This document shows, piece after piece, positions 1 to 30,639 of a DNA stretch of 30,639 nt. How positions within the stretch are numbered: the first letter of the stretch is position 1; the number at the start of each line of letters is the position of its first letter. A program made the position numbers and the translations under genes. Origin of the DNA: a virus; the IMG/VR virus record IMGVR_UViG_3300045988_023566, positions 1 through 30,639 of that record. The stretch is one strand, 5' to 3'. Below the pieces are notes generated by a model, which worked only from the letters and a program-made list of their open reading frames with translations, was not told the DNA's origin and searched no databases.

Positions 1-141
1 GGCTTTCTTCAGGACCATGGTAATGGTCGCGTAGTTGATGGTGAAGTCGGTGCGTGGCTGTCCGTTGCGGTCGGTGCCGGTCTGCCATTTCAGGTCGCCT
101 TCGACGCGTACCGGGGTGCCTTTGTGGAGGTTCTGGAGGTA
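1..141. repeat. Terminal direct repeat, copy 1 of 2 (identical to 30499-30639)
   Basis: Read directly: nt 1-141 (ggctttcttcaggaccatgg...ttctggaggta) recur base-for-base at 30499-30639. The repeat lies inside one ORF (ssb), so it is a circular-assembly overlap or terminal redundancy rather than a functional repeat. Confidence 0.95.
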
Positions 142-342
142 GGTGGCGGCGAGGCGCTGGTCGTATTCGAAGATCGTGGCGAACATCGTGTCGTGGTCGA
201 CCCACTGGCCGGTCTGCTTGTCCTTGTGGCTGCCGTTGGCGGCTACGCGGATGAGGAGGTATGGGGTGCCGTTCTTGGTCTGCTTGGATTCAGGGTCTGC
301 GACTAGGCGGGCGGAGGGGAGGATGATGTGCGGGTCGTTCAT
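1..342 (-). CDS. ssb: Single-stranded DNA-binding protein, N-terminal OB-fold part (gene crosses the window ends and continues at 30498..30391)
   Basis: ATG at 342-340. Translation is MNDPHIILPSARLVADPESKQTKNGTPYLLIRVAANGSHKDKQTGQWVDHDTMFATIFEYDQRLAATYLQNLHKGTPVRVEGDLKWQTGTDRNGQPRTDFTINYATITMVLKKA..., a typical SSB OB-fold pattern. It is absent from the ORF track because the window edge cuts it. Confidence 0.85.
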   Translation of the reverse strand, partial: MNDPHIILPSARLVADPESKQTKNGTPYLLIRVAANGSHKDKQTGQWVDHDTMFATIFEYDQRLAATYLQNLHKGTPVRVEGDLKWQTGTDRNGQPRTDFTINYATITMVLKKA

Positions 343-365
343 TGGTGTATTGTCCTTTCTTTTTG

Positions 366-1190
366 TCAGTTGGTGGTGGTTTCGATGGTTTCGTTCAGTC
401 GGGTCTCGCCGAGTCGTCGGTGGAGGAGGGCCAAGCCTTTTCTGGTGATCTTGACGGTCGGGGCGAAAGCGAAGAAGCTGCCGTCTTTATGCTGTCCGTG
501 CGATCTTGATTCTACCAAGACTAGGTGTCCGGCTTTCACGCGTTCCGAGGCTGCCCACCATGTGCCGGCATGCCGGTATATCCAACCGTTCTGGTTGAGC
601 CATTCTCGCAATTCTTTCTCGCCGATGGGCGTGCCAGCGTTCGAGAGCAGTTTCGCGGCTTCCCTGACCAGTAGGGCGTCTGGTACGTTGGTGAAGTCAT
701 CCAATGCCTTCGCTTTCGGTTCCAGTTCCTTGATTTGGTTTTCGGCTTCGATTCGCTTGGTTCGTTCCTCTTTCAGGTCTGTTAGCAGTCTGATACCGAA
801 ATCAGGATCGGCAAGGATCTGGTCGATGGTGGCTTCGGTGGCGTAAATGCCATGCTTGCGGATGGACGGCAGTACCTCATGCGTCACCCAACGCTGGAAG
901 CGCCTAACGAATTTCTTCTGCTCGCCGTCGAGGTATCCAAGCTCGCGGTTGAGAATCGCACGGTAGAGGCCGGCCTCGGTGATAACCGTCATGTTCTGCA
1001 CGCCGCCACGGGGGGTGGGCACTTGGTGCATACCCTTTTCGTCGCGGTCAAGATTTCGAGCCATGTCTTTCGCGCTTCCATATCCGAGAATCTTGGCGAT
1101 GTCGGATGCGACGAACATCACTTCGTCGCCATCGGCCAGTGCCCTGACCTGGTTGTTTTCAAACTCGAATGGTTGGATTTCGGTATTCAT
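366..1190 (-). CDS. Phage antirepressor, Bro-N domain plus KilAC/ANT-type C-terminal domain (paralog 2)
   Basis: 274-aa ORF. The N-terminus (FEFENNQVRALADGDEVMFVASDIAKILGY) matches the Bro-N pattern. The C-terminus (LDDFTNVPDALLVREAAKLL...GWIY) matches the KilAC antirepressor pattern. The C-terminal half is very similar to ORF 1207..1989. Confidence 0.8.
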   Translation of the reverse strand: MNTEIQPFEFENNQVRALADGDEVMFVASDIAKILGYGSAKDMARNLDRDEKGMHQVPTPRGGVQNMTVITEAGLYRAILNRELGYLDGEQKKFVRRFQRWVTHEVLPSIRKHGIYATEATIDQILADPDFGIRLLTDLKEERTKRIEAENQIKELEPKAKALDDFTNVPDALLVREAAKLLSNAGTPIGEKELREWLNQNGWIYRHAGTWWAASERVKAGHLVLVESRSHGQHKDGSFFAFAPTVKITRKGLALLHRRLGETRLNETIETTTN

Positions 1191-1206
1191 TTTATTGCCT
1201 TTTTTG

Positions 1207-1989
1207 TCAGTGGAGGGTGTTTTCGAAAGTCTCGTTCAGGCGGGTTTCGCCGAGACGCTGGTGGAGTAGCGATAGGCCTTTGCGGGTGATTCGTACGGTC
1301 GGGGGGAAAGCGAATTTCGTGCCGTCTGCTTTGGTGCCGTGTTTTGTGGACATGACCATTACGAGGTGGCCGGCCGTGCAGTGTTTCGCTGTGGCGTGCC
1401 ATGAGCCATTGGATTTGTAGATCCAGTCGTTGGCTGTCATCCATTCGCGCAGTTGGTTTTCGCTGATTGGCGTGCCTGCGTTGGAGAGGATTTTGGCGGC
1501 GTCGCGGACGAGGAGTCGGTCTTCCACGTTGGTGAAATCGTCTAGGGCTTTGGCTTTCGGTTCCAGTGCCTTGACTTTTTCCTGCTCTTCCTTCAGCTTG
1601 GTTGCGAGTTGGATAAGGAAGTCCGGGCTGGTAAGGGCCTTGTTGATGGTCTGTTGGGTCATGTATGCGCCATGCTTGCGGATGGTGGGGAGCACCTCGT
1701 GAGTTACCCAACGCTGGAACTCGTGGGCCTCCGGCTTACGGGAACGCATGATCAGCTTGTATAATCCCGGCTCGCTGATGAAAACCGGCGCTTTACCGCC
1801 GTTCTGGGCAATATCCGTACTACGGACATTGGTGATTTCGTCTTCGTCGAGGTATTCGCGAAGATGGTTAGTGCCGGTGCCGAGGATGTTGCACACATCC
1901 TGTCCTGAGAACCATGGTTCGCCAGTATTGTCTGTCAGGGTGCGCAGCGATGTGGCGTTGAAGTCGAATGTTTGGATTTCGGCGTTCAT
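1207..1989 (-). CDS. Phage antirepressor, Bro-N plus KilAC/ANT-type domain (paralog 1)
   Basis: 260-aa ORF. N-terminus FDFNATSLRTLTDNTGEPWFSGQDVCNILG (Bro-N). C-terminus LDDFTNVEDRLLVRDAAKILSNAGTPISENQLREWM...TVRITRKGLSLLHQRLGETRLNE is nearly collinear with the downstream paralog. Confidence 0.8.
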   Translation of the reverse strand: MNAEIQTFDFNATSLRTLTDNTGEPWFSGQDVCNILGTGTNHLREYLDEDEITNVRSTDIAQNGGKAPVFISEPGLYKLIMRSRKPEAHEFQRWVTHEVLPTIRKHGAYMTQQTINKALTSPDFLIQLATKLKEEQEKVKALEPKAKALDDFTNVEDRLLVRDAAKILSNAGTPISENQLREWMTANDWIYKSNGSWHATAKHCTAGHLVMVMSTKHGTKADGTKFAFPPTVRITRKGLSLLHQRLGETRLNETFENTLH

Positions 1990-2015
1990 TTGGTTTCCTT
2001 CTTTGCTTGGTGATG

Positions 2016-2048
2016 TTTAAGGGGCGAACGATATGTTCACCCCTTAAA
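2016..2048 (-). other. Stable hairpin between the HTH gene and the first antirepressor gene
   Basis: TTTAAGGGG-C-GAAC-GATAT-GTTC-A-CCCCTTAAA; the arms are perfectly complementary (9 bp plus 4 bp). There is no U-tract on the minus strand, so it may be an attenuator, processing site or operator rather than a classical terminator. Confidence 0.5.
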
Positions 2049-2067
2049 TGGTTGGTTGGTTGGATGG

Positions 2068-2247
2068 TTACTCGTTGTCCGAGTGGCATTCCTTGTCGGG
2101 GATTACGTCCGGGTCGAGGAAGTAGCATCTGCCGACTTTGACTGCGTGGAGTCGTCCTTCGCGGATGAAGCGGCGGACGGTCTGGATGTTGAGCTTCCAG
2201 CGGTTGGCGTATTCAGGGACTGTTGCTGTATATGTTTTAGCGTTCAT
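2068..2247 (-). CDS. Small HTH DNA-binding protein, excisionase/MerR-like (HTH_17-type); probably leaderless
   Basis: MNAKTYTATVPEYANRWKLNIQTVRRFIREGRLHAVKVGRCYFLDPD fits the Xis/AlpA-type pattern (..IqTvrR.ir.G.l.avKvGr...). The track start at 2256 overlaps the TATAAT box, so the second ATG (2247), 7 nt after the -10, is preferred. Confidence 0.7.
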   Translation of the reverse strand: MNAKTYTATVPEYANRWKLNIQTVRRFIREGRLHAVKVGRCYFLDPDVIPDKECHSDNE

Positions 2248-2254
2248 ACGTCTC

Positions 2255-2283
2255 ATTATATAACGCGTCGACTATTCTTGCAA
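2255..2283 (-). promoter_or_regulatory. Leftward early promoter: TTGCAA - 17 nt - TATAAT, 7 nt upstream of ATG 2247
   Basis: The minus strand reads TTGCAAgaatagtcgacgcgttaTATAATgagacgtATG. This is a near-consensus sigma70/SigA-type -35 and -10 with 17-nt spacing. The expected start site falls at or next to the ATG, giving a leaderless mRNA. Confidence 0.7.
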
Positions 2284-2341
2284 TCTATTTCGCGTCGGTG
2301 TGTTACTGGCATGTGTGAAGTAGATCGGAGGTTTTGGGTAT

Positions 2342-2385
2342 AAAAAAGTGCTCAACCGGAAAGAGGGCGAAAACCGGTTGAGCAC
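2342..2385 (-). terminator. Perfect 12-bp stem hairpin with a T6 tail on the minus strand, in the divergent control region
   Basis: GTGCTCAACCGG (2348-2359), a 14-nt loop, then CCGGTTGAGCAC (2374-2385), preceded on the + strand by AAAAAA (2342-2347). Read on the minus strand this is a hairpin followed by TTTTTTA. It could alternatively be a palindromic operator. Confidence 0.55.
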
Positions 2386-2483
2386 TGTCCAAGGGGAAAG
2401 CGGATCACAATGAGGACAAGAACCATCAAAGCACTCTTTCTTCTGGATTGCAAATCGGTCCATGCGGCGGATTGTCATTGTTC

Positions 2484-2510
2484 GGCGTGTCGCGAGAGTG
2501 ATCGTAATAT
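2484..2510 (+). promoter_or_regulatory. Candidate rightward promoter P0: GGCGTGTC motif plus TAATAT -10
   Basis: GGCGTGTC at 2484-2491 and TAATAT at 2505-2510, about 55 nt upstream of the SD/ATG of gene 2568. The 5' UTR contains a small hairpin GTAGGAcatgaaATCCTAC. Confidence 0.45.
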
Positions 2511-2567
2511 TATGTGTATATCAAACAACGTAGGACATGAAATCCTACACCTAGAAAGGAAACAGAA

Positions 2568-2789
2568 ATGTCCGAGAACAACAACAACAACGACAACGAG
2601 AACGTCCAGCCGCAGGCCGCCCCACAGCCGATCATCATCAACAACGTGATGGGCACACAGCCGGACGACAGCGGCAAGAAGAAGGCCCCCGGGTTCCTCA
2701 AGGTACTCATCTATTCCGTCCTTACGGGTGGCATCTACTTCTTCTACTGGCTCGTCAAGATGCTGAGCGGCGGATACCGCACCAAGTAA
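2568..2789 (+). CDS. Small membrane protein with an Asn-rich N-terminus and one C-terminal TM segment (DUF4234-like GGIYxFYW motif)
   Basis: SD aaaggaaacagaaATG. 73 aa; the C-terminus FLKVLIYSVLTGGIYFFYWLVKML is hydrophobic. Codons end in C/A like the neighbouring genes. Confidence 0.7.
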   Translation: MSENNNNNDNENVQPQAAPQPIIINNVMGTQPDDSGKKKAPGFLKVLIYSVLTGGIYFFYWLVKMLSGGYRTK

Positions 2790-2806
2790 CTTCAGACAGA
2801 TAAGAT

Positions 2807-2850
2807 AATCCCCGTCCCTAGTCTTTCGACCAGAGGCGGGGATTATTATT
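2807..2850 (+). terminator. Hairpin plus T-rich tail after gene 2568..2789
   Basis: AATCCCCG (2807-2814) pairs with CGGGGATT (2837-2844) and is followed by ATTATTATT. The loop is long (22 nt), so this is only moderately convincing. Confidence 0.45.
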
Positions 2851-2929
2851 ATTCAAGGAAAAGCAGCCGGGGCGGGAAACCAATAAAACGCCCCGACGCT
2901 CATAATCCTACCACAAAAGGAGGTTCTAA

Positions 2930-3340
2930 ATGGAAATCATGCTGGACAACGGAGCGTACAAACCGTCACGAGGCCACGAGACCGACGCAGGGCTTGATCT
3001 GCGTACGCCAAAGGACGTGACGGTACCGGCGTACGGAAGCGCGATAGTCGATACTGGCGTGCACGTGGCATTGCCGCATGGATGCGCTGGACTGCTCGTC
3101 AGCAAGAGCGGACTCAACGTCAGGCACGACATCACGAGCACCGGACTCATCGACGAAGGTTATACCGGGAGCATCGTGGTCAAGCTCTACAATCACGGCG
3201 GCGGGGATTACCAGCTTGCGGCCGGAGACAAGATCACGCAGCTGGTCGTGTTCCCGGTGGTCCGCGAGTCATTGGAGCAGGTGTCTGCGTTCAATGCGAC
3301 GGAACGTGGCGACAACGGTTTCGGAAGCACCGGACGGTAA
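2930..3340 (+). CDS. dut: dUTP diphosphatase (trimeric dUTPase)
   Basis: SD aaaggaggttctaaATG. dUTPase motifs are present: AGLDL, SKSGL, GLIDEGYTG, and RGDNGFGSTG at the C-terminus. Confidence 0.92.
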   Translation: MEIMLDNGAYKPSRGHETDAGLDLRTPKDVTVPAYGSAIVDTGVHVALPHGCAGLLVSKSGLNVRHDITSTGLIDEGYTGSIVVKLYNHGGGDYQLAAGDKITQLVVFPVVRESLEQVSAFNATERGDNGFGSTGR

Positions 3341-3343
3341 GCC

Positions 3344-3679
3344 ATGTGGAACGGACGGAGCAAATATCATGCCAAGAAGACGACCGTGGACGGCATTACC
3401 TTCGATTCGAAGCGTGAGGCCGACAGATACACGGTCTTGAAGCGAATGGAGCAGGAAGGAGCCATAGAAGGCCTCAGGAGGCAGGTGCGCTACGAGCTCA
3501 TCCCGTCCTTCGACGTGGATGGCAAGCACTACAGGCCCGTCTATTATGTGGCTGACTTCGTCTACCGTGAGGATGGCCATGAGGTCGTCGAAGACGTCAA
3601 AGGCATGAGGACCGACGTGTACCGACTCAAGAGCAAGCTCTTCGCACGACGGTACGGCAAGTTCATCAAGGAGACGTGA
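3344..3679 (+). CDS. DUF1064-family protein (PD-(D/E)XK-like phage protein)
   Basis: GRSKYHAKKTTVDGITFDSKREADRYTVL...YYVADFVYREDGHEVVEDVKGMRTDVYRLKSKLF matches the characteristic DUF1064 pattern (KY.a.k....G..FdSk.Ea..y..L; aDF.y...g...veDvKG..t..y.lK). Confidence 0.8.
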   Translation: MWNGRSKYHAKKTTVDGITFDSKREADRYTVLKRMEQEGAIEGLRRQVRYELIPSFDVDGKHYRPVYYVADFVYREDGHEVVEDVKGMRTDVYRLKSKLFARRYGKFIKET

Positions 3680-3698
3680 CGGCCTAAGGAACGGGCAT

Positions 3699-3746
3699 GG
3701 CCCCGGTTGGTCTAGGGAGGAATCCCGGACCGGCCGGGGCCTTTTC
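3699..3746 (+). terminator. Rho-independent terminator after the dut-DUF1064 unit
   Basis: A long imperfect hairpin: GGCCCCGG..GGTC..GGGA-ggaa-TCCC..GACC..CCGGGGCC (3699-3741), followed by TTTTCG. Confidence 0.75.
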
Positions 3747-3793
3747 GTTGGCGTCGACAAAAAGGCAGGAGAGGCAGAAAAGCAAGCCAGCCT

Positions 3794-3876
3794 CAGTATT
3801 CAGGTATCAACCCTCAATACCTAGGTATCGACCCCCCAATACCTAGGTATCGACCCCCAGTACATAGGTATCGAGC
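3794..3876. repeat. Iteron family A: four tandem 21-22-bp repeats (cAATACCTAGGTATCGACCCC)
   Basis: Copies at 3794-3814, 3815-3836, 3837-3857 and 3858-3876. The two middle copies are identical apart from one extra C in the 3' C-run and contain the perfect 10-bp palindrome TACCTAGGTA. The outer copies are degenerate (cAGTATTCAGGTATCAACCCT and cAGTACATAGGTATCGAGC). Confidence 0.9.
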
Positions 3877-3878
3877 AA

Positions 3879-3933
3879 AGACCCTTCTACTAGACCCTTC
3901 TACTAGAAGATCCTTCTACTAGACCCTTCTAAA
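3879..3933. repeat. Iteron family B: four 13-bp direct repeats (AGACCCTTCTACT)
   Basis: 3879-3891 and 3892-3904 are identical. 3908-3920 is AGATCCTTCTACT and 3921-3933 is AGACCCTTCTAAA. Periods are 13, 16 and 13 bp. Confidence 0.9.
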
Positions 3934-3937
3934 TAAT

Positions 3938-3957
3938 GCGGCTCCGCGGGGAGCCGC
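3938..3957. other. Perfect 8-bp GC-rich hairpin GCGGCTCC-gcgg-GGAGCCGC
   Basis: Read directly; it sits between iteron family B and the first D element. Confidence 0.7.
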
Positions 3958-4033
3958 GTTGCACTCCCGAGTGGAGCTAATCCCAATCCCAGGGGATTCG
4001 GAGCCTAGACCGATCGGAGCTGGGTCTCGGTGG

Positions 4034-4116
4034 CTTCGGTGACCGAGGCATTGGGCCATGGGATCTGACCTGATGTCTTCCAGGCTTCTTCCATGGCTCT
4101 GAGCAGAGGAGGAGGA
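4034..4116 (+). repeat. D1: first copy of a roughly 80-nt imperfect direct repeat containing a CCATGG-centred 11-bp stem (candidate structured RNA or DNA element)
   Basis: cttcggtgaccgaggcattgggccatgggatc...ttccatggctctgagcagaggaggagga. The 5' arm GGGCCATGGGA (4053-4063) pairs with TTCCATGGCTC (4089-4099). It is about 90% identical to D2 outside the loop. Confidence 0.7.
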
Positions 4117-4170
4117 ATAGGGTGGAGTCATCGGGAGCTCTTTCAACCCCCCCTACTGAGTGATAAGCCT

Positions 4171-4253
4171 ACCCTCAAAATGAGGGTGCCAACTCTCAAA
4201 ATGAGGGTGGCCAACACTCAAAATGAGTGTTAGCTAAACCTCAAAATGAGGAC
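4171..4253. repeat. Iteron family C: four copies of the palindromic core CTCAAAATGAG spaced 21-23 bp apart
   Basis: Cores start at 4174, 4195, 4217 and 4240. Copy 1 extends to ACCCTCA-AAA-TGAGGGT and copy 3 to CACTCA-AAA-TGAGTG. Confidence 0.9.
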
Positions 4254-4375
4254 TCATATATATAGCTCTATAGGGATAGGTAGATACTCTAGTTAGATAG
4301 AGATAAGAGAGAGAAAGAAAGATAAATCTTTCTTTCCAAAGAGAGAGAAACCGAAACCAGTCTTCCAAATCAATC
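4254..4375. other. AT-rich block with a purine/pyrimidine mirror tract and a perfect 10-bp inverted repeat (candidate DNA-unwinding element)
   Basis: catatatatagctctatagggataggtagatactctagttagatagagataagagagagaaagaaagataaatctttctttcc... GAAAGAAAGA (4313-4322), loop taaa, TCTTTCTTTC (4327-4336). This looks like the most AT-rich stretch of the window and is flanked by D1/C iterons and D2. Confidence 0.6.
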
Positions 4376-4383
4376 CTTGGACA

Positions 4384-4464
4384 CTTCGGTGACTGAGGCA
4401 TTGAGCCATGGGATCCTCTCGATACTGTCCACGCTCCTTCCATGGCTCTAAGCATCGAGGAGGA
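4384..4464 (+). repeat. D2: second copy of the roughly 80-nt hairpin element
   Basis: cttcggtgactgaggcattgagccatgggatc...ttccatggctctaagcatcgaggagga. The stem is GAGCCATGGGA (4403-4413) with TTCCATGGCTC (4438-4448). It is followed by a second perfect stem, AGCATCGA (4451-4458) with TCGATGCT (4478-4485). Confidence 0.7.
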
Positions 4465-4639
4465 TACGGTCTTGGCTTCGATGCTGCCCTTCGGGCCTTG
4501 GTCCCGGTTCCCGGACTGAATGGGCAGGGAGGAGAGTTGGTCTGTGCTTGGCTTGGGTGGTTCTCTCGCCGCTTGGCGTTCTCGATGCTTTTCGTTGCTG
4601 TTTTGGGCTGGAATGTCGCTTTCGTGCGTAAAGGCCTTT

Positions 4640-4695
4640 TTGACGGGCTGTCGTGGGTGGACCTTGACGAGTTATCGTGTTTGACGGGAAAATCG
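4640..4695 (+). repeat. Three TTGACGRG-N3/4-TCG repeats within a local G+T-rich island
   Basis: TTGACGGGctgTCG (4640), TTGACGAGttaTCG (4664) and TTGACGGGaaaaTCG (4681). The surrounding 4500-4760 region is G/T-rich on the + strand, unlike its flanks. Confidence 0.6.
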
Positions 4696-4820
4696 GTTTG
4701 AGGGGCCTTTACGTGCGTTCTGGAGGCATGTGCGGTAAAAAGCATGCGGGAGGGATGCTGTAGATGAGTGAACGAGCCGTGCCGGACCGTCCGCCTTCCA
4801 CGCTTTTCAAGCTTGTGTGC

Positions 4821-4826
4821 TATACT
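4821..4826 (+). promoter_or_regulatory. Candidate -10 box TATACT for gene 4861..5106
   Basis: cttgtgtgcTATACTtatagc, about 35 nt upstream of the ATG. No clear -35 was seen. Confidence 0.4.
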
Positions 4827-4860
4827 TATAGCAACGCTAAAACCAAGAAAGGAACCAACA

Positions 4861-5106
4861 ATGAGCGTTTACGAAGCCATCGGCAATCTCCTCGTCGAAC
4901 GGTACGGAGTCCACTTCAGCGAGGAAGGCGAACAGAAATCCCGCAAGTTCTTTGCCGGCCTGTGCGCGAAGTTCAGCGAAGAGGAAGTACTCGAAGCATG
5001 GAAGACCGCATGCGGGAAGTACGACAATCCGACTACCGCGCTCTCGAAGCTCGGCGGCATTCTCTACAATCGCAGTCTCTTCAGCTCGTTCATTGAGAAA
5101 AATTAA
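4861..5106 (+). CDS. Hypothetical protein (81 aa)
   Basis: SD aagaaaggaaccaacaATG. MSVYEAIGNLLVERYGVHFSEEGEQKSRKFF... The track ORF 4768..5106 is in the same frame, but the internal start has the SD. Codon usage is C/A-ending like neighbouring genes. Confidence 0.65.
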   Translation: MSVYEAIGNLLVERYGVHFSEEGEQKSRKFFAGLCAKFSEEEVLEAWKTACGKYDNPTTALSKLGGILYNRSLFSSFIEKN

Positions 5107-5115
5107 AAAAACATC

Positions 5116-5144
5116 GGCGTGTCGTCCAAAAAACGTGATACACT
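5116..5144 (+). promoter_or_regulatory. Candidate promoter P1: GGCGTGTC motif plus extended -10 TGATACACT
   Basis: GGCGTGTC at 5116-5123 and TGaTACACT at 5136-5144, upstream of the replication genes. Confidence 0.5.
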
Positions 5145-5206
5145 AGAGACATACGCCATGTGAGATACCCCTACCGCTCATGTGGAGGATGTCAATCACA
5201 TGGCAT

Positions 5207-5277
5207 GAATCCCATTGATTGCTACCGGGGTAGGGCCGGTAGCAGTCGGTGGGATTCACTTTTTCCCGAAGGAAAAA
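5207..5277 (+). promoter_or_regulatory. Structured leader of the replication gene: nested 8+8-bp hairpin, T5 run, then an SD-sequestering hairpin
   Basis: GAATCCCA (5207-5214) pairs with TGGGATTC (5250-5257). Nested inside, GCTACCGG (5221-5228) pairs with CCGGTAGC (5236-5243). These are followed by acTTTTT. Then TTTTTCC (5260-5266), loop cgaa, GGAAAAA (5271-5277), which overlaps the SD gaaggaaaaa of ATG 5282. Confidence 0.55.
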
Positions 5278-5281
5278 CATC

Positions 5282-6037
5282 ATGTCCACAGTAAACGACA
5301 ACAACTTCGTCACGATCCAAGGCTGGATGCGTACCAAGCTCAACCTCAAAGGCAACGAACTACTCGCCTACGCCGTCATCTACGGCTTCTCACAGACGGA
5401 CGGTGCCAAATTCACCGGCTCCAGAAAATACCTCGCCGAGTGGTGCGGATGTTCCATGGCCACGATCGACAGAACACTCAACTCCCTCGTCGGCAAAGGT
5501 CTCATCTCAAGGACCTCATACATCACAAAGCACGGCTACCGCGCCGTTGAATACGCAGCCATGGGTCCGACCCACACCGACGAACCCTCCGACACGAAAC
5601 CCCGAACCGCGGACACGGACGACCCACAAACGCCAGCCGACGAACCCCAGCCGCTCCTCGACGAGCCGCAAGCCCCCGCACACCCGAAGGAACCCGACCC
5701 CACCGAAGAAGTCGTAGACCACCTCAACCAGCGTGCCGGCACCAACTACAAGGCCACCACCGCAAGCACACGCAAACTCATCAATGCACGGCTCAAGGAA
5801 GGCTTCACCGTCGACGAAATCAAGACCGTCATCGACAAGAAATGCGCCGACTGGCTCAACAACCGCGACATGGCCAAATACCTCCGCCCCGAAACCCTTT
5901 TCGGTCCGAAATTCGAAGGCTACCTCAACGCCAAGTCAATGCCACAAAACAACCCGAACAACACGACCTCCAACTATTCACCGTACTGCCCGCCAGTACC
6001 TGAAGGTACCGAACCAAGCTGCACGGTCGGATGGTGA
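5282..6037 (+). CDS. Replication initiator / replisome organizer (N-terminal wHTH, Pro/Asp/Glu-rich linker, conserved phage C-terminal DnaD-like domain)
   Basis: The N-terminus FVTIQGWMRTKLNLKGNELLAYAVIYGFSQ...SRKYLAEWCGCSMATIDRTLNSLVGKGLISR is the typical HTH of phage replication proteins. The C-terminus EVVDHLNQRAGTNYKATTASTRKLINARLKEGFTVDEIKTVIDKKCADWLNNRDMAKYLRPETLFGPKFEGYLN matches the 'conserved phage C-terminus' pattern. Start 5282 is preferred over the track start 5249 because of the SD. Confidence 0.8.
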   Translation: MSTVNDNNFVTIQGWMRTKLNLKGNELLAYAVIYGFSQTDGAKFTGSRKYLAEWCGCSMATIDRTLNSLVGKGLISRTSYITKHGYRAVEYAAMGPTHTDEPSDTKPRTADTDDPQTPADEPQPLLDEPQAPAHPKEPDPTEEVVDHLNQRAGTNYKATTASTRKLINARLKEGFTVDEIKTVIDKKCADWLNNRDMAKYLRPETLFGPKFEGYLNAKSMPQNNPNNTTSNYSPYCPPVPEGTEPSCTVGW

Positions 6038-6099
6038 GACACGACCCCAGCCGATAACCGCACACAAGCGTTACCGGCCCCTACCTATAACCCGGTAAC

Positions 6100-6140
6100 G
6101 ACACGCCGAAACCCCCCACAACACATACATGAGATACAAT
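6100..6140 (+). promoter_or_regulatory. Inverted GACACGCC motif plus TACAAT -10 upstream of the loader gene
   Basis: GACACGCC at 6100-6107 is the reverse complement of GGCGTGTC. TACAAT lies at 6135-6140 inside the palindrome ATACATGagatacaatcaCATGTAT. It is preceded by the hairpin CGTTACCGG (6069-6077) with CCGGTAACG (6092-6100). Confidence 0.4.
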
Positions 6141-6169
6141 CACATGTATACACAACGAAAGGAATACTA

Positions 6170-7015
6170 ATGGAAACCAACATCATCGAAACCATAGCCC
6201 GCAAGGCAAGCCAAGACAGCCACTACGAAGAAGGCGACTACCTCAACGAGGACGGCCTCCTCATGTGCGGCAAATGCCACACCCCAAAACAATGCCGCTT
6301 CATCGCCAAATGGGACAGCAAAGAGAAGAAACCGTACACGCCCTGCGACTGCGCACGCGAACGCCGGAAAACCGAAGAACAAGCCCGACGAGAACAAGAC
6401 ATGCGGATCGAAGTCCAACGTCTCAGAAAACTAGGCTTCCCCGACGCAGAAATGGCCAACTGGACATTCACCAACGACGACAGAACGAACAAGAACGCAT
6501 CCGACATCGCACACCGATACGTCAACAATTTCACGGAAATGAAAAAACACGGCAAAGGATTACTATTCCACGGCCCCGTCGGCAGCGGCAAAACGTTCCT
6601 CGCGGCAGCCATCGCAAACGAACTCATCAACCAAGGCCACCCATGCATGGTGACCAACTTCGCCCGAATCACGAACACGATTCAAGGAATGTTCGAAGGC
6701 AAGCAAAGATACCTCGACGACTTCAACCGACTGGATCTGCTGGTCATCGACGATTTAAACGCGGAACGCAACACGTCTTTCATGAACGAAATGATTTTCA
6801 ACATCATCGACTCGAGGTATCGGAGTGGGAAACCGCTCATCATCACGACCAACCTCTCGAAGGAAGAATTAATAGGCCAGACGGACACTTGCAGACAGCG
6901 CATCTACAGTCGACTGGTTGAAATGTGCTTCCCAGTAGAAGTCAATAACACGGATAGAAGAAAAAGAAAAGCCCGTAACGATTCAGAAGACTTGAGGAAA
7001 CTCCTCTATCTGTGA
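6170..7015 (+). CDS. DnaC/IstB-like AAA+ helicase loader
   Basis: Walker A GPVGSGKTFLAAAIANEL, Walker B LDLLVIDDL, then RYRSGKPLIITTN. An N-terminal Cys-rich segment (CGKCH...PCDC) is present. Confidence 0.88.
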   Translation: METNIIETIARKASQDSHYEEGDYLNEDGLLMCGKCHTPKQCRFIAKWDSKEKKPYTPCDCARERRKTEEQARREQDMRIEVQRLRKLGFPDAEMANWTFTNDDRTNKNASDIAHRYVNNFTEMKKHGKGLLFHGPVGSGKTFLAAAIANELINQGHPCMVTNFARITNTIQGMFEGKQRYLDDFNRLDLLVIDDLNAERNTSFMNEMIFNIIDSRYRSGKPLIITTNLSKEELIGQTDTCRQRIYSRLVEMCFPVEVNNTDRRKRKARNDSEDLRKLLYL

Positions 7016-7045
7016 CAGCACCCCAACAAGACAAAGGAAACCGAA

Positions 7046-7354
7046 ATGGACAACAAGGAAAACCTGCAAAACCTGCAAAACCTATTCAGCGTCATCGATG
7101 GGTGCCTGCCCTACGAATACGACGAGACTTTCCTCAACGGCGAAGGCACGTACGACAGCATCTTAATCATCAAAGAAAACTCCGACCGCATCATGCAAAT
7201 CTCCGCAAGTGAACTAAACGACGACACTTTCACCGTGCTCGTATACGATGACGGCGATGACCCTGCCAAAGACGGCGAAGTCTACCTGTGGAACACCGAT
7301 TCTCCGGACTTCACCCTCGATAACATCCTAACCGCCATCAAGAACAGCCTCTAA
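7046..7354 (+). CDS. Small acidic protein, paralog A of a three-member tandem family
   Basis: SD caaaggaaaccgaaATG. 102 aa, rich in D/E with few K/R. It shares LPYEYDE, SDR.M.I.A, YDD..DDP and C-terminal I..I..S blocks with 7500..7799. Confidence 0.8.
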   Translation: MDNKENLQNLQNLFSVIDGCLPYEYDETFLNGEGTYDSILIIKENSDRIMQISASELNDDTFTVLVYDDGDDPAKDGEVYLWNTDSPDFTLDNILTAIKNSL

Positions 7355-7371
7355 CCGATGCCCCACATCAA

Positions 7372-7406
7372 GGCGACACGCGTAAAAAACGTGCCGCCTT
7401 TTTTTT
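7372..7406 (+). terminator. Rho-independent terminator (9-bp stem with one mismatch, plus T8)
   Basis: GGCGACACG (7372-7380) pairs with CGTGCCGCC (7390-7398) and is followed by TTTTTTTT (7399-7406). Confidence 0.8.
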
Positions 7407-7413
7407 ACCCATC

Positions 7414-7451
7414 GGCGTGTCACGTCTCGTAACCGGGTATAGTGATACATA
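7414..7451 (+). promoter_or_regulatory. Candidate promoter P2: GGCGTGTC motif plus TATAGT / TGATACATA
   Basis: GGCGTGTC at 7414-7421, TATAGT at 7438-7443 overlapping TGaTACATA at 7443-7451; upstream of 7500..7799. Confidence 0.5.
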
Positions 7452-7499
7452 TCAGGCAAGGAAAACACCAAGCCACAAAAAAGAAAAGGAAACCAGAAA

Positions 7500-7799
7500 A
7501 TGAGCAGCCGTATAATCCTGAAACTCCTATTCACCGCGTTGCAAGGAAGCCTCCCCTACGAATACGACGAGAAATACGTCAACGACATGGGACGGGGAGA
7601 CACCATTATCATCAGCAAAACAGGCTCAGACCGCAGCATGCATATCACCGCAAACAAGCCCTACGGCAGCAGCGTCCTCGACCTGGCCCTATACGACGAC
7701 ACCTGCGACGACGACCCACTCGAAATCAGCCAATGGGACGCCGACGACCCGTCCTTCGTCTTCCTAGACCTCATCACCTACATCGAAAAAAGCTTCTAA
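7500..7799 (+). CDS. Small acidic protein, paralog B
   Basis: SD aaaaggaaaccagaaaATG. 99 aa and collinear with paralog A (LPYEYDEKY, GSDRSMHITA, LYDDTCDDDP, DDPSFVFLDLITYIEKSF). Confidence 0.8.
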   Translation: MSSRIILKLLFTALQGSLPYEYDEKYVNDMGRGDTIIISKTGSDRSMHITANKPYGSSVLDLALYDDTCDDDPLEISQWDADDPSFVFLDLITYIEKSF

Positions 7800-7828
7800 C
7801 CGACACCGACACAAGAAAGGAAACAAAA

Positions 7829-8128
7829 ATGGCTGACAACAACAACGTCAGGGACATCATCCACGAACTAGCAGACACACTGGCATACCTCGGCGACGAC
7901 TACACGCTAACAGGAACCGAATGCGACCCAGGCGATTCAGCAGTGCGCATCATAAAACGGGGCAGCGAGAAGACCGTGTACATCATCGCCTACAGCGACC
8001 CGGACGACACCGAAATAAGGGTGTACGACGAACACGACGAACTAACCACCCAAAGCTCCTTCTACAACGGCGCATTCGGCAATCTCTACCCGGAAGACGT
8101 CGCAGACTGCATCAGAAAATCGCTATGA
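7829..8128 (+). CDS. Small acidic protein, divergent paralog C
   Basis: SD aagaaaggaaacaaaaATG. 99 aa: MADNNNVRDIIHELADTLAYLGDDY...RVYDEHDE...DVADCIRKSL. Same length and block order as A and B, but more diverged. It is in-frame with the 3' part of track ORF 7442..8128. Confidence 0.75.
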   Translation: MADNNNVRDIIHELADTLAYLGDDYTLTGTECDPGDSAVRIIKRGSEKTVYIIAYSDPDDTEIRVYDEHDELTTQSSFYNGAFGNLYPEDVADCIRKSL

Positions 8129-8586
8129 AAGGCACAGTGACCCACATGGCCAAAAGAAAAACCAAAGAACCAATCAAAATCGACCTCACCGATCAAGACA
8201 CAATGGACTGGATCAACGAAATGCGCGACAGCCGACCATCCGCCGACGAACGACGCAAAATCAGCGACTGGAGATACTATCACAGCCACAAGGAGGAAAG
8301 AGCCGAAGCGAACCGCAAATGGAGGGAGGAACACGCAGAACAATACGAGGCAAAACAGAAAGAATACCACTCAGCCCCGAAAACCCTGAAGAAAAAACGC
8401 GAAGCCGCACGCCTCCGATACCACACTGACCCGGAATGGAGGGAGAAAATGCTCGCCAAACAGCGAGCACGATACCATGCGATGACCACGGAGCAAAAAG
8501 CCGAATACGTCAGGAAGCAACGCGAACGAGCACGCATACGACGAGCCAAAGCCAAAGCCGCAAAAGAAGCAAAGGAAAACAAATGA
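8125..8586 (+). CDS. Lys/Arg/Glu-rich protein with three R-Y-(Y)-H repeats (function unknown)
   Basis: ATGA start/stop overlap with the upstream gene. MKGTVTHMAKRKTKEP...DWRYYHSHKEERAEANRKW...ARLRYHTDPEWREKMLAKQ...RARYHAMTTEQKAEYVRKQ...AKAKAAKEAKENK. Likely helical or nucleic-acid binding (inference). Confidence 0.65.
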   Translation: MKGTVTHMAKRKTKEPIKIDLTDQDTMDWINEMRDSRPSADERRKISDWRYYHSHKEERAEANRKWREEHAEQYEAKQKEYHSAPKTLKKKREAARLRYHTDPEWREKMLAKQRARYHAMTTEQKAEYVRKQRERARIRRAKAKAAKEAKENK

Positions 8587-8951
8587 CAGACAACATCAAC
8601 CATCCCACGCACTACAACGGCCGCAACATAGGCTACGAATGCATCCTCCTCGCCAAACGCCAATACTTCTGCACCGGCAACGTCATCAAATACCTATGGC
8701 GATACAAGGACAAAGGGGACCCCATCGAAGACCTGAAAAAAGCCCGATGGTACGCGCGGAAAGCGGCCACAAGACACGAAAAGACGGAAAACTCCGGCAG
8801 GTGCGGCCTCATCGTCCGCAAGCTCGTCGCATCAACCACCGGCCTCGAAAGAGCCGCATGGTATTGCATCGGACGAAGCGACTGGCATCTGGTCATCGAA
8901 GCAATCAACCGAATGATGAAGGAAGAAGAAGACAATGCGCAAGCTAAATGA
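8583..8951 (+). CDS. DUF3310-family phage protein
   Basis: ATGA overlap with the upstream gene. NHPTHYNGRNIGYECILLAK...GNVIKYLWRYKDKGDPIEDLKKARWY matches the DUF3310 signature (HP.HY...iE.i......gNaiKYl.R...K....eDL.KA..Y). Confidence 0.8.
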   Translation: MTDNINHPTHYNGRNIGYECILLAKRQYFCTGNVIKYLWRYKDKGDPIEDLKKARWYARKAATRHEKTENSGRCGLIVRKLVASTTGLERAAWYCIGRSDWHLVIEAINRMMKEEEDNAQAK

Positions 8952-9108
8952 CGTCCCACTCGACCGGCTTCTGATCGAACATTACCTCTTCGATCTCGAC
9001 CAGTCGGTCGAGAAGACCGCCGAAATCCTCGACATGGACGAGGACTACGTCAGGGAGATCCACGACAATTACATGAAATTCATCATGCCGACAAGGAGTA
9101 GAAAATGA
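8935..9108 (+). CDS. Small protein (57 aa), possible HTH; below the ORF-track cutoff
   Basis: ATG 8935 overlaps the end of the DUF3310 gene. MRKLNDVPLDRLLIEHYLFDLDQSVEKTAEILDMDEDYVREIHDNYMKFIMPTRSRK resembles a sigma region-4 or small-terminase-type HTH. Codons end in C/A like the neighbours. Confidence 0.5.
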   Translation: MRKLNDVPLDRLLIEHYLFDLDQSVEKTAEILDMDEDYVREIHDNYMKFIMPTRSRK

Positions 9109-9263
9109 AGAAAGCGACGAAAAACCAGATCATCAAATGGCATAATGACGGGCTGACCATCGACGAATTCGCATCGATCATCCCGCAGTATTGCAGGGAG
9201 GAAATCGAAGCCGTCATCAAAGAGTACGAGAAGAAGGAAGCATGGAACCGCCTGATGAGTTGA
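9105..9263 (+). CDS. Small protein (52 aa), possible HTH; below the ORF-track cutoff
   Basis: ATGA overlap and SD aaggagtagaaaATG. MKKATKNQIIKWHNDGLTIDEFASIIPQYCREEIEAVIKEYEKKEAWNRLMS. Confidence 0.5.
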   Translation: MKKATKNQIIKWHNDGLTIDEFASIIPQYCREEIEAVIKEYEKKEAWNRLMS

Positions 9264-9340
9264 TTGCGCTACTGATGCTCACCCTCACGGTACTCATCTC
9301 CTACAGGAGACGGTAAAACACAGGAAAATCTACGGAACAC

Positions 9341-9366
9341 GGCGTGTCACAGTATCGTGGCACGCC
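9341..9366 (+). terminator. 10-bp-stem hairpin GGCGTGTCAC-agtatc-GTGGCACGCC (terminator/operator half of the P3 cassette)
   Basis: The arms are complementary with one U-G pair and are followed by CCTTAT (a weak tail). The region is nearly identical to 12701-12726. Confidence 0.55.
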
Positions 9367-9371
9367 CCTTA

Positions 9372-9380
9372 TGATATATT
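9372..9380 (+). promoter_or_regulatory. Candidate promoter P3, extended -10 TGATATATT
   Basis: TGaTATATT lies 5 nt after the hairpin and about 50 nt upstream of ATG 9431. The same 9-mer occurs at 12732-12740. Confidence 0.55.
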
Positions 9381-9430
9381 AGACACATCAAGTAAAGAGC
9401 TTGACAAACACAAACACAAAGGAGCAACCA

Positions 9431-9787
9431 ATGAACGCCATCACCACAGACGAAATCAAGGCCATGATGCACAACATCGACGTCCGCCTCGACAGGAAAA
9501 GCCACTACGACACCGACCACGCGCCGAAAGGCGTCATCTACCACGTCGGAGACCACAAATACGTCACCCTCGACGACTACTCCCAAGCCTTCGAAGACTA
9601 TGAATGGGACCACAACGGCGCGGAATGGGCATGCTACCTCTACATGCTCACCAAAAACAATCCGGAACGAATCGACTTCTACGCACAGACCTACAACATC
9701 GGCGGCATGGAAACCCTCGAAGCCATCTACAATAACGTCACCGAATCAACGCCAATGACCGTCGTCTACCCGATCTACAAGCACTGA
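9431..9787 (+). CDS. Hypothetical protein (118 aa)
   Basis: SD acaaaggagcaaccaATG, so the internal start is preferred to the track start at 9401. No motif recognised. Confidence 0.7.
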   Translation: MNAITTDEIKAMMHNIDVRLDRKSHYDTDHAPKGVIYHVGDHKYVTLDDYSQAFEDYEWDHNGAEWACYLYMLTKNNPERIDFYAQTYNIGGMETLEAIYNNVTESTPMTVVYPIYKH

Positions 9788-9818
9788 CCCACGACACAAC
9801 CAGAAAAAGGAGCCAATC

Positions 9819-10421
9819 ATGGAAAACAACAACGGCAACAACCTCAACCACAAATTCGCCGCAGTCCTCAACGAAGTCCCGAACTTCAGCACCGACGAAA
9901 CCGCCAACGCCGGAAGCCGCACCTACAAATACCTCAACCTCGCCACACTCCTCAAGAACATCAAACCGATCTTCGAGAAACACGGGCTCGCATTCACTCA
10001 GAAAGTGACCTTCAACGGCACAGGAGACGGACGCCAAATCCTCGGCACCATCGAAACCGTCATCTTCGACGACACCGACCAGATGACGGTCTGCGAATAC
10101 CCATTCTTCGTGACGGGCGACCCGCAACAGGTCGGAAGCGCCATCACCTACGCACGCCGCTACAGTCTCACCACCGTCCTCGGCATCTTCCCGGACAAGG
10201 ACGACGACGGCGGATACGCGAAGCAGAAGTTCGACACGGCCGACCGGCCGATAGGTGCGGACCAGTACGCCACGCTCGTCAAAGCCATGGACGCGCACGC
10301 CATCCCCGGCGAAGCACGCGGCGAATTCATCAGCGGCACAGTCGGGCGGCCCGTCAAAGGCTGGCGGGGGATCACCCAATCCGACATGACGAAGCTCATG
10401 ACGGCCATCAACAAGATGTAG
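9819..10421 (+). CDS. erf: ERF-family single-strand annealing recombinase
   Basis: SD aaaaggagccaatcATG. YKYLNLATLLKNIKPIFEKHGLAF...QQVGSAITYARRYSLTTVLGIFPDKDDDGG matches the ERF signature (kY..L..vl..v.p.l.k.Gl; GSa.TYaRRY.l...lGi..ddDDDG). Confidence 0.88.
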   Translation: MENNNGNNLNHKFAAVLNEVPNFSTDETANAGSRTYKYLNLATLLKNIKPIFEKHGLAFTQKVTFNGTGDGRQILGTIETVIFDDTDQMTVCEYPFFVTGDPQQVGSAITYARRYSLTTVLGIFPDKDDDGGYAKQKFDTADRPIGADQYATLVKAMDAHAIPGEARGEFISGTVGRPVKGWRGITQSDMTKLMTAINKM

Positions 10422-10427
10422 AACGGA

Positions 10428-10456
10428 AAAGCCCCGATATCACGTCGGGGCTTTCC
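10428..10456 (+). terminator. Rho-independent terminator after erf
   Basis: AAAGCCCCGA-tatcacg-TCGGGGCTTT (10-bp stem), followed by CCC. Confidence 0.75.
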
Positions 10457-10499
10457 CGTATCCAAGCCATGACAGACGGGCATGGCACCGACACTCCAA

Positions 10500-10522
10500 C
10501 ACGCCCTCCCATGTGATATAGT
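10500..10522 (+). promoter_or_regulatory. Candidate promoter: CACGCC half-motif plus extended -10 TGATATAGT
   Basis: CACGCC at 10500-10505 and TGaTATAGT at 10514-10522. The -10 lies inside the palindrome GTGATAT (10513-10519) with ATATCAC (10527-10533). Confidence 0.5.
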
Positions 10523-10549
10523 ATAAATATCACCTAAGAAAGGAAAGCA

Positions 10550-11452
10550 ATGAAAAACATCAACCTATCCCAAGCCAACAACACCAACGCATGGCTCAAC
10601 GAACGCCTAGGCCGCATCACCGGTACCAAAAGCAGCCACCTAGCCCTAGACCACTACCAGCAAACCGACACCAAAAAAATCATCAAATACCGGGACAAGG
10701 CACTCGAACAAGCAAAAAAGGCAACGACAAAAGACGAAACCGAAGAACACTTCCGGACGGCACTAAAATACGACGAACTACTCACCGAAACCGAAGCAAA
10801 AAACAAACGACTCAAAGTAGGCATCGACTTCTGGAAATTCCTAGCCGAAACCATGGCAGAACAGCCAGACGGAGAAAACCCCATGGACCGCGGCCACCGA
10901 CTCGAACCCGAAAACATCCACCTCACCCTCCAACAACTCGGATACGAGGAAAAGGACTGCATCACCGACTGCGGCATCTGGGAAAGCGACGAAGACGACC
11001 GACTCGCATGCAGCCCAGACGCCCACGAAAACACCAAAAACCCAACATGGGCCATCGAATGCAAAAGCCTAGGAAGCGCCTACCACCTCCAAGCCGTCAT
11101 CCCATGGATGATCCACTCGCAACTCATCCGCCAACACACACTGCCGGACAATCTGGCCGACGCAGCCGCACAAGTCCTCCCCCCGGAAACCACGAGCCTC
11201 AAAGCCACCGGCATCGACTTCGTCCCCGACACATACCGGGCGCAAGTCCTCCAATACTTTGTGGTCTGCGACACGCTTGAAACCCTCTACTTCAGCATGT
11301 ACGACCCACGAGTCTACGGAGACGCGCGACACCAAATCATCCCAATCCACCGAAAGGACATCAAAACCCTCATCGCCGACCACAAACGCAAACAACTCAA
11401 CACCCTCCACATCATCGACACACTCACCGAAATGACAGGAGCATCATTCTAA
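10550..11452 (+). CDS. YqaJ/lambda-Exo-like PD-(D/E)XK recombination exonuclease
   Basis: AWLNERLGRITGTKSSHLAL matches the YqaJ N-terminal motif W...R.G.iT.S. SPDAH...WAIECKS matches the D...E.K nuclease motif. It lies adjacent to erf. It carries a roughly 60-aa charged insertion relative to what I expect for the family (inference). Confidence 0.8.
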   Translation: MKNINLSQANNTNAWLNERLGRITGTKSSHLALDHYQQTDTKKIIKYRDKALEQAKKATTKDETEEHFRTALKYDELLTETEAKNKRLKVGIDFWKFLAETMAEQPDGENPMDRGHRLEPENIHLTLQQLGYEEKDCITDCGIWESDEDDRLACSPDAHENTKNPTWAIECKSLGSAYHLQAVIPWMIHSQLIRQHTLPDNLADAAAQVLPPETTSLKATGIDFVPDTYRAQVLQYFVVCDTLETLYFSMYDPRVYGDARHQIIPIHRKDIKTLIADHKRKQLNTLHIIDTLTEMTGASF

Positions 11453-11736
11453 TGACACCAAAAATCCTCCTCACCAGCCCCGCGATATACGTACTCGTAG
11501 AAGGCTGTCCCCGCTGCAATCCAGAAACCATGAAATATCTAAACGAATGCATGACACGAGCACGACAGGCAAACCGAAAACTCCACATCGTGCCATCAGG
11601 CAGCCTAGTAGCAACAATGATGAGAACCATTGCCAAAAACCAAGGACAGCCAATCAAATATCCGATGATACTCATGGACGGCACCATCCAATACACTCAA
11701 CAAGCCATCACCACCACCGAAAGGACTACAGAATGA
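11452..11736 (+). CDS. Thioredoxin/glutaredoxin-fold protein with a CPRC active-site motif
   Basis: 1-nt overlap with the exonuclease stop. AIYVLVEGCPRCNPETMKYLNEC fits a beta1-CxxC-alpha1 arrangement as in NrdH/glutaredoxins. Confidence 0.55.
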   Translation: MTPKILLTSPAIYVLVEGCPRCNPETMKYLNECMTRARQANRKLHIVPSGSLVATMMRTIAKNQGQPIKYPMILMDGTIQYTQQAITTTERTTE

Positions 11737-12068
11737 AAACCACATGGTGGACCGCCGTCATCACCGCAGGACTCACGGCAGGATACGCGACAAGCGTCAC
11801 CCAACTCTCACCCGGCCCCGGATACGTTTTCTCAACCCTACGCAACAAGATCTCCAAAAAAGCCGAAGACGAGAACAACGAACTACTCGCCAGCTTCGGA
11901 TCGCTCGCCTACTGCGGATGGTGCCTCAGCCCATACATGACACTCCCCGCATGGACAGTAGCAGCGAAAGCCGCCCATATCCGCTTCGGCCTCAAATGGC
12001 TCGCCGGATGGGCCACCGCCACCGCAATCGCAGCATACTACCGGCATCAAGCAGAAAGCAGAATATAA
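11733..12068 (+). CDS. Membrane protein, DUF1360-like (CGWC motif)
   Basis: ATGA overlap. MKTTWWTAVITAGLTAGYATSV...LAYCGWCLSPYMTLPAWTVAAK...LAGWATATAIAAYY shows three hydrophobic segments. Start at 11733 is preferred to the track start at 11547. Confidence 0.65.
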   Translation: MKTTWWTAVITAGLTAGYATSVTQLSPGPGYVFSTLRNKISKKAEDENNELLASFGSLAYCGWCLSPYMTLPAWTVAAKAAHIRFGLKWLAGWATATAIAAYYRHQAESRI

Positions 12069-12069
12069 A

Positions 12070-12354
12070 ATGGACACCCCAAAACTCCACGTGCTCACCA
12101 TCCTCTCATTCAAAGCAGTCCCAATCACCGCGGAAACGCTCGTAGACTTCGCTGAAATCGTCGGCTTCAAAGACACCCCGCAAAGCCTAAGAAGCCGTCT
12201 GGTCGAACTCGAACGAGCCGGATACGCGCATCGCGTCGACAGGAACGGTCTCAGCCGACACAACCGCCCTTGCTGGCGGTGGGAACTCACCCAAGACGGC
12301 CGGGAACGCATCCAGCAAGGCAACTTCACAGCAACATCAGGAGAAAGGAAATAA
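12070..12354 (+). CDS. Winged-helix DNA-binding protein (MarR/ArsR-like fold)
   Basis: KLHVLTILSFKAVPITAETLVDFAEIVG...SLRSRLVELERAGYAHRV...RPCWRWELTQDGRERI fits helix-turn-helix plus wing. Confidence 0.65.
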   Translation: MDTPKLHVLTILSFKAVPITAETLVDFAEIVGFKDTPQSLRSRLVELERAGYAHRVDRNGLSRHNRPCWRWELTQDGRERIQQGNFTATSGERK

Positions 12355-12361
12355 AAACACC

Positions 12362-12688
12362 ATGGCAACGAAACCATTCACGGTCACCATCGAAGGCAAA
12401 AAGCTCACGATACATCAGAACGCCTATACGGGGCTTTTCTATTCCATCAGACCGGACGGCAGCCACACCCCAGTCCCCTACAGGCTCATCAAGGAACAGA
12501 CGACCGGCATGCAGCGGCTCAAATACTGGCGAAACCGCTACGGATACACTCAGACGGAACTCGCCAAACTGATCCACGTATCCAGCCCGACCATCATCAT
12601 GATGTGGGAAAACGGGTTGAGGCATCCGCGCAAGGAATACCGGCAGCGGCTCAATGCCAAACTCGGCCACGGCATTTTCTTCGACTGA
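12362..12688 (+). CDS. XRE/Cro-type HTH protein with a roughly 50-aa N-terminal extension
   Basis: LKYWRNRYGYTQTELAKLIHVSSPTIIMMWENGLRHPRKEYRQRLNAKL is a classic HTH_3 pattern. Confidence 0.75.
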   Translation: MATKPFTVTIEGKKLTIHQNAYTGLFYSIRPDGSHTPVPYRLIKEQTTGMQRLKYWRNRYGYTQTELAKLIHVSSPTIIMMWENGLRHPRKEYRQRLNAKLGHGIFFD

Positions 12689-12700
12689 ACCCCATCCAGC

Positions 12701-12730
12701 GGCGTGTCGCAGTATCGCGGCACGCCTTTT
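12701..12730 (+). terminator. Hairpin GGCGTGTCGC-agtatc-GCGGCACGCC plus TTTT (terminator half of the P4 cassette)
   Basis: 10-bp stem with one U-G pair, followed by TTTTAT. Near-duplicate of 9341-9366. Confidence 0.7.
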
Positions 12731-12731
12731 A

Positions 12732-12740
12732 TGATATATT
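12732..12740 (+). promoter_or_regulatory. Candidate promoter P4, extended -10 TGATATATT
   Basis: Identical 9-mer and spacing as P3. Lies upstream of the single gene 12786..13055. Confidence 0.55.
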
Positions 12741-12785
12741 AAAAACGTCAGACGGAAAGCCTACACAACACAAAAGGAGCAAACA

Positions 12786-13055
12786 ATGGAAACCGTCAAA
12801 TACCTCACCACCATCATCAACCTCATCACACGCCAGCCGAAAATCGGCACCCTCCTCGACAAAGACGGAATCGACCCGAGAATTACCTACGGCCAAATCG
12901 GAATCAAAGACTACGACGCCCTCATCTACCTCTACGGCCTGTTGAACGTCCTCGAAGAAGTCAAAACCACACCAATCCATAAAATCGGCAACGGCATCGG
13001 ATACGACTTCACCATGACAGCGCCGATCACACTTCACTTCTTCTACTGGAAGTAA
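12786..13055 (+). CDS. Hypothetical protein (89 aa), a single-gene transcription unit
   Basis: SD caaaaggagcaaacaATG. METVKYLTTIINLITRQPKIGTLLDKDGIDPRITYGQIG... No motif recognised. Confidence 0.7.
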   Translation: METVKYLTTIINLITRQPKIGTLLDKDGIDPRITYGQIGIKDYDALIYLYGLLNVLEEVKTTPIHKIGNGIGYDFTMTAPITLHFFYWK

Positions 13056-13070
13056 CCCCAGAACATACAG

Positions 13071-13114
13071 AAACGCCCCGCAGTCGGCCGAACAAGCCGA
13101 ACACGGGGCGTTTT
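13071..13114. terminator. Bidirectional terminator between the convergent rightward and lysis gene sets
   Basis: AAACGCCCCG (13071-13080) pairs with CGGGGCGTTT (13104-13113), with an inner stem TCGGC/GCCGA. There is an A-run upstream and a T-run downstream. Confidence 0.75.
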
Positions 13115-13129
13115 ACATATCAAGGACGG

Positions 13130-13429
13130 TTAGCGGCTCACACCGGCATAATGCACGCCGAACAAGCCAGCCACACCGGAACCAACCAGCGCGCAAGCAC
13201 CACCGACCACGGCAACCCACGACGGGACACCCGGCACGGCACTCACAAGGCTCGCAACAGCACCGGCAATACCTACCAGTCCGGACACCAAATACGCCCA
13301 ACGACGCGTCTCAGCATCGAACGTCGGCACATAATTATCCGAACCGTCCGCACACTCATTCGTAATAGCGGTATCAACCGTCGGCTCACCAGTCAGCTCA
13401 TCATCAGCCAACACTGCATGCTTAGCCAT
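13130..13429 (-). CDS. Holin-like membrane protein (two C-terminal TM segments)
   Basis: SD aaaggattgtttATG, so start 13429 is preferred (the track start is 13444). WAYLVSGLVGIAGAVASLVSAV and SWVAVVGGACALVGSGVAGLFGV are hydrophobic. It lies directly downstream of the endolysin. Confidence 0.65.
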   Translation of the reverse strand: MAKHAVLADDELTGEPTVDTAITNECADGSDNYVPTFDAETRRWAYLVSGLVGIAGAVASLVSAVPGVPSWVAVVGGACALVGSGVAGLFGVHYAGVSR

Positions 13430-13444
13430 AAACAATCCTTTCAA

Positions 13445-14287
13445 TCAGTTGAAAATCCGGCCATCGTTAAGCCGCTTCTGGAACTCCTCCACGGCCATAC
13501 TCGGAACAGGACTGATAATACCATCACCTGGGAAACCGTTCATCTCCATCAGGAAACGGTGAATGAACTCCGGACCCGCATTACGCGGCCTATCCGTGAT
13601 ACCGAAACGATGCGACATCCACTCAACCCAATCACTGCCCGAAGTCCCCTCCTCCAAGCAGGCGATGTTCTGATTCTCCATACACCGGATCTGCCCGGAC
13701 ATGACACCATCCACAGACGTGCCGGCAACCTCCTGAGCACGACGCATCGTCAACGGACCCCAAGACCCATCAACCACAAGCTTGGTCACCGACTGCGTAG
13801 CCGGCTGGACAGGCACCGGATTCGACGGAGCCACCAAACCACGAGACAAACGATCCAACCGATCCAGATCATATGGTCCCGGACACTGCGTGTTATAACA
13901 ATCCCGGTGACGAATCAACGGCAGATCACCATACTCGGCACGCAAATCACGAATCAGCTGTGCCACGGTCAGATAATCACCATCGGACTGGCGTGGGTTA
14001 CATTCGATGCCGATACCCATGTCATTGCCCTTGGAGCGGACACCCACGCCGTCACCGGCATGCCAAGCACGATCATCAGGATCCACGATGCAAGCCACAC
14101 GGCCAGCCTCGACCACATAATGCGCGGAAGCGCCACGAGCCTTGCTGCACAGGGTATTGATGACCCCCTCGAACGTCGGATGCGTATTCGGATCACCCCA
14201 CCAGTGGATCACAATAGCTTTGATCCCATACGGGCGGCCGCTCGTATAATTCGGACTATCATACTTCGTAATGTATTCATATGACAT
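13445..14287 (-). CDS. Endolysin: N-acetylmuramoyl-L-alanine amidase (Amidase_2/PGRP) with a C-terminal PG_binding_1-like domain
   Basis: IKAIVIHWWGDPN...ASAHYVV...AWHAGD...GIECNP fits the Amidase_2 pattern. The C-terminal LVVDGSWGPLTMRRAQEVAGTSVDGVMSG resembles the DG..G..T..alQ peptidoglycan-binding repeat. Confidence 0.88.
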   Translation of the reverse strand: MSYEYITKYDSPNYTSGRPYGIKAIVIHWWGDPNTHPTFEGVINTLCSKARGASAHYVVEAGRVACIVDPDDRAWHAGDGVGVRSKGNDMGIGIECNPRQSDGDYLTVAQLIRDLRAEYGDLPLIRHRDCYNTQCPGPYDLDRLDRLSRGLVAPSNPVPVQPATQSVTKLVVDGSWGPLTMRRAQEVAGTSVDGVMSGQIRCMENQNIACLEEGTSGSDWVEWMSHRFGITDRPRNAGPEFIHRFLMEMNGFPGDGIISPVPSMAVEEFQKRLNDGRIFN

Positions 14288-14298
14288 TTTGTTTCCTT

Positions 14299-14490
14299 TC
14301 AGACAGTTAAAACATACCAGACAGTAAACAGAAAACGGGCGAAAGCCGGGATCCCGGTGACAAGCAGATAGCCAGCCACCACCATGACCCCAATAAGGAA
14401 CGACGACAAGAGGATCAACACGATATCCTCGATAGATTCACGACTCATGCCATTCATCCTACCAAACCACCATACGATAGACTTAGTCAT
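14299..14490 (-). CDS. Small two-TM membrane protein (holin/antiholin candidate), apparently leaderless
   Basis: MTKSIVWWFGRMNGMSRESIEDIVLILLSSFLIGVMVVAGYLLVTGIPAFARFLFTVWYVLTV. It is the first gene of the lysis cassette. G/T-ending codons match its minus-strand neighbours. Confidence 0.65.
   Translation of the reverse strand: MTKSIVWWFGRMNGMSRESIEDIVLILLSSFLIGVMVVAGYLLVTGIPAFARFLFTVWYVLTV
14478..14483 (+). promoter_or_regulatory. Candidate -10 (TAGACT) 7 nt upstream of ATG 14491
   Basis: TAGACTtagtcatATG has the same 7-nt spacing as the TATAAT-ATG pairs at 2247 and 30182. No SD is present. Confidence 0.35.
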
Positions 14491-14835
14491 ATGAATGATC
14501 TAATATCACCACTCCTCGGAATCATCGGCATAGCCATCGGAGGCACCATCACATGGGCCACCACACGACGCAACAACCTCACCACCGCCTACCAACACCT
14601 CGTCGAAGCACAAGGCGAACTCAAAAAACAAATAGACGCCCAAGACCAAAAAATAGACAAACTCATCGAAAGCCGAGACGAACTCCAACACGTCAACGAC
14701 CTCGAAACCGGCTATATACGCTCGCTAGGCCACTGGCTAGCCAAATTCTGTGAAGTGATCGACGGAGAATTCCTCACACGCCACCCCAAACCATCCCTGC
14801 CAGACGAGCTACGCGACCGCATCTGCCCACTCTAA
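14491..14835 (+). CDS. N-terminal TM plus coiled-coil protein, oppositely oriented inside the late/lysis region
   Basis: MNDLISPLLGIIGIAIGGTITWATT (TM), then AYQHLVEAQGELKKQIDAQDQKIDKLIESRDELQHVNDLE (coiled-coil-like). C/A-ending codon usage is typical of genuine plus-strand genes in this part of the genome. Confidence 0.7.
   Translation: MNDLISPLLGIIGIAIGGTITWATTRRNNLTTAYQHLVEAQGELKKQIDAQDQKIDKLIESRDELQHVNDLETGYIRSLGHWLAKFCEVIDGEFLTRHPKPSLPDELRDRICPL
14500..14508 (-). promoter_or_regulatory. Candidate lysis-cassette promoter, extended -10 TGATATTAG on the minus strand
   Basis: The minus strand reads gTGaTATTAGatcattcatATG. The hexamer ends 9 nt before ATG 14490. The box lies inside the first codons of the divergent gene 14491..14835. 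Confidence 0.45.
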
Positions 14836-14848
14836 CCCCACACCATAC

Positions 14849-14877
14849 AAAAAAGCCCCGGCAACCAACCGGGGCTT
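14849..14877 (-). terminator. Terminator of the late operon (also serves convergent gene 14491..14835)
   Basis: AAGCCCCGG-caaccaa-CCGGGGCTT (9-bp stem). On the minus strand it is followed by TTTTTT (the + strand A-run at 14849-14854). Confidence 0.8.
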
Positions 14878-14883
14878 CCTATA

Positions 14884-15789
14884 TCAGACAGGCCACGAAA
14901 AAGCCGCGGATATCCACGACCCAGTACCATACGTGACGTCTGCAGTAGGACGCACATACAAGCCAGACGGATCCAACTGAAAAGCAGAATGGTCCGCACC
15001 AACTGCAGCAATATTAATATCAATAAGCTTCGGCTTCAAAAAATCAGGGAACGTAAAGATCTGGCTCTTATCCCACGCTTTAGCCTTCCACTCAGGACCT
15101 CGGACAGCCTTAATAGACAAAGTTGCGACATTACCAGAAAGAGCACACTTGTAGGTAGTACCAGGCCAATCCTTAAGCCATTGGCCGGGTATCAATTGAA
15201 TATCATCCACGCGATGCCAAGAACCGTTAATAACCTTATACCGCCCGCCATCTGATTCCGCGATCGCCTCCTGTCCGTTCATAGCCGCTATATCAGACAC
15301 CCACGCCGCGTCCTTGACATAAAGCAAGGAACTTTGATTAATCCGCGTCGCCACATCCCCAATGACACCAGCATTAACATGAGCGAGCACCAGTCCGGGA
15401 ATATCCTTATCCGCGACGCTGATCGAAAACGCTTGGAGTAAACCGCGAGGAACATCACCATGCCCTTGGCTCGGATCTTCCAACGTGATGGCAATCTTAT
15501 ACCTGCCAGTCAAATCCGGAATGTCCACACTAATGGGCTCAGTAACAGCATAAGTGTAAACGCCTACACCAGTCCACGGAGCGATAACCCCGCAATGAGG
15601 AAGAACGCTAACCGTCAACCCCTCCAACGAACACATCGGAGAAACAACACCAGCACGCACCCCCTGAATACAATGAAAAGAAGTAGCATTTGACGGGAAA
15701 ATAAAAGGATTGACAGCATGCCGGTAATCATCAGCCGTATAAACCGGTGACCCATCCAAAGCAGTCAAAGGATGCATAACAATACTCAT
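14884..15789 (-). CDS. Distal tail fibre / receptor-binding protein candidate
   Basis: 301-aa ORF, last gene of the tail module. The call is from position only; no motif recognised. Confidence 0.5.
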   Translation of the reverse strand: MSIVMHPLTALDGSPVYTADDYRHAVNPFIFPSNATSFHCIQGVRAGVVSPMCSLEGLTVSVLPHCGVIAPWTGVGVYTYAVTEPISVDIPDLTGRYKIAITLEDPSQGHGDVPRGLLQAFSISVADKDIPGLVLAHVNAGVIGDVATRINQSSLLYVKDAAWVSDIAAMNGQEAIAESDGGRYKVINGSWHRVDDIQLIPGQWLKDWPGTTYKCALSGNVATLSIKAVRGPEWKAKAWDKSQIFTFPDFLKPKLIDINIAAVGADHSAFQLDPSGLYVRPTADVTYGTGSWISAAFSWPV

Positions 15790-15792
15790 AAA

Positions 15793-16482
15793 CTACTCTC
15801 CAACAGTAGATTTCTTAACGGAGGTCTCCTCTATTTTACCAATCTTCGTGGAAAGCTCCTCAACGACAGCCTTAAGCTCATCTACTTCATCCATAGCCTG
15901 TTGAGCCAGCCGTAAAGCAGCCACGCTCAACTTCGAATAATCAATACCGGTCGGATTCCCATCCACGTCATACTCGCAGAAAAACCCAAGCCCCGCATTG
16001 TCCAAATCTTCCGCCAACAAGCCGACGACCGGCTGCGCGTCATCAAGCCTCAGATTCAGATCATCCTTCAACCAATACACTCGCCATTTCACACGACGAA
16101 GAGCATCAACCGGGATGAACTCGTCAGCATCACCGACATTCACGACCGAATACACCGACGAACAGTCAACCCCCAACATACCATCAGAAAGAGCATAAAC
16201 CAGCTTCCGAGGAGCCAACGAAAGCGGATTATCAAACACGTTACGAACACCGGTACCACCATGAGCCGGCACCACCACCGCATTCGTCTCGCCAGCATCA
16301 GCCTGACTCTGCTCACTGGTCAACGATTCGAAAACCTTCTCGACACCGGAAACCCGCTCACCCAATCGGCTGACACTCTTACCACCACTCGCCGTCAACT
16401 CCTGCAGTTGACGGCGAACATCCGCAAACTGCCGAGCGGTAGCATCCACCCCATCCAACGAAAACCTAAACTTGCCTTGCAT
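15793..16482 (-). CDS. Tail fibre protein with a C-terminal domain resembling the Peptidase_S74 intramolecular chaperone
   Basis: SD GGGAGGtcatggATG, so start 16482 is preferred (track start 16521). The C-terminus GLLAEDLDNAGLGFFCEYDVDGNPTGIDYSKLSVAALRLAQQAMDEVDELKAVVEEL resembles the S74 pattern (G.iAqe.......v......g....vdY..l....i.A.qeL...l..L). I could not see the canonical SD..(R)..K dyad. Confidence 0.5.
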   Translation of the reverse strand: MQGKFRFSLDGVDATARQFADVRRQLQELTASGGKSVSRLGERVSGVEKVFESLTSEQSQADAGETNAVVVPAHGGTGVRNVFDNPLSLAPRKLVYALSDGMLGVDCSSVYSVVNVGDADEFIPVDALRRVKWRVYWLKDDLNLRLDDAQPVVGLLAEDLDNAGLGFFCEYDVDGNPTGIDYSKLSVAALRLAQQAMDEVDELKAVVEELSTKIGKIEETSVKKSTVGE

Positions 16483-16493
16483 CCATGACCTCC

Positions 16494-17600
16494 CTACTGC
16501 ACCACAGGCGTAATAGTCCACACGCCACTAAAATCAATATCATATCCAACAACGCGCGCCTTACCATGGTCAAAACCATTGAAACGCCCGCTATCATCAG
16601 CGATAGTCCACGCGATCATATCACCGGGCTCCCATTCCTTATAAACGACCGGTGCTGCCATTAGACTCAACGTTATACTAACAGTATTCGTACCATCCTG
16701 AATCTGCCGTAACCTTGACAAAGCATGAGCGTTCAACGTTTCCTTCTGTGTGATACTCGACGACGGCCGGACTACATACTCCACGATCGGCCGAGAAGAC
16801 TGTTCCGCCACCATAACATCAGAACGCAATTGATCTTCACCCGTTGAAGCGCCCGCCGCCGTGACCATGTTCGCACCATAGCCGGAAGTATAATCTTCCA
16901 CAACCTTAAAAGACGTCATCACGCTCTCATCAAACGTCGTGACAGGATTACTGGACCCTATCCGATCCGCAATCGTCAAAACCGGAACATACCGTCCTCC
17001 CGATACACGCCATGACGTACACCATTCCGGACCGTCCTGTACATTCGAAAGCTCTTGGAGAGCACTCAGTAAAGTCTTATCCGAAGACTCCTCATACGTC
17101 CTATCACGACGAATACTACTAGCCGCCGTATCCACCTCAATCATGAACCTGTGATCTTTAAGCGTATTCGCCACGAGATCCTTCACGATCTCGCACTGGT
17201 CACGATTCGAATACACGTGATCCCGTACGTACACGCTATCAAAATAATGTTCGATACTTGCCAACGTGAGCGTCAAACCCTCACCTTGCAATGTCCGCTC
17301 GCGTTTAACGATGATACCACCCCACAAAACAGTCGAGCCACGTACCAAAAGAACAGCCACCCCATACGGGATCGTAGCCTCATCCCAATTAGACGGGATA
17401 TTCCGCCACGGAAGCATCATCGTTTCGCTCGTCGTTTCTTCAAGACGATACGAAAGCTTGGACACATGCAAGTCCGGAAATTCCGCCAATACAATTCCAC
17501 TAGTCAAAGACACAGCGAAGAATTGTAAACTGTCAGTATCCCACAAGACACGTTGGCTATCCAGACGCGGCGAACCAAACCATTTACCAGAAACACTCAT
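16494..17600 (-). CDS. Tail-associated (Tal / baseplate hub-like) protein
   Basis: 368-aa ORF immediately after the Dit-position gene. Call from synteny (TMP-Dit-Tal). Confidence 0.5.
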   Translation of the reverse strand: MSVSGKWFGSPRLDSQRVLWDTDSLQFFAVSLTSGIVLAEFPDLHVSKLSYRLEETTSETMMLPWRNIPSNWDEATIPYGVAVLLVRGSTVLWGGIIVKRERTLQGEGLTLTLASIEHYFDSVYVRDHVYSNRDQCEIVKDLVANTLKDHRFMIEVDTAASSIRRDRTYEESSDKTLLSALQELSNVQDGPEWCTSWRVSGGRYVPVLTIADRIGSSNPVTTFDESVMTSFKVVEDYTSGYGANMVTAAGASTGEDQLRSDVMVAEQSSRPIVEYVVRPSSSITQKETLNAHALSRLRQIQDGTNTVSITLSLMAAPVVYKEWEPGDMIAWTIADDSGRFNGFDHGKARVVGYDIDFSGVWTITPVVQ

Positions 17601-17609
17601 AACGACTCC

Positions 17610-18509
17610 CTACATGTAAGCTGGATAAAACGAAACCGTCATACGCGCATTATCCGAATAAGCGTCCGCGGTGAAACGCCACTCATTGGCACCGGGTACC
17701 GCGTGGCCGAACTCACGTCGGGAAACATAAGCGTGCGCTGGATTCTTACCGTCAATCAAGATCTCATGAGTCACCCCATTAACAGTCGCGTAATGGCCGA
17801 GACCAAGCGCCGTGTTAAAAGATACGATATGACCACTCTCCACATGCAACACTTGAGGATCCCAGACAGGACCATCGATACGAATGAATGTGGGAGCGGG
17901 AGAGTTTCCCGTATTCGTCAACCGTACTCGACCGGATGTAACCTTCTCACTCCACATCCACAACGATGAGACATCATCCTGTAGCGAAGGGTTCCCAAAA
18001 TGGGAAGGGAAGACCATACCACCCGACGAACTCGGCAGTCCCGTAACACCGGACACCGAATCCAACCCATACAAGTACGGACTCAAAGACGTCAATCCAA
18101 CACTGAAACGGAGCACGTTCACCCCAGCCCATTTGACCAACGGGACGGAACCTGACTGCCATACCTGCACCTGACGGCCGATATCCCCCAATCGTGCGGT
18201 CAACGTCATCCCGTCAAGGCTTAGAATGCTTTTAAACGCGTTCCATGACGTGATGCATGATTCCGTACATCGGCCGATGATATGCCCCTCGATCGTGATG
18301 GTCCGGCCTCCCAAACGGGGCAAATTCCCATACCAGCCATTGGTCATGGCCTTCTCGCTCGTTTTCAACGTGGACGCGACACCATCGAACAAGCCAGACA
18401 CGTCCTGAAAAGTCACATGCCATTCACAACCGGTATCATCCACCCCATAAAGAGGGAAACCACCCAACGTCAACTGGAGATCACGAGGATCGGTAAGAAA
18501 CATACTCAT
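17610..18509 (-). CDS. Distal tail protein (Dit)
   Basis: 299-aa ORF immediately downstream of the tape measure gene. Call from synteny. Confidence 0.55.
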   Translation of the reverse strand: MSMFLTDPRDLQLTLGGFPLYGVDDTGCEWHVTFQDVSGLFDGVASTLKTSEKAMTNGWYGNLPRLGGRTITIEGHIIGRCTESCITSWNAFKSILSLDGMTLTARLGDIGRQVQVWQSGSVPLVKWAGVNVLRFSVGLTSLSPYLYGLDSVSGVTGLPSSSGGMVFPSHFGNPSLQDDVSSLWMWSEKVTSGRVRLTNTGNSPAPTFIRIDGPVWDPQVLHVESGHIVSFNTALGLGHYATVNGVTHEILIDGKNPAHAYVSRREFGHAVPGANEWRFTADAYSDNARMTVSFYPAYM

Positions 18510-18527
18510 AAACCCATCATATCCTTA

Positions 18528-20576
18528 TCACACGTAGCAGAAATTAATCATTCGAACCGTTTCACGGGCAGCCATCGTCGGATCGGAAGCATTCACGGTA
18601 ATCGGAGCGGACACGCGAGGACCATTATTGTCAGACAACACCACCGGAGAGGACATTCCACCCGAAACAGGATTCATAAGGGAAGAAGGAAGCAAACTGG
18701 ACACCATGCTCTGCACCGGTTGGACCGCCAACTTCTCATTCATCGTCACACCGACACCCAAACCGGCCGGGATCATCTTACCAACCTCATCACGGAACAC
18801 ACGGGACGGGGAATGAATGCCAAGCGCGCTCTTAGCCGCGTTGACGATACTGGACGCCGCTCCCTTGACAGCCGCTACCGCATTACCGATGGCACCCTTG
18901 ATGCCGTTGATCAAACCTTGGATGATATTACGACCAGCCGAAGCCAGCCAAGAGCCCGCGCCACTGAACGCGCCCTTGATCTTACCGCCGATGCCACTGA
19001 CCGTGTTCACCACGCTGTTGACACCGTTACGGACCGCACCGGTAATACCATTCCACGCGCTGGATGCCAATCCCTTGACCGCATTCCATAAACCGGACCA
19101 GACGGTATTGATAGTCCCCGAAACAGTCGAGATGACACCGGATATGGCGTTCGCACCGGCCGACACGACCGATTTGATACCATTCCACACGGTCGAGACA
19201 AGATTGCCGATACCAGCCCATACGCCATCCCAATCGCCTTGCACGGCCGCCAAGACCGTGGTAATGATCGCGTTGATGACGTTCATCACCGTCGTGATCA
19301 CCGTCTGAATATACGGGAACACCGCGTCGATGACCCCCTGAATGGTTGACGCGACCGTCGTGAACGCAGCCTGAATGGTTGGCAGTACGGCCTGCACTAC
19401 CGCGGCTATGTTGTTAATGACCGGCGTGACAGTGGTCATGATCGTAACCCCAACCTCGGTAAGCTTCGCGACCAGTGAACCTAACACCGGTGTAAACGCT
19501 TGGAAAGCGGCATCCAATACCGGCATGATCGCAGAACCCAGATTCTGACAGGCTTGCATGAACGGCTGCAAGGCGGGTAACAGTTGACCGGACACGATCT
19601 TACCGACCGGAGCAAACGACGACTGGAACACGTTCCCGATCTGCTGTAAGGCCGGCCCGGCCGACGACACGAGCCCCTTGAACATTGCCGGCAGACCGCC
19701 GATCTCCTCGGCGAGAACACTCATGCCTTCGGTCAACGGGCCTTTGAACGAGTCCAAGATTTGCACGCCCACATTCACGACGGAAGCTTCCAGATTGCCC
19801 ATGGCACCCTCGATGGTTTGGGTGCTCGTGGCCGCTTCCTTCGCCGCGTCCGTCATACCCAAGTCCATGACGGCCTTATTGAATTCCTCAGCGGTGATCT
19901 CGCCTTTGGCCATCGCGTCACGGAAGTCACCCGTGTACGCGCCGTTCTTGAGCATGGCTTCCTGAAGCTTGCCTGACGCGCCCGGGATAGCATCACTCAG
20001 CTGGTTCCAGTTTTCGGTCGTGAGCTTGCCAGCACCGGCCGTCTGAGTCAATACCATGCCAACCGATCTGAACGTGTCCGCGTTACCGCCAGCGACGGCG
20101 TTCAGGTTACCGGCCGCTTCGGCTAGGTTTGCGTAATTGTCGACGCCGTTCGCAGCCAACTGGGCGGTCGTGTTACGAATGTCTGACAGGTCGTACACTG
20201 TCTGGTCGGCATACTTTTGCGTCGAAGCGGTCAACTGGTCGATAGTGCTCGTGTCCAAGCCGGCGAAACTCAGCGTGCTCGCGAACTTTTGCGCGCTGTC
20301 GGAAGCTTCGATGATATCACCGCTAAGATCCGAGATAGCGTCCACGGCCATGCTGATACCGGTGGAGACCAAGCCTCCCATGGTACCGGCGATGGCAGCG
20401 AATTTACCGGTACCACCGGAAGCTTTGGTGGCCGACTTGTCGATCTGGTCCATGCTTTCGCCAGCTTGGCGTGAGGACTGTTCTATTTGCCGGCTACCGG
20501 ACTGGATGGTCTTAACACCGGCTTCCCAATCCGAAGTGTTGATTTCAGCGTCGAGAATGAGTGTGCTGTCAGCCAT
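18528..20576 (-). CDS. Tape measure protein
   Basis: 682 aa and the longest tail gene. It is Ala/Gly/Val/Ser/Thr-rich with helical repeats (..VWNGIKSVVSAGANAISGVISTVSGTINTVWSGLWNAVKGLASSAWNGITGAV..). It lies downstream of the chaperone pair. Confidence 0.9.
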   Translation of the reverse strand: MADSTLILDAEINTSDWEAGVKTIQSGSRQIEQSSRQAGESMDQIDKSATKASGGTGKFAAIAGTMGGLVSTGISMAVDAISDLSGDIIEASDSAQKFASTLSFAGLDTSTIDQLTASTQKYADQTVYDLSDIRNTTAQLAANGVDNYANLAEAAGNLNAVAGGNADTFRSVGMVLTQTAGAGKLTTENWNQLSDAIPGASGKLQEAMLKNGAYTGDFRDAMAKGEITAEEFNKAVMDLGMTDAAKEAATSTQTIEGAMGNLEASVVNVGVQILDSFKGPLTEGMSVLAEEIGGLPAMFKGLVSSAGPALQQIGNVFQSSFAPVGKIVSGQLLPALQPFMQACQNLGSAIMPVLDAAFQAFTPVLGSLVAKLTEVGVTIMTTVTPVINNIAAVVQAVLPTIQAAFTTVASTIQGVIDAVFPYIQTVITTVMNVINAIITTVLAAVQGDWDGVWAGIGNLVSTVWNGIKSVVSAGANAISGVISTVSGTINTVWSGLWNAVKGLASSAWNGITGAVRNGVNSVVNTVSGIGGKIKGAFSGAGSWLASAGRNIIQGLINGIKGAIGNAVAAVKGAASSIVNAAKSALGIHSPSRVFRDEVGKMIPAGLGVGVTMNEKLAVQPVQSMVSSLLPSSLMNPVSGGMSSPVVLSDNNGPRVSAPITVNASDPTMAARETVRMINFCYV

Positions 20577-20578
20577 GT

Positions 20579-20959
20579 TTAGTCCTTTCCTAGTTCGGTT
20601 ATGATGCGACTGATTTTTTGGTCTCCGTGTTTAGTGAATGCGGCGGTCAAGCATTCGAAGGTTAACCTGTATTGTTCGGCTAGGTGGACTTGGTGGAGGT
20701 GGCGGCCTTCTTTGATCAGGGCGATCATGAGGTCTGGTGCCAGCCTGTTTTCCAGTGCATCGTGGATGGCCTCCCACCCGTAGAGGTCGCCGAGTTCGGC
20801 GAGAATGCGGATGCTAGTAGGGGAATGTTGTGTCGTTTCCTGTTGCTTGTAGGCTTGCATCCGCTGTCGTTCGGCGGGGGTGAGGAGGCTATCCCATGAA
20901 CGCATGTTGATTGTCAGCCTTTGATGTCGAGGGCGAGGTTTTTGGCCATGGGCTTGCAT
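20579..20959 (-). CDS. Tail assembly chaperone, T-like ORF in the -1 frame relative to the upstream G-like ORF
   Basis: It overlaps 20914..21264. The -1 frame is open from 20992. This is the conserved position between the major tail and tape measure genes. Confidence 0.6.
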   Translation of the reverse strand: MQAHGQKPRPRHQRLTINMRSWDSLLTPAERQRMQAYKQQETTQHSPTSIRILAELGDLYGWEAIHDALENRLAPDLMIALIKEGRHLHQVHLAEQYRLTFECLTAAFTKHGDQKISRIITELGKD

Positions 20960-21264
20960 AGTGCGGTCATTGCTCGTATGTAGGCGAGGTCGCTACGCTG
21001 TTTCGTCTGTTGTGCCCATTCGTGGAAAGCATTGTTGGGGCTCATGAGCGATTCGACGAGTGGGAAGATGATTTCCGTTGCGGTGGCGAGCGTTTCCTCG
21101 GTCATTCGGCCGTTGGCTAGCTTGTCGAGTGCTTCGGCATGGTCGAGGATGGTGAGCATGTCCTTCGAGCCGAGGGGACGCATGGTGTAGATGACGCCGT
21201 CAAGTTTGACAGTGAGGGTACGGAAAGACTTGCGAGTGTCGATGTTCAGGATCGGTGCAGTCAT
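20914..21264 (-). CDS. Tail assembly chaperone (G-like)
   Basis: SD aaaggagcaccaATG, so start 21264 (MTAPILNIDTRK...) is preferred to the track start at 21339. Call from position. Confidence 0.65.
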   Translation of the reverse strand: MTAPILNIDTRKSFRTLTVKLDGVIYTMRPLGSKDMLTILDHAEALDKLANGRMTEETLATATEIIFPLVESLMSPNNAFHEWAQQTKQRSDLAYIRAMTALCKPMAKNLALDIKG

Positions 21265-21330
21265 TGGTGCTCCTTTGATTATGGTATTATGGATGTTGGC
21301 TCCTTTATATGCCATTGTGTTGATCGGAAG

Positions 21331-21360
21331 GCCCGCCATCGTATTGTAACGGTGGCGGGC
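21331..21360. other. 8-bp GC hairpin after the major tail gene
   Basis: GCCCGCCA (21331-21338) pairs with TGGCGGGC (21353-21360). The T-rich tail is on the + strand (TTTCTTATTT), not on the coding minus strand, so this may be an mRNA-stability element or attenuator, or an antisense terminator. Confidence 0.5.
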
Positions 21361-21373
21361 TTTCTTATTTGGT

Positions 21374-22198
21374 TCAGTCTGTCACAGTGACGTTGACGAC
21401 GGTCTGCACGCTTCCTGACTTGAAGGTGATGGTGCCGTCGCCAGCCTTTTTCAGGGTGACGTTCCACGTGCCGTCACCATTGTCTGTGGCTTCTGCCAAG
21501 CCTGTTTCGGCTACGGTGGCGGTGATATCGCCGACAGCTCCGTTAGGCATGGCGGTGATATTGATTTTCATCGTGTCGTTGGCTTTGCCGGTGATGGTGG
21601 ACGGCGTGGCATTTAGTTCGGTGATTGAACTTTCTGCTGTTTTGATGGAACCGGTGGTCTCGTCATAGTAGGATGGCGTGTCGAGGTTGAGTTCGCCCAT
21701 GATTACTGCGCCTTCGGGGCTGGCTGTCATGGTGCCGGTGAGGGTGACGACGAATGGGTCGCTGAGGCTGACTTTGAATTCGCCTCCGGCGCTGATGAGG
21801 GCTTGTGGGATGCGGAAGTCTTGGGCGCTGGAGTGTCCGTCGCACACGTTGTGGATGATGATGTTTCGTGGTGTGTTGCTTACGCATTCGTTGCCGCCGA
21901 ATCGTACTTGTCCGGTTTCGCTGGTGTTTCCGCTGATGACGCGTTTGAATTTGGCGTTGTGGTAGAGTTCGGGGAATAGCATGCCGAGGAAGCGGACGCT
22001 GGGGCAGATGATGTTGATTTCGAAGCTGAGTTCGTCGTAGCTGCCGTTTGGTACTTTGATGGTGCCGGATTGGCTGGCGATTTCGGTGGTGCTGGGGGTG
22101 AGGGTGATGGTGCCGACTTCGTCTTGTACGTAGTCGGGTGGGATGATCATGTCGTCGATGTAGACGGTTTTTTTGCCGATGAGTGGGTATGAGGCCAT
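21374..22198 (-). CDS. Major tail protein with a C-terminal Ig-like (Big_2-type) domain
   Basis: 274 aa, in the position before the chaperones. The C-terminus ITGKANDTMKINITAMPNGAVGDITATVAETGLAEATDNGDGTWNVTLKKAGDGTITFKSGSVQTVVNVTV resembles bacterial Ig-like group 2 domains. Confidence 0.75.
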   Translation of the reverse strand: MASYPLIGKKTVYIDDMIIPPDYVQDEVGTITLTPSTTEIASQSGTIKVPNGSYDELSFEINIICPSVRFLGMLFPELYHNAKFKRVISGNTSETGQVRFGGNECVSNTPRNIIIHNVCDGHSSAQDFRIPQALISAGGEFKVSLSDPFVVTLTGTMTASPEGAVIMGELNLDTPSYYDETTGSIKTAESSITELNATPSTITGKANDTMKINITAMPNGAVGDITATVAETGLAEATDNGDGTWNVTLKKAGDGTITFKSGSVQTVVNVTVTD

Positions 22199-22235
22199 TT
22201 GTTTTTTCCTTTCGGGTTTGTTGGCTGTGTCTATT

Positions 22236-22661
22236 TTACAGTGTTGTGGGGTCGAGTTTGTAGTCGATTTGGAAGCGGATGCTTTTGACCCAGTGTCCTT
22301 CGTGGTCTATGGCGTCTAGGTCTATGGCGGTGGCTGGGTGGGTGCGGATTGACTGGTAAGTGATGTTGGTGATTGGTTGGCATGTGAGTTGGCAGTAGTG
22401 GGGTAGTTTGTTGTTGATGAGGTTGAGGAGTTGGAGCATGCGTCGTCCTTGGGTGAGGACGTCGTTGTGTCGGCTGCTGATGGTGATTTGGTCGGTGTAG
22501 AGGTCGCCGTTGATGTCGACTGTGTTGCTGTTGACCCATATGCCTTCTTGGCTGGTGACGGTGCCGGTGTCGAGGATGGGGCTGGTGCCGAAGAAGAGGT
22601 TTTGTCCGTAGGTGCCGTAGCCTTCGTTTTGGAGGGTCATGCATACTGCTAGGTCTATCAT
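22236..22661 (-). CDS. Tail terminator / tail completion protein candidate (141 aa)
   Basis: The in-frame internal start MIDLAVCMTLQNEGYGTYGQNLFFG... is preferred. The upstream 100 aa of the track ORF is Pro/His/Thr/Arg-rich and looks like a read-through artefact of the skewed composition and runs on through the whole of gene 22673..22996. Confidence 0.55.
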   Translation of the reverse strand: MIDLAVCMTLQNEGYGTYGQNLFFGTSPILDTGTVTSQEGIWVNSNTVDINGDLYTDQITISSRHNDVLTQGRRMLQLLNLINNKLPHYCQLTCQPITNITYQSIRTHPATAIDLDAIDHEGHWVKSIRFQIDYKLDPTTL

Positions 22662-22672
22662 GTGGGTTCTTT

Positions 22673-22996
22673 CTAGTCGAGGTTGAAGTAGGTTTTGATT
22701 TTGTTGTTTGCTGTGGTGGCGGCGCGTTCGAGATAGCGTGTGGTGTTGGGGTGGAGTCGGTTGGTGTGTTCGCGGATGCGGGCGTAGGGGACTCGACTGT
22801 TGCCGAAGGTGATGCGCCAGTGGAGTGTGTTGGTTTGTTGGAAGCGGCCGCTGTTGCGTAGTGCTCCGGTTTTGACTGGCGCGTTTTGGCGGGCTAGGCG
22901 GAGGATGTCGGTCATCATTCGTACGCCGCCTTTGTTGAGTTGTTGGGTGGAGAGTTTGCGGGTCCATGATGGGTTGGTTTTGAGTTGGTAGCTCAT
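22673..22996 (-). CDS. HK97 gp10-like neck/tail-component protein (107 aa)
   Basis: MSYQLKTNPSWTRKLSTQQLNKGGVRMMTDILRLARQNAPVKTGALRNSGRFQ... fits the HK97 gp10 family pattern (..a...aP..tG.Lr.S). ATGA overlap with the upstream gene. The track ORF 22673..23131 is in the same frame with a spurious N-terminus. Confidence 0.65.
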   Translation of the reverse strand: MSYQLKTNPSWTRKLSTQQLNKGGVRMMTDILRLARQNAPVKTGALRNSGRFQQTNTLHWRITFGNSRVPYARIREHTNRLHPNTTRYLERAATTANNKIKTYFNLD

Positions 22997-23361
22997 AGGC
23001 TGGTCCGTCCGTAGGGGTTGCCGGTGAGGGTGATGAAGAGGGTTTTGCCGGTGTCCATGTCGTCTCCTCGGCTGGCTTTGGTGATTTGGTAGGTGCGTCC
23101 GTTGGTGAGTTGGAGTATGAGGTCGGGCCATGCTTCCATGTCTTCGTGGAGTGTTTCGGGGAGGTTGTCGGGTTGGATGTGGAAGCGGCGGGTGGCGATA
23201 CGGCTACCGTATTCGGTTGGCTGGTCGCTTTCGGTGGAGTGTTTGATGATGGTTTGCACGTCGGCTATTCGGATGTTGTCGAGGCCGGGTGCCGTGTATT
23301 TCCAGATGGTGGCTGGCTGGGTTTGGTTGGGGAATAGTTTGAATGGGTCACAGGATGGCAT
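22993..23361 (-). CDS. Head closure / head-tail joining protein candidate
   Basis: 122 aa, in the connector module between the adaptor and the gp10-like gene. It overlaps both neighbours, which suggests translational coupling. Confidence 0.5.
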   Translation of the reverse strand: MPSCDPFKLFPNQTQPATIWKYTAPGLDNIRIADVQTIIKHSTESDQPTEYGSRIATRRFHIQPDNLPETLHEDMEAWPDLILQLTNGRTYQITKASRGDDMDTGKTLFITLTGNPYGRTSL

Positions 23362-24001
23362 GGTTGGCTGCTCCTAGGTCTTGTTCGTTCATCCACCATG
23401 GTAGGTCGTGGTGTGTGGTTGGCATGCTGAGGATTCCTCCTGTGTTGGGTCGGATTCGACAGACACTCCATGCGTCTATTAGTGCTTTGTATGGGGTGAG
23501 CGCGTGTTCGAGGGTGGTTTGCGTGCTGGTGTCGTAGGTGACGCTCACGTCTTCGATTTTCTTGGAGGTAATACGGGCTGTCTGGTCGAACATCGTCTGG
23601 TCGGCTTGGATGATAGCGGCGAGTATGTTGGTGAGTGGGGCGGGGAGTTTTGCGAAGCCGTGTCTGCCGTTGATGAGGAACTTTGTGCCGGCTGGGCATG
23701 TTTTGTTAAGGATTACAACGTTTGAGTATTGGGTGGCTGGTGTTAGTCCGTCGTCTTTGGTGTAGATGACGTTGTAGTCGACGAGTGGACCGTCTATTGG
23801 GGTGACCGACCACATTTCTGAATACCATGATGGTAGGTAGATGTGTGTGCCGTCGTCGCTGACGGTGCCTGTCATGTTGGTCATGGATTGTTCGAATGTG
23901 CTCATGCAGAGCATGTTGGCTAGGTCTGAGAGTGCGGCGTCTTTCCATGTCGCGTAGGCGGTTTCGCCGACTTGGGTGATGATGCTGTCGTCGATTATCA
24001 T
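23348..24001 (-). CDS. Head-tail adaptor/connector candidate (217 aa)
   Basis: SD ggaggaaaaATG, so start 24001 (MIIDDSIITQVGE...) is preferred. Call from position only. Confidence 0.45.
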   Translation of the reverse strand: MIIDDSIITQVGETAYATWKDAALSDLANMLCMSTFEQSMTNMTGTVSDDGTHIYLPSWYSEMWSVTPIDGPLVDYNVIYTKDDGLTPATQYSNVVILNKTCPAGTKFLINGRHGFAKLPAPLTNILAAIIQADQTMFDQTARITSKKIEDVSVTYDTSTQTTLEHALTPYKALIDAWSVCRIRPNTGGILSMPTTHHDLPWWMNEQDLGAANHAIL

Positions 24002-24076
24002 TTTTCCTCCGGGTAAATGAATAGGTCCTACCGTCAATTGTAACGATAGGACCCAATGGTGTTTATTGGCTGGCTG

Positions 24077-24355
24077 TCAGGCGGATGCCATTAGTCCAGC
24101 GTTGACCAGTGCGTTCACGATGTCGGCGATGGTGCCGGCGGTCGGGTCGACGTGGGCGGCCTTGGTGATCGTGGCGGCCGGACCAGCCGGACCAACCGGA
24201 CCAGCCGGACCAGCCGGACCAGCCGGACCCTGAGCGCCCTGACCGAAAGCCACCGGCTGCCCTTCCTTGTCCACAAAGTTAATGACCTTGACCGTGTTCA
24301 GGTTGTCTTCTGGCAGTGCCTTGCCGCCGATTCGAGCATACATTTCAGCGTTCAT
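24077..24355 (-). CDS. Small collagen-like (Gly-X-Y) protein; head decoration or fibre candidate
   Basis: 92 aa with the run GAQ GPA GPA GPA GPV GPA GPA. It lies immediately downstream of the capsid gene. Confidence 0.7.
   Translation of the reverse strand: MNAEMYARIGGKALPEDNLNTVKVINFVDKEGQPVAFGQGAQGPAGPAGPAGPVGPAGPAATITKAAHVDPTAGTIADIVNALVNAGLMASA
24177..24233. repeat. Tandem 9-nt repeat (CCAGCCGGA and variants) encoding the GPA triplets
   Basis: gccggaccagccggaccaaccggaccagccggaccagccggaccagccggaccc, read directly. Confidence 0.9.
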
Positions 24356-24357
24356 TA

Positions 24358-26172
24358 TCAGGCCTTCGGCTTGATGACCACTGCGGACTTCTCAGCGTCC
24401 AGACCGCCACCCGCGTAGATTTCCTGCAGGTATTCGTTGGTGTTGGTCTGCAATGCGAAGTTCGTGAAGGATTCGACGCTCGTGTCGCCGACGAGCGTAT
24501 AGTGAGAAGCGGACAGGACCACGCCAGCCACCTTCTTGTCATCATCCGCAGTCCACCATTCCGGGGTGATGATCTGGGAGACGCCGAGAGCACGGGCGAG
24601 CGTGTCGTCACCGCCGAGAGCGATGAAGCTGTTGCCGTTAGCGTCGGCGCTCATGAGCAGGTCGGCTACCGTGTCCGCATTGCAGACGAGAACCTTGTTG
24701 CCCTGTGCGCGGACCATGTGGGAAGCCTTGACGAAGCCCATGAGCGGGGTTTCCTCGCCGAGCGTGTAGGAGCGTGCGAACTTGTTTCCAGCCCATTCCG
24801 ACTTGGCGTCGGCTGCGTCGGTGGTGATGGCACGGAAGTGGGCCATGTCTTCGTAGCCGCCGAGCACAGCCTGACGTTCGATGGTCTGGACGATGTAGTT
24901 CGGCAGTTCGGAGAGGATGTAGCGGAGCAGTGCGCCCGGCTTCTGCGTACGACGGATGTCACCCTTGTTGAGGGTGATGTACTTGTACGTGTAGTCGGCG
25001 GTGAGTTCACGTTTCACGAAGGAGGGGGTCTGTTCCTGCTTCTTGGTGCCGTAGGAGGAGACCGGATAACCGTGGGCGCGGGTCGCTTCGGTCAGGCCGA
25101 GAATGTTGCCGCCGATGGTGAGGCGGTCCATGCCGGTCTTCTGGAAGAGATTCCACAAGCCGCTGCCGCGCGTGTTGAGCGCGTCGCTGATGGTGGTGAT
25201 GGCTTCGGTCGGGATGAACTTGTCCACGTCGGTCTTGCCTACGCCGAAGGATGCGGTGTCGGCCATGTTACGGGACACGGTGTCGGCCCATTCCTTGTGG
25301 AATGCTTCGACGCCCTTGTTGTCGTTGTCGATGAGGGTGCGTTCGAATGCGGCCATGGCATCCGGGGAGTCGAGCCACGTCTCACGAGTGTGGGAGAAGG
25401 AGGCGACGCCGGACTGCTTGGCGGCACGGTTGCTCTTGTTGATGATGACGAGCGGACGCTTGTTGGCGGACTGGGTCGGTTCTTCCGGGGCGGTGGTCAC
25501 TGTGGTGTCTCCTTCGTTGGTGTCGGTCTGGTCGTCGATCGCTTCCGTGATGTCGGATACCGCATCGTTCATGATGTCGGTAACGGACGAGGTGAGGTTT
25601 GCTGCCTCGTCGGGGTCGAGCTTGAACTGGGCGACGGTGCGTGCCAGCTTGGTCATGAGGCCATTATCCATGGTGTCTCCTTTTCGGTTGTTGATTGAGG
25701 TGAATGCGGCTCGGGGGTCGGCTCCACGGTAGACGACGCTGATTTCTACCAGTTCGCCATTGTGGATGATGCCGTCTTTGCCGGGCTGTCGGTTGAACTC
25801 GACGGTGATGCTGAAACTGTTGGTCAGGCATCCGTCGGCTGCGAGCTGGCGGATGCGTTCTCCGTTGTCGACTTCACTGAGTCTGGCTTCGGCCATGAGT
25901 CCGGCGTCGGTCATCCATAGGCGGGTGATGGTGCCGGCTTGGGCTTCGACTGATGGCATGTGGTCGATGAGGAGGGGGAGTGAGAGCCTGTCGGAATCAT
26001 CGAGGTCTGACACGAGTTTCAGGGTCCCGTCGGTGAGTGGGGCTTTGAGTGTGTCGAGGTCTACGGTGAGTCCGCCGCACATTACCTTGCCGGAGTTGGC
26101 GAGGAATGTGAGGGTTCGGCCTTCGGTTTCAGTGTTGCCGCCGGTGTGGGTGAAGCTCTTTCGAGTGGTCAT
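24358..26172 (-). CDS. Fused prohead protease - scaffold/linker - HK97-fold major capsid protein
   Basis: 604 aa. The N-terminal roughly 170 aa resemble an HK97-type prohead protease (...NSFSITVEF...GELVEISVVYRGADPRA). An acidic linker follows (DDQTDTNEGDTTVTTAPEEP). The C-terminal roughly 330 aa have the size and composition of a major capsid protein. Confidence 0.75.
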   Translation of the reverse strand: MTTRKSFTHTGGNTETEGRTLTFLANSGKVMCGGLTVDLDTLKAPLTDGTLKLVSDLDDSDRLSLPLLIDHMPSVEAQAGTITRLWMTDAGLMAEARLSEVDNGERIRQLAADGCLTNSFSITVEFNRQPGKDGIIHNGELVEISVVYRGADPRAAFTSINNRKGDTMDNGLMTKLARTVAQFKLDPDEAANLTSSVTDIMNDAVSDITEAIDDQTDTNEGDTTVTTAPEEPTQSANKRPLVIINKSNRAAKQSGVASFSHTRETWLDSPDAMAAFERTLIDNDNKGVEAFHKEWADTVSRNMADTASFGVGKTDVDKFIPTEAITTISDALNTRGSGLWNLFQKTGMDRLTIGGNILGLTEATRAHGYPVSSYGTKKQEQTPSFVKRELTADYTYKYITLNKGDIRRTQKPGALLRYILSELPNYIVQTIERQAVLGGYEDMAHFRAITTDAADAKSEWAGNKFARSYTLGEETPLMGFVKASHMVRAQGNKVLVCNADTVADLLMSADANGNSFIALGGDDTLARALGVSQIITPEWWTADDDKKVAGVVLSASHYTLVGDTSVESFTNFALQTNTNEYLQEIYAGGGLDAEKSAVVIKPKA

Positions 26173-26181
26173 GTCACCCTT

Positions 26182-26364
26182 TCATTCGGTGGTAGTGATG
26201 TTGTCGTGAACGTCCTTTGAGGGCTTGTGTTCAAGTCCCCATAATAGCATGATGTGATATTCCAGTAGGCTTCGGCAATTTGGGCATTTGAGTGTCACGT
26301 CGGTATCGCGCGCGCATGAGCCGAGGTAGCGTCCGCATTTCCTGCAGTGGATGTCGTACGTCAT
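26182..26364 (-). CDS. Com-like zinc-ribbon protein
   Basis: MTYDIHCRKCGRYLGSCARDTDVTLKCPNCRSLLEYHI has two CxxC pairs with spacing and flanks like the Mu Com translational activator (IRCKNCNKLL....IEIRCPRCK). Confidence 0.6.
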   Translation of the reverse strand: MTYDIHCRKCGRYLGSCARDTDVTLKCPNCRSLLEYHIMLLWGLEHKPSKDVHDNITTTE

Positions 26365-28488
26365 TTAATCCTCCACCACTTCGTAGTCTTCGTAGCATCT
26401 GCAGTTCGGGTGCCCGTTAGGGGCGATCATGTTTTCGAAACTGTTGACGTATGTATGGTCTCCGACTTCGACGCTTGCACCGTGATCCAGGTATGAGCCG
26501 TCAAGGCCGATGGTGGTGCCTTCCATGTGTTTGCAGAAGTCGCATGTGTTGCTGTCTCCGGTGGTTCGCCATACCTTTTGCAGTCGGACGCCTAGCGTTT
26601 CGCTCATGTTGCGTGCGCTATACAGGCTGCCGAGTCTTTGGGCTTGGACGGTTTCGCATCGTGCGATGAGTTCTGCGTGTTCGTTGCCGAACCGGGTCAG
26701 TTCGTCGCGTAGTCGGTGTGCGTTCCACTGTTCCACGTCGGCCTTGGCGAGGAGGTCGAGGGTTTTCGTGGTGATGGTTTGGGAGGACGTGTTGGCGATT
26801 GTTTCCAAGTGGTCGAGGTATGCGGTCTTCACGTTTGTTGGGAGTTTGGTCCAGTCGTAGAGTTTCTGCCAGTCGGTTTGCGTGTAGCCTTGCACTTCGA
26901 CTGCGATTGGGTTGTCGGGGTAGGTTTCGGCCCATGCGGTGATGACTTGTTCGAGGTTGAGTCCGGTTTTGTGGGCGTATTCGGTGAGGTGTGTCATGAG
27001 GTCGTCTTCCACGTCGTGGATCCACTGCTGGCCGATGGTTTTGAGGTCGTCGTGGAGGCTGTTCTGGGAGCGTTTTGCTAGTCCGATGACGCGGTTGACG
27101 TAAGTGCGGGTGGCGGTTAGCAGGTGTGGTTCGGTTGGTGTGTCGTCGACTGGTTTGGCGGCTTTCGTGGTGTTTCTCGCGGATGGGAGGATGGGGGTGT
27201 TGGGCGTGTAGGGGTGTAGGTCGAGTCGGCGGTATGCTTCGGGGAGTCCGAGTGCTTCGACTGCGGTTTCGACGGTTGCGCCCATGTTGACGAGTTGGAT
27301 GAGGTTGTTGATGCGGATTTGTTGGGTTTCCGCTTGGACTTTCTCGACTTCGGTCTGTGCGGGGAGGTCGAGGGTGAATGTGATTCCGTAGCCAAGGCCG
27401 CCTGTGATGCGGTCGAGTTCGAATTGCCATTTGTCCCAGACTGTCATGCAGAGGGGTTTGAGGGTGTTTTCAATGAAGGCGCGTTCGGCCATTTCGGCGT
27501 TGGCGTAGGTTTGGCCGTTGTCGATGCCTCGGATGATGTCGGGGACTGCGAGCGCGTTGGCTAGGCGGTTGTTGACTACGTCGGATACGGTTTGCAGATC
27601 GAGCGTGTCGTTGGAGTTCTGGAATGGGACCCAGACGAGTTTGCTGGTTTGGCTGGGCTTGTGGGTTAGGGGGTCGACGGGCACCATATTGTAGACGATG
27701 CCGTTATTGTTGCCGGCTCCGCGGAAGGTCTCCTCGAGACGTGCGCGGTTGCGTTGGAAGTCTTCGGCGTTTTCGGATACGATGCCGAGCATGCCGGCTG
27801 GTACTGCGTTGTTGCCGAAGAAGCCGCGTTCGTAGTCGGCGATCATGTCGTCGACGTTGGCCCATTTTTTGATGGTCATGGCGGGGCTGATGCCGCGCGT
27901 GGGGTCGTTGGGGTGACGGCTGTACGAAAGCGCGATTGTTTCGTTGCGGGTGAATTCGTATGGGCGGGCTCCGTCGCCGAGGTCCATGGTCACGCGGTGG
28001 TACCAGTCGGAGCGGGTGTCGTTGTAGACGCGGCTGTTCAATGGGAGGAGGGTGTAGCCGGTGATGTTGTCGGGGGTGATGTTGCCGCCGGGTCCTTCGG
28101 TGGTCCAGACGAGGATGTCCACGTGTGATTGGGTGAGTATGCCTGAGGCGATGAGTTTGAGGAATTCGAGGCAGCTGTAGGTGTCGTTGGGCGCGTATAG
28201 GGCGCTTAACGCGGCTGGTGCGGGGTCGAGTTTCCTTCCGTCCGCCGTGACGGCGTAGGGGATTACTGTGCTGAAGCGTTGTGCGATGGCGTTGACGTAC
28301 GGGAAGATGTTGTCGTACGTGTCATGCATCGGGATGTTGTTGCCGCCGATTGTCTGCCATGCGTTGCCGCCGGCTGGGGTGGGTGTCGAGTGGGGGGCGT
28401 CGGTTCGGCCGAAAGCGTTCGTGAAGCCTGAGCGTAGGTTGCTGAGAATGGTCAATTTGCCTCGTTTCGGATTGGGGTGTTCTGTCAT
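26365..28488 (-). CDS. Portal protein fused to a MuF/SPP1 gp7-like head morphogenesis domain
   Basis: 707 aa in the position after TerL. The C-terminus VWRTTGDSNTCDFCKHMEGTTIGLD...APNGHPNCRCYEDYEV is the MuF-family signature (W.t..D.rvc..C......G.......PG.HPNCRC). Confidence 0.8.
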   Translation of the reverse strand: MTEHPNPKRGKLTILSNLRSGFTNAFGRTDAPHSTPTPAGGNAWQTIGGNNIPMHDTYDNIFPYVNAIAQRFSTVIPYAVTADGRKLDPAPAALSALYAPNDTYSCLEFLKLIASGILTQSHVDILVWTTEGPGGNITPDNITGYTLLPLNSRVYNDTRSDWYHRVTMDLGDGARPYEFTRNETIALSYSRHPNDPTRGISPAMTIKKWANVDDMIADYERGFFGNNAVPAGMLGIVSENAEDFQRNRARLEETFRGAGNNNGIVYNMVPVDPLTHKPSQTSKLVWVPFQNSNDTLDLQTVSDVVNNRLANALAVPDIIRGIDNGQTYANAEMAERAFIENTLKPLCMTVWDKWQFELDRITGGLGYGITFTLDLPAQTEVEKVQAETQQIRINNLIQLVNMGATVETAVEALGLPEAYRRLDLHPYTPNTPILPSARNTTKAAKPVDDTPTEPHLLTATRTYVNRVIGLAKRSQNSLHDDLKTIGQQWIHDVEDDLMTHLTEYAHKTGLNLEQVITAWAETYPDNPIAVEVQGYTQTDWQKLYDWTKLPTNVKTAYLDHLETIANTSSQTITTKTLDLLAKADVEQWNAHRLRDELTRFGNEHAELIARCETVQAQRLGSLYSARNMSETLGVRLQKVWRTTGDSNTCDFCKHMEGTTIGLDGSYLDHGASVEVGDHTYVNSFENMIAPNGHPNCRCYEDYEVVED

Positions 28489-28519
28489 ACCATTCTACCG
28501 GCCGTAGGCTACTGGATGG

Positions 28520-29779
28520 CTAGCAGACCATGACGTCCCATGAGGGGAGTTGTGGCGGCTCGTAGCATGCGAGGAGTAGGCTGTCGGCGAGATCCGGGCT
28601 GCCTAGGTTCATGCTGTCCTTGTAGTCTTGTTTGCTTTCGATTTGCCGTTGGTTGCGGCTGTTTATCTGCCATTTGCGGGTGGTGAGTTCGGTGGTGAGC
28701 TTGGCTAGGTCGGTGAGTTGTGGGTTGATGCTGAGTTGGGGGAGCATGGCAGCGAAATCAAACCATAGTTCTGAGGCGATGTTGGGGTATTGGGGGTCTT
28801 TTGGCTTGCCGGCGTAGTTGATGCCGGTGGCGGGTAGTTCCCATGATTTGAGGAGGTCGGTGAGTCCTCCGCCTACGCCTGTGTCGTCGATGCGGATGTC
28901 GATTGGGTGGTGTTGTGATGCGCGGAGTCTGATCCGTTCGGCGGTGTCGACGATGCTTGAATGCGTCCATGATTCGAGGGTTTCGATACGGTTGCCTTTT
29001 TTGATGGTGAGGGCGGTGCGGTCGTTGCCGTATCGTGCTACGTCGACACCGAATGTGACCGGTCCGTCCGATGGTGTACGGCGGATGGCTTCGTGGATCA
29101 TGTTATCGCTGATGAGTTGGTTGTCGGTGTCCGAGTATGGGAGGCCTAGCCAGATGTGGCCGAAGTCGGTGGTTTCCCGGTCGGCTTCGATCATGGCGAG
29201 CACGTCCGGGCTGAGGAGTCTTTCCACGTCCTTGAATGTGGTGTGCCAATGGCAGGTCTGCCTGTGACGTTCCTCTGAGTCCGAGGTGATGAAGTACGTC
29301 CAGACGGTATCGTGGCTTGTCCGTGGATTCCATGTGAAGATCAGCGTGGAATTGGTTTTGCGGATGGTCGGGATGAGCGTAGTCAGGCTTTCCTTGCCGA
29401 TCGTCTGTGCTTCCTCGACCCAGCACACGTCGATGCCTTCGATGCTTTTAATGCTTTCGAAATTGTTGTGTAGGCCGCGGAAGATGAAAGTGCTGCCGTT
29501 GATGTGGCTGATGCTGTCGCGGGTTATTTCAAAGCCTTGCAAACCGAATTTGCGTATGGTGGCGACGAGGAGCTTGTGCACGGAGTCTGCGATGCTGTTC
29601 TGGAATTCGCGGGCGCATAGGACGGTGATTGGCTGGCTGGCGGCACGGAGTATGAGGCTTTGCGCGACGGCGGTGCTTTTACCGGAGGCTCGACCGCCGG
29701 AATAACAGTAATAACGATATGGTGGCGTCTCCGTGTGGAGCCACCACCATAGGTCTCGGTATGGTCTTGCTATCTGCAT
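28520..29779 (-). CDS. Terminase large subunit (PBSX/Terminase_3-like)
   Basis: Walker A YSGGRASGKSTAVAQ, Walker B-like IDVCWVEEAQ, and a C-terminal RNaseH-like nuclease region (FGVDVARYGNDRTAL...IDDTGVGGG). Confidence 0.92.
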   Translation of the reverse strand: MQIARPYRDLWWWLHTETPPYRYYCYSGGRASGKSTAVAQSLILRAASQPITVLCAREFQNSIADSVHKLLVATIRKFGLQGFEITRDSISHINGSTFIFRGLHNNFESIKSIEGIDVCWVEEAQTIGKESLTTLIPTIRKTNSTLIFTWNPRTSHDTVWTYFITSDSEERHRQTCHWHTTFKDVERLLSPDVLAMIEADRETTDFGHIWLGLPYSDTDNQLISDNMIHEAIRRTPSDGPVTFGVDVARYGNDRTALTIKKGNRIETLESWTHSSIVDTAERIRLRASQHHPIDIRIDDTGVGGGLTDLLKSWELPATGINYAGKPKDPQYPNIASELWFDFAAMLPQLSINPQLTDLAKLTTELTTRKWQINSRNQRQIESKQDYKDSMNLGSPDLADSLLLACYEPPQLPSWDVMVC

Positions 29780-29792
29780 GGGTCCAGTCTAT

Positions 29793-30182
29793 TTACTGGC
29801 TATCCTTGTCGTTTTCCGGGTTGTCGTCGAAGACTTCGAGCGTGATGTGCGGTGGCTCGTAGCCGGTGACCGATACGTCGGTGGACTGGCGGGCCTTGCC
29901 GTCGAGCCGGTCAATATAGTCGGCTGCGACCTTCGGGTCCTTGGAAGCGTTGAGAATGTGTCTGATGGCGATTTTCTGGACCATCGTCAAGTTCGGGTCC
30001 TTTATCTTTTCGTTGAATTCTTCGGCGGTGAGCTTGCTGAATTCGCGGATCCAACGGGTCGGGCTGGTGTCTTTGGTCCATGAGCCTCGGTCCTGTGGAC
30101 GGTCTTGGAAGCCGCCTTTCCCGGTGGGATTGCATGCTCCGCTGACGATTCTGCCTCGATGGTCTCTTACTACTTCGGTCAT
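29793..30182 (-). CDS. Terminase small subunit candidate, leaderless
   Basis: MTEVVRDHRGRIVSGACNPTGKGGFQDRPQDRGSW... contains an NP.GkGG motif common in small terminases, and it lies upstream of TerL. The ATG at 30182 is 7 nt after a TATAAT box. The track start at 30218 would include the promoter. Confidence 0.65.
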   Translation of the reverse strand: MTEVVRDHRGRIVSGACNPTGKGGFQDRPQDRGSWTKDTSPTRWIREFSKLTAEEFNEKIKDPNLTMVQKIAIRHILNASKDPKVAADYIDRLDGKARQSTDVSVTGYEPPHITLEVFDDNPENDKDSQ

Positions 30183-30189
30183 ATTGCCA

Positions 30190-30195
30190 ATTATA
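30190..30195 (-). promoter_or_regulatory. Late-operon -10 box TATAAT, 7 nt upstream of the TerS ATG
   Basis: The minus strand reads ttggaTATAATtggcaatATG. No clear -35 is present; that position is occupied by the upstream terminator stem. Confidence 0.55.
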
Positions 30196-30206
30196 TCCAA
30201 ATAAGG

Positions 30207-30240
30207 GAAAAGCCCCACGTTGTGGTGGGGCTGTGTTTTT
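30207..30240 (-). terminator. Terminator of the leftward early operon (bidirectional-looking)
   Basis: AGCCCCAC-gttgtg-GTGGGGCT (30211-30232). On the minus strand it is followed by TTTTCCCTTATTT; on the + strand by gtgTTTTT. Confidence 0.75.
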
Positions 30241-30376
30241 AGCTGAGGATGAAGCCGATGAGGAGCTTCATGAGGGCTATCGTACCTGTCGCGCCGAGGA
30301 TTGTCACGGCTGTGAGGAGGAGGTAGGCGGCGATGGTGCCTATCTTATAGCTGAGTGGATGCTTTTTGGGGTTCAT
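30239..30376 (-). CDS. Small hydrophobic membrane protein (45 aa); below the ORF-track cutoff
   Basis: SD gaaaggaacacaATG. MNPKKHPLSYKIGTIAAYLLLTAVTILGATGTIALMKLLIGFILS*. Confidence 0.6.
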   Translation of the reverse strand: MNPKKHPLSYKIGTIAAYLLLTAVTILGATGTIALMKLLIGFILS

Positions 30377-30390
30377 TGTGTTCCTTTCTG

Positions 30391-30639
30391 TCACCATTCG
30401 TCATTGTAGGATTGTGCGGACGGGGCGGGCTGGTTGATGTTGCTCCATGGGTCCTGTCGTTGTGGCGTGGACTGTTGTGGCGTGGACTGCTGGGCTGGGG
30501 CTTTCTTCAGGACCATGGTAATGGTCGCGTAGTTGATGGTGAAGTCGGTGCGTGGCTGTCCGTTGCGGTCGGTGCCGGTCTGCCATTTCAGGTCGCCTTC
30601 GACGCGTACCGGGGTGCCTTTGTGGAGGTTCTGGAGGTA
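30391..30639 (-). CDS. ssb: SSB, C-terminal part (30499-30639 duplicates 1-141)
   Basis: The same frame continues ...KKAPAQQSTPQQSTPQRQDPWSNINQPAPSAQSYNDEW*. This is a Pro/Gln-rich linker with a tandem QSTPQ repeat and an acidic-aromatic tip (NDEW), as in SSB C-terminal tails. Stop at 30391-30393. Confidence 0.85.
   Translation of the reverse strand, partial: YLQNLHKGTPVRVEGDLKWQTGTDRNGQPRTDFTINYATITMVLKKAPAQQSTPQQSTPQRQDPWSNINQPAPSAQSYNDEW
30499..30639. repeat. Terminal direct repeat, copy 2 of 2
   Basis: Identical to nt 1-141. Confidence 0.95.

Follow-up and report, generated by a model that had tools for sequence, protein, structure and literature searches.

Transcription-coupled skew is known in T7- and T4-type phage genomes, and in cellular replicons the leading strand contains more G than C and more T than A (Lobry-type skew). 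Replichore asymmetry, the subject of work by Lobry in 1996 and McInerney in 1998, reportedly reaches its extremes in Borrelia burgdorferi and some endosymbionts, where codon usage splits the genes by replication strand. Among tailed phages, the GC skew of P. acnes phages ignores the switch of coding strand and has been attributed to replication and not to transcription, with the origin placed in a non-coding region (Marinelli et al., 2012, mBio 3:e00279-12, PMC3448167). That report covers GC skew only, not AT skew, codon usage, the substitution spectrum or polarity.

PA6, a phage of Cutibacterium (Propionibacterium) acnes belonging to the genus Pahexavirus, resembles the phage analysed here in being a siphovirus of ~30 kb and ~54% GC with an anaerobic actinobacterial host and a two-arm layout. 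It also has the same skew amplitude, i.e., a keto skew (G+T-A-C) at fourfold-degenerate sites of +0.47 to +0.79 on its + strand for genes of either strand, and one of its sign changes falls in the non-coding, repeat-rich DNA that precedes its early genes, with the same polarity relative to that region. Strand skew of this kind is thus not new for tailed phages, and the novelty proposed in the first-pass annotation has to be abandoned, the GC skew having been already reported in 2012. The two phages are unlike in other respects: megablast found no match between them, the replication module of PA6 consists of a primase and a helicase instead of DnaD-like and DnaC-like proteins, and one sign covers ~93% of the PA6 genome, whose second flip is abrupt and coincides with the physical cos ends, whereas here the arcs comprise about 55% and 45% of the circle and the second flip extends over a 4-kb ramp in the late operon.

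A circular genome with two compositional arcs

The window, i.e., the whole stretch of 30,639 nt that was analysed, carries a 141-nt terminal direct repeat (bases 30499-30639 equal bases 1-141), and thus it is a circular assembly with a unit of 30,498 bp. It represents a complete phage genome of ~30.5 kb, a siphovirus from an abundant and diverse clade whose host is probably Bifidobacterium. About 39 collinear relatives, 75-92% identical (8-25% nucleotide difference), have the same skew architecture. The same skew profile is found in eight independently assembled complete relatives (nine complete genomes with the window), which, together with the terminal repeat, indicates that the skew is not an assembly artefact. 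The compositional features are:

1..30639, no strand: complete circular siphovirus genome assembly (terminal repeat; eight collinear complete relatives)
2300..5200, no strand: zone of weak or mixed skew with one sign change inside (skew profile; gene and repeat content)
5200..19900, no strand: arc A, + strand A+C-rich (all-site keto skew -0.2 to -0.36)
17500..21500, no strand: broad ramp in which the skew changes sign (pooled fourfold keto skew from -0.57 to +0.77)
20000..30498 and then 1..2300, no strand: arc B, + strand G+T-rich (all-site keto skew +0.2 to +0.45)

The start of the circular assembly is arbitrary, and arc B runs across it. Keto skew was measured at all sites and at fourfold-degenerate sites. 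Over the whole sequence, the sign changes twice, and 1-kb windows give GC skews of -0.32 to +0.44 and AT skews of -0.46 to +0.52. At fourfold sites, the keto skew of the + strand is -0.3 to -0.9 from ~5 to ~19 kb, for genes of either strand, and +0.4 to +0.8 from ~20.5 kb round to ~2.3 kb. The pooled fourfold keto skew is -0.4 to -0.9 in arc A, where the fourfold AT skew is +0.6 to +0.93 for genes of either strand, and +0.4 to +0.89 in arc B. The fourfold AT skew is +/-0.6-0.9 regardless of gene orientation, which shifts only the GC component, by ~0.2, consistent with a preference for C-ending codons. This small orientation-linked part resembles transcription-coupled phage skew, and BlindUri1 and L5 show a weak A+C bias of the sense strand; unlike in that type of skew, the dominant component here is independent of orientation.

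The skew forms plateaus, without a gradient decaying away from 20 kb, and its amplitude, smallest beside the divergent region (2.3-4.7 kb), is greatest at a distance of 5-15 kb from it. Transcription starts divergently within the weak-skew zone, which also holds accessory genes (dUTPase, DUF1064) and ~1.1 kb of non-coding sequence in which repeat arrays lie. The first-pass annotation had described the + strand as A+C-rich from ~2.3 to ~20.5 kb; the sign was right, but the zero crossing lies at ~19.9-20.0 kb, within the ramp and in the N-terminal third of the tape-measure (TMP) gene, with no step at 20.5 kb, and the segment from 2.3 to 5.2 kb is weakly skewed. In none of ~75 phage loci, all unrelated or distant, and in none of four reference phages does the absolute keto skew exceed ~0.2 per kb, compared with 0.3-0.45 here. 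Extreme skew was not found in Bifidobacterium chromosomal genes, Bifidobacterium prophage genes or the other actinophages compared, and therefore the skew is not a trait of the host genus, nor of actinophages generally.

Gene orientation and codon composition

The genes and modules discussed below are:

366..1989, - strand: two Bro-N/KilAC antirepressor paralogues (sense strand A+C-rich, fourfold keto skew -0.37 and -0.40)
2930..3340, + strand: dUTPase, a compositional outlier (fourfold keto skew +0.03)
5249..6037, + strand: replication initiator/organiser with an HTH_36 domain and a C-terminal Phg_2220_C (DnaD-like) domain
6170..7015, + strand: DnaC/IstB-like AAA+ helicase loader (family assignment)
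9819..10421, + strand: ERF single-strand annealing protein (family assignment)
10550..11452, + strand: YqaJ-type exonuclease (family assignment)
13130..20576, - strand: lysis/tail module with a probable holin (assigned by position only, with no family match), amidase endolysin, fibre-like proteins, Tal, Dit and TMP (sense strand G+T-rich, G/T-ending codons)
14491..14835, + strand: embedded gene, phrog_1397 (sense strand A+C-rich)
20579..30218, - strand: packaging, head and proximal tail genes, i.e., putative TerS (by position), TerL, portal with a Mu-F domain, protease-MCP fusion, connectors, putative major tail protein (by position and order) and chaperones (sense strand A+C-rich)

As the first-pass annotation had proposed, the asymmetry follows the DNA strand and the position, and not the direction of the gene. 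The sense fourfold keto skew is -0.29 to -0.74 in the + strand genes at 3344-12688, +0.29 to +0.59 in the minus-strand tail/lysis genes at 13130-18509, +0.20 in the TMP gene, and -0.44 to -0.83, one outlier excepted, in the minus-strand head/packaging genes at 20579-30218, so that the predicted change of sign between genes of the same orientation is present. The embedded gene matches the + strand genes, again as predicted (-0.89), and shares its + strand composition with its minus-strand neighbours. The share of codons ending in A or C is 76-79% for most genes, rises to 90% for the embedded gene and falls to 25% for the tail/lysis genes; the codon strings quoted earlier from 6170, 15789, 14491 and TerL are correct, whereas the one quoted for the endolysin does not occur within the initial 16 codons of that gene, and the statement that almost all codons end in C or A was an exaggeration. 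The gene order is that of a canonical collinear late operon and the skew switch lies within one gene, and thus head and tail genes encoded on the same strand have mirror-image codon usage.

Protein-level shifts are small, the compositional effect being mainly at synonymous sites. A local exception is the major capsid gene, an effect that translational selection acting against mutational pressure would be expected to have. The antirepressors are indeed less skewed, but modestly (+0.37 and +0.40 on the + strand); the argument for their recent acquisition is weak because this decrease is slight. The true outliers are the dUTPase, probably a recently exchanged accessory gene, and orf24077.

The substitution process

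An unrestricted 12-rate substitution model was compared with a strand-symmetric model (6 df) on per-gene NJ trees, which ignore recombination and rate heterogeneity. Strand symmetry was rejected (2dlnL 279, 480 and 778), and the stationary keto skews of the model were -0.45, -0.38 and +0.61, the observed values being -0.60, -0.44 and +0.63. The tail genes group with their + strand neighbours (2dlnL 105); they do not group with the head genes (2dlnL 2180). Bootstraps agree with the 12-rate model, and the estimator was validated by simulation. Strand-asymmetric substitution is thus ongoing and at equilibrium with the composition, and the tail module is not a relic. This result also rules out an artefact of amino-acid composition, and likewise horizontal transfer.

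The G+T-rich strand shows raised C>T, A>G, G>T and A>T and a partial asymmetry of C>G, so that the deamination of A and C invoked earlier is insufficient on its own. For each of the six classes, transversions included, the change that yields G or T on one strand has a higher rate than its complement. In simulations where only transitions were asymmetric, the estimator would give ratios near 1 for the transversion classes, and therefore the transversion asymmetry is not an artefact of the estimator. Vertebrate mtDNA (H/L strands) is similar in its fourfold amplitude, in its excess of C>T and A>G on the G+T-rich strand, and in its mirror-image codon usage, which separates opposite strands there and opposite arcs here. 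The analogy fails on geometry: mtDNA has a single polarity round the circle with a gradient by single-stranded time, whereas this phage has two arcs of opposite sign with plateaus, and here transversions are asymmetric too and protein composition is affected only slightly.

Switch points and the direction of replication

Two sets of repeats lie in the non-coding DNA near the first switch:

3791..3931, no strand: two arrays of tandem repeats found in the sequence, the first of 4 copies of 21-22 nt containing the palindrome ATACCTAGGTAT, the second of ~4 copies of 13-16 nt with the unit CTAGACCCTTCTA
4167..4253, no strand: iteron array of 4 copies of 21-23 nt (GCCAACNCTCAAAATGAGGGT) (repeats; conservation; co-variation with the initiator)

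Clusters of contig ends are accounted for by repeats. The iteron array adjoins the replication genes, its position and period are kept in the relatives, and its unit co-varies with the N-terminal HTH domain of the initiator, which is 75-93% identical in relatives with the unit and 58-65% in those without it. These sequence features suggest that the array is probably the binding site of the DnaD-like initiator and hence the probable origin of replication, though it could be an operator instead. At the other switch, the ramp contains no repeat arrays and no non-coding DNA, and synonymous diversity at ~19.9 kb does not drop, being the highest in the genome. A 4-kb ramp with these properties, inside an ORF, reads as a terminus, probably a zone where forks meet. 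There are exactly two sign changes, ~180 degrees apart: half a circle (15.25 kb) from the iterons at 4.2 kb ends at 19.45 kb, compared with the crossing at ~19.9 kb.

We favour, with confidence somewhat above even, the interpretation that the two-arc skew records the direction of the replication forks, with the origin at the iterons and the terminus at ~19.9 kb; the switch points as origin and terminus, and which is which, we infer. The genome would be copied by bidirectional theta replication via the host replisome, which the DnaD-like initiator and the DnaC-like loader of the phage would recruit at the iterons, and the two forks would meet in a broad zone within the tape-measure gene. In each arc one strand would gain G and T, through the excess of C>T, A>G, G>T and A>T, and its complement A and C, so that the mirror-image composition would be the equilibrium of an ongoing substitution bias set by fork direction and not by transcription. 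In favour of this interpretation are the sign set by position (minus-strand tail/lysis genes and the embedded + strand gene alike, minus-strand head genes mirrored), the architecture common to nine complete genomes and ~39 lineages, the process at equilibrium, the two almost opposite sign changes, the absence of such skew from the host genus and actinophages in general, and the independent precedent of PA6, with its orientation-independent skew of the same amplitude and its switch in non-coding DNA that is AT-rich and full of repeats. The origin at the iterons is in turn supported by the neighbouring replication genes, the conservation of the array and its co-variation with the initiator.

Two observations count against that origin. 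The cumulative GC skew peaks at ~5 kb and is lowest at ~20 kb, which under the rule for cellular replicons would mark the terminus and the origin, respectively. In addition, the + strand of the genes at 2.4-3.7 kb, left of the iterons, is still weakly A+C-rich, placing the sign change nearer 2.3 kb than 4.2 kb unless these accessory genes have not yet equilibrated. As in bacterial replichores, two arcs of opposite sign would meet at an origin and a terminus, the keto/amino skew couples GC and AT skews, and the effect is strongest at synonymous sites and independent of transcription. The amplitude is, however, several-fold larger (fourfold AT skew up to 0.9), and an origin at the iterons makes the leading strand A+C-rich, opposite to all cellular cases, a reversal for which this interpretation gives no account. 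Forks and transcription would nevertheless run in the same direction through most genes, the lysis/tail genes being head-on to a fork arriving from the iterons.

The polarity would obey the universal rule if forks, or strand displacement, started at 17.5-21.5 kb and converged on the iteron region as a terminus or fork trap, an explanation that we consider unlikely, yet one to be weighed seriously. It is the closest to the mtDNA-like idea of the first-pass annotation: the G+T-rich strand would serve as lagging-strand template or be displaced, remaining single-stranded for an unusually long time, and its damage by deamination, depurination and oxidation would be copied by 'A-rule' insertion. Every G+T-rich segment does have its 5' end at ~20 kb, where the cumulative skew has its minimum, the spectrum is that expected from unrepaired ssDNA lesions, the amplitude is mtDNA-like, and nick-primed strand displacement at the cos ends of PA6 would yield the polarity observed there. 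But the 19-21 kb region lacks origin-like features, lying inside the TMP ORF without repeats or non-coding DNA and with top synonymous diversity, its ramp is unlike a fixed origin, the skew does not decay from it, the initiator-matched iterons sit at the other switch, and start points would have to be non-homologous (cos in PA6, mid-TMP here). A replication-linked cause is the best reading of the skew, whereas long-lived ssDNA is not established; it is contradicted if the origin is at the iterons, since the G+T-rich strand is then the leading-strand template and not the exposed lagging-strand template.

The substitution rates fit a mutation bias and a fixation bias alike, and selection on composition would look the same, since changes toward G/T are favoured throughout one strand; the mutational cause is what we infer. 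Selection against intrastrand pairing (a strand of A+C or G+T only cannot fold on itself) or on strand-polar motifs could fix the chance polarity of any domain, and the rate matrix, where the target base sets the direction in all six classes, is what it would produce. It does not say why the domains number exactly two, or why their boundaries lie 180 degrees from each other with the iterons of the initiator at one of the two, and it agrees poorly with the mainly synonymous effect and with the major capsid gene. To our knowledge, selection-driven strand composition has no precedent at this strength, and we judge this explanation improbable.

Equally doubtful, if not more so, are linear-genome ends at 2.3-4.7 kb from which the processive 5'->3' YqaJ exonuclease and ERF would resect inward, leaving the 3' half of each strand repeatedly single-stranded and damaged. 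Both proteins are encoded, the 3' halves are G+T-rich, the change is sharper at 2.3 kb and broad near the middle of such a linear map, and the two-arm layout recalls actinophages with cos ends between the arms. Resection nevertheless predicts the highest amplitude by the ends, where it is lowest; PA6, with known ends, has G+T-rich 5'-proximal parts; no skew change is seen at ~30.3 kb beside terS, where a packaging site would normally lie; and repeats suffice to explain the contig ends. Finally, a tail module acquired or inverted from a phage of opposite composition, or a chimeric or mis-sequenced contig, is effectively refuted by the shared profile of the relatives, the 12-rate model and the bootstraps: module exchange is common in phages and the switch is near a module boundary, but the pattern is kept in ~39 lineages with near-saturated synonymous divergence and in independent circular assemblies, the stationary composition of the tail module equals the observed one, and the switch falls inside one gene of a canonical operon.

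Unlike in PA6, the second flip falls inside the late operon, and therefore the genes of one operon have mirror-image codon usage.

Genome layout and skew profile

A 141-nt terminal direct repeat in the window indicates a circular assembly with a unit of 30,498 bp. The gene order is the canonical siphovirus layout, with a collinear late operon on the minus strand and an early region on the plus strand:

366-1989, minus strand: two Bro-N/KilAC antirepressors, listed with the late operon
minus strand, next in the late operon: putative TerS, TerL, portal with a Mu-F domain, protease-capsid fusion
minus strand, then: connectors, major tail protein, chaperones
18528-20576, minus strand: tape-measure protein (TMP)
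minus strand, beyond the TMP: Dit, Tal, fibre-like proteins, amidase endolysin and probable holin; the operon ends at 13130
plus strand, early region: dUTPase, DUF1064
5249-6037, plus strand: DnaD-like initiator with HTH_36 and Phg_2220_C domains
6170-7015, plus strand: DnaC/IstB-like loader
plus strand, remainder of the early region: DUF3310, ERF, YqaJ exonuclease, HTH protein

No polymerase, primase, helicase or integrase was detected among the ORFs scanned, and neither an integrase nor a CI-like repressor was found anywhere in the window. A small ORF at the divergent region (2068-2256, minus strand) gave weak HTH_17 and excisionase-like matches; the phage may be virulent or episomal. No structured RNAs or tRNAs able to explain local anomalies were found in the window, which has no nucleotide match among the 50,697 deposited phages of INPHARED. 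According to the portal protein, the nearest cultured relatives are the Bifidobacterium asteroides phages BlindUri1 and BlindBasel1 (~50% identity), and the cellular homologues closest to the endolysin belong to Bifidobacterium and Schaalia, suggesting that the host is probably a bifidobacterium. With the portal protein as query, no prophage copy was found in representative genomes.

In sliding windows, GC skew spans -0.32 to +0.44, AT skew spans -0.46 to +0.52, and the sign changes twice. These two switches are the only ones, one within 2.3-5.2 kb and the other at ~19.9 kb, and they split the 30.5-kb circle into roughly equal arcs of ~15-17.6 kb (plus strand A+C-rich) and 13-15 kb (plus strand G+T-rich), as replichores would. 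The sign is independent of the direction of transcription and the effect peaks at synonymous sites, third codon positions being far more skewed than first and second ones. At fourfold-degenerate sites, individual plus-strand genes at 3.3-12.7 kb have a sense-strand keto skew (G+T-A-C) of -0.29 to -0.74, and the minus-strand lysis and tail genes (13.1-18.5 kb) one of +0.29 to +0.59. The plus-strand gene embedded among the latter (14491-14835) reaches -0.89, and the minus-strand head and packaging genes have values of -0.44 to -0.83. Third positions are A or C in 76-79% of the codons of most genes; the embedded gene has 90% of such codons and the tail and lysis genes have 25%.

The first-pass annotation had proposed that the skew follows the strand and the position rather than gene orientation, and this is confirmed by the common plus-strand sign of both gene orientations at 5200-19900; those of its codon strings that were compared with the sequence are also accurate. 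Its two-arc layout holds, but its boundaries need adjustment: around 20 kb the skew changes gradually between 17.5 and 21.5 kb, in a ramp that crosses zero at about 19.9-20.0 kb, and the 2.3-5.2 kb stretch is only weakly skewed. The fourfold profile has the shape of a smoothed square wave, with no gradient decaying away from either switch, a shape more readily explained by a binary effect of fork direction than by the time spent single-stranded.

Transcription-coupled asymmetry does not fit, since the minus-strand genes at 13130-18509 and 20579-30218 are opposite in sign and the embedded plus-strand gene agrees with its minus-strand neighbours in plus-strand composition. An artefact of amino acid composition was also discarded, because the effect sits at fourfold sites and protein composition is near that of the BlindUri1 orthologues. 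An assembly artefact is ruled out by the terminal-repeat circle and by the independent assemblies of relatives.

Several local departures were observed. The dUTPase and DUF1064 gene region (2930-3679) is far less skewed than its neighbours (fourfold keto +0.03; pooled -0.07 to -0.14). In the capsid part of the protease-capsid gene (24358-25500), the fourfold AT skew reverses locally (+0.3 vs a flanking -0.6 to -0.85), and thus the sense strand favours T-ending over A-ending codons there. Translational selection is the probable reason, this being the gene with the highest expression. A small ORF (24077-24355, minus strand) located between the capsid and connector genes is a compositional outlier (sense fourfold keto +0.13). 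It contains, at 24177-24229, a 9-bp tandem repeat of about six copies of GCCGGACCA that is probably collagen-like, judging from a weak Pfam Collagen match to the ORF. Six relatives have contigs ending at 24.13-24.18 kb, apparently where assembly broke at a variable repeat.

An ongoing substitution process in the clade

Two anchored scans of IMG/VR yielded ~39 collinear contigs of 28-31 kb, mutually 75-92% identical. Eight relatives could be stitched to complete genomes, and all eight share the profile in window coordinates, so that the switch positions are identical in nine genomes. The relatives diverge most, and partial contigs break, at 1-5 kb, which is consistent with frequent exchange of accessory genes. 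A more distant lineage, L037 (IMG/VR 3300045988_069983; TerL 62% identical, GC 0.60), shows strong skew over the head genes (keto to -0.37) that fades ~9-10 kb downstream of TerL, like that of the window's clade.

An unrestricted 12-rate substitution model was fitted to fourfold sites on per-gene trees in three partitions. Strand symmetry was rejected in all of them (2ΔlnL of 279, 480 and 778 on 6 df), and the fitted rates give a stationary keto skew of -0.45, -0.38 and +0.61, compared with the observed -0.60, -0.44 and +0.63. The tail genes were fitted jointly with their plus-strand neighbours much better than with the head genes (2ΔlnL 105 vs 2180). Both results indicate that the G/T-ending codons of the tail genes are at equilibrium with the current process and are not a relic. 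The skew is therefore produced by strand-asymmetric substitution rates and not by history; a tail module derived from horizontal transfer or inversion was rejected because stationary and observed composition coincide and ~39 lineages agree. The feature is real and evolutionarily maintained.

The skew is not shared by the phages used as controls. In ~75 control phage loci and in L5, phiC31, BFK20 and c2, |keto| does not exceed ~0.2 per kb, vs 0.3-0.45 in the window, and BlindUri1 has a weak skew. Phages carrying DnaC-like loaders 42-67% identical to that of the window are at most moderately skewed, and a skew travelling with the replication module is thus not supported. Chromosomal and prophage genes of Bifidobacterium are GC3-rich, with a fourfold keto mostly within +/-0.3, and other actinophages lack extreme skew, so the data do not support a feature common to the host genus or to actinophages as a whole. 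Taken together, BlindUri1, the loader-sharing phages and the Bifidobacterium genes indicate that neither the genus of the host, nor the loader gene, nor an actinophage layout is enough to explain the trait. In three IMG/VR phages of 36-37 kb (L129, L130 and L142), whose loader is 65-67% identical, the region downstream of the replication genes has an intermediate skew (keto to -0.26); they might bridge ordinary and extreme cases. In the Bifidobacterium choerinum CP018044 prophage (L203), the tail genes at 820-7796 are moderately G/T-ending (sense fourfold keto +0.24 to +0.50) and their neighbours C-ending, so the tail-module polarity of the window may exist there in weaker form.

Candidate origin and polarity of the skew

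Upstream of the replication genes there is a non-coding stretch of 1.1 kb containing three tandem arrays:

3791-3874: tandem array 1
3878-3931: tandem array 2
4167-4253: tandem array 3 (iterons)

At the position of the third array, the relatives keep an array of 21-23-nt period, whose unit is CCTCAAAATGAGG in some of them and different in others. The N-terminal HTH domain of the initiator is 75-93% identical to that of the window in five loci having the window's unit and 58-65% identical in twelve loci without it; the identity of the C-terminal domain does not follow the repeat unit. This co-variation supports the array 4167-4253 as the predicted binding site of the initiator and, hence, as a candidate origin. 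The array sits in the weak-skew zone, and the fourfold sign change is closer to 2.3 kb than to the iterons. In the same non-coding region, a segment of ~70 nt is duplicated (4034-4105 and 4384-4454, 350 nt apart, 89-94% identical), and the patch 4401-4800 has an opposite local skew (keto +0.25). The contig termini of relatives, considered as possible physical genome ends, cluster at 3.8-4.8 kb and 24.15 kb, both coinciding with repeats (the iterons and the 9-bp tandem repeat, respectively).

Half a circle from 4.2 kb lies 19.45 kb, vs the observed zero crossing at ~19.9 kb. At this second switch there are no origin-like features, no repeats and no island of synonymous conservation, and it has the highest synonymous diversity of the genome; its 4-kb ramp is the pattern expected of forks meeting at variable positions. 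The skew is best read as a mutational asymmetry of fork direction. With slightly more confidence than doubt, we explain the whole as such a bias in a phage replicating bidirectionally from an iteron origin at ~4.2 kb, with forks meeting at ~19.9 kb.

To our knowledge, the leading strand is G+T-rich in all cellular replicons (Lobry polarity). The cumulative GC skew has its maximum at ~5 kb and its minimum at ~20 kb, and under the rule of cellular replicons 20 kb would be the origin. A start at ~20 kb is the only one giving the leading strand this polarity; with the iteron origin the leading strand is A+C-rich in both arcs. The iteron origin is favoured over the classical-polarity start, which we regard as rather unlikely. 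An iteron origin implies that the damaged or error-prone template is that of the leading strand, and for this reason single-strand exposure of the lagging template cannot explain the skew.

The substitution spectrum was expressed as ratios between each change and its complement on the plus strand (bootstrap medians for the G+T-rich arc, the other arc being reciprocal). Rates expressed on the G+T-rich strand agree across the three partitions. In the G+T-rich arc, C>T is ~3 times and A>G ~3.7 times its complement (~1.8 times for A>G by the reciprocals of the A+C-rich arc), G>T is 2.4 times C>A and A>T 6.4 times T>A, the last two being reciprocal in the A+C-rich arc. Roughly half of the C>G asymmetry follows gene orientation, as would fit a preference for C-ending codons. 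When only transitions were made asymmetric in a simulation on the same trees, the estimator gave transversion ratios of 0.9-1.1, and thus the observed transversion asymmetry is real.

The first-pass annotation had likened the pattern to that of vertebrate mtDNA, which is attributed to deamination of A and C. Deamination falls short of the asymmetric G>T/C>A and A>T/T>A, which go beyond the transition-only simulation, and the analogy fails on the two plateaued arcs of opposite sign. Strand displacement of the mtDNA type produces a single polarity and a gradient by single-stranded time, neither of which the window has, and its asymmetry consists essentially of C>T and A>G transitions, whereas the window is also asymmetric in transversions. 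Changes to T predominate on the G+T-rich strand, which could reflect uracil or abasic lesions copied by the 'A-rule'.

A bias of fixation toward keto bases, instead of mutation, seems very unlikely to us; the proteins are only slightly affected relative to their BlindUri1 orthologues. Resection from linear ends at 2.3-4.7 kb, involving the YqaJ and ERF proteins, would give the observed polarity, but it predicts maximal skew beside the ends and the reverse is observed, making it scarcely probable. Protein-primed linear replication of the phi29/adenovirus type, which calls for a terminal protein, a family B polymerase and a displaced, G+T-rich 5'-proximal half of each strand, does not fit: the ORFs scanned include neither a polymerase nor a terminal protein, terminase genes are present, and the gene layout conflicts with these requirements whichever switch represents the ends.

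Precedent in C. acnes phages and consequences

The Cutibacterium (Propionibacterium) acnes phage PA6 (genus Pahexavirus) was selected as a two-arm actinophage with known cos ends. Its plus strand has a fourfold keto of +0.47 to +0.79 for genes on both strands, a strength equal to that of the window. It flips in an AT-rich region with many repeats (27.6-28.8 kb; GC down to 0.24), with a razor-sharp second flip at the physical ends. PA6 also contains nine CTTAAAG-type repeats (27913-28795) and, close to its right end, a 29-nt inverted repeat (27880-27908 and 29138-29166, 93% complementary) that flanks gp46 together with the AT-rich repeats.

Marinelli et al. (2012; PMC3448167) reported for the GC skew of 14 P. 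acnes phages 'no clear difference' at the coding-strand switch, attributed the skew to replication and placed an origin in the non-coding region; in later C. acnes phage papers the skew appears solely as a ring in genome maps. The belief that such a skew had not been described for a tailed phage was thus incorrect, given this report and the PA6 skew, and the window adds a new member to a type of skew documented earlier in C. acnes phages. As in Pahexavirus, a strong skew ignores the coding-strand switch and flips in a repeat-rich non-coding region near the early genes, but the window is not a member of that genus by phylogeny, its portal being nearest to those of BlindUri1 and BlindBasel1 and INPHARED giving no nucleotide match. 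In the literature searched, of incomplete coverage, we found neither a description of the skew of this Bifidobacterium-phage clade nor an analysis of P. acnes phage skew beyond GC skew. What is new here is a second, unrelated clade with the trait and a two-arc geometry that splits one operon; the quantified AT skew and codon usage, the substitution spectrum and the link between iterons and initiator; and the recognition that the polarity runs against the standard rule if the published origin assignment is followed.

Tentatively, the origin may lie in the iteron-rich or AT-rich non-coding region both in the window's clade and in Pahexavirus, with a polarity opposite to that of every cellular replicon and an mtDNA-like amplitude. 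An origin in the non-coding region would imply a replication-linked mutational asymmetry of reversed polarity, with an A+C-rich leading strand. If true, this would point to an undescribed fork asymmetry in these phages of anaerobic Actinobacteria, for example one in which uracil, abasic sites or similar lesions on the leading-strand template are bypassed mutagenically with 'A-rule' insertion, while lagging-side gaps are repaired error-free by phage recombination proteins.

The skew also affects sequence analysis. Stop codons number 18-24 per kb on the A+C-rich strand vs 39-40 on the complement, and this halved density yields long false ORFs antisense to real genes that could mislead gene callers. 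The long spurious ORFs (243-377 aa), which overlap real genes in antisense or in another frame, are the following:

13151-14284, plus strand
18282-19091, plus strand
22236-22967, minus strand
26618-27430, minus strand

Mirror-image codon usage inside one operon makes host prediction and detection of horizontal transfer based on composition or codons misbehave, and phylogenies built for these phages with strand-symmetric substitution models will be misleading. The skew also provides, from sequence alone, a map of fork direction that includes a candidate origin and a candidate terminus, for a clade of gut phages that is abundant and has so far not been cultured. Together with the growable C. acnes phages, it offers a tractable system to study why a replication-linked mutation bias can be ten times that of the host and why its polarity may be reversed.

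Follow-up and report, generated by a model that had tools for sequence, protein, structure and literature searches.

The DNA analysed here (the window, 30,639 nucleotides) is a complete siphovirus genome of about 30.5 kb, and from its sequence the non-coding region ahead of its replication genes is probably an origin region that houses two lambda-style modules in tandem. Module 2 (4167-4336) is likely to be the working origin, while module 1 (3790-4116) is probably a relic of recombination. Each module comprises four dyad-symmetric iterons of 21-23 bp, a short-repeat or AT-rich block of about 55 bp, a palindrome, and an element of about 85 bp designated D (Table 1). A first-pass annotation of this region had counted three independent arrays, and deduced from them three binding specificities in one hub, more than a simple origin needs. 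The apparent excess is better accounted for by two tandem origin modules, one of them without a cognate initiator, since the 13-mers previously taken as the third specificity form the short-repeat block of module 1.

Table 1. Features of the putative origin region and its surroundings (positions in the window).
Feature	Position	Strand	Basis
Intrinsic-terminator-like hairpin and T run	3699..3748	+	inverted repeat, terminator scan
Module 1 iterons: four, 21-22 bp, 18-bp dyad-symmetric core of TCAATACCTAGGTATCGA type, class IV	3790..3875		repeat and motif search
Module 1 short-repeat block: four 13-mers AGACCCTTCTACT, 41% GC	3879..3933		motif search
Module 1 palindrome GCGGCTCC-GCGG-GGAGCCGC	3938..3957		inverted-repeat search
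D1, conserved element of about 85 bp ending module 1; inverted repeat GGCCATGG...CCATGGCTC	4032..4116		repeat search
Module 2 iterons: four, 21-23 bp, 17-bp dyad core ACYCTCAAAATGAGRGT, class I	4167..4253		motif search
AT-rich block: degenerate TAGATACTCTAG-type short repeats and purine tract	4254..4312		GC profile
Module 2 palindrome GAAAGAAAGAT-AA-ATCTTTCTTTC	4313..4336		inverted-repeat search
D2, second D copy, ending module 2 and continuous with E	4384..4466		repeat search, alignment
E, conserved non-coding element, G+T-rich on + strand	4467..4760		alignment, composition
Candidate replication-operon promoter; extended -10 TG-C-TATACT at 4818-4826	4797..4826	+	read from sequence
Conserved gene, 81 aa, first 3' of the hub	4861..5106	+	75-88% amino-acid identity in relatives
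Replication initiator / replisome organiser, HTH_36 winged helix and Phg_2220_C, class I	5282..6037	+	family searches
DnaC/IstB-like AAA+ helicase loader	6170..7015	+	family searches

The region is bounded upstream by a hairpin that closes the preceding operon (dUTPase and a DUF1064 gene ending at 3679), within a stretch (3680-3749) conserved in nearly all relatives. Downstream, the first gene product gave no match in family and PDB searches, and the PHROG matches of the initiator include 'replication initiation O-like'. Between 3680 and 4860 there is no conserved ORF: the local ORFs, once translated, align to relatives only as fragments that change frame, at below the DNA identity, and alignments of relatives across the hub contain many 1-nt indels, so that a conserved ORF on either strand is ruled out. 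This bears out the earlier view that no convincing ORF is present, and a check of the relatives for conserved protein-coding signal found none across the region. All the features previously listed were recovered, at coordinates exact or off by a few bases, and genome-wide motif counts, set against expectation and compared with relatives, confirmed the repeat families as genuine and restricted to this region. A tRNA/tmRNA scan found none. The cumulative GC skew reaches its maximum at 4-5 kb, with a sign opposite to the bacterial origin convention, and since it mostly tracks gene orientation it provides no independent support for an origin.

The host can only be guessed to be Bifidobacterium-like, from the 49% identity of TerL to that of Bifidobacterium phages; in the nearest cultured relative by TerL, the Bifidobacterium phage BlindBasel1, the intergenic region differs in architecture. 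With blastn the hub matched none of 50,697 phage records, and the adjacent small protein, used as a probe for prophage copies, revealed none in 185,579 reference genomes. Scanning metagenomes with the D inverted-repeat motif yielded at least four true relatives, the other listed matches being almost all due to chance. A literature search returned no description of the phage family or of the tandem-origin arrangement.

In module 2, four exact copies of CTCAAAATGAG lie at 4174-4250 with a spacing of 21-23 bp (four against 0.54 expected), and the genome is otherwise devoid of them; nor did a motif search find any comparable repeat array within the initiator gene or in the rest of the genome. The array is predicted to be the binding site of the phage's own initiator. 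The adjoining AT-rich block, which had been noted before, has 32% GC compared with 54.5% for the genome, the lowest value within the sampled interval 2500-6500; equivalent repeats of 12-14 bp are carried by the relatives, and the block is a predicted DNA-unwinding element. The inverted repeat that follows is indeed perfect, with arms of 11 bp rather than the 10 bp originally given (4313-4323 and 4326-4336), and it is kept in all class I and class II modules (for classes, see below).

Module 1 is laid out in the same way. Its four repeats of 21-22 bp are real, although the palindrome that they were said to share is exact (ATACCTAGGTAT) in only two of them; the cores of the other two are GTATTCAGGTAT and GTACATAGGTAT, and all four copies are mutually different. 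With up to two mismatches allowed, the core motif has three matches against 0.38 expected. The 13-mers AGACCCTTCTACT were confirmed with 0, 0, 1 and 2 mismatches (four matches against 0.34 expected); they occupy a position equivalent to that of the AT-rich block in module 2, and the same 13-16-mers follow the class IV iterons of three relatives (L018, L057 and L065). The GC hairpin, likewise as described, has an 8-bp stem and a 4-nt loop and is kept at the equivalent position in class III and class IV modules. Both arrays, then, have four copies, a spacing of 21-23 bp and palindromic cores of 17-18 bp; AT-richness is clear in module 2 and weaker in module 1, which has only the 41%-GC 13-mer block. 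The two D elements, also found earlier, have an overall identity of 78%, rising to 94% and 89% in individual blocks.

The region was compared with those of about 27 related phage contigs of some 30 kb each. These are mosaic: mostly they have one module, a single copy of D, and E, but some have two modules as in the window. Iterons, a short-repeat or AT-rich block and a palindrome make up each module, after which comes D. In all resolvable contigs the sequence of the iteron core changes together with that of the initiator's DNA-binding N-terminus, giving five or six classes (class I in eight contigs, II in seven, III in five, IV in about five and V in one), although with only 0.6-1.5 kb between iterons and initiator gene the association could be partly linkage and not function. 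A class I initiator and CTCAAAATGAG are found together in 8/8 class I contigs; the class-specific residues map to the winged-helix region; and in L057, which has a divergent class IV initiator, the iterons differ too. Homologues in the relatives of the XRE (12362-12688) and wHTH (12070-12354) proteins show continuous variation that does not sort by iteron class. Iterons spaced at about two helical turns and an AT-rich block, ahead of an initiator and a DnaC-like loader had been recognised at the outset as origin-like, and this co-variation strengthens that reading.

Cognate arrays consist of identical copies, while non-cognate arrays are heterogeneous (in the window, in L004 and L005, and in a class-III-like array in L017), and the cognate array is always the one adjacent to D/E. 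The class IV core forms homogeneous arrays in L018, L047, L065 and L073, phages whose initiator has the motif MKYT[IL]EGFSQ. A class IV initiator was sought in the window and is absent. By its sequence, therefore, the TACCTAGGTA array with its 13-mers and D1 (3790-4116) belongs to class IV and is not cognate to the window's initiator.

It is proposed that dimers of the initiator would bind the four CTCAAAATGAG iterons through the winged-helix N-terminus, whereupon the neighbouring 32%-GC block would melt and the DnaC-like loader would recruit the host helicase. Module 1 would have been left over when an origin-plus-initiator cassette was swapped by recombination at the conserved D/E, and would be slowly decaying; against its being a relic, two of the four non-cognate iterons in the window are still intact. 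On this proposal the family would offer a natural example of replication specificity evolving in uncultured gut phages: at least five initiator classes, each with its own palindromic iteron, would be exchanged as cassettes at conserved flanking sequence, the previous origin sometimes staying behind. Exact protein-DNA pairs are predicted, and iterons could serve to mark replication-compatibility groups among metagenomic phages. Current models of origin function stand, and none is overturned.

The element formed by D2 and E (4384-4760) is a selected non-coding sequence of about 380 bp. D+E is about 83% identical to the relatives; the flanking genes reach 68% at their four-fold sites and 88% over codon positions 1 and 2. 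The element is non-coding and under purifying selection. It is nevertheless dispensable, L001 lacking D and E entirely. The G+T-rich stretch of the first-pass annotation (67% G+T over E) and its three TTGACGRG repeats (at 4640, 4664 and 4681) were both confirmed; overlooked there was a fifth repeat family, the 9-bp box TCGATGCTT, at 4477-4486 and 4581-4590 in E and at 4417-4426 and, on the minus strand, 4450-4459 in D2. Across 25 regions there are 119 such boxes, against 5.9 in shuffles, at fixed positions and with tandem pairs among them. Because of these repeated boxes, D2+E is probably cis-regulatory DNA; it lies, family-wide, between the origin and the putative replication-operon promoter, and most likely offers its TCGATGCTT boxes as binding sites for a shared factor. 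Two degenerate boxes of this type (TTCCACGCTT and TTCAAGCTTG) lie directly 5' of the extended -10, and in relatives two exact tandem boxes are found 53 and 63 nt ahead of the ATG of the small gene. A promoter consensus scan did not call the site; from these sequence features we infer that it would drive the replication operon.

Purifying selection without coding capacity is also what would be expected if D and E, possibly with D1, were transcribed, as an ncRNA or as a long structured leader of the replication operon, an explanation that we regard as rather unlikely. It is favoured by the G+T-richness of the plus strand, by alifold energies of -184 kcal/mol for that strand and -126 kcal/mol for the other, and by a GCCC-UUCG-GGGC hairpin with two compensatory changes and a conserved UNCG-type loop; a structured RNA gene also lies directly 3' of E in about half of the relatives. 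However, Rfam 15 gave no match in the window at E<=1, and for the hub, D and E included, only chance-level hits at E<=10; D1 and D2, each folded as a single sequence, had z-scores that did not improve on those of shuffles; and covariation in D+E stays at control level, with 6 doubly changed pairs (shuffles 3.8+-1.4, slid controls 4-11), whereas the same method applied in the same phages to the neighbouring insert found 15 pairs and 63 cells, with 0/500 shuffles as high. The aligned sequences are only modestly diverse (mean identity 80%), and weak structure in D+E could therefore still be present. Where conservation is highest the sequence does not vary at all, and the direct-repeat boxes recur at helical periodicity, which suggests recognition as double-stranded DNA; consensus scans found no convincing promoter or terminator bracketing D/E. 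The earlier suggestion of an ncRNA locus thus finds no backing from Rfam or covariation, though an unstructured transcript would be compatible with these results. Separately, the insert next to E in relatives specifies a covarying RNA of about 400 nt that is absent from Rfam.

Module 1, for its part, might be maintained as a functional array: as a decoy titrating the initiator of co-infecting class IV relatives, as a second origin from which that initiator could replicate this genome, or as a binding bank for another protein of this phage. The intact state of half its iterons and the good preservation of the 13-mers speak for this, as does the survival of class-IV-like palindromes in phages of classes I, III and V, some of them perfectly symmetric. 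In L001 and L006, neither of which is class IV, there are one or two palindromes TCGATATCTAGATATCGA with 9/9 symmetry, a hint of continued selection as opposed to pure decay. There is also precedent in lambda, where origin iterons, once cloned, can hamper replication of the phage that they match (the 'inhibition phenotype') and plasmid-borne inhibition requires cloned ori-lambda iterons (PMC3349717). But non-cognate arrays are heterogeneous and plainly degenerate in L004, L005 and L017; several class I phages (L002, L003) have no class-IV-like array; the initiator is the only phage protein that co-varies with the arrays; and the window has no class IV initiator. Maintenance of module 1 is accordingly unlikely. 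A more specific version, in which 3790-4116 is a maintained inter-phage device directed at a co-infecting class IV initiator and D/E links the firing of the origin to replication-operon expression, is distinctly unlikely; if true, module 1 would be a built-in 'foreign origin' for cheating or interference, and D/E a family-wide shared cis-acting control site or transcript.

Very unlikely, in our estimate, is that the arrays are autoregulatory operators of the initiator's own operon, with replication starting from another site, such as one within the initiator gene (the situation in lambda and SPP1). Initiators of iteron plasmids commonly autoregulate through their own binding repeats, the arrays here are 5' of the operon encoding the initiator, and co-variation is evidence of a binding partnership and not of origin function. 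Yet about 600 bp, E among them, separate the cognate array from the putative promoter; the array is flanked by the lowest-GC block of the sampled interval and by a palindrome, the classic layout of an origin; and neither the initiator gene nor the remainder of the genome has an array to compare with it. An operator bank, as once entertained, fits poorly, the XRE and wHTH proteins failing to track the arrays and no promoter consensus overlapping them. A partition centromere was likewise contemplated, but no partition family was found in Pfam, PHROGs or NCBIfam among some 40 of the longer ORFs, several of which had no match at all. A plasmid-type iteron incompatibility locus (P1 incA-like) was rejected, the cores of the two arrays being unrelated and of different initiator classes.

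The tandem-origin reading has a close parallel in lambda, in which each iteron is dyad-symmetric, the N-terminal domain of O determines which iterons are recognised, and the host helicase is brought in by a loader distinct from O. The present phage likewise has four dyad-symmetric iterons beside an AT-rich tract; ori-lambda has four iterons of 18 bp (about 18-19 bp), joined to a tract of 38 bp (about 40 bp) (PMC3349717, PMC7466680). The lambda origin, however, lies inside the initiator gene, whereas here the arrays are in non-coding DNA 0.6-1.5 kb 5' of a gene whose product is an HTH_36 and Phg_2220_C protein and not an O homologue; the region would therefore be ori-lambda-like in its working, but is not a member of that group. 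It differs also in having two tandem modules of different specificities and a conserved D/E element with no lambda counterpart.

In SPP1, oriL sits within the organiser gene and the phage has its own helicase. The likeness to this Bacillus phage lies in a phage-encoded replisome organiser with a dedicated helicase loader, and in repeats by an AT-rich region; the repeats are unrelated in both sequence and organisation, homology being compared at the level of family matches only. SPP1 oriL has G38P organiser boxes beside an AT-rich melting region, with G39P as loader (PMC5737612, PMC3561973).

Pairing of origin with Rep specificity is known from SaPI/PICI elements, in which discrete classes are swapped as units. 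In the PLE-ICP1 system, iteron arrays flank an AT-rich region and match in sequence the DNA-binding domain of their own initiator, and here too the specificity classes are discrete and change hands as units (PMC7145576, PMC8263062). All of these are satellites with a helicase-type Rep, in contrast to the complete phage and replisome-organiser type initiator described here, where, moreover, the old module would be retained beside the new. More than one iteron origin per replicon, some without a working initiator, is familiar from the FIA/FIB/FIC origins of IncF plasmids, and the lactococcal Per phenotype is another case of a cloned phage origin interfering with its cognate phage. The window resembles IncF plasmids in carrying multiple putative iteron origins on one replicon, and differs from both IncF and Per in that the extra module directly adjoins the probable active one and the D element is common to the two.

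The intergenic region occupied by the gene-free hub was compared across IMG/VR contigs encoding relatives of the flanking proteins, mostly about 30 kb long and mostly from one metagenome, which furnished approximately 27 distinct versions of it; at least four further relatives were recovered from metagenome records. The first-pass annotation had described the hub as devoid of genes, and the relatives show no conserved coding signal there, since alignments of its conserved part contain frequent 1-nt indels and every local ORF translation matches relatives only in frame-changing pieces, with identity below the DNA level. The repeat families previously listed are all present and statistically unexpected, with two corrections: the first array does have four iterons, but the exact palindrome occurs in only two of the four, and the inverted repeat is indeed perfect, but with arms of 11 bp rather than 10 bp.

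Coordinates of features in the hub and elsewhere in the window
Feature	Position	Strand	Remarks
Terminal repeat	1-141, 30499-30639		identical
Antirepressor genes	366-1190, 1207-1989	-	Bro-N/KilAC
End of DUF1064 gene	3679	+	
Terminator-like hairpin	3699-3748		
Module 1	3790-4116		iterons, 13-mers, GC palindrome, D1
D1	4032-4116		
Module 2	4167-4336		iterons, AT-rich block, palindrome
Predicted cognate array	4167-4253		
AT-rich block	4254-4312		32% GC; genome mean 54.5%
D2	4384-4466		
E	4467-4760		
TCGATGCTT boxes	4417-4426, 4450-4459(-), 4477-4486, 4581-4590, 4797-4816		same positions in relatives; 4797-4816 a degenerate pair
TG-C-TATACT	4818-4826		follows the degenerate pair
Small gene	4861-5106		conserved 81-aa ORF, next gene after hub
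Non-coding stretch	5107-5281		several hairpins
Terminator-like hairpin	5209-5255		20-bp stem; T run ends ~20 nt before initiator ATG
Initiator gene	5282-6037	+	HTH_36 + Phg_2220_C
Loader gene	6170-7015	+	DnaC/IstB-like
75-nt direct repeat	9340-9414, 12700-12774		76% identical
wHTH gene	12070-12354		
XRE regulator gene	12362-12688	+	
ORF of 92 aa	24077-24355	-	
9-bp tandem repeat	24168-24238		GCCGGACCA, ~7 copies
Capsid/protease gene	24358-26172	-	

The hub as a whole is not common to the relatives, most of which possess one repeat module, then a single copy of element D, and then E. Each module has three parts: an array of three to five iterons, repeating every 21-23 bp, is followed by a set of short repeats (three to five, each of 12-16 bp) or by an AT-rich block, and then by a palindrome (GAAAGAAAGAT/ATCTTTCTTTC or GCGGCTCC/GGAGCCGC), after which D is found. 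Modules are paired in tandem in the window and in the related contigs L004, L005 and L017, and more partially in L053 and L062; it is because of this tandem arrangement that D is present twice in the window. Compared with L065, a class IV phage, the window carries class I iterons, AT block, palindrome and D in addition; compared with L006, a phage of class I, its additional part consists of iterons, 13-mers, GC palindrome, spacer and D1.

In all relatives, the first long ORF to follow the small gene encodes the initiator. Discrete initiator classes can be told apart by the N-terminal winged-helix region, and the iteron core tracks the class; in L057 (class IV) the putative recognition helix deviates, and so do the palindromic iterons.

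Initiator classes and the iteron cores that accompany them
Class	Initiator signature	Iteron core
I	...SQTDGAKFTGSRKYLAEWCGCSMATIDRTLNSL...	ACYCTCAAAATGAGRGT
II	...KFSGTRRYIAEW...TVDNT...	CTGYAAAAnTTRCAG
III	...F[KT]GSRKYIADWCGCSLDTVDR...	GCCGCAAAATC
IV	MKYT[IL]EGFSQ...	TCRATAYCTAGGTATCGA
V (L053 only)		AAATGAATTTGGGTG

The window initiator belongs to class I, and its predicted cognate array is therefore that of module 2, which adjoins the AT-rich block; the cognate position is always proximal to D/E. By tblastn, neither a class IV nor a class V initiator was detected anywhere in the window. The hub is real, and an origin is the best supported interpretation of it. The apparent surplus of arrays, earlier taken to imply three binding specificities, finds a simple comparative explanation in a pair of origin modules, of which one is an orphan.

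The four iterons of module 1 are all mutually different, the counterpart arrays in L004 and L005 are more degraded still, and in L017 the class-III-like array lying upstream is also degenerate, whereas in cognate class IV arrays the same copy is repeated three times. This heterogeneity of the non-cognate copies is consistent with module 1 being a relic of cassette exchange. It may nevertheless keep a function, as phages of other classes (L001, L006, L053 and L062) still have one or two palindromes of class IV type, some of them perfectly symmetric. A control locus of the P1 incA type was rejected for the extra array, the sequence of which belongs to another specificity class. Of the other roles first suggested for the hub, an operator bank is disfavoured by the lack of any repressor match to the arrays (XRE and wHTH homologues, proposed as binders, occur across classes with an identity that varies continuously and ignores iteron class), a non-coding RNA locus by the lack of a matching Rfam family, and a partition centromere by the failure to find a partition protein in Pfam, PHROGs and NCBIfam scans of about 40 of the window's longer ORFs.

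In function, the hub is predicted to be an origin of the iteron type, as are ori-lambda, SPP1 oriL and the SaPI origins. In ori-lambda four 18-bp iterons are joined to a 38-bp AT-rich tract (PMC3349717, PMC7466680), a layout that the iteron and AT-rich parts of the tripartite module match. The window origin differs in lying outside the initiator gene, and its initiator comes from a different protein family, so that homology with ori-lambda was rejected.

D2 and E together are found in nearly all relatives, with about 83% identity to the window, against values for the flanking genes of 68% at four-fold degenerate positions and 88% at the first two codon positions; D2+E is therefore under purifying selection. 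It is dispensable all the same: in contig 3300045988_070004 (L001, 29.6 kb) the module-2 palindrome region runs straight into promoter-proximal sequence without D/E, and L002 and L013 have partial deletions there. Tests of D/E for a structured RNA gave no signal above controls. RNAalifold gave a weak covariation term, and its structure showed 6 two-sided pair changes against 3.8 ± 1.4 in shuffled alignments and 4-11 in slid controls, compensation being limited to one small GCCC-UUCG-GGGC hairpin; sequence diversity is modest, but the negative result is meaningful because the same procedure was clearly positive on a neighbouring insert. A fifth repeat family, absent from the first-pass annotation, is the box TCGATGCTT, which occurs 119 times in 25 regions where shuffles give 5.9. 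The boxes occupy fixed positions in D, E and the replication-operon promoter, some in tandem one helical turn apart: one pair, 10-11 bp apart, lies in mid-E, and a second, 53 and 63 nt ahead of the start codon of the small gene, lies directly upstream of an extended -10. Given these fixed positions and the negative RNA tests, we favour a DNA-level regulatory element, which would link the origin with the replication-operon promoter via a factor common to all family members.

The insert just mentioned, absent from the window, is a non-coding stretch of about 450 nt between E and the small gene in some 16 of the approximately 27 relatives (for example L006 4690-5150, alignment A2), and begins just after a TGCTATAAT-like -10 box. 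On the + strand its base pairs covary strongly: 15 pairs are changed on both sides, with 63 compensated cells, a level reached in none of 500 shuffles, and slid controls give 1-3 pairs. It has no match in Rfam 15, which makes it a candidate for a new structured RNA in this family of phages. A second non-coding stretch separates the small gene from the initiator gene, and may be an attenuator or leader; relatives have the sequence of its terminator-like hairpin ahead of their initiator too, and naive ORF calling there runs straight through it.

Because its 141-bp ends are identical, the window represents an entire phage genome, circular or terminally redundant and 30,498 bp long. Siphovirus structural genes (TerL, portal, protease/capsid fusion, tape measure, Dit-like and tail proteins) lie on the - strand, as do two antirepressor genes and an Xis-like HTH gene; the + strand early/replication arm encodes dUTPase, DUF1064 protein, initiator, loader, kinase, Erf, exonuclease and XRE regulator. 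No integrase was detected among the ORFs scanned. Judged by TerL, its closest cultured relatives are BlindBasel1 and BlindUri1, two phages of Bifidobacterium asteroides, and at 49% identity a bifidobacterial host can be proposed only tentatively. The antirepressor genes are adjacent paralogues, their DNA about 72-77% identical over several blocks. The 9-bp tandem repeat overlaps the 92-aa ORF just downstream of the capsid/protease gene, and probably encodes a Pro/Gly-rich linker. The two copies of the 75-nt direct repeat, each containing a GC hairpin followed by TTATGATATATTA, are probably repeated terminator/promoter junctions between early operons. Cumulative GC skew has its maximum at the hub, near 5 kb, and its minimum half a genome away, near 20 kb; the tail genes (14.3-20.5 kb) have a skew opposite to that of the remaining - strand genes, so that gene orientation alone does not account for the pattern.

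What the first reader, a model, noticed from the sequence alone, without database searches (positions are those of the whole stretch)
4034..4464. Two copies of a roughly 80-nt hairpin element (D1, D2) bracketing the C iterons and the AT-rich block
D1 (4034-4116) and D2 (4384-4464) share nearly identical flanks. These are cttcggtgacYgaggcattgRgccatgggatc and ttccatggctctRagca, followed by a GAGGAGGA purine run. Their roughly 25-nt loops differ almost completely and differ in length by 1 nt. Each folds into an 11-bp stem built on two CCATGG sites. At one stem position D1 has G opposite T where D2 has A opposite T. That is tolerated as G-U only if a + strand RNA (or the + DNA strand) folds. Short minus-strand ORFs cross both copies, but the loop indel puts the conserved flanks in different frames, which argues against coding. 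The symmetric placement around the putative unwinding element is unusual.
Basis: seen in the sequence. Interest (0 to 1): 0.65.

Follow-up and report, generated by a model that had tools for sequence, protein, structure and literature searches.

The report
Repeated hairpin module closing phage origin cassettes
The two hairpin copies are real, but they mark the ends of two replication-origin cassettes that recombination between related gut phages placed side by side; nothing found here shows that they are a structured RNA.

Summary
D1 (4016-4122) and D2 (4366-4470) are the only two copies in the window. Each has an 11-bp stem built on two CCATGG sites.

- **Family:** 37 distinct copies occur in about 30 related 29-30 kb human-gut phage genomes.
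- **Position:** D always lies about 130-250 nt downstream of an iteron array. It is the 5' end of a roughly 420-nt noncoding block upstream of the genes orf81, Rep (SPP1 G38P family, PF09524) and a DnaC-like loader.
- **Iterons track the initiator:** iteron sequence changes with the type of the Rep N-terminal domain. D and the block stay constant.
- **Two cassettes:** the window holds a foreign, orphan cassette (A+B iterons and D1) and the cognate one (C iterons, AT-rich block and D2).
- **Not a recent duplication:** D1 is 89% identical to a copy in another genome but only 75% identical to D2, so the two were joined by recombination.
- **Selection:** D (80%) and the block (84%) are more conserved than 4-fold sites of neighbouring genes (67%). 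The 9-bp arms are 96-98% identical.
- **No covariation:** the core stem shows no compensatory change, so the arms are read by sequence.
- **The G.T in D1:** it fits decay of rep-distal copies (Fisher p = 0.014).

An RNA role is unproven but not excluded. The most likely role is a DNA-level architectural element of a theta origin.

The parts
3699..3749 (+). Intrinsic terminator ending the dUTPase-DUF1064 operon. It forms the left border of the non-coding origin region.
   Evidence: Inverted repeat 3699-3712/3728-3741 and a terminator-scan hit followed by a T run. Conserved in relatives.
3796..3876 (.). A iterons (ATACCTAGGTATCGA, period 21-22). These are the iterons of a foreign Rep type (RepN3) and are orphans here.
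   Evidence: The same iterons lie at the same distance from D in the RepN3 genomes L018, L065 and L066.
3878..3931 (.). B repeats (GACCCTTCTACTAGA, period 13-16). They are the spacer module of the RepN3-type cassette.
   Evidence: They co-occur with A iterons in RepN3 genomes.
3938..3957 (-). GC-rich hairpin GCGGCTCC-GCGG-GGAGCCGC of the 'G-type' pre-D module. It looks like a terminator on the minus strand.
   Evidence: Terminator scan. DNA fold z = -4.1. Conserved in 18 or more copies; L062 has an unrelated hairpin at the same place.
3979..3998 (.). Second small hairpin of the G-type pre-D module (AATCCC...GGGATT).
   Evidence: Read from the sequence. Conserved as CCAATCCC-N8-GGGATTGG in relatives.
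4016..4122 (+). D1, the rep-distal (orphan) copy of the D module. Arms are 4053-4063 and 4089-4099; the loop is type 1.
   Evidence: Covariance model hit of 103 bits. It is 89% identical to L017a and 75% to D2. G.T at pair 42/89.
4167..4253 (.). C iterons (four copies of CTCAAAATGAG, period 21-23). They are cognate to the window's Rep type (RepN2).
   Evidence: Present in 9 of 10 RepN2 genomes at -200 to -133 from D.
4254..4345 (.). AT-rich block, the putative DNA unwinding element, containing hairpin 4313-4336.
   Evidence: GC falls to 0.33. Hairpin z = -3.6. Apex compensatory change in L003 and L013.
4366..4470 (+). D2, the rep-proximal copy of the D module. Arms are 4403-4413 and 4438-4448; the loop is type 2.
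   Evidence: Covariance model hit of 96.7 bits. It is 85% identical to L006.
4471..4785 (+). Constant non-coding block. It is G+T-rich and A-poor on the + strand. It includes hairpin 4451-4460/4476-4485, the C(UUCG)G hairpin 4486-4496 and the inverted repeat CGTAAAGGCC/GGCCTTTACG (4631-4640/4704-4713).
   Evidence: Alignment A2 of 26 genomes. It is 84% identical against 67% at 4-fold sites. Skew. Compensatory changes in L062 and L009.
4818..4826 (+). Extended -10 promoter (TGC TATACT) of the orf81-Rep-DnaC operon.
   Evidence: Conserved as TGnTAYACT about 35 nt upstream of the orf81 ATG. This is an inference from the consensus.
4861..5106 (+). orf81, an 81-aa protein of unknown function that is highly conserved.
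   Evidence: Alignment A3 has 90% mean column identity. No family or fold match.
5249..6037 (+). Rep, a replisome organizer with an HTH_36 N-terminal domain and a Phg_2220_C (PF09524) C-terminal domain.
   Evidence: Pfam 7.9e-30 and PHROG 428. PF09524 is the family of SPP1 G38P (PMC5737612).
6170..7015 (+). DnaC/IstB-like helicase loader.
   Evidence: PHROG 50 at 7.9e-63 and Pfam IstB_IS21.

Best explanation
D is a conserved inverted-repeat module of about 105 nt. It closes each 'origin cassette' of an iteron-type theta replication origin in a family of roughly 30-kb human-gut siphoviruses. Their initiator is an SPP1-G38P-type replisome organizer that works with a DnaC-like loader.

**Cassette layout.** A cassette consists of about four 22-bp iterons, a spacer of about 100 nt, and D. 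The iterons are specific for the Rep N-terminal domain. The spacer is either an AT-rich unwinding block or B repeats plus a GC hairpin. After the last D comes a constant 330-nt block and then the promoter of orf81-Rep-DnaC.

**Why there are two copies (shown).**
- The window carries two cassettes in tandem. One is foreign and orphaned (A+B iterons and D1, as used by RepN3-type phages). The other is cognate (C iterons, AT block and D2).
- They were joined by recombination between diverged phages, not by a recent internal duplication.
- D is the shared homology at the junction. D1 x D2 recombination can delete the intervening cassette again.

**How D works (inferred).** The invariant 9-bp arms GAGCCATGG/CCATGGCTC are read by sequence, and their spacing varies from 27 to 29 nt. 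The most likely reading is therefore a hairpin or cruciform, extruded or bound once Rep has melted the adjacent region. It would serve as a fixed assembly or boundary site, independent of Rep type, for conserved factors such as the loader-helicase or a host protein. D1 would be a decaying relic of this function.
For: **Family and position.**
- There are 37 distinct copies, found only in this phage group.
- D lies at a constant distance from the iterons.
- Iteron type co-varies with the Rep N-terminal cluster: RepN2 with CTCAAAATGAG, RepN3 with ATACCTAGGTATCGA plus B repeats, RepN1 with GCCGCAAAATCA.
- D and the block occur with all three Rep types.

**Gene context.**
- Rep belongs to PF09524, the SPP1 G38P family. 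SPP1 oriL consists of iterons plus an adjacent AT-rich DUE.
- No primase, polymerase or integrase was found in the window. An Erf/YqaJ recombination module is present.

**Origin of the two copies.**
- D1 is 89% identical to L017a and 85% to L019 but only 75% to D2. D2 is 85% identical to L006.
- Tandem cassettes also occur in L004, L005, L017, L206 and L062.
- In the window, L004, L005 and L206 the C-iteron cassette, cognate to their RepN2-type Rep, is the rep-proximal one. L017 has the same layout, but L205 leaves its cognate cassette uncertain.
- L205 carries a hybrid D, with the 5' part of L017a and the 3' part of L017b, and lacks the C cassette.

**Selection and recognition.**
- D is 80.5% and the block 84.1% identical, against 66.7% at 4-fold sites, in 96-100% of 91 genome pairs.
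- The arms are 96-98% identical against 72-75% for the loop and flanks. The core stem has no compensatory change.
- Rep-distal copies carry stem defects in 4 of 5 cases against 6 of 32 for proximal copies, p = 0.014.
Against: - No experiment shows that this region is an origin.
- Cassette 1 and the single-cassette G-type genomes lack an AT-rich block, so the position of the unwinding element is unclear there.
- L001 lacks the D core and the whole block, L002 lacks the block, and L015 has an internal deletion. D and the block may therefore be dispensable, or those contigs may be defective.
- L205 pairs a window-type Rep HTH with non-C iterons. This weakens a strict match between iterons and Rep, unless it is an assembly collapse.
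- The strong G+T/A-poor strand asymmetry of the block, the G.T/A-T alternation at the two innermost stem pairs and the compensated C(UUCG)G hairpin are easier to explain by a single-stranded + strand species, RNA or DNA, than by duplex protein binding.
- No binding protein was identified.
Confidence: 0.55

Rival explanations
1. D is the 5' hairpin of a structured + strand RNA of about 450 nt. The RNA would span D through the constant block and act as a leader, processing signal or regulator for the orf81-Rep-DnaC operon, or as an origin transcript or primer. D1 would be a duplicated 5' fragment of it.
For: - At the two innermost stem pairs G.T alternates with A-T (15 vs 19 and 18 vs 14 cells), and the core stem has 8 G.T against 3 A.C.
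- In the helix GCATCGAGG/YYTCGATGC the varying positions are all G-C/G.U or A-U/G.U on the + strand.
- The C(UUCG)G hairpin 4486-4496 has two independent compensatory changes, in L062 and L009.
- The + strand consensus fold has 101 pairs at -84 kcal/mol, against 43 pairs at -38 kcal/mol on the - strand.
- The block is under purifying selection and is non-coding.
Against: - The D stem shows no covariation beyond shuffles. Only 7 of 101 predicted pairs show any double change, and the covariation term is -1.8 kcal/mol.
- z-scores are -0.5 to -1.2.
- There is no Rfam match.
- No conserved sigma-70-type promoter lies upstream of or within the block. A strong terminator at 3699-3749 blocks read-through from the upstream operon.
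- The orf81 promoter lies downstream of the block.
- The larger + strand fold is what G+U richness alone would give.
- Invariant arms point to sequence recognition rather than to a purely structural helix.
Confidence: 0.2
2. A leftward (minus-strand) non-coding RNA runs through the constant block and D and stops at the hairpin just left of D (4337-4312 for D2, 3957-3938 for D1). It would be an oop-like antisense or origin-proximal RNA. Its CCUCCUC stretch could pair with Shine-Dalgarno sequences.
For: - Both kinds of pre-D module carry a hairpin followed on the minus strand by a U- or pyrimidine-rich tail.
- The hairpin position is kept even where its sequence is replaced (L062) or compensated at the apex (L003, L013).
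- The minus strand has the A>T, C>G composition of this phage's sense strands.
Against: - No leftward promoter was found, conserved or otherwise.
- On the minus strand the G.T positions of the D stem become A.C mismatches in about half the copies.
- The minus-strand consensus fold is poor.
- The U tails are weak.
Confidence: 0.1
3. D has no function of its own. It is only shared homology, a recombination scar or 'linker' between exchangeable modules, and the hairpin is incidental.
For: - D sits exactly at the border between the variable and the constant region.
- Hybrid and deleted forms exist (L205, L001, L002).
- The phage encodes Erf/YqaJ recombination functions.
Against: - D is more conserved than 4-fold sites in 96% of genome pairs.
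- Conservation is concentrated in the two 9-bp arms, 96-98% against 72-75%.
- Rep-distal copies decay faster than proximal ones, which implies selection on the proximal copy.
Confidence: 0.07
4. D is part of a small protein-coding gene on either strand.
For: Open frames cross both copies (3919-4146, 4234-4455 and 4293-4745 on the - strand; 4408-4701 on the + strand).
Against: - The two conserved flanks are in different frames in D1 and D2.
- Relatives differ by many 1-nt indels.
- No frame or start codon is conserved.
- The frames are open only because the + strand is A-poor.
Confidence: 0.02

Closest known systems
SPP1 oriL with the G38P replisome organizer (Bacillus phage SPP1)
   Same: The initiator belongs to the same Pfam family (PF09524). 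The origin has repeated initiator-binding boxes with an adjacent AT-rich DUE. A separate helicase loader is used, and the host supplies primase and polymerases (PMC5737612).
   Different: SPP1 oriL lies inside gene 38. Here the origin is intergenic, upstream of the operon. It also carries an inverted-repeat module (D) and a 330-nt constant block, which are not part of the description of oriL quoted. No phage helicase gene was found here.
Phage lambda ori (four 18-bp iterons joined to a 38-bp AT-rich region; O and P proteins)
   Same: Four iterons of about 20 bp, each with internal dyad symmetry, lie next to an AT-rich region (PMC3349717). From my own knowledge, not tested here: initiator N-terminal specificity co-varies with the iterons among lambdoid phages, and a palindrome lies beside the AT-rich region in lambda.
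   Different: Lambda ori lies within the O gene, and the initiator family is unrelated. D has 9-11-bp arms separated by a loop of about 25 nt and is followed by a long constant block. Tandem heterologous origins are not a feature of lambda.
IncQ (RSF1010) oriV ssiA/ssiB single-strand initiation hairpins
   Same: The order is iterons, then an AT-rich region, then conserved hairpins that act once the DNA is single-stranded (my own knowledge). The resemblance is in possible mechanism only.
   Different: ssiA and ssiB lie on opposite strands and are read by a plasmid-encoded primase. D1 and D2 lie on the same strand, belong to two different cassettes, and no phage primase is present.
Origin decoys: the lambda 'inhibition phenotype' (iterons plus oop on a plasmid) and lactococcal Per
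   Same: Extra copies of iterons that are not used for the element's own replication can inhibit phages whose initiator binds them (PMC3349717; Per from my own knowledge). The orphan A+B cassette could act in this way.
   Different: Here the extra iterons lie in a phage genome next to its own origin. No inhibitory effect has been tested.

Membership tests
   For the D stem across 37 copies, 0 of 9 core pairs show a Watson-Crick to Watson-Crick change, and the observed values equal the shuffles. For the whole block, 7 of 101 pairs show any double change. Only the 4-bp C(UUCG)G hairpin shows two compensatory changes.
   z = -0.54 and -1.01 for D1 and D2. z = -1.21 (+ strand) and -1.40 (- strand) for 4366-4790.
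   No conserved sigma-70-like promoter on either strand. Terminator-like hairpins exist only for the minus strand. No expression data are available.
   Rfam 15 gives no hit at gathering threshold and only chance-level E-values.
Iteron-type theta origin (SPP1 oriL / lambda ori kind) | Tandem direct repeats of about 20 bp spaced about two helical turns apart | tested here: met
   C iterons: four copies with period 21-23. A iterons: three copies with period 21-22. Arrays at the equivalent position occur in most relatives; no repeated 8-mer was detected in several of them (L007, L012, L013, L053, L059).
Iteron-type theta origin (SPP1 oriL / lambda ori kind) | Iteron sequence co-varies with the initiator's DNA-binding domain | tested here: met
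   Three Rep N-terminal clusters go with three iteron types. The one exception is L205.
Iteron-type theta origin (SPP1 oriL / lambda ori kind) | Adjacent AT-rich DNA unwinding element | tested here: inconclusive
   Met for cassette 2, where GC is 0.33 over 4250-4349. Not met for cassette 1 or for single-cassette G-type relatives.
Iteron-type theta origin (SPP1 oriL / lambda ori kind) | Linked initiator and helicase-loader genes | tested here: met
   Rep (PF09524) at 5249-6037 and the DnaC-like loader at 6170-7015.
Iteron-type theta origin (SPP1 oriL / lambda ori kind) | Supports initiator-dependent replication | not testable with these tools
   This needs a plasmid replication assay or in vitro reconstitution.
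Single-strand initiation (ssi) or primosome-assembly hairpin | Strand-specific hairpin read by a cognate primase or PriA | tested here: inconclusive
   The hairpin folds on both strands at about -8 kcal/mol as DNA. There is a weak + strand bias, 8 G.T against 3 A.C. No phage primase gene was found.
Recent tandem duplication within this genome | The two copies are each other's closest relatives | tested here: not met
   D1 and D2 are 75% identical, whereas D1 is 89% identical to L017a and D2 is 85% identical to L006.

The most novel reading that the evidence does not exclude
The orphan cassette (A+B iterons and D1) is kept because it is useful. It would titrate or 'handcuff' the initiator of competing RepN3-type phages, as an origin decoy or incompatibility determinant, or let this genome be replicated by a co-infecting relative. 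In addition, D plus the G+T-rich constant block would act as a new single-stranded + strand element, a DNA initiation signal or an origin RNA, shared by all Rep types of this gut phage group.
Probability: 0.2. Interest if true: 0.6.

Novelty: new variant of a known kind. Interest (0 to 1): 0.38.

Why it matters
This region gives a clear natural example of how phage replication origins are built from exchangeable parts. The specificity part (iterons together with the initiator N-terminus) is swapped between relatives. A constant part (D plus a 330-nt block and orf81) is kept.

Tandem heterologous origins in about one genome in six record those swaps and could affect competition between co-infecting gut phages. 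The constant part is under clear purifying selection and has no known function. It is a defined target for experiments on how G38P-type organizers assemble a replisome.

For annotation, the result is a caution. A conserved hairpin with G.T pairs next to an origin is not enough to call an RNA.

Tried and rejected
- **Nucleotide searches.** blastn of 3300-5300 against the phage and plasmid collections found no match. An exact 28-mer of the 5' flank had no match in viral or genome contigs.
- **Inverted-repeat pattern.** In genome contigs it gave 120 or more hits in unrelated bacteria. The D profile rejected all of them (best E about 0.003-0.01), so they are chance matches.
- **RNA annotation.** Rfam at gathering and E-value thresholds, on the window and 12 relatives, found nothing. 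tRNA and tmRNA searches found none.
- **Coding.** Rejected.
- **DnaA boxes.** None in the region, and counts in the window are at chance level.
- **CCATGG avoidance or a restriction-modification link.** Rejected: 23 sites observed against 21.6 expected.
- **Promoter search.** A scan across 26 aligned relatives on both strands gave only one weak + strand candidate, present in 8 of 26.
- **orf81 as a candidate D-binding protein.** No Pfam, PHROG, NCBIfam or PDB sequence match. The AF2 model (pLDDT 86) is a five-helix protein with no Foldseek hit below E = 1.
- **Counting G.T against A.C in predicted helices as a strand test.** The + strand gives 141 vs 31 and the - strand 31 vs 19. I judged this confounded by G+T richness and by the way RNAalifold selects pairs.
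- **cos/pac or attP readings.** Rejected on position: the terminase genes lie at 28.5-30.2 kb and no integrase was found.
Full report
**1. Observation**

The region between the DUF1064 gene (3344-3679) and a small gene, orf81 (4861-5106), is 1.18 kb of non-coding DNA.

- A 19-mer from the flank occurs only there, against 0.06 expected by chance.
- A covariance model of the family finds exactly two copies in the 30.6-kb window, at 4016-4122 (103 bits) and 4366-4470 (96.7 bits), both on the + strand.
D1 pairs 4053-4063 with 4089-4099 around a 25-nt loop. D2 pairs 4403-4413 with 4438-4448 around a 24-nt loop.
- The folds are no more stable than shuffled sequence. RNA z-scores are -0.54 and -1.01; DNA z-scores are -1.4 and -2.7.

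**2. Genome context**

The window is a small siphovirus-like genome.

- It has two Ant anti-repressors, an Xis-like HTH protein, dUTPase and DUF1064.
- After the non-coding region come orf81, a Rep with HTH_36 and Phg_2220_C (PF09524) domains, and a DnaC-like loader.
- Further on are Erf and a YqaJ-like exonuclease, an HTH_3 regulator, and tail, head, portal and terminase genes.
- No integrase, primase or polymerase was found.
- PF09524 is the family of the SPP1 replisome organizer G38P. Its origin, oriL, consists of repeated G38P-binding boxes plus an adjacent AT-rich DUE (PMC5737612).
- The closest TerL in the phage collection is from Bifidobacterium phages, at 49% amino-acid identity. The related contigs come from human gut metagenomes.

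**3. Relatives**

Searching with Rep, with the inverted-repeat pattern and with an orf81 alignment gave about 30 related 29-30 kb contigs. A profile search finds 37 distinct D copies in them and none elsewhere. The many pattern hits in bacterial genomes are chance matches.

The homology is about 105 nt long. The 'loops' fall into two recurring types: TCTGACCTGATGTCTTCGAGGC as in D1, and CC-TCTCGATGCTTTCGAGGC as in D2.

**4. What D belongs to**

In almost every relative the order is the same:

1. the terminator of the upstream operon;
2. an iteron array at -250 to -130 from D;
3. a spacer of about 100 nt;
4. D;
5. a conserved non-coding block of about 330 nt;
6. in some genomes, a 500-bp insert;
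7. an extended -10 promoter (TGnTAYACT; window 4818-4826);
8. orf81, Rep and the DnaC-like gene.

The spacer comes in two forms. One is AT-rich with the hairpin GAAAGAAAGA-TAAA-TCTTTCTTTC. The other has B-like repeats, a GC hairpin and a second small hairpin.

Iteron sequence follows the Rep N-terminal cluster:

- RepN2, the window's type, goes with CTCAAAATGAG. This holds in 9 of 10 RepN2 genomes.
- RepN3 goes with ATACCTAGGTATCGA, or a variant of it, plus GACCCTTCTACTAGA.
- RepN1 goes with GCCGCAAAATCA and related repeats.

D, the block and orf81 (90% column identity) are shared by all three Rep types.

**5. Why there are two copies**

The window has two cassettes in tandem.

- Cassette 1 (3796-4122) has A and B repeats at the same distances from D1 as in RepN3 genomes.
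- Cassette 2 (4167-4470) has C iterons and the AT block at the same distances from D2 as in every RepN2 genome.
- The window's Rep is RepN2. Cassette 2 is therefore cognate and cassette 1 is an orphan.

D1 is 89% identical to a copy in L017 and 85% to L019 but only 75% to D2. D2 is 85% identical to L006. The copies are diverged alleles brought together by recombination, not a recent duplication.

L004, L005, L017, L206 and L062 also have two D copies, 336-388 nt apart. In every case where it could be checked, the C cassette is the rep-proximal one.

- L205, from an independent sample, has a single hybrid D. Its 5' part matches L017a and its 3' part L017b, and it lacks the C cassette. That is the expected product of D1 x D2 recombination, or possibly an assembly collapse.
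- The junctions share the short sequence GAGCAARGARGAGG. It occurs at the end of the A array, at the 3' end of D and at the left end of the C cassette.

**6. Is D functional?**

- Across 91 genome pairs, D is 80.5% and the block 84.1% identical, against 66.7% at 4-fold degenerate sites of dUTPase, DUF1064 and orf81. The block exceeds the 4-fold value in 100% of pairs and D in 96%.
- Conservation is concentrated in the arms, 96-98% against 72-75% for the loop and flanks.
- The distance between the two CCATGG sites varies (27, 28 or 29 nt, and 32 nt once).
- Rep-distal copies carry non-Watson-Crick pairs in the 9-bp core in 4 of 5 cases, against 6 of 32 for proximal copies (p = 0.014).

**7. RNA or DNA?**

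The coding reading is excluded. Relatives differ by 1-nt indels, no frame is conserved, and the frames are open only because the + strand is A-poor.

The covariation test is negative for the D stem. It has 317 of 333 Watson-Crick cells, 8 G.T, 3 A.C and no compensatory change, and the observed values equal the shuffles. For the block it is weak, with 7 of 101 pairs showing any double change.

Other tests for RNA are also negative:

- There is no Rfam match.
- No conserved promoter lies on either strand.
- z-scores are about -1.2 to -1.4.

Hints for a single-stranded + strand species remain:

- the G.T/A-T alternation at the two innermost pairs;
- wobble-compatible variation in the helix 4451-4460/4476-4485;
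- two compensatory changes in the C(UUCG)G hairpin 4486-4496;
- the G+T richness of the block.

Hints for a minus-strand RNA are the terminator-like hairpins left of each D.

Invariant arms combined with variable spacing fit a hairpin or cruciform read by sequence better than two phased duplex sites.

**8. Verdict**

The two-copy arrangement is explained with good confidence: tandem origin cassettes, one cognate and one orphan, produced by recombination.

The role of D itself is inferred. Most likely it is a constant, DNA-level architectural or assembly element of a G38P-type theta origin. A + strand RNA or single-stranded-DNA role is the main alternative.

The finding is a new variant of a known kind, and its interest is moderate.

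Noticed in passing
window 4486-4496: A small hairpin GCCC-UUCG-GGGC, with the canonical C(UUCG)G tetraloop on the + strand, is the only helix in the region with independent compensatory changes. L062 has GCAC..GTGC and L009 has GCCA..TGGC.
   Followed up: partly
window 3957-3938 and 4337-4312 (minus strand): Hairpins 50-80 nt left of each D are followed on the minus strand by U- or pyrimidine-rich tails, like terminators for a leftward transcript. L062 has an unrelated hairpin at the same position. No leftward promoter was found.
   Followed up: partly
L003, L009, L011, L012, L014, L018, L019, L008, L020 (e.g. L019 2720-3290): Many relatives carry a conserved insert of about 500 bp between the constant block and the orf81 promoter. 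The window lacks it. It contains no tRNA and has no Rfam match. Whether it is coding or RNA is unknown.
   Followed up: partly
L205 1984-2089; L001 3130-3160; L002 3388-3440; L015 3076-3090: Natural deletion forms exist. L205 has a hybrid D and no C cassette. L001 lacks the D core and the whole block. L002 lacks the block and the start of orf81. L015 has an 80-nt internal deletion. They could be real variants, defective genomes or assembly collapses across the repeats.
   Followed up: partly
window 4861-5106: orf81 is the most conserved gene of the module (90% column identity across genomes whose Rep proteins differ). It has no family or fold match. The AF2 model (pLDDT 86) is a five-helix protein.
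   Followed up: partly
window 5249-6037 and 6170-7015; L017/L205, L018, L050 etc.: Rep is itself mosaic. There are three N-terminal types, and L017 and L205 carry a different C-terminal domain. The DnaC-like loader comes in two types, about 75-80% and about 48% identical to the window's.
   Followed up: partly
window 366-1190 and 1207-1989 (minus strand): Two adjacent paralogous anti-repressor genes (Bro-N plus KilAC/ANT domains) lie next to an Xis-like HTH gene at 2068-2256. No integrase was detected anywhere in the 30.6-kb window.
   Followed up: no
window 4450-4750: The strand composition is extreme (AT skew down to -0.69, GC skew up to +0.41). The region is open in almost every frame on both strands, which produces spurious ORFs of 97-188 codons.
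   Followed up: yes
window 4631-4640 and 4704-4713: A conserved 10-bp inverted repeat, CGTAAAGGCC / GGCCTTTACG, lies inside the constant block with its arms about 63 nt apart. It is nearly invariant in 26 genomes, and its function is unknown.
   Followed up: no
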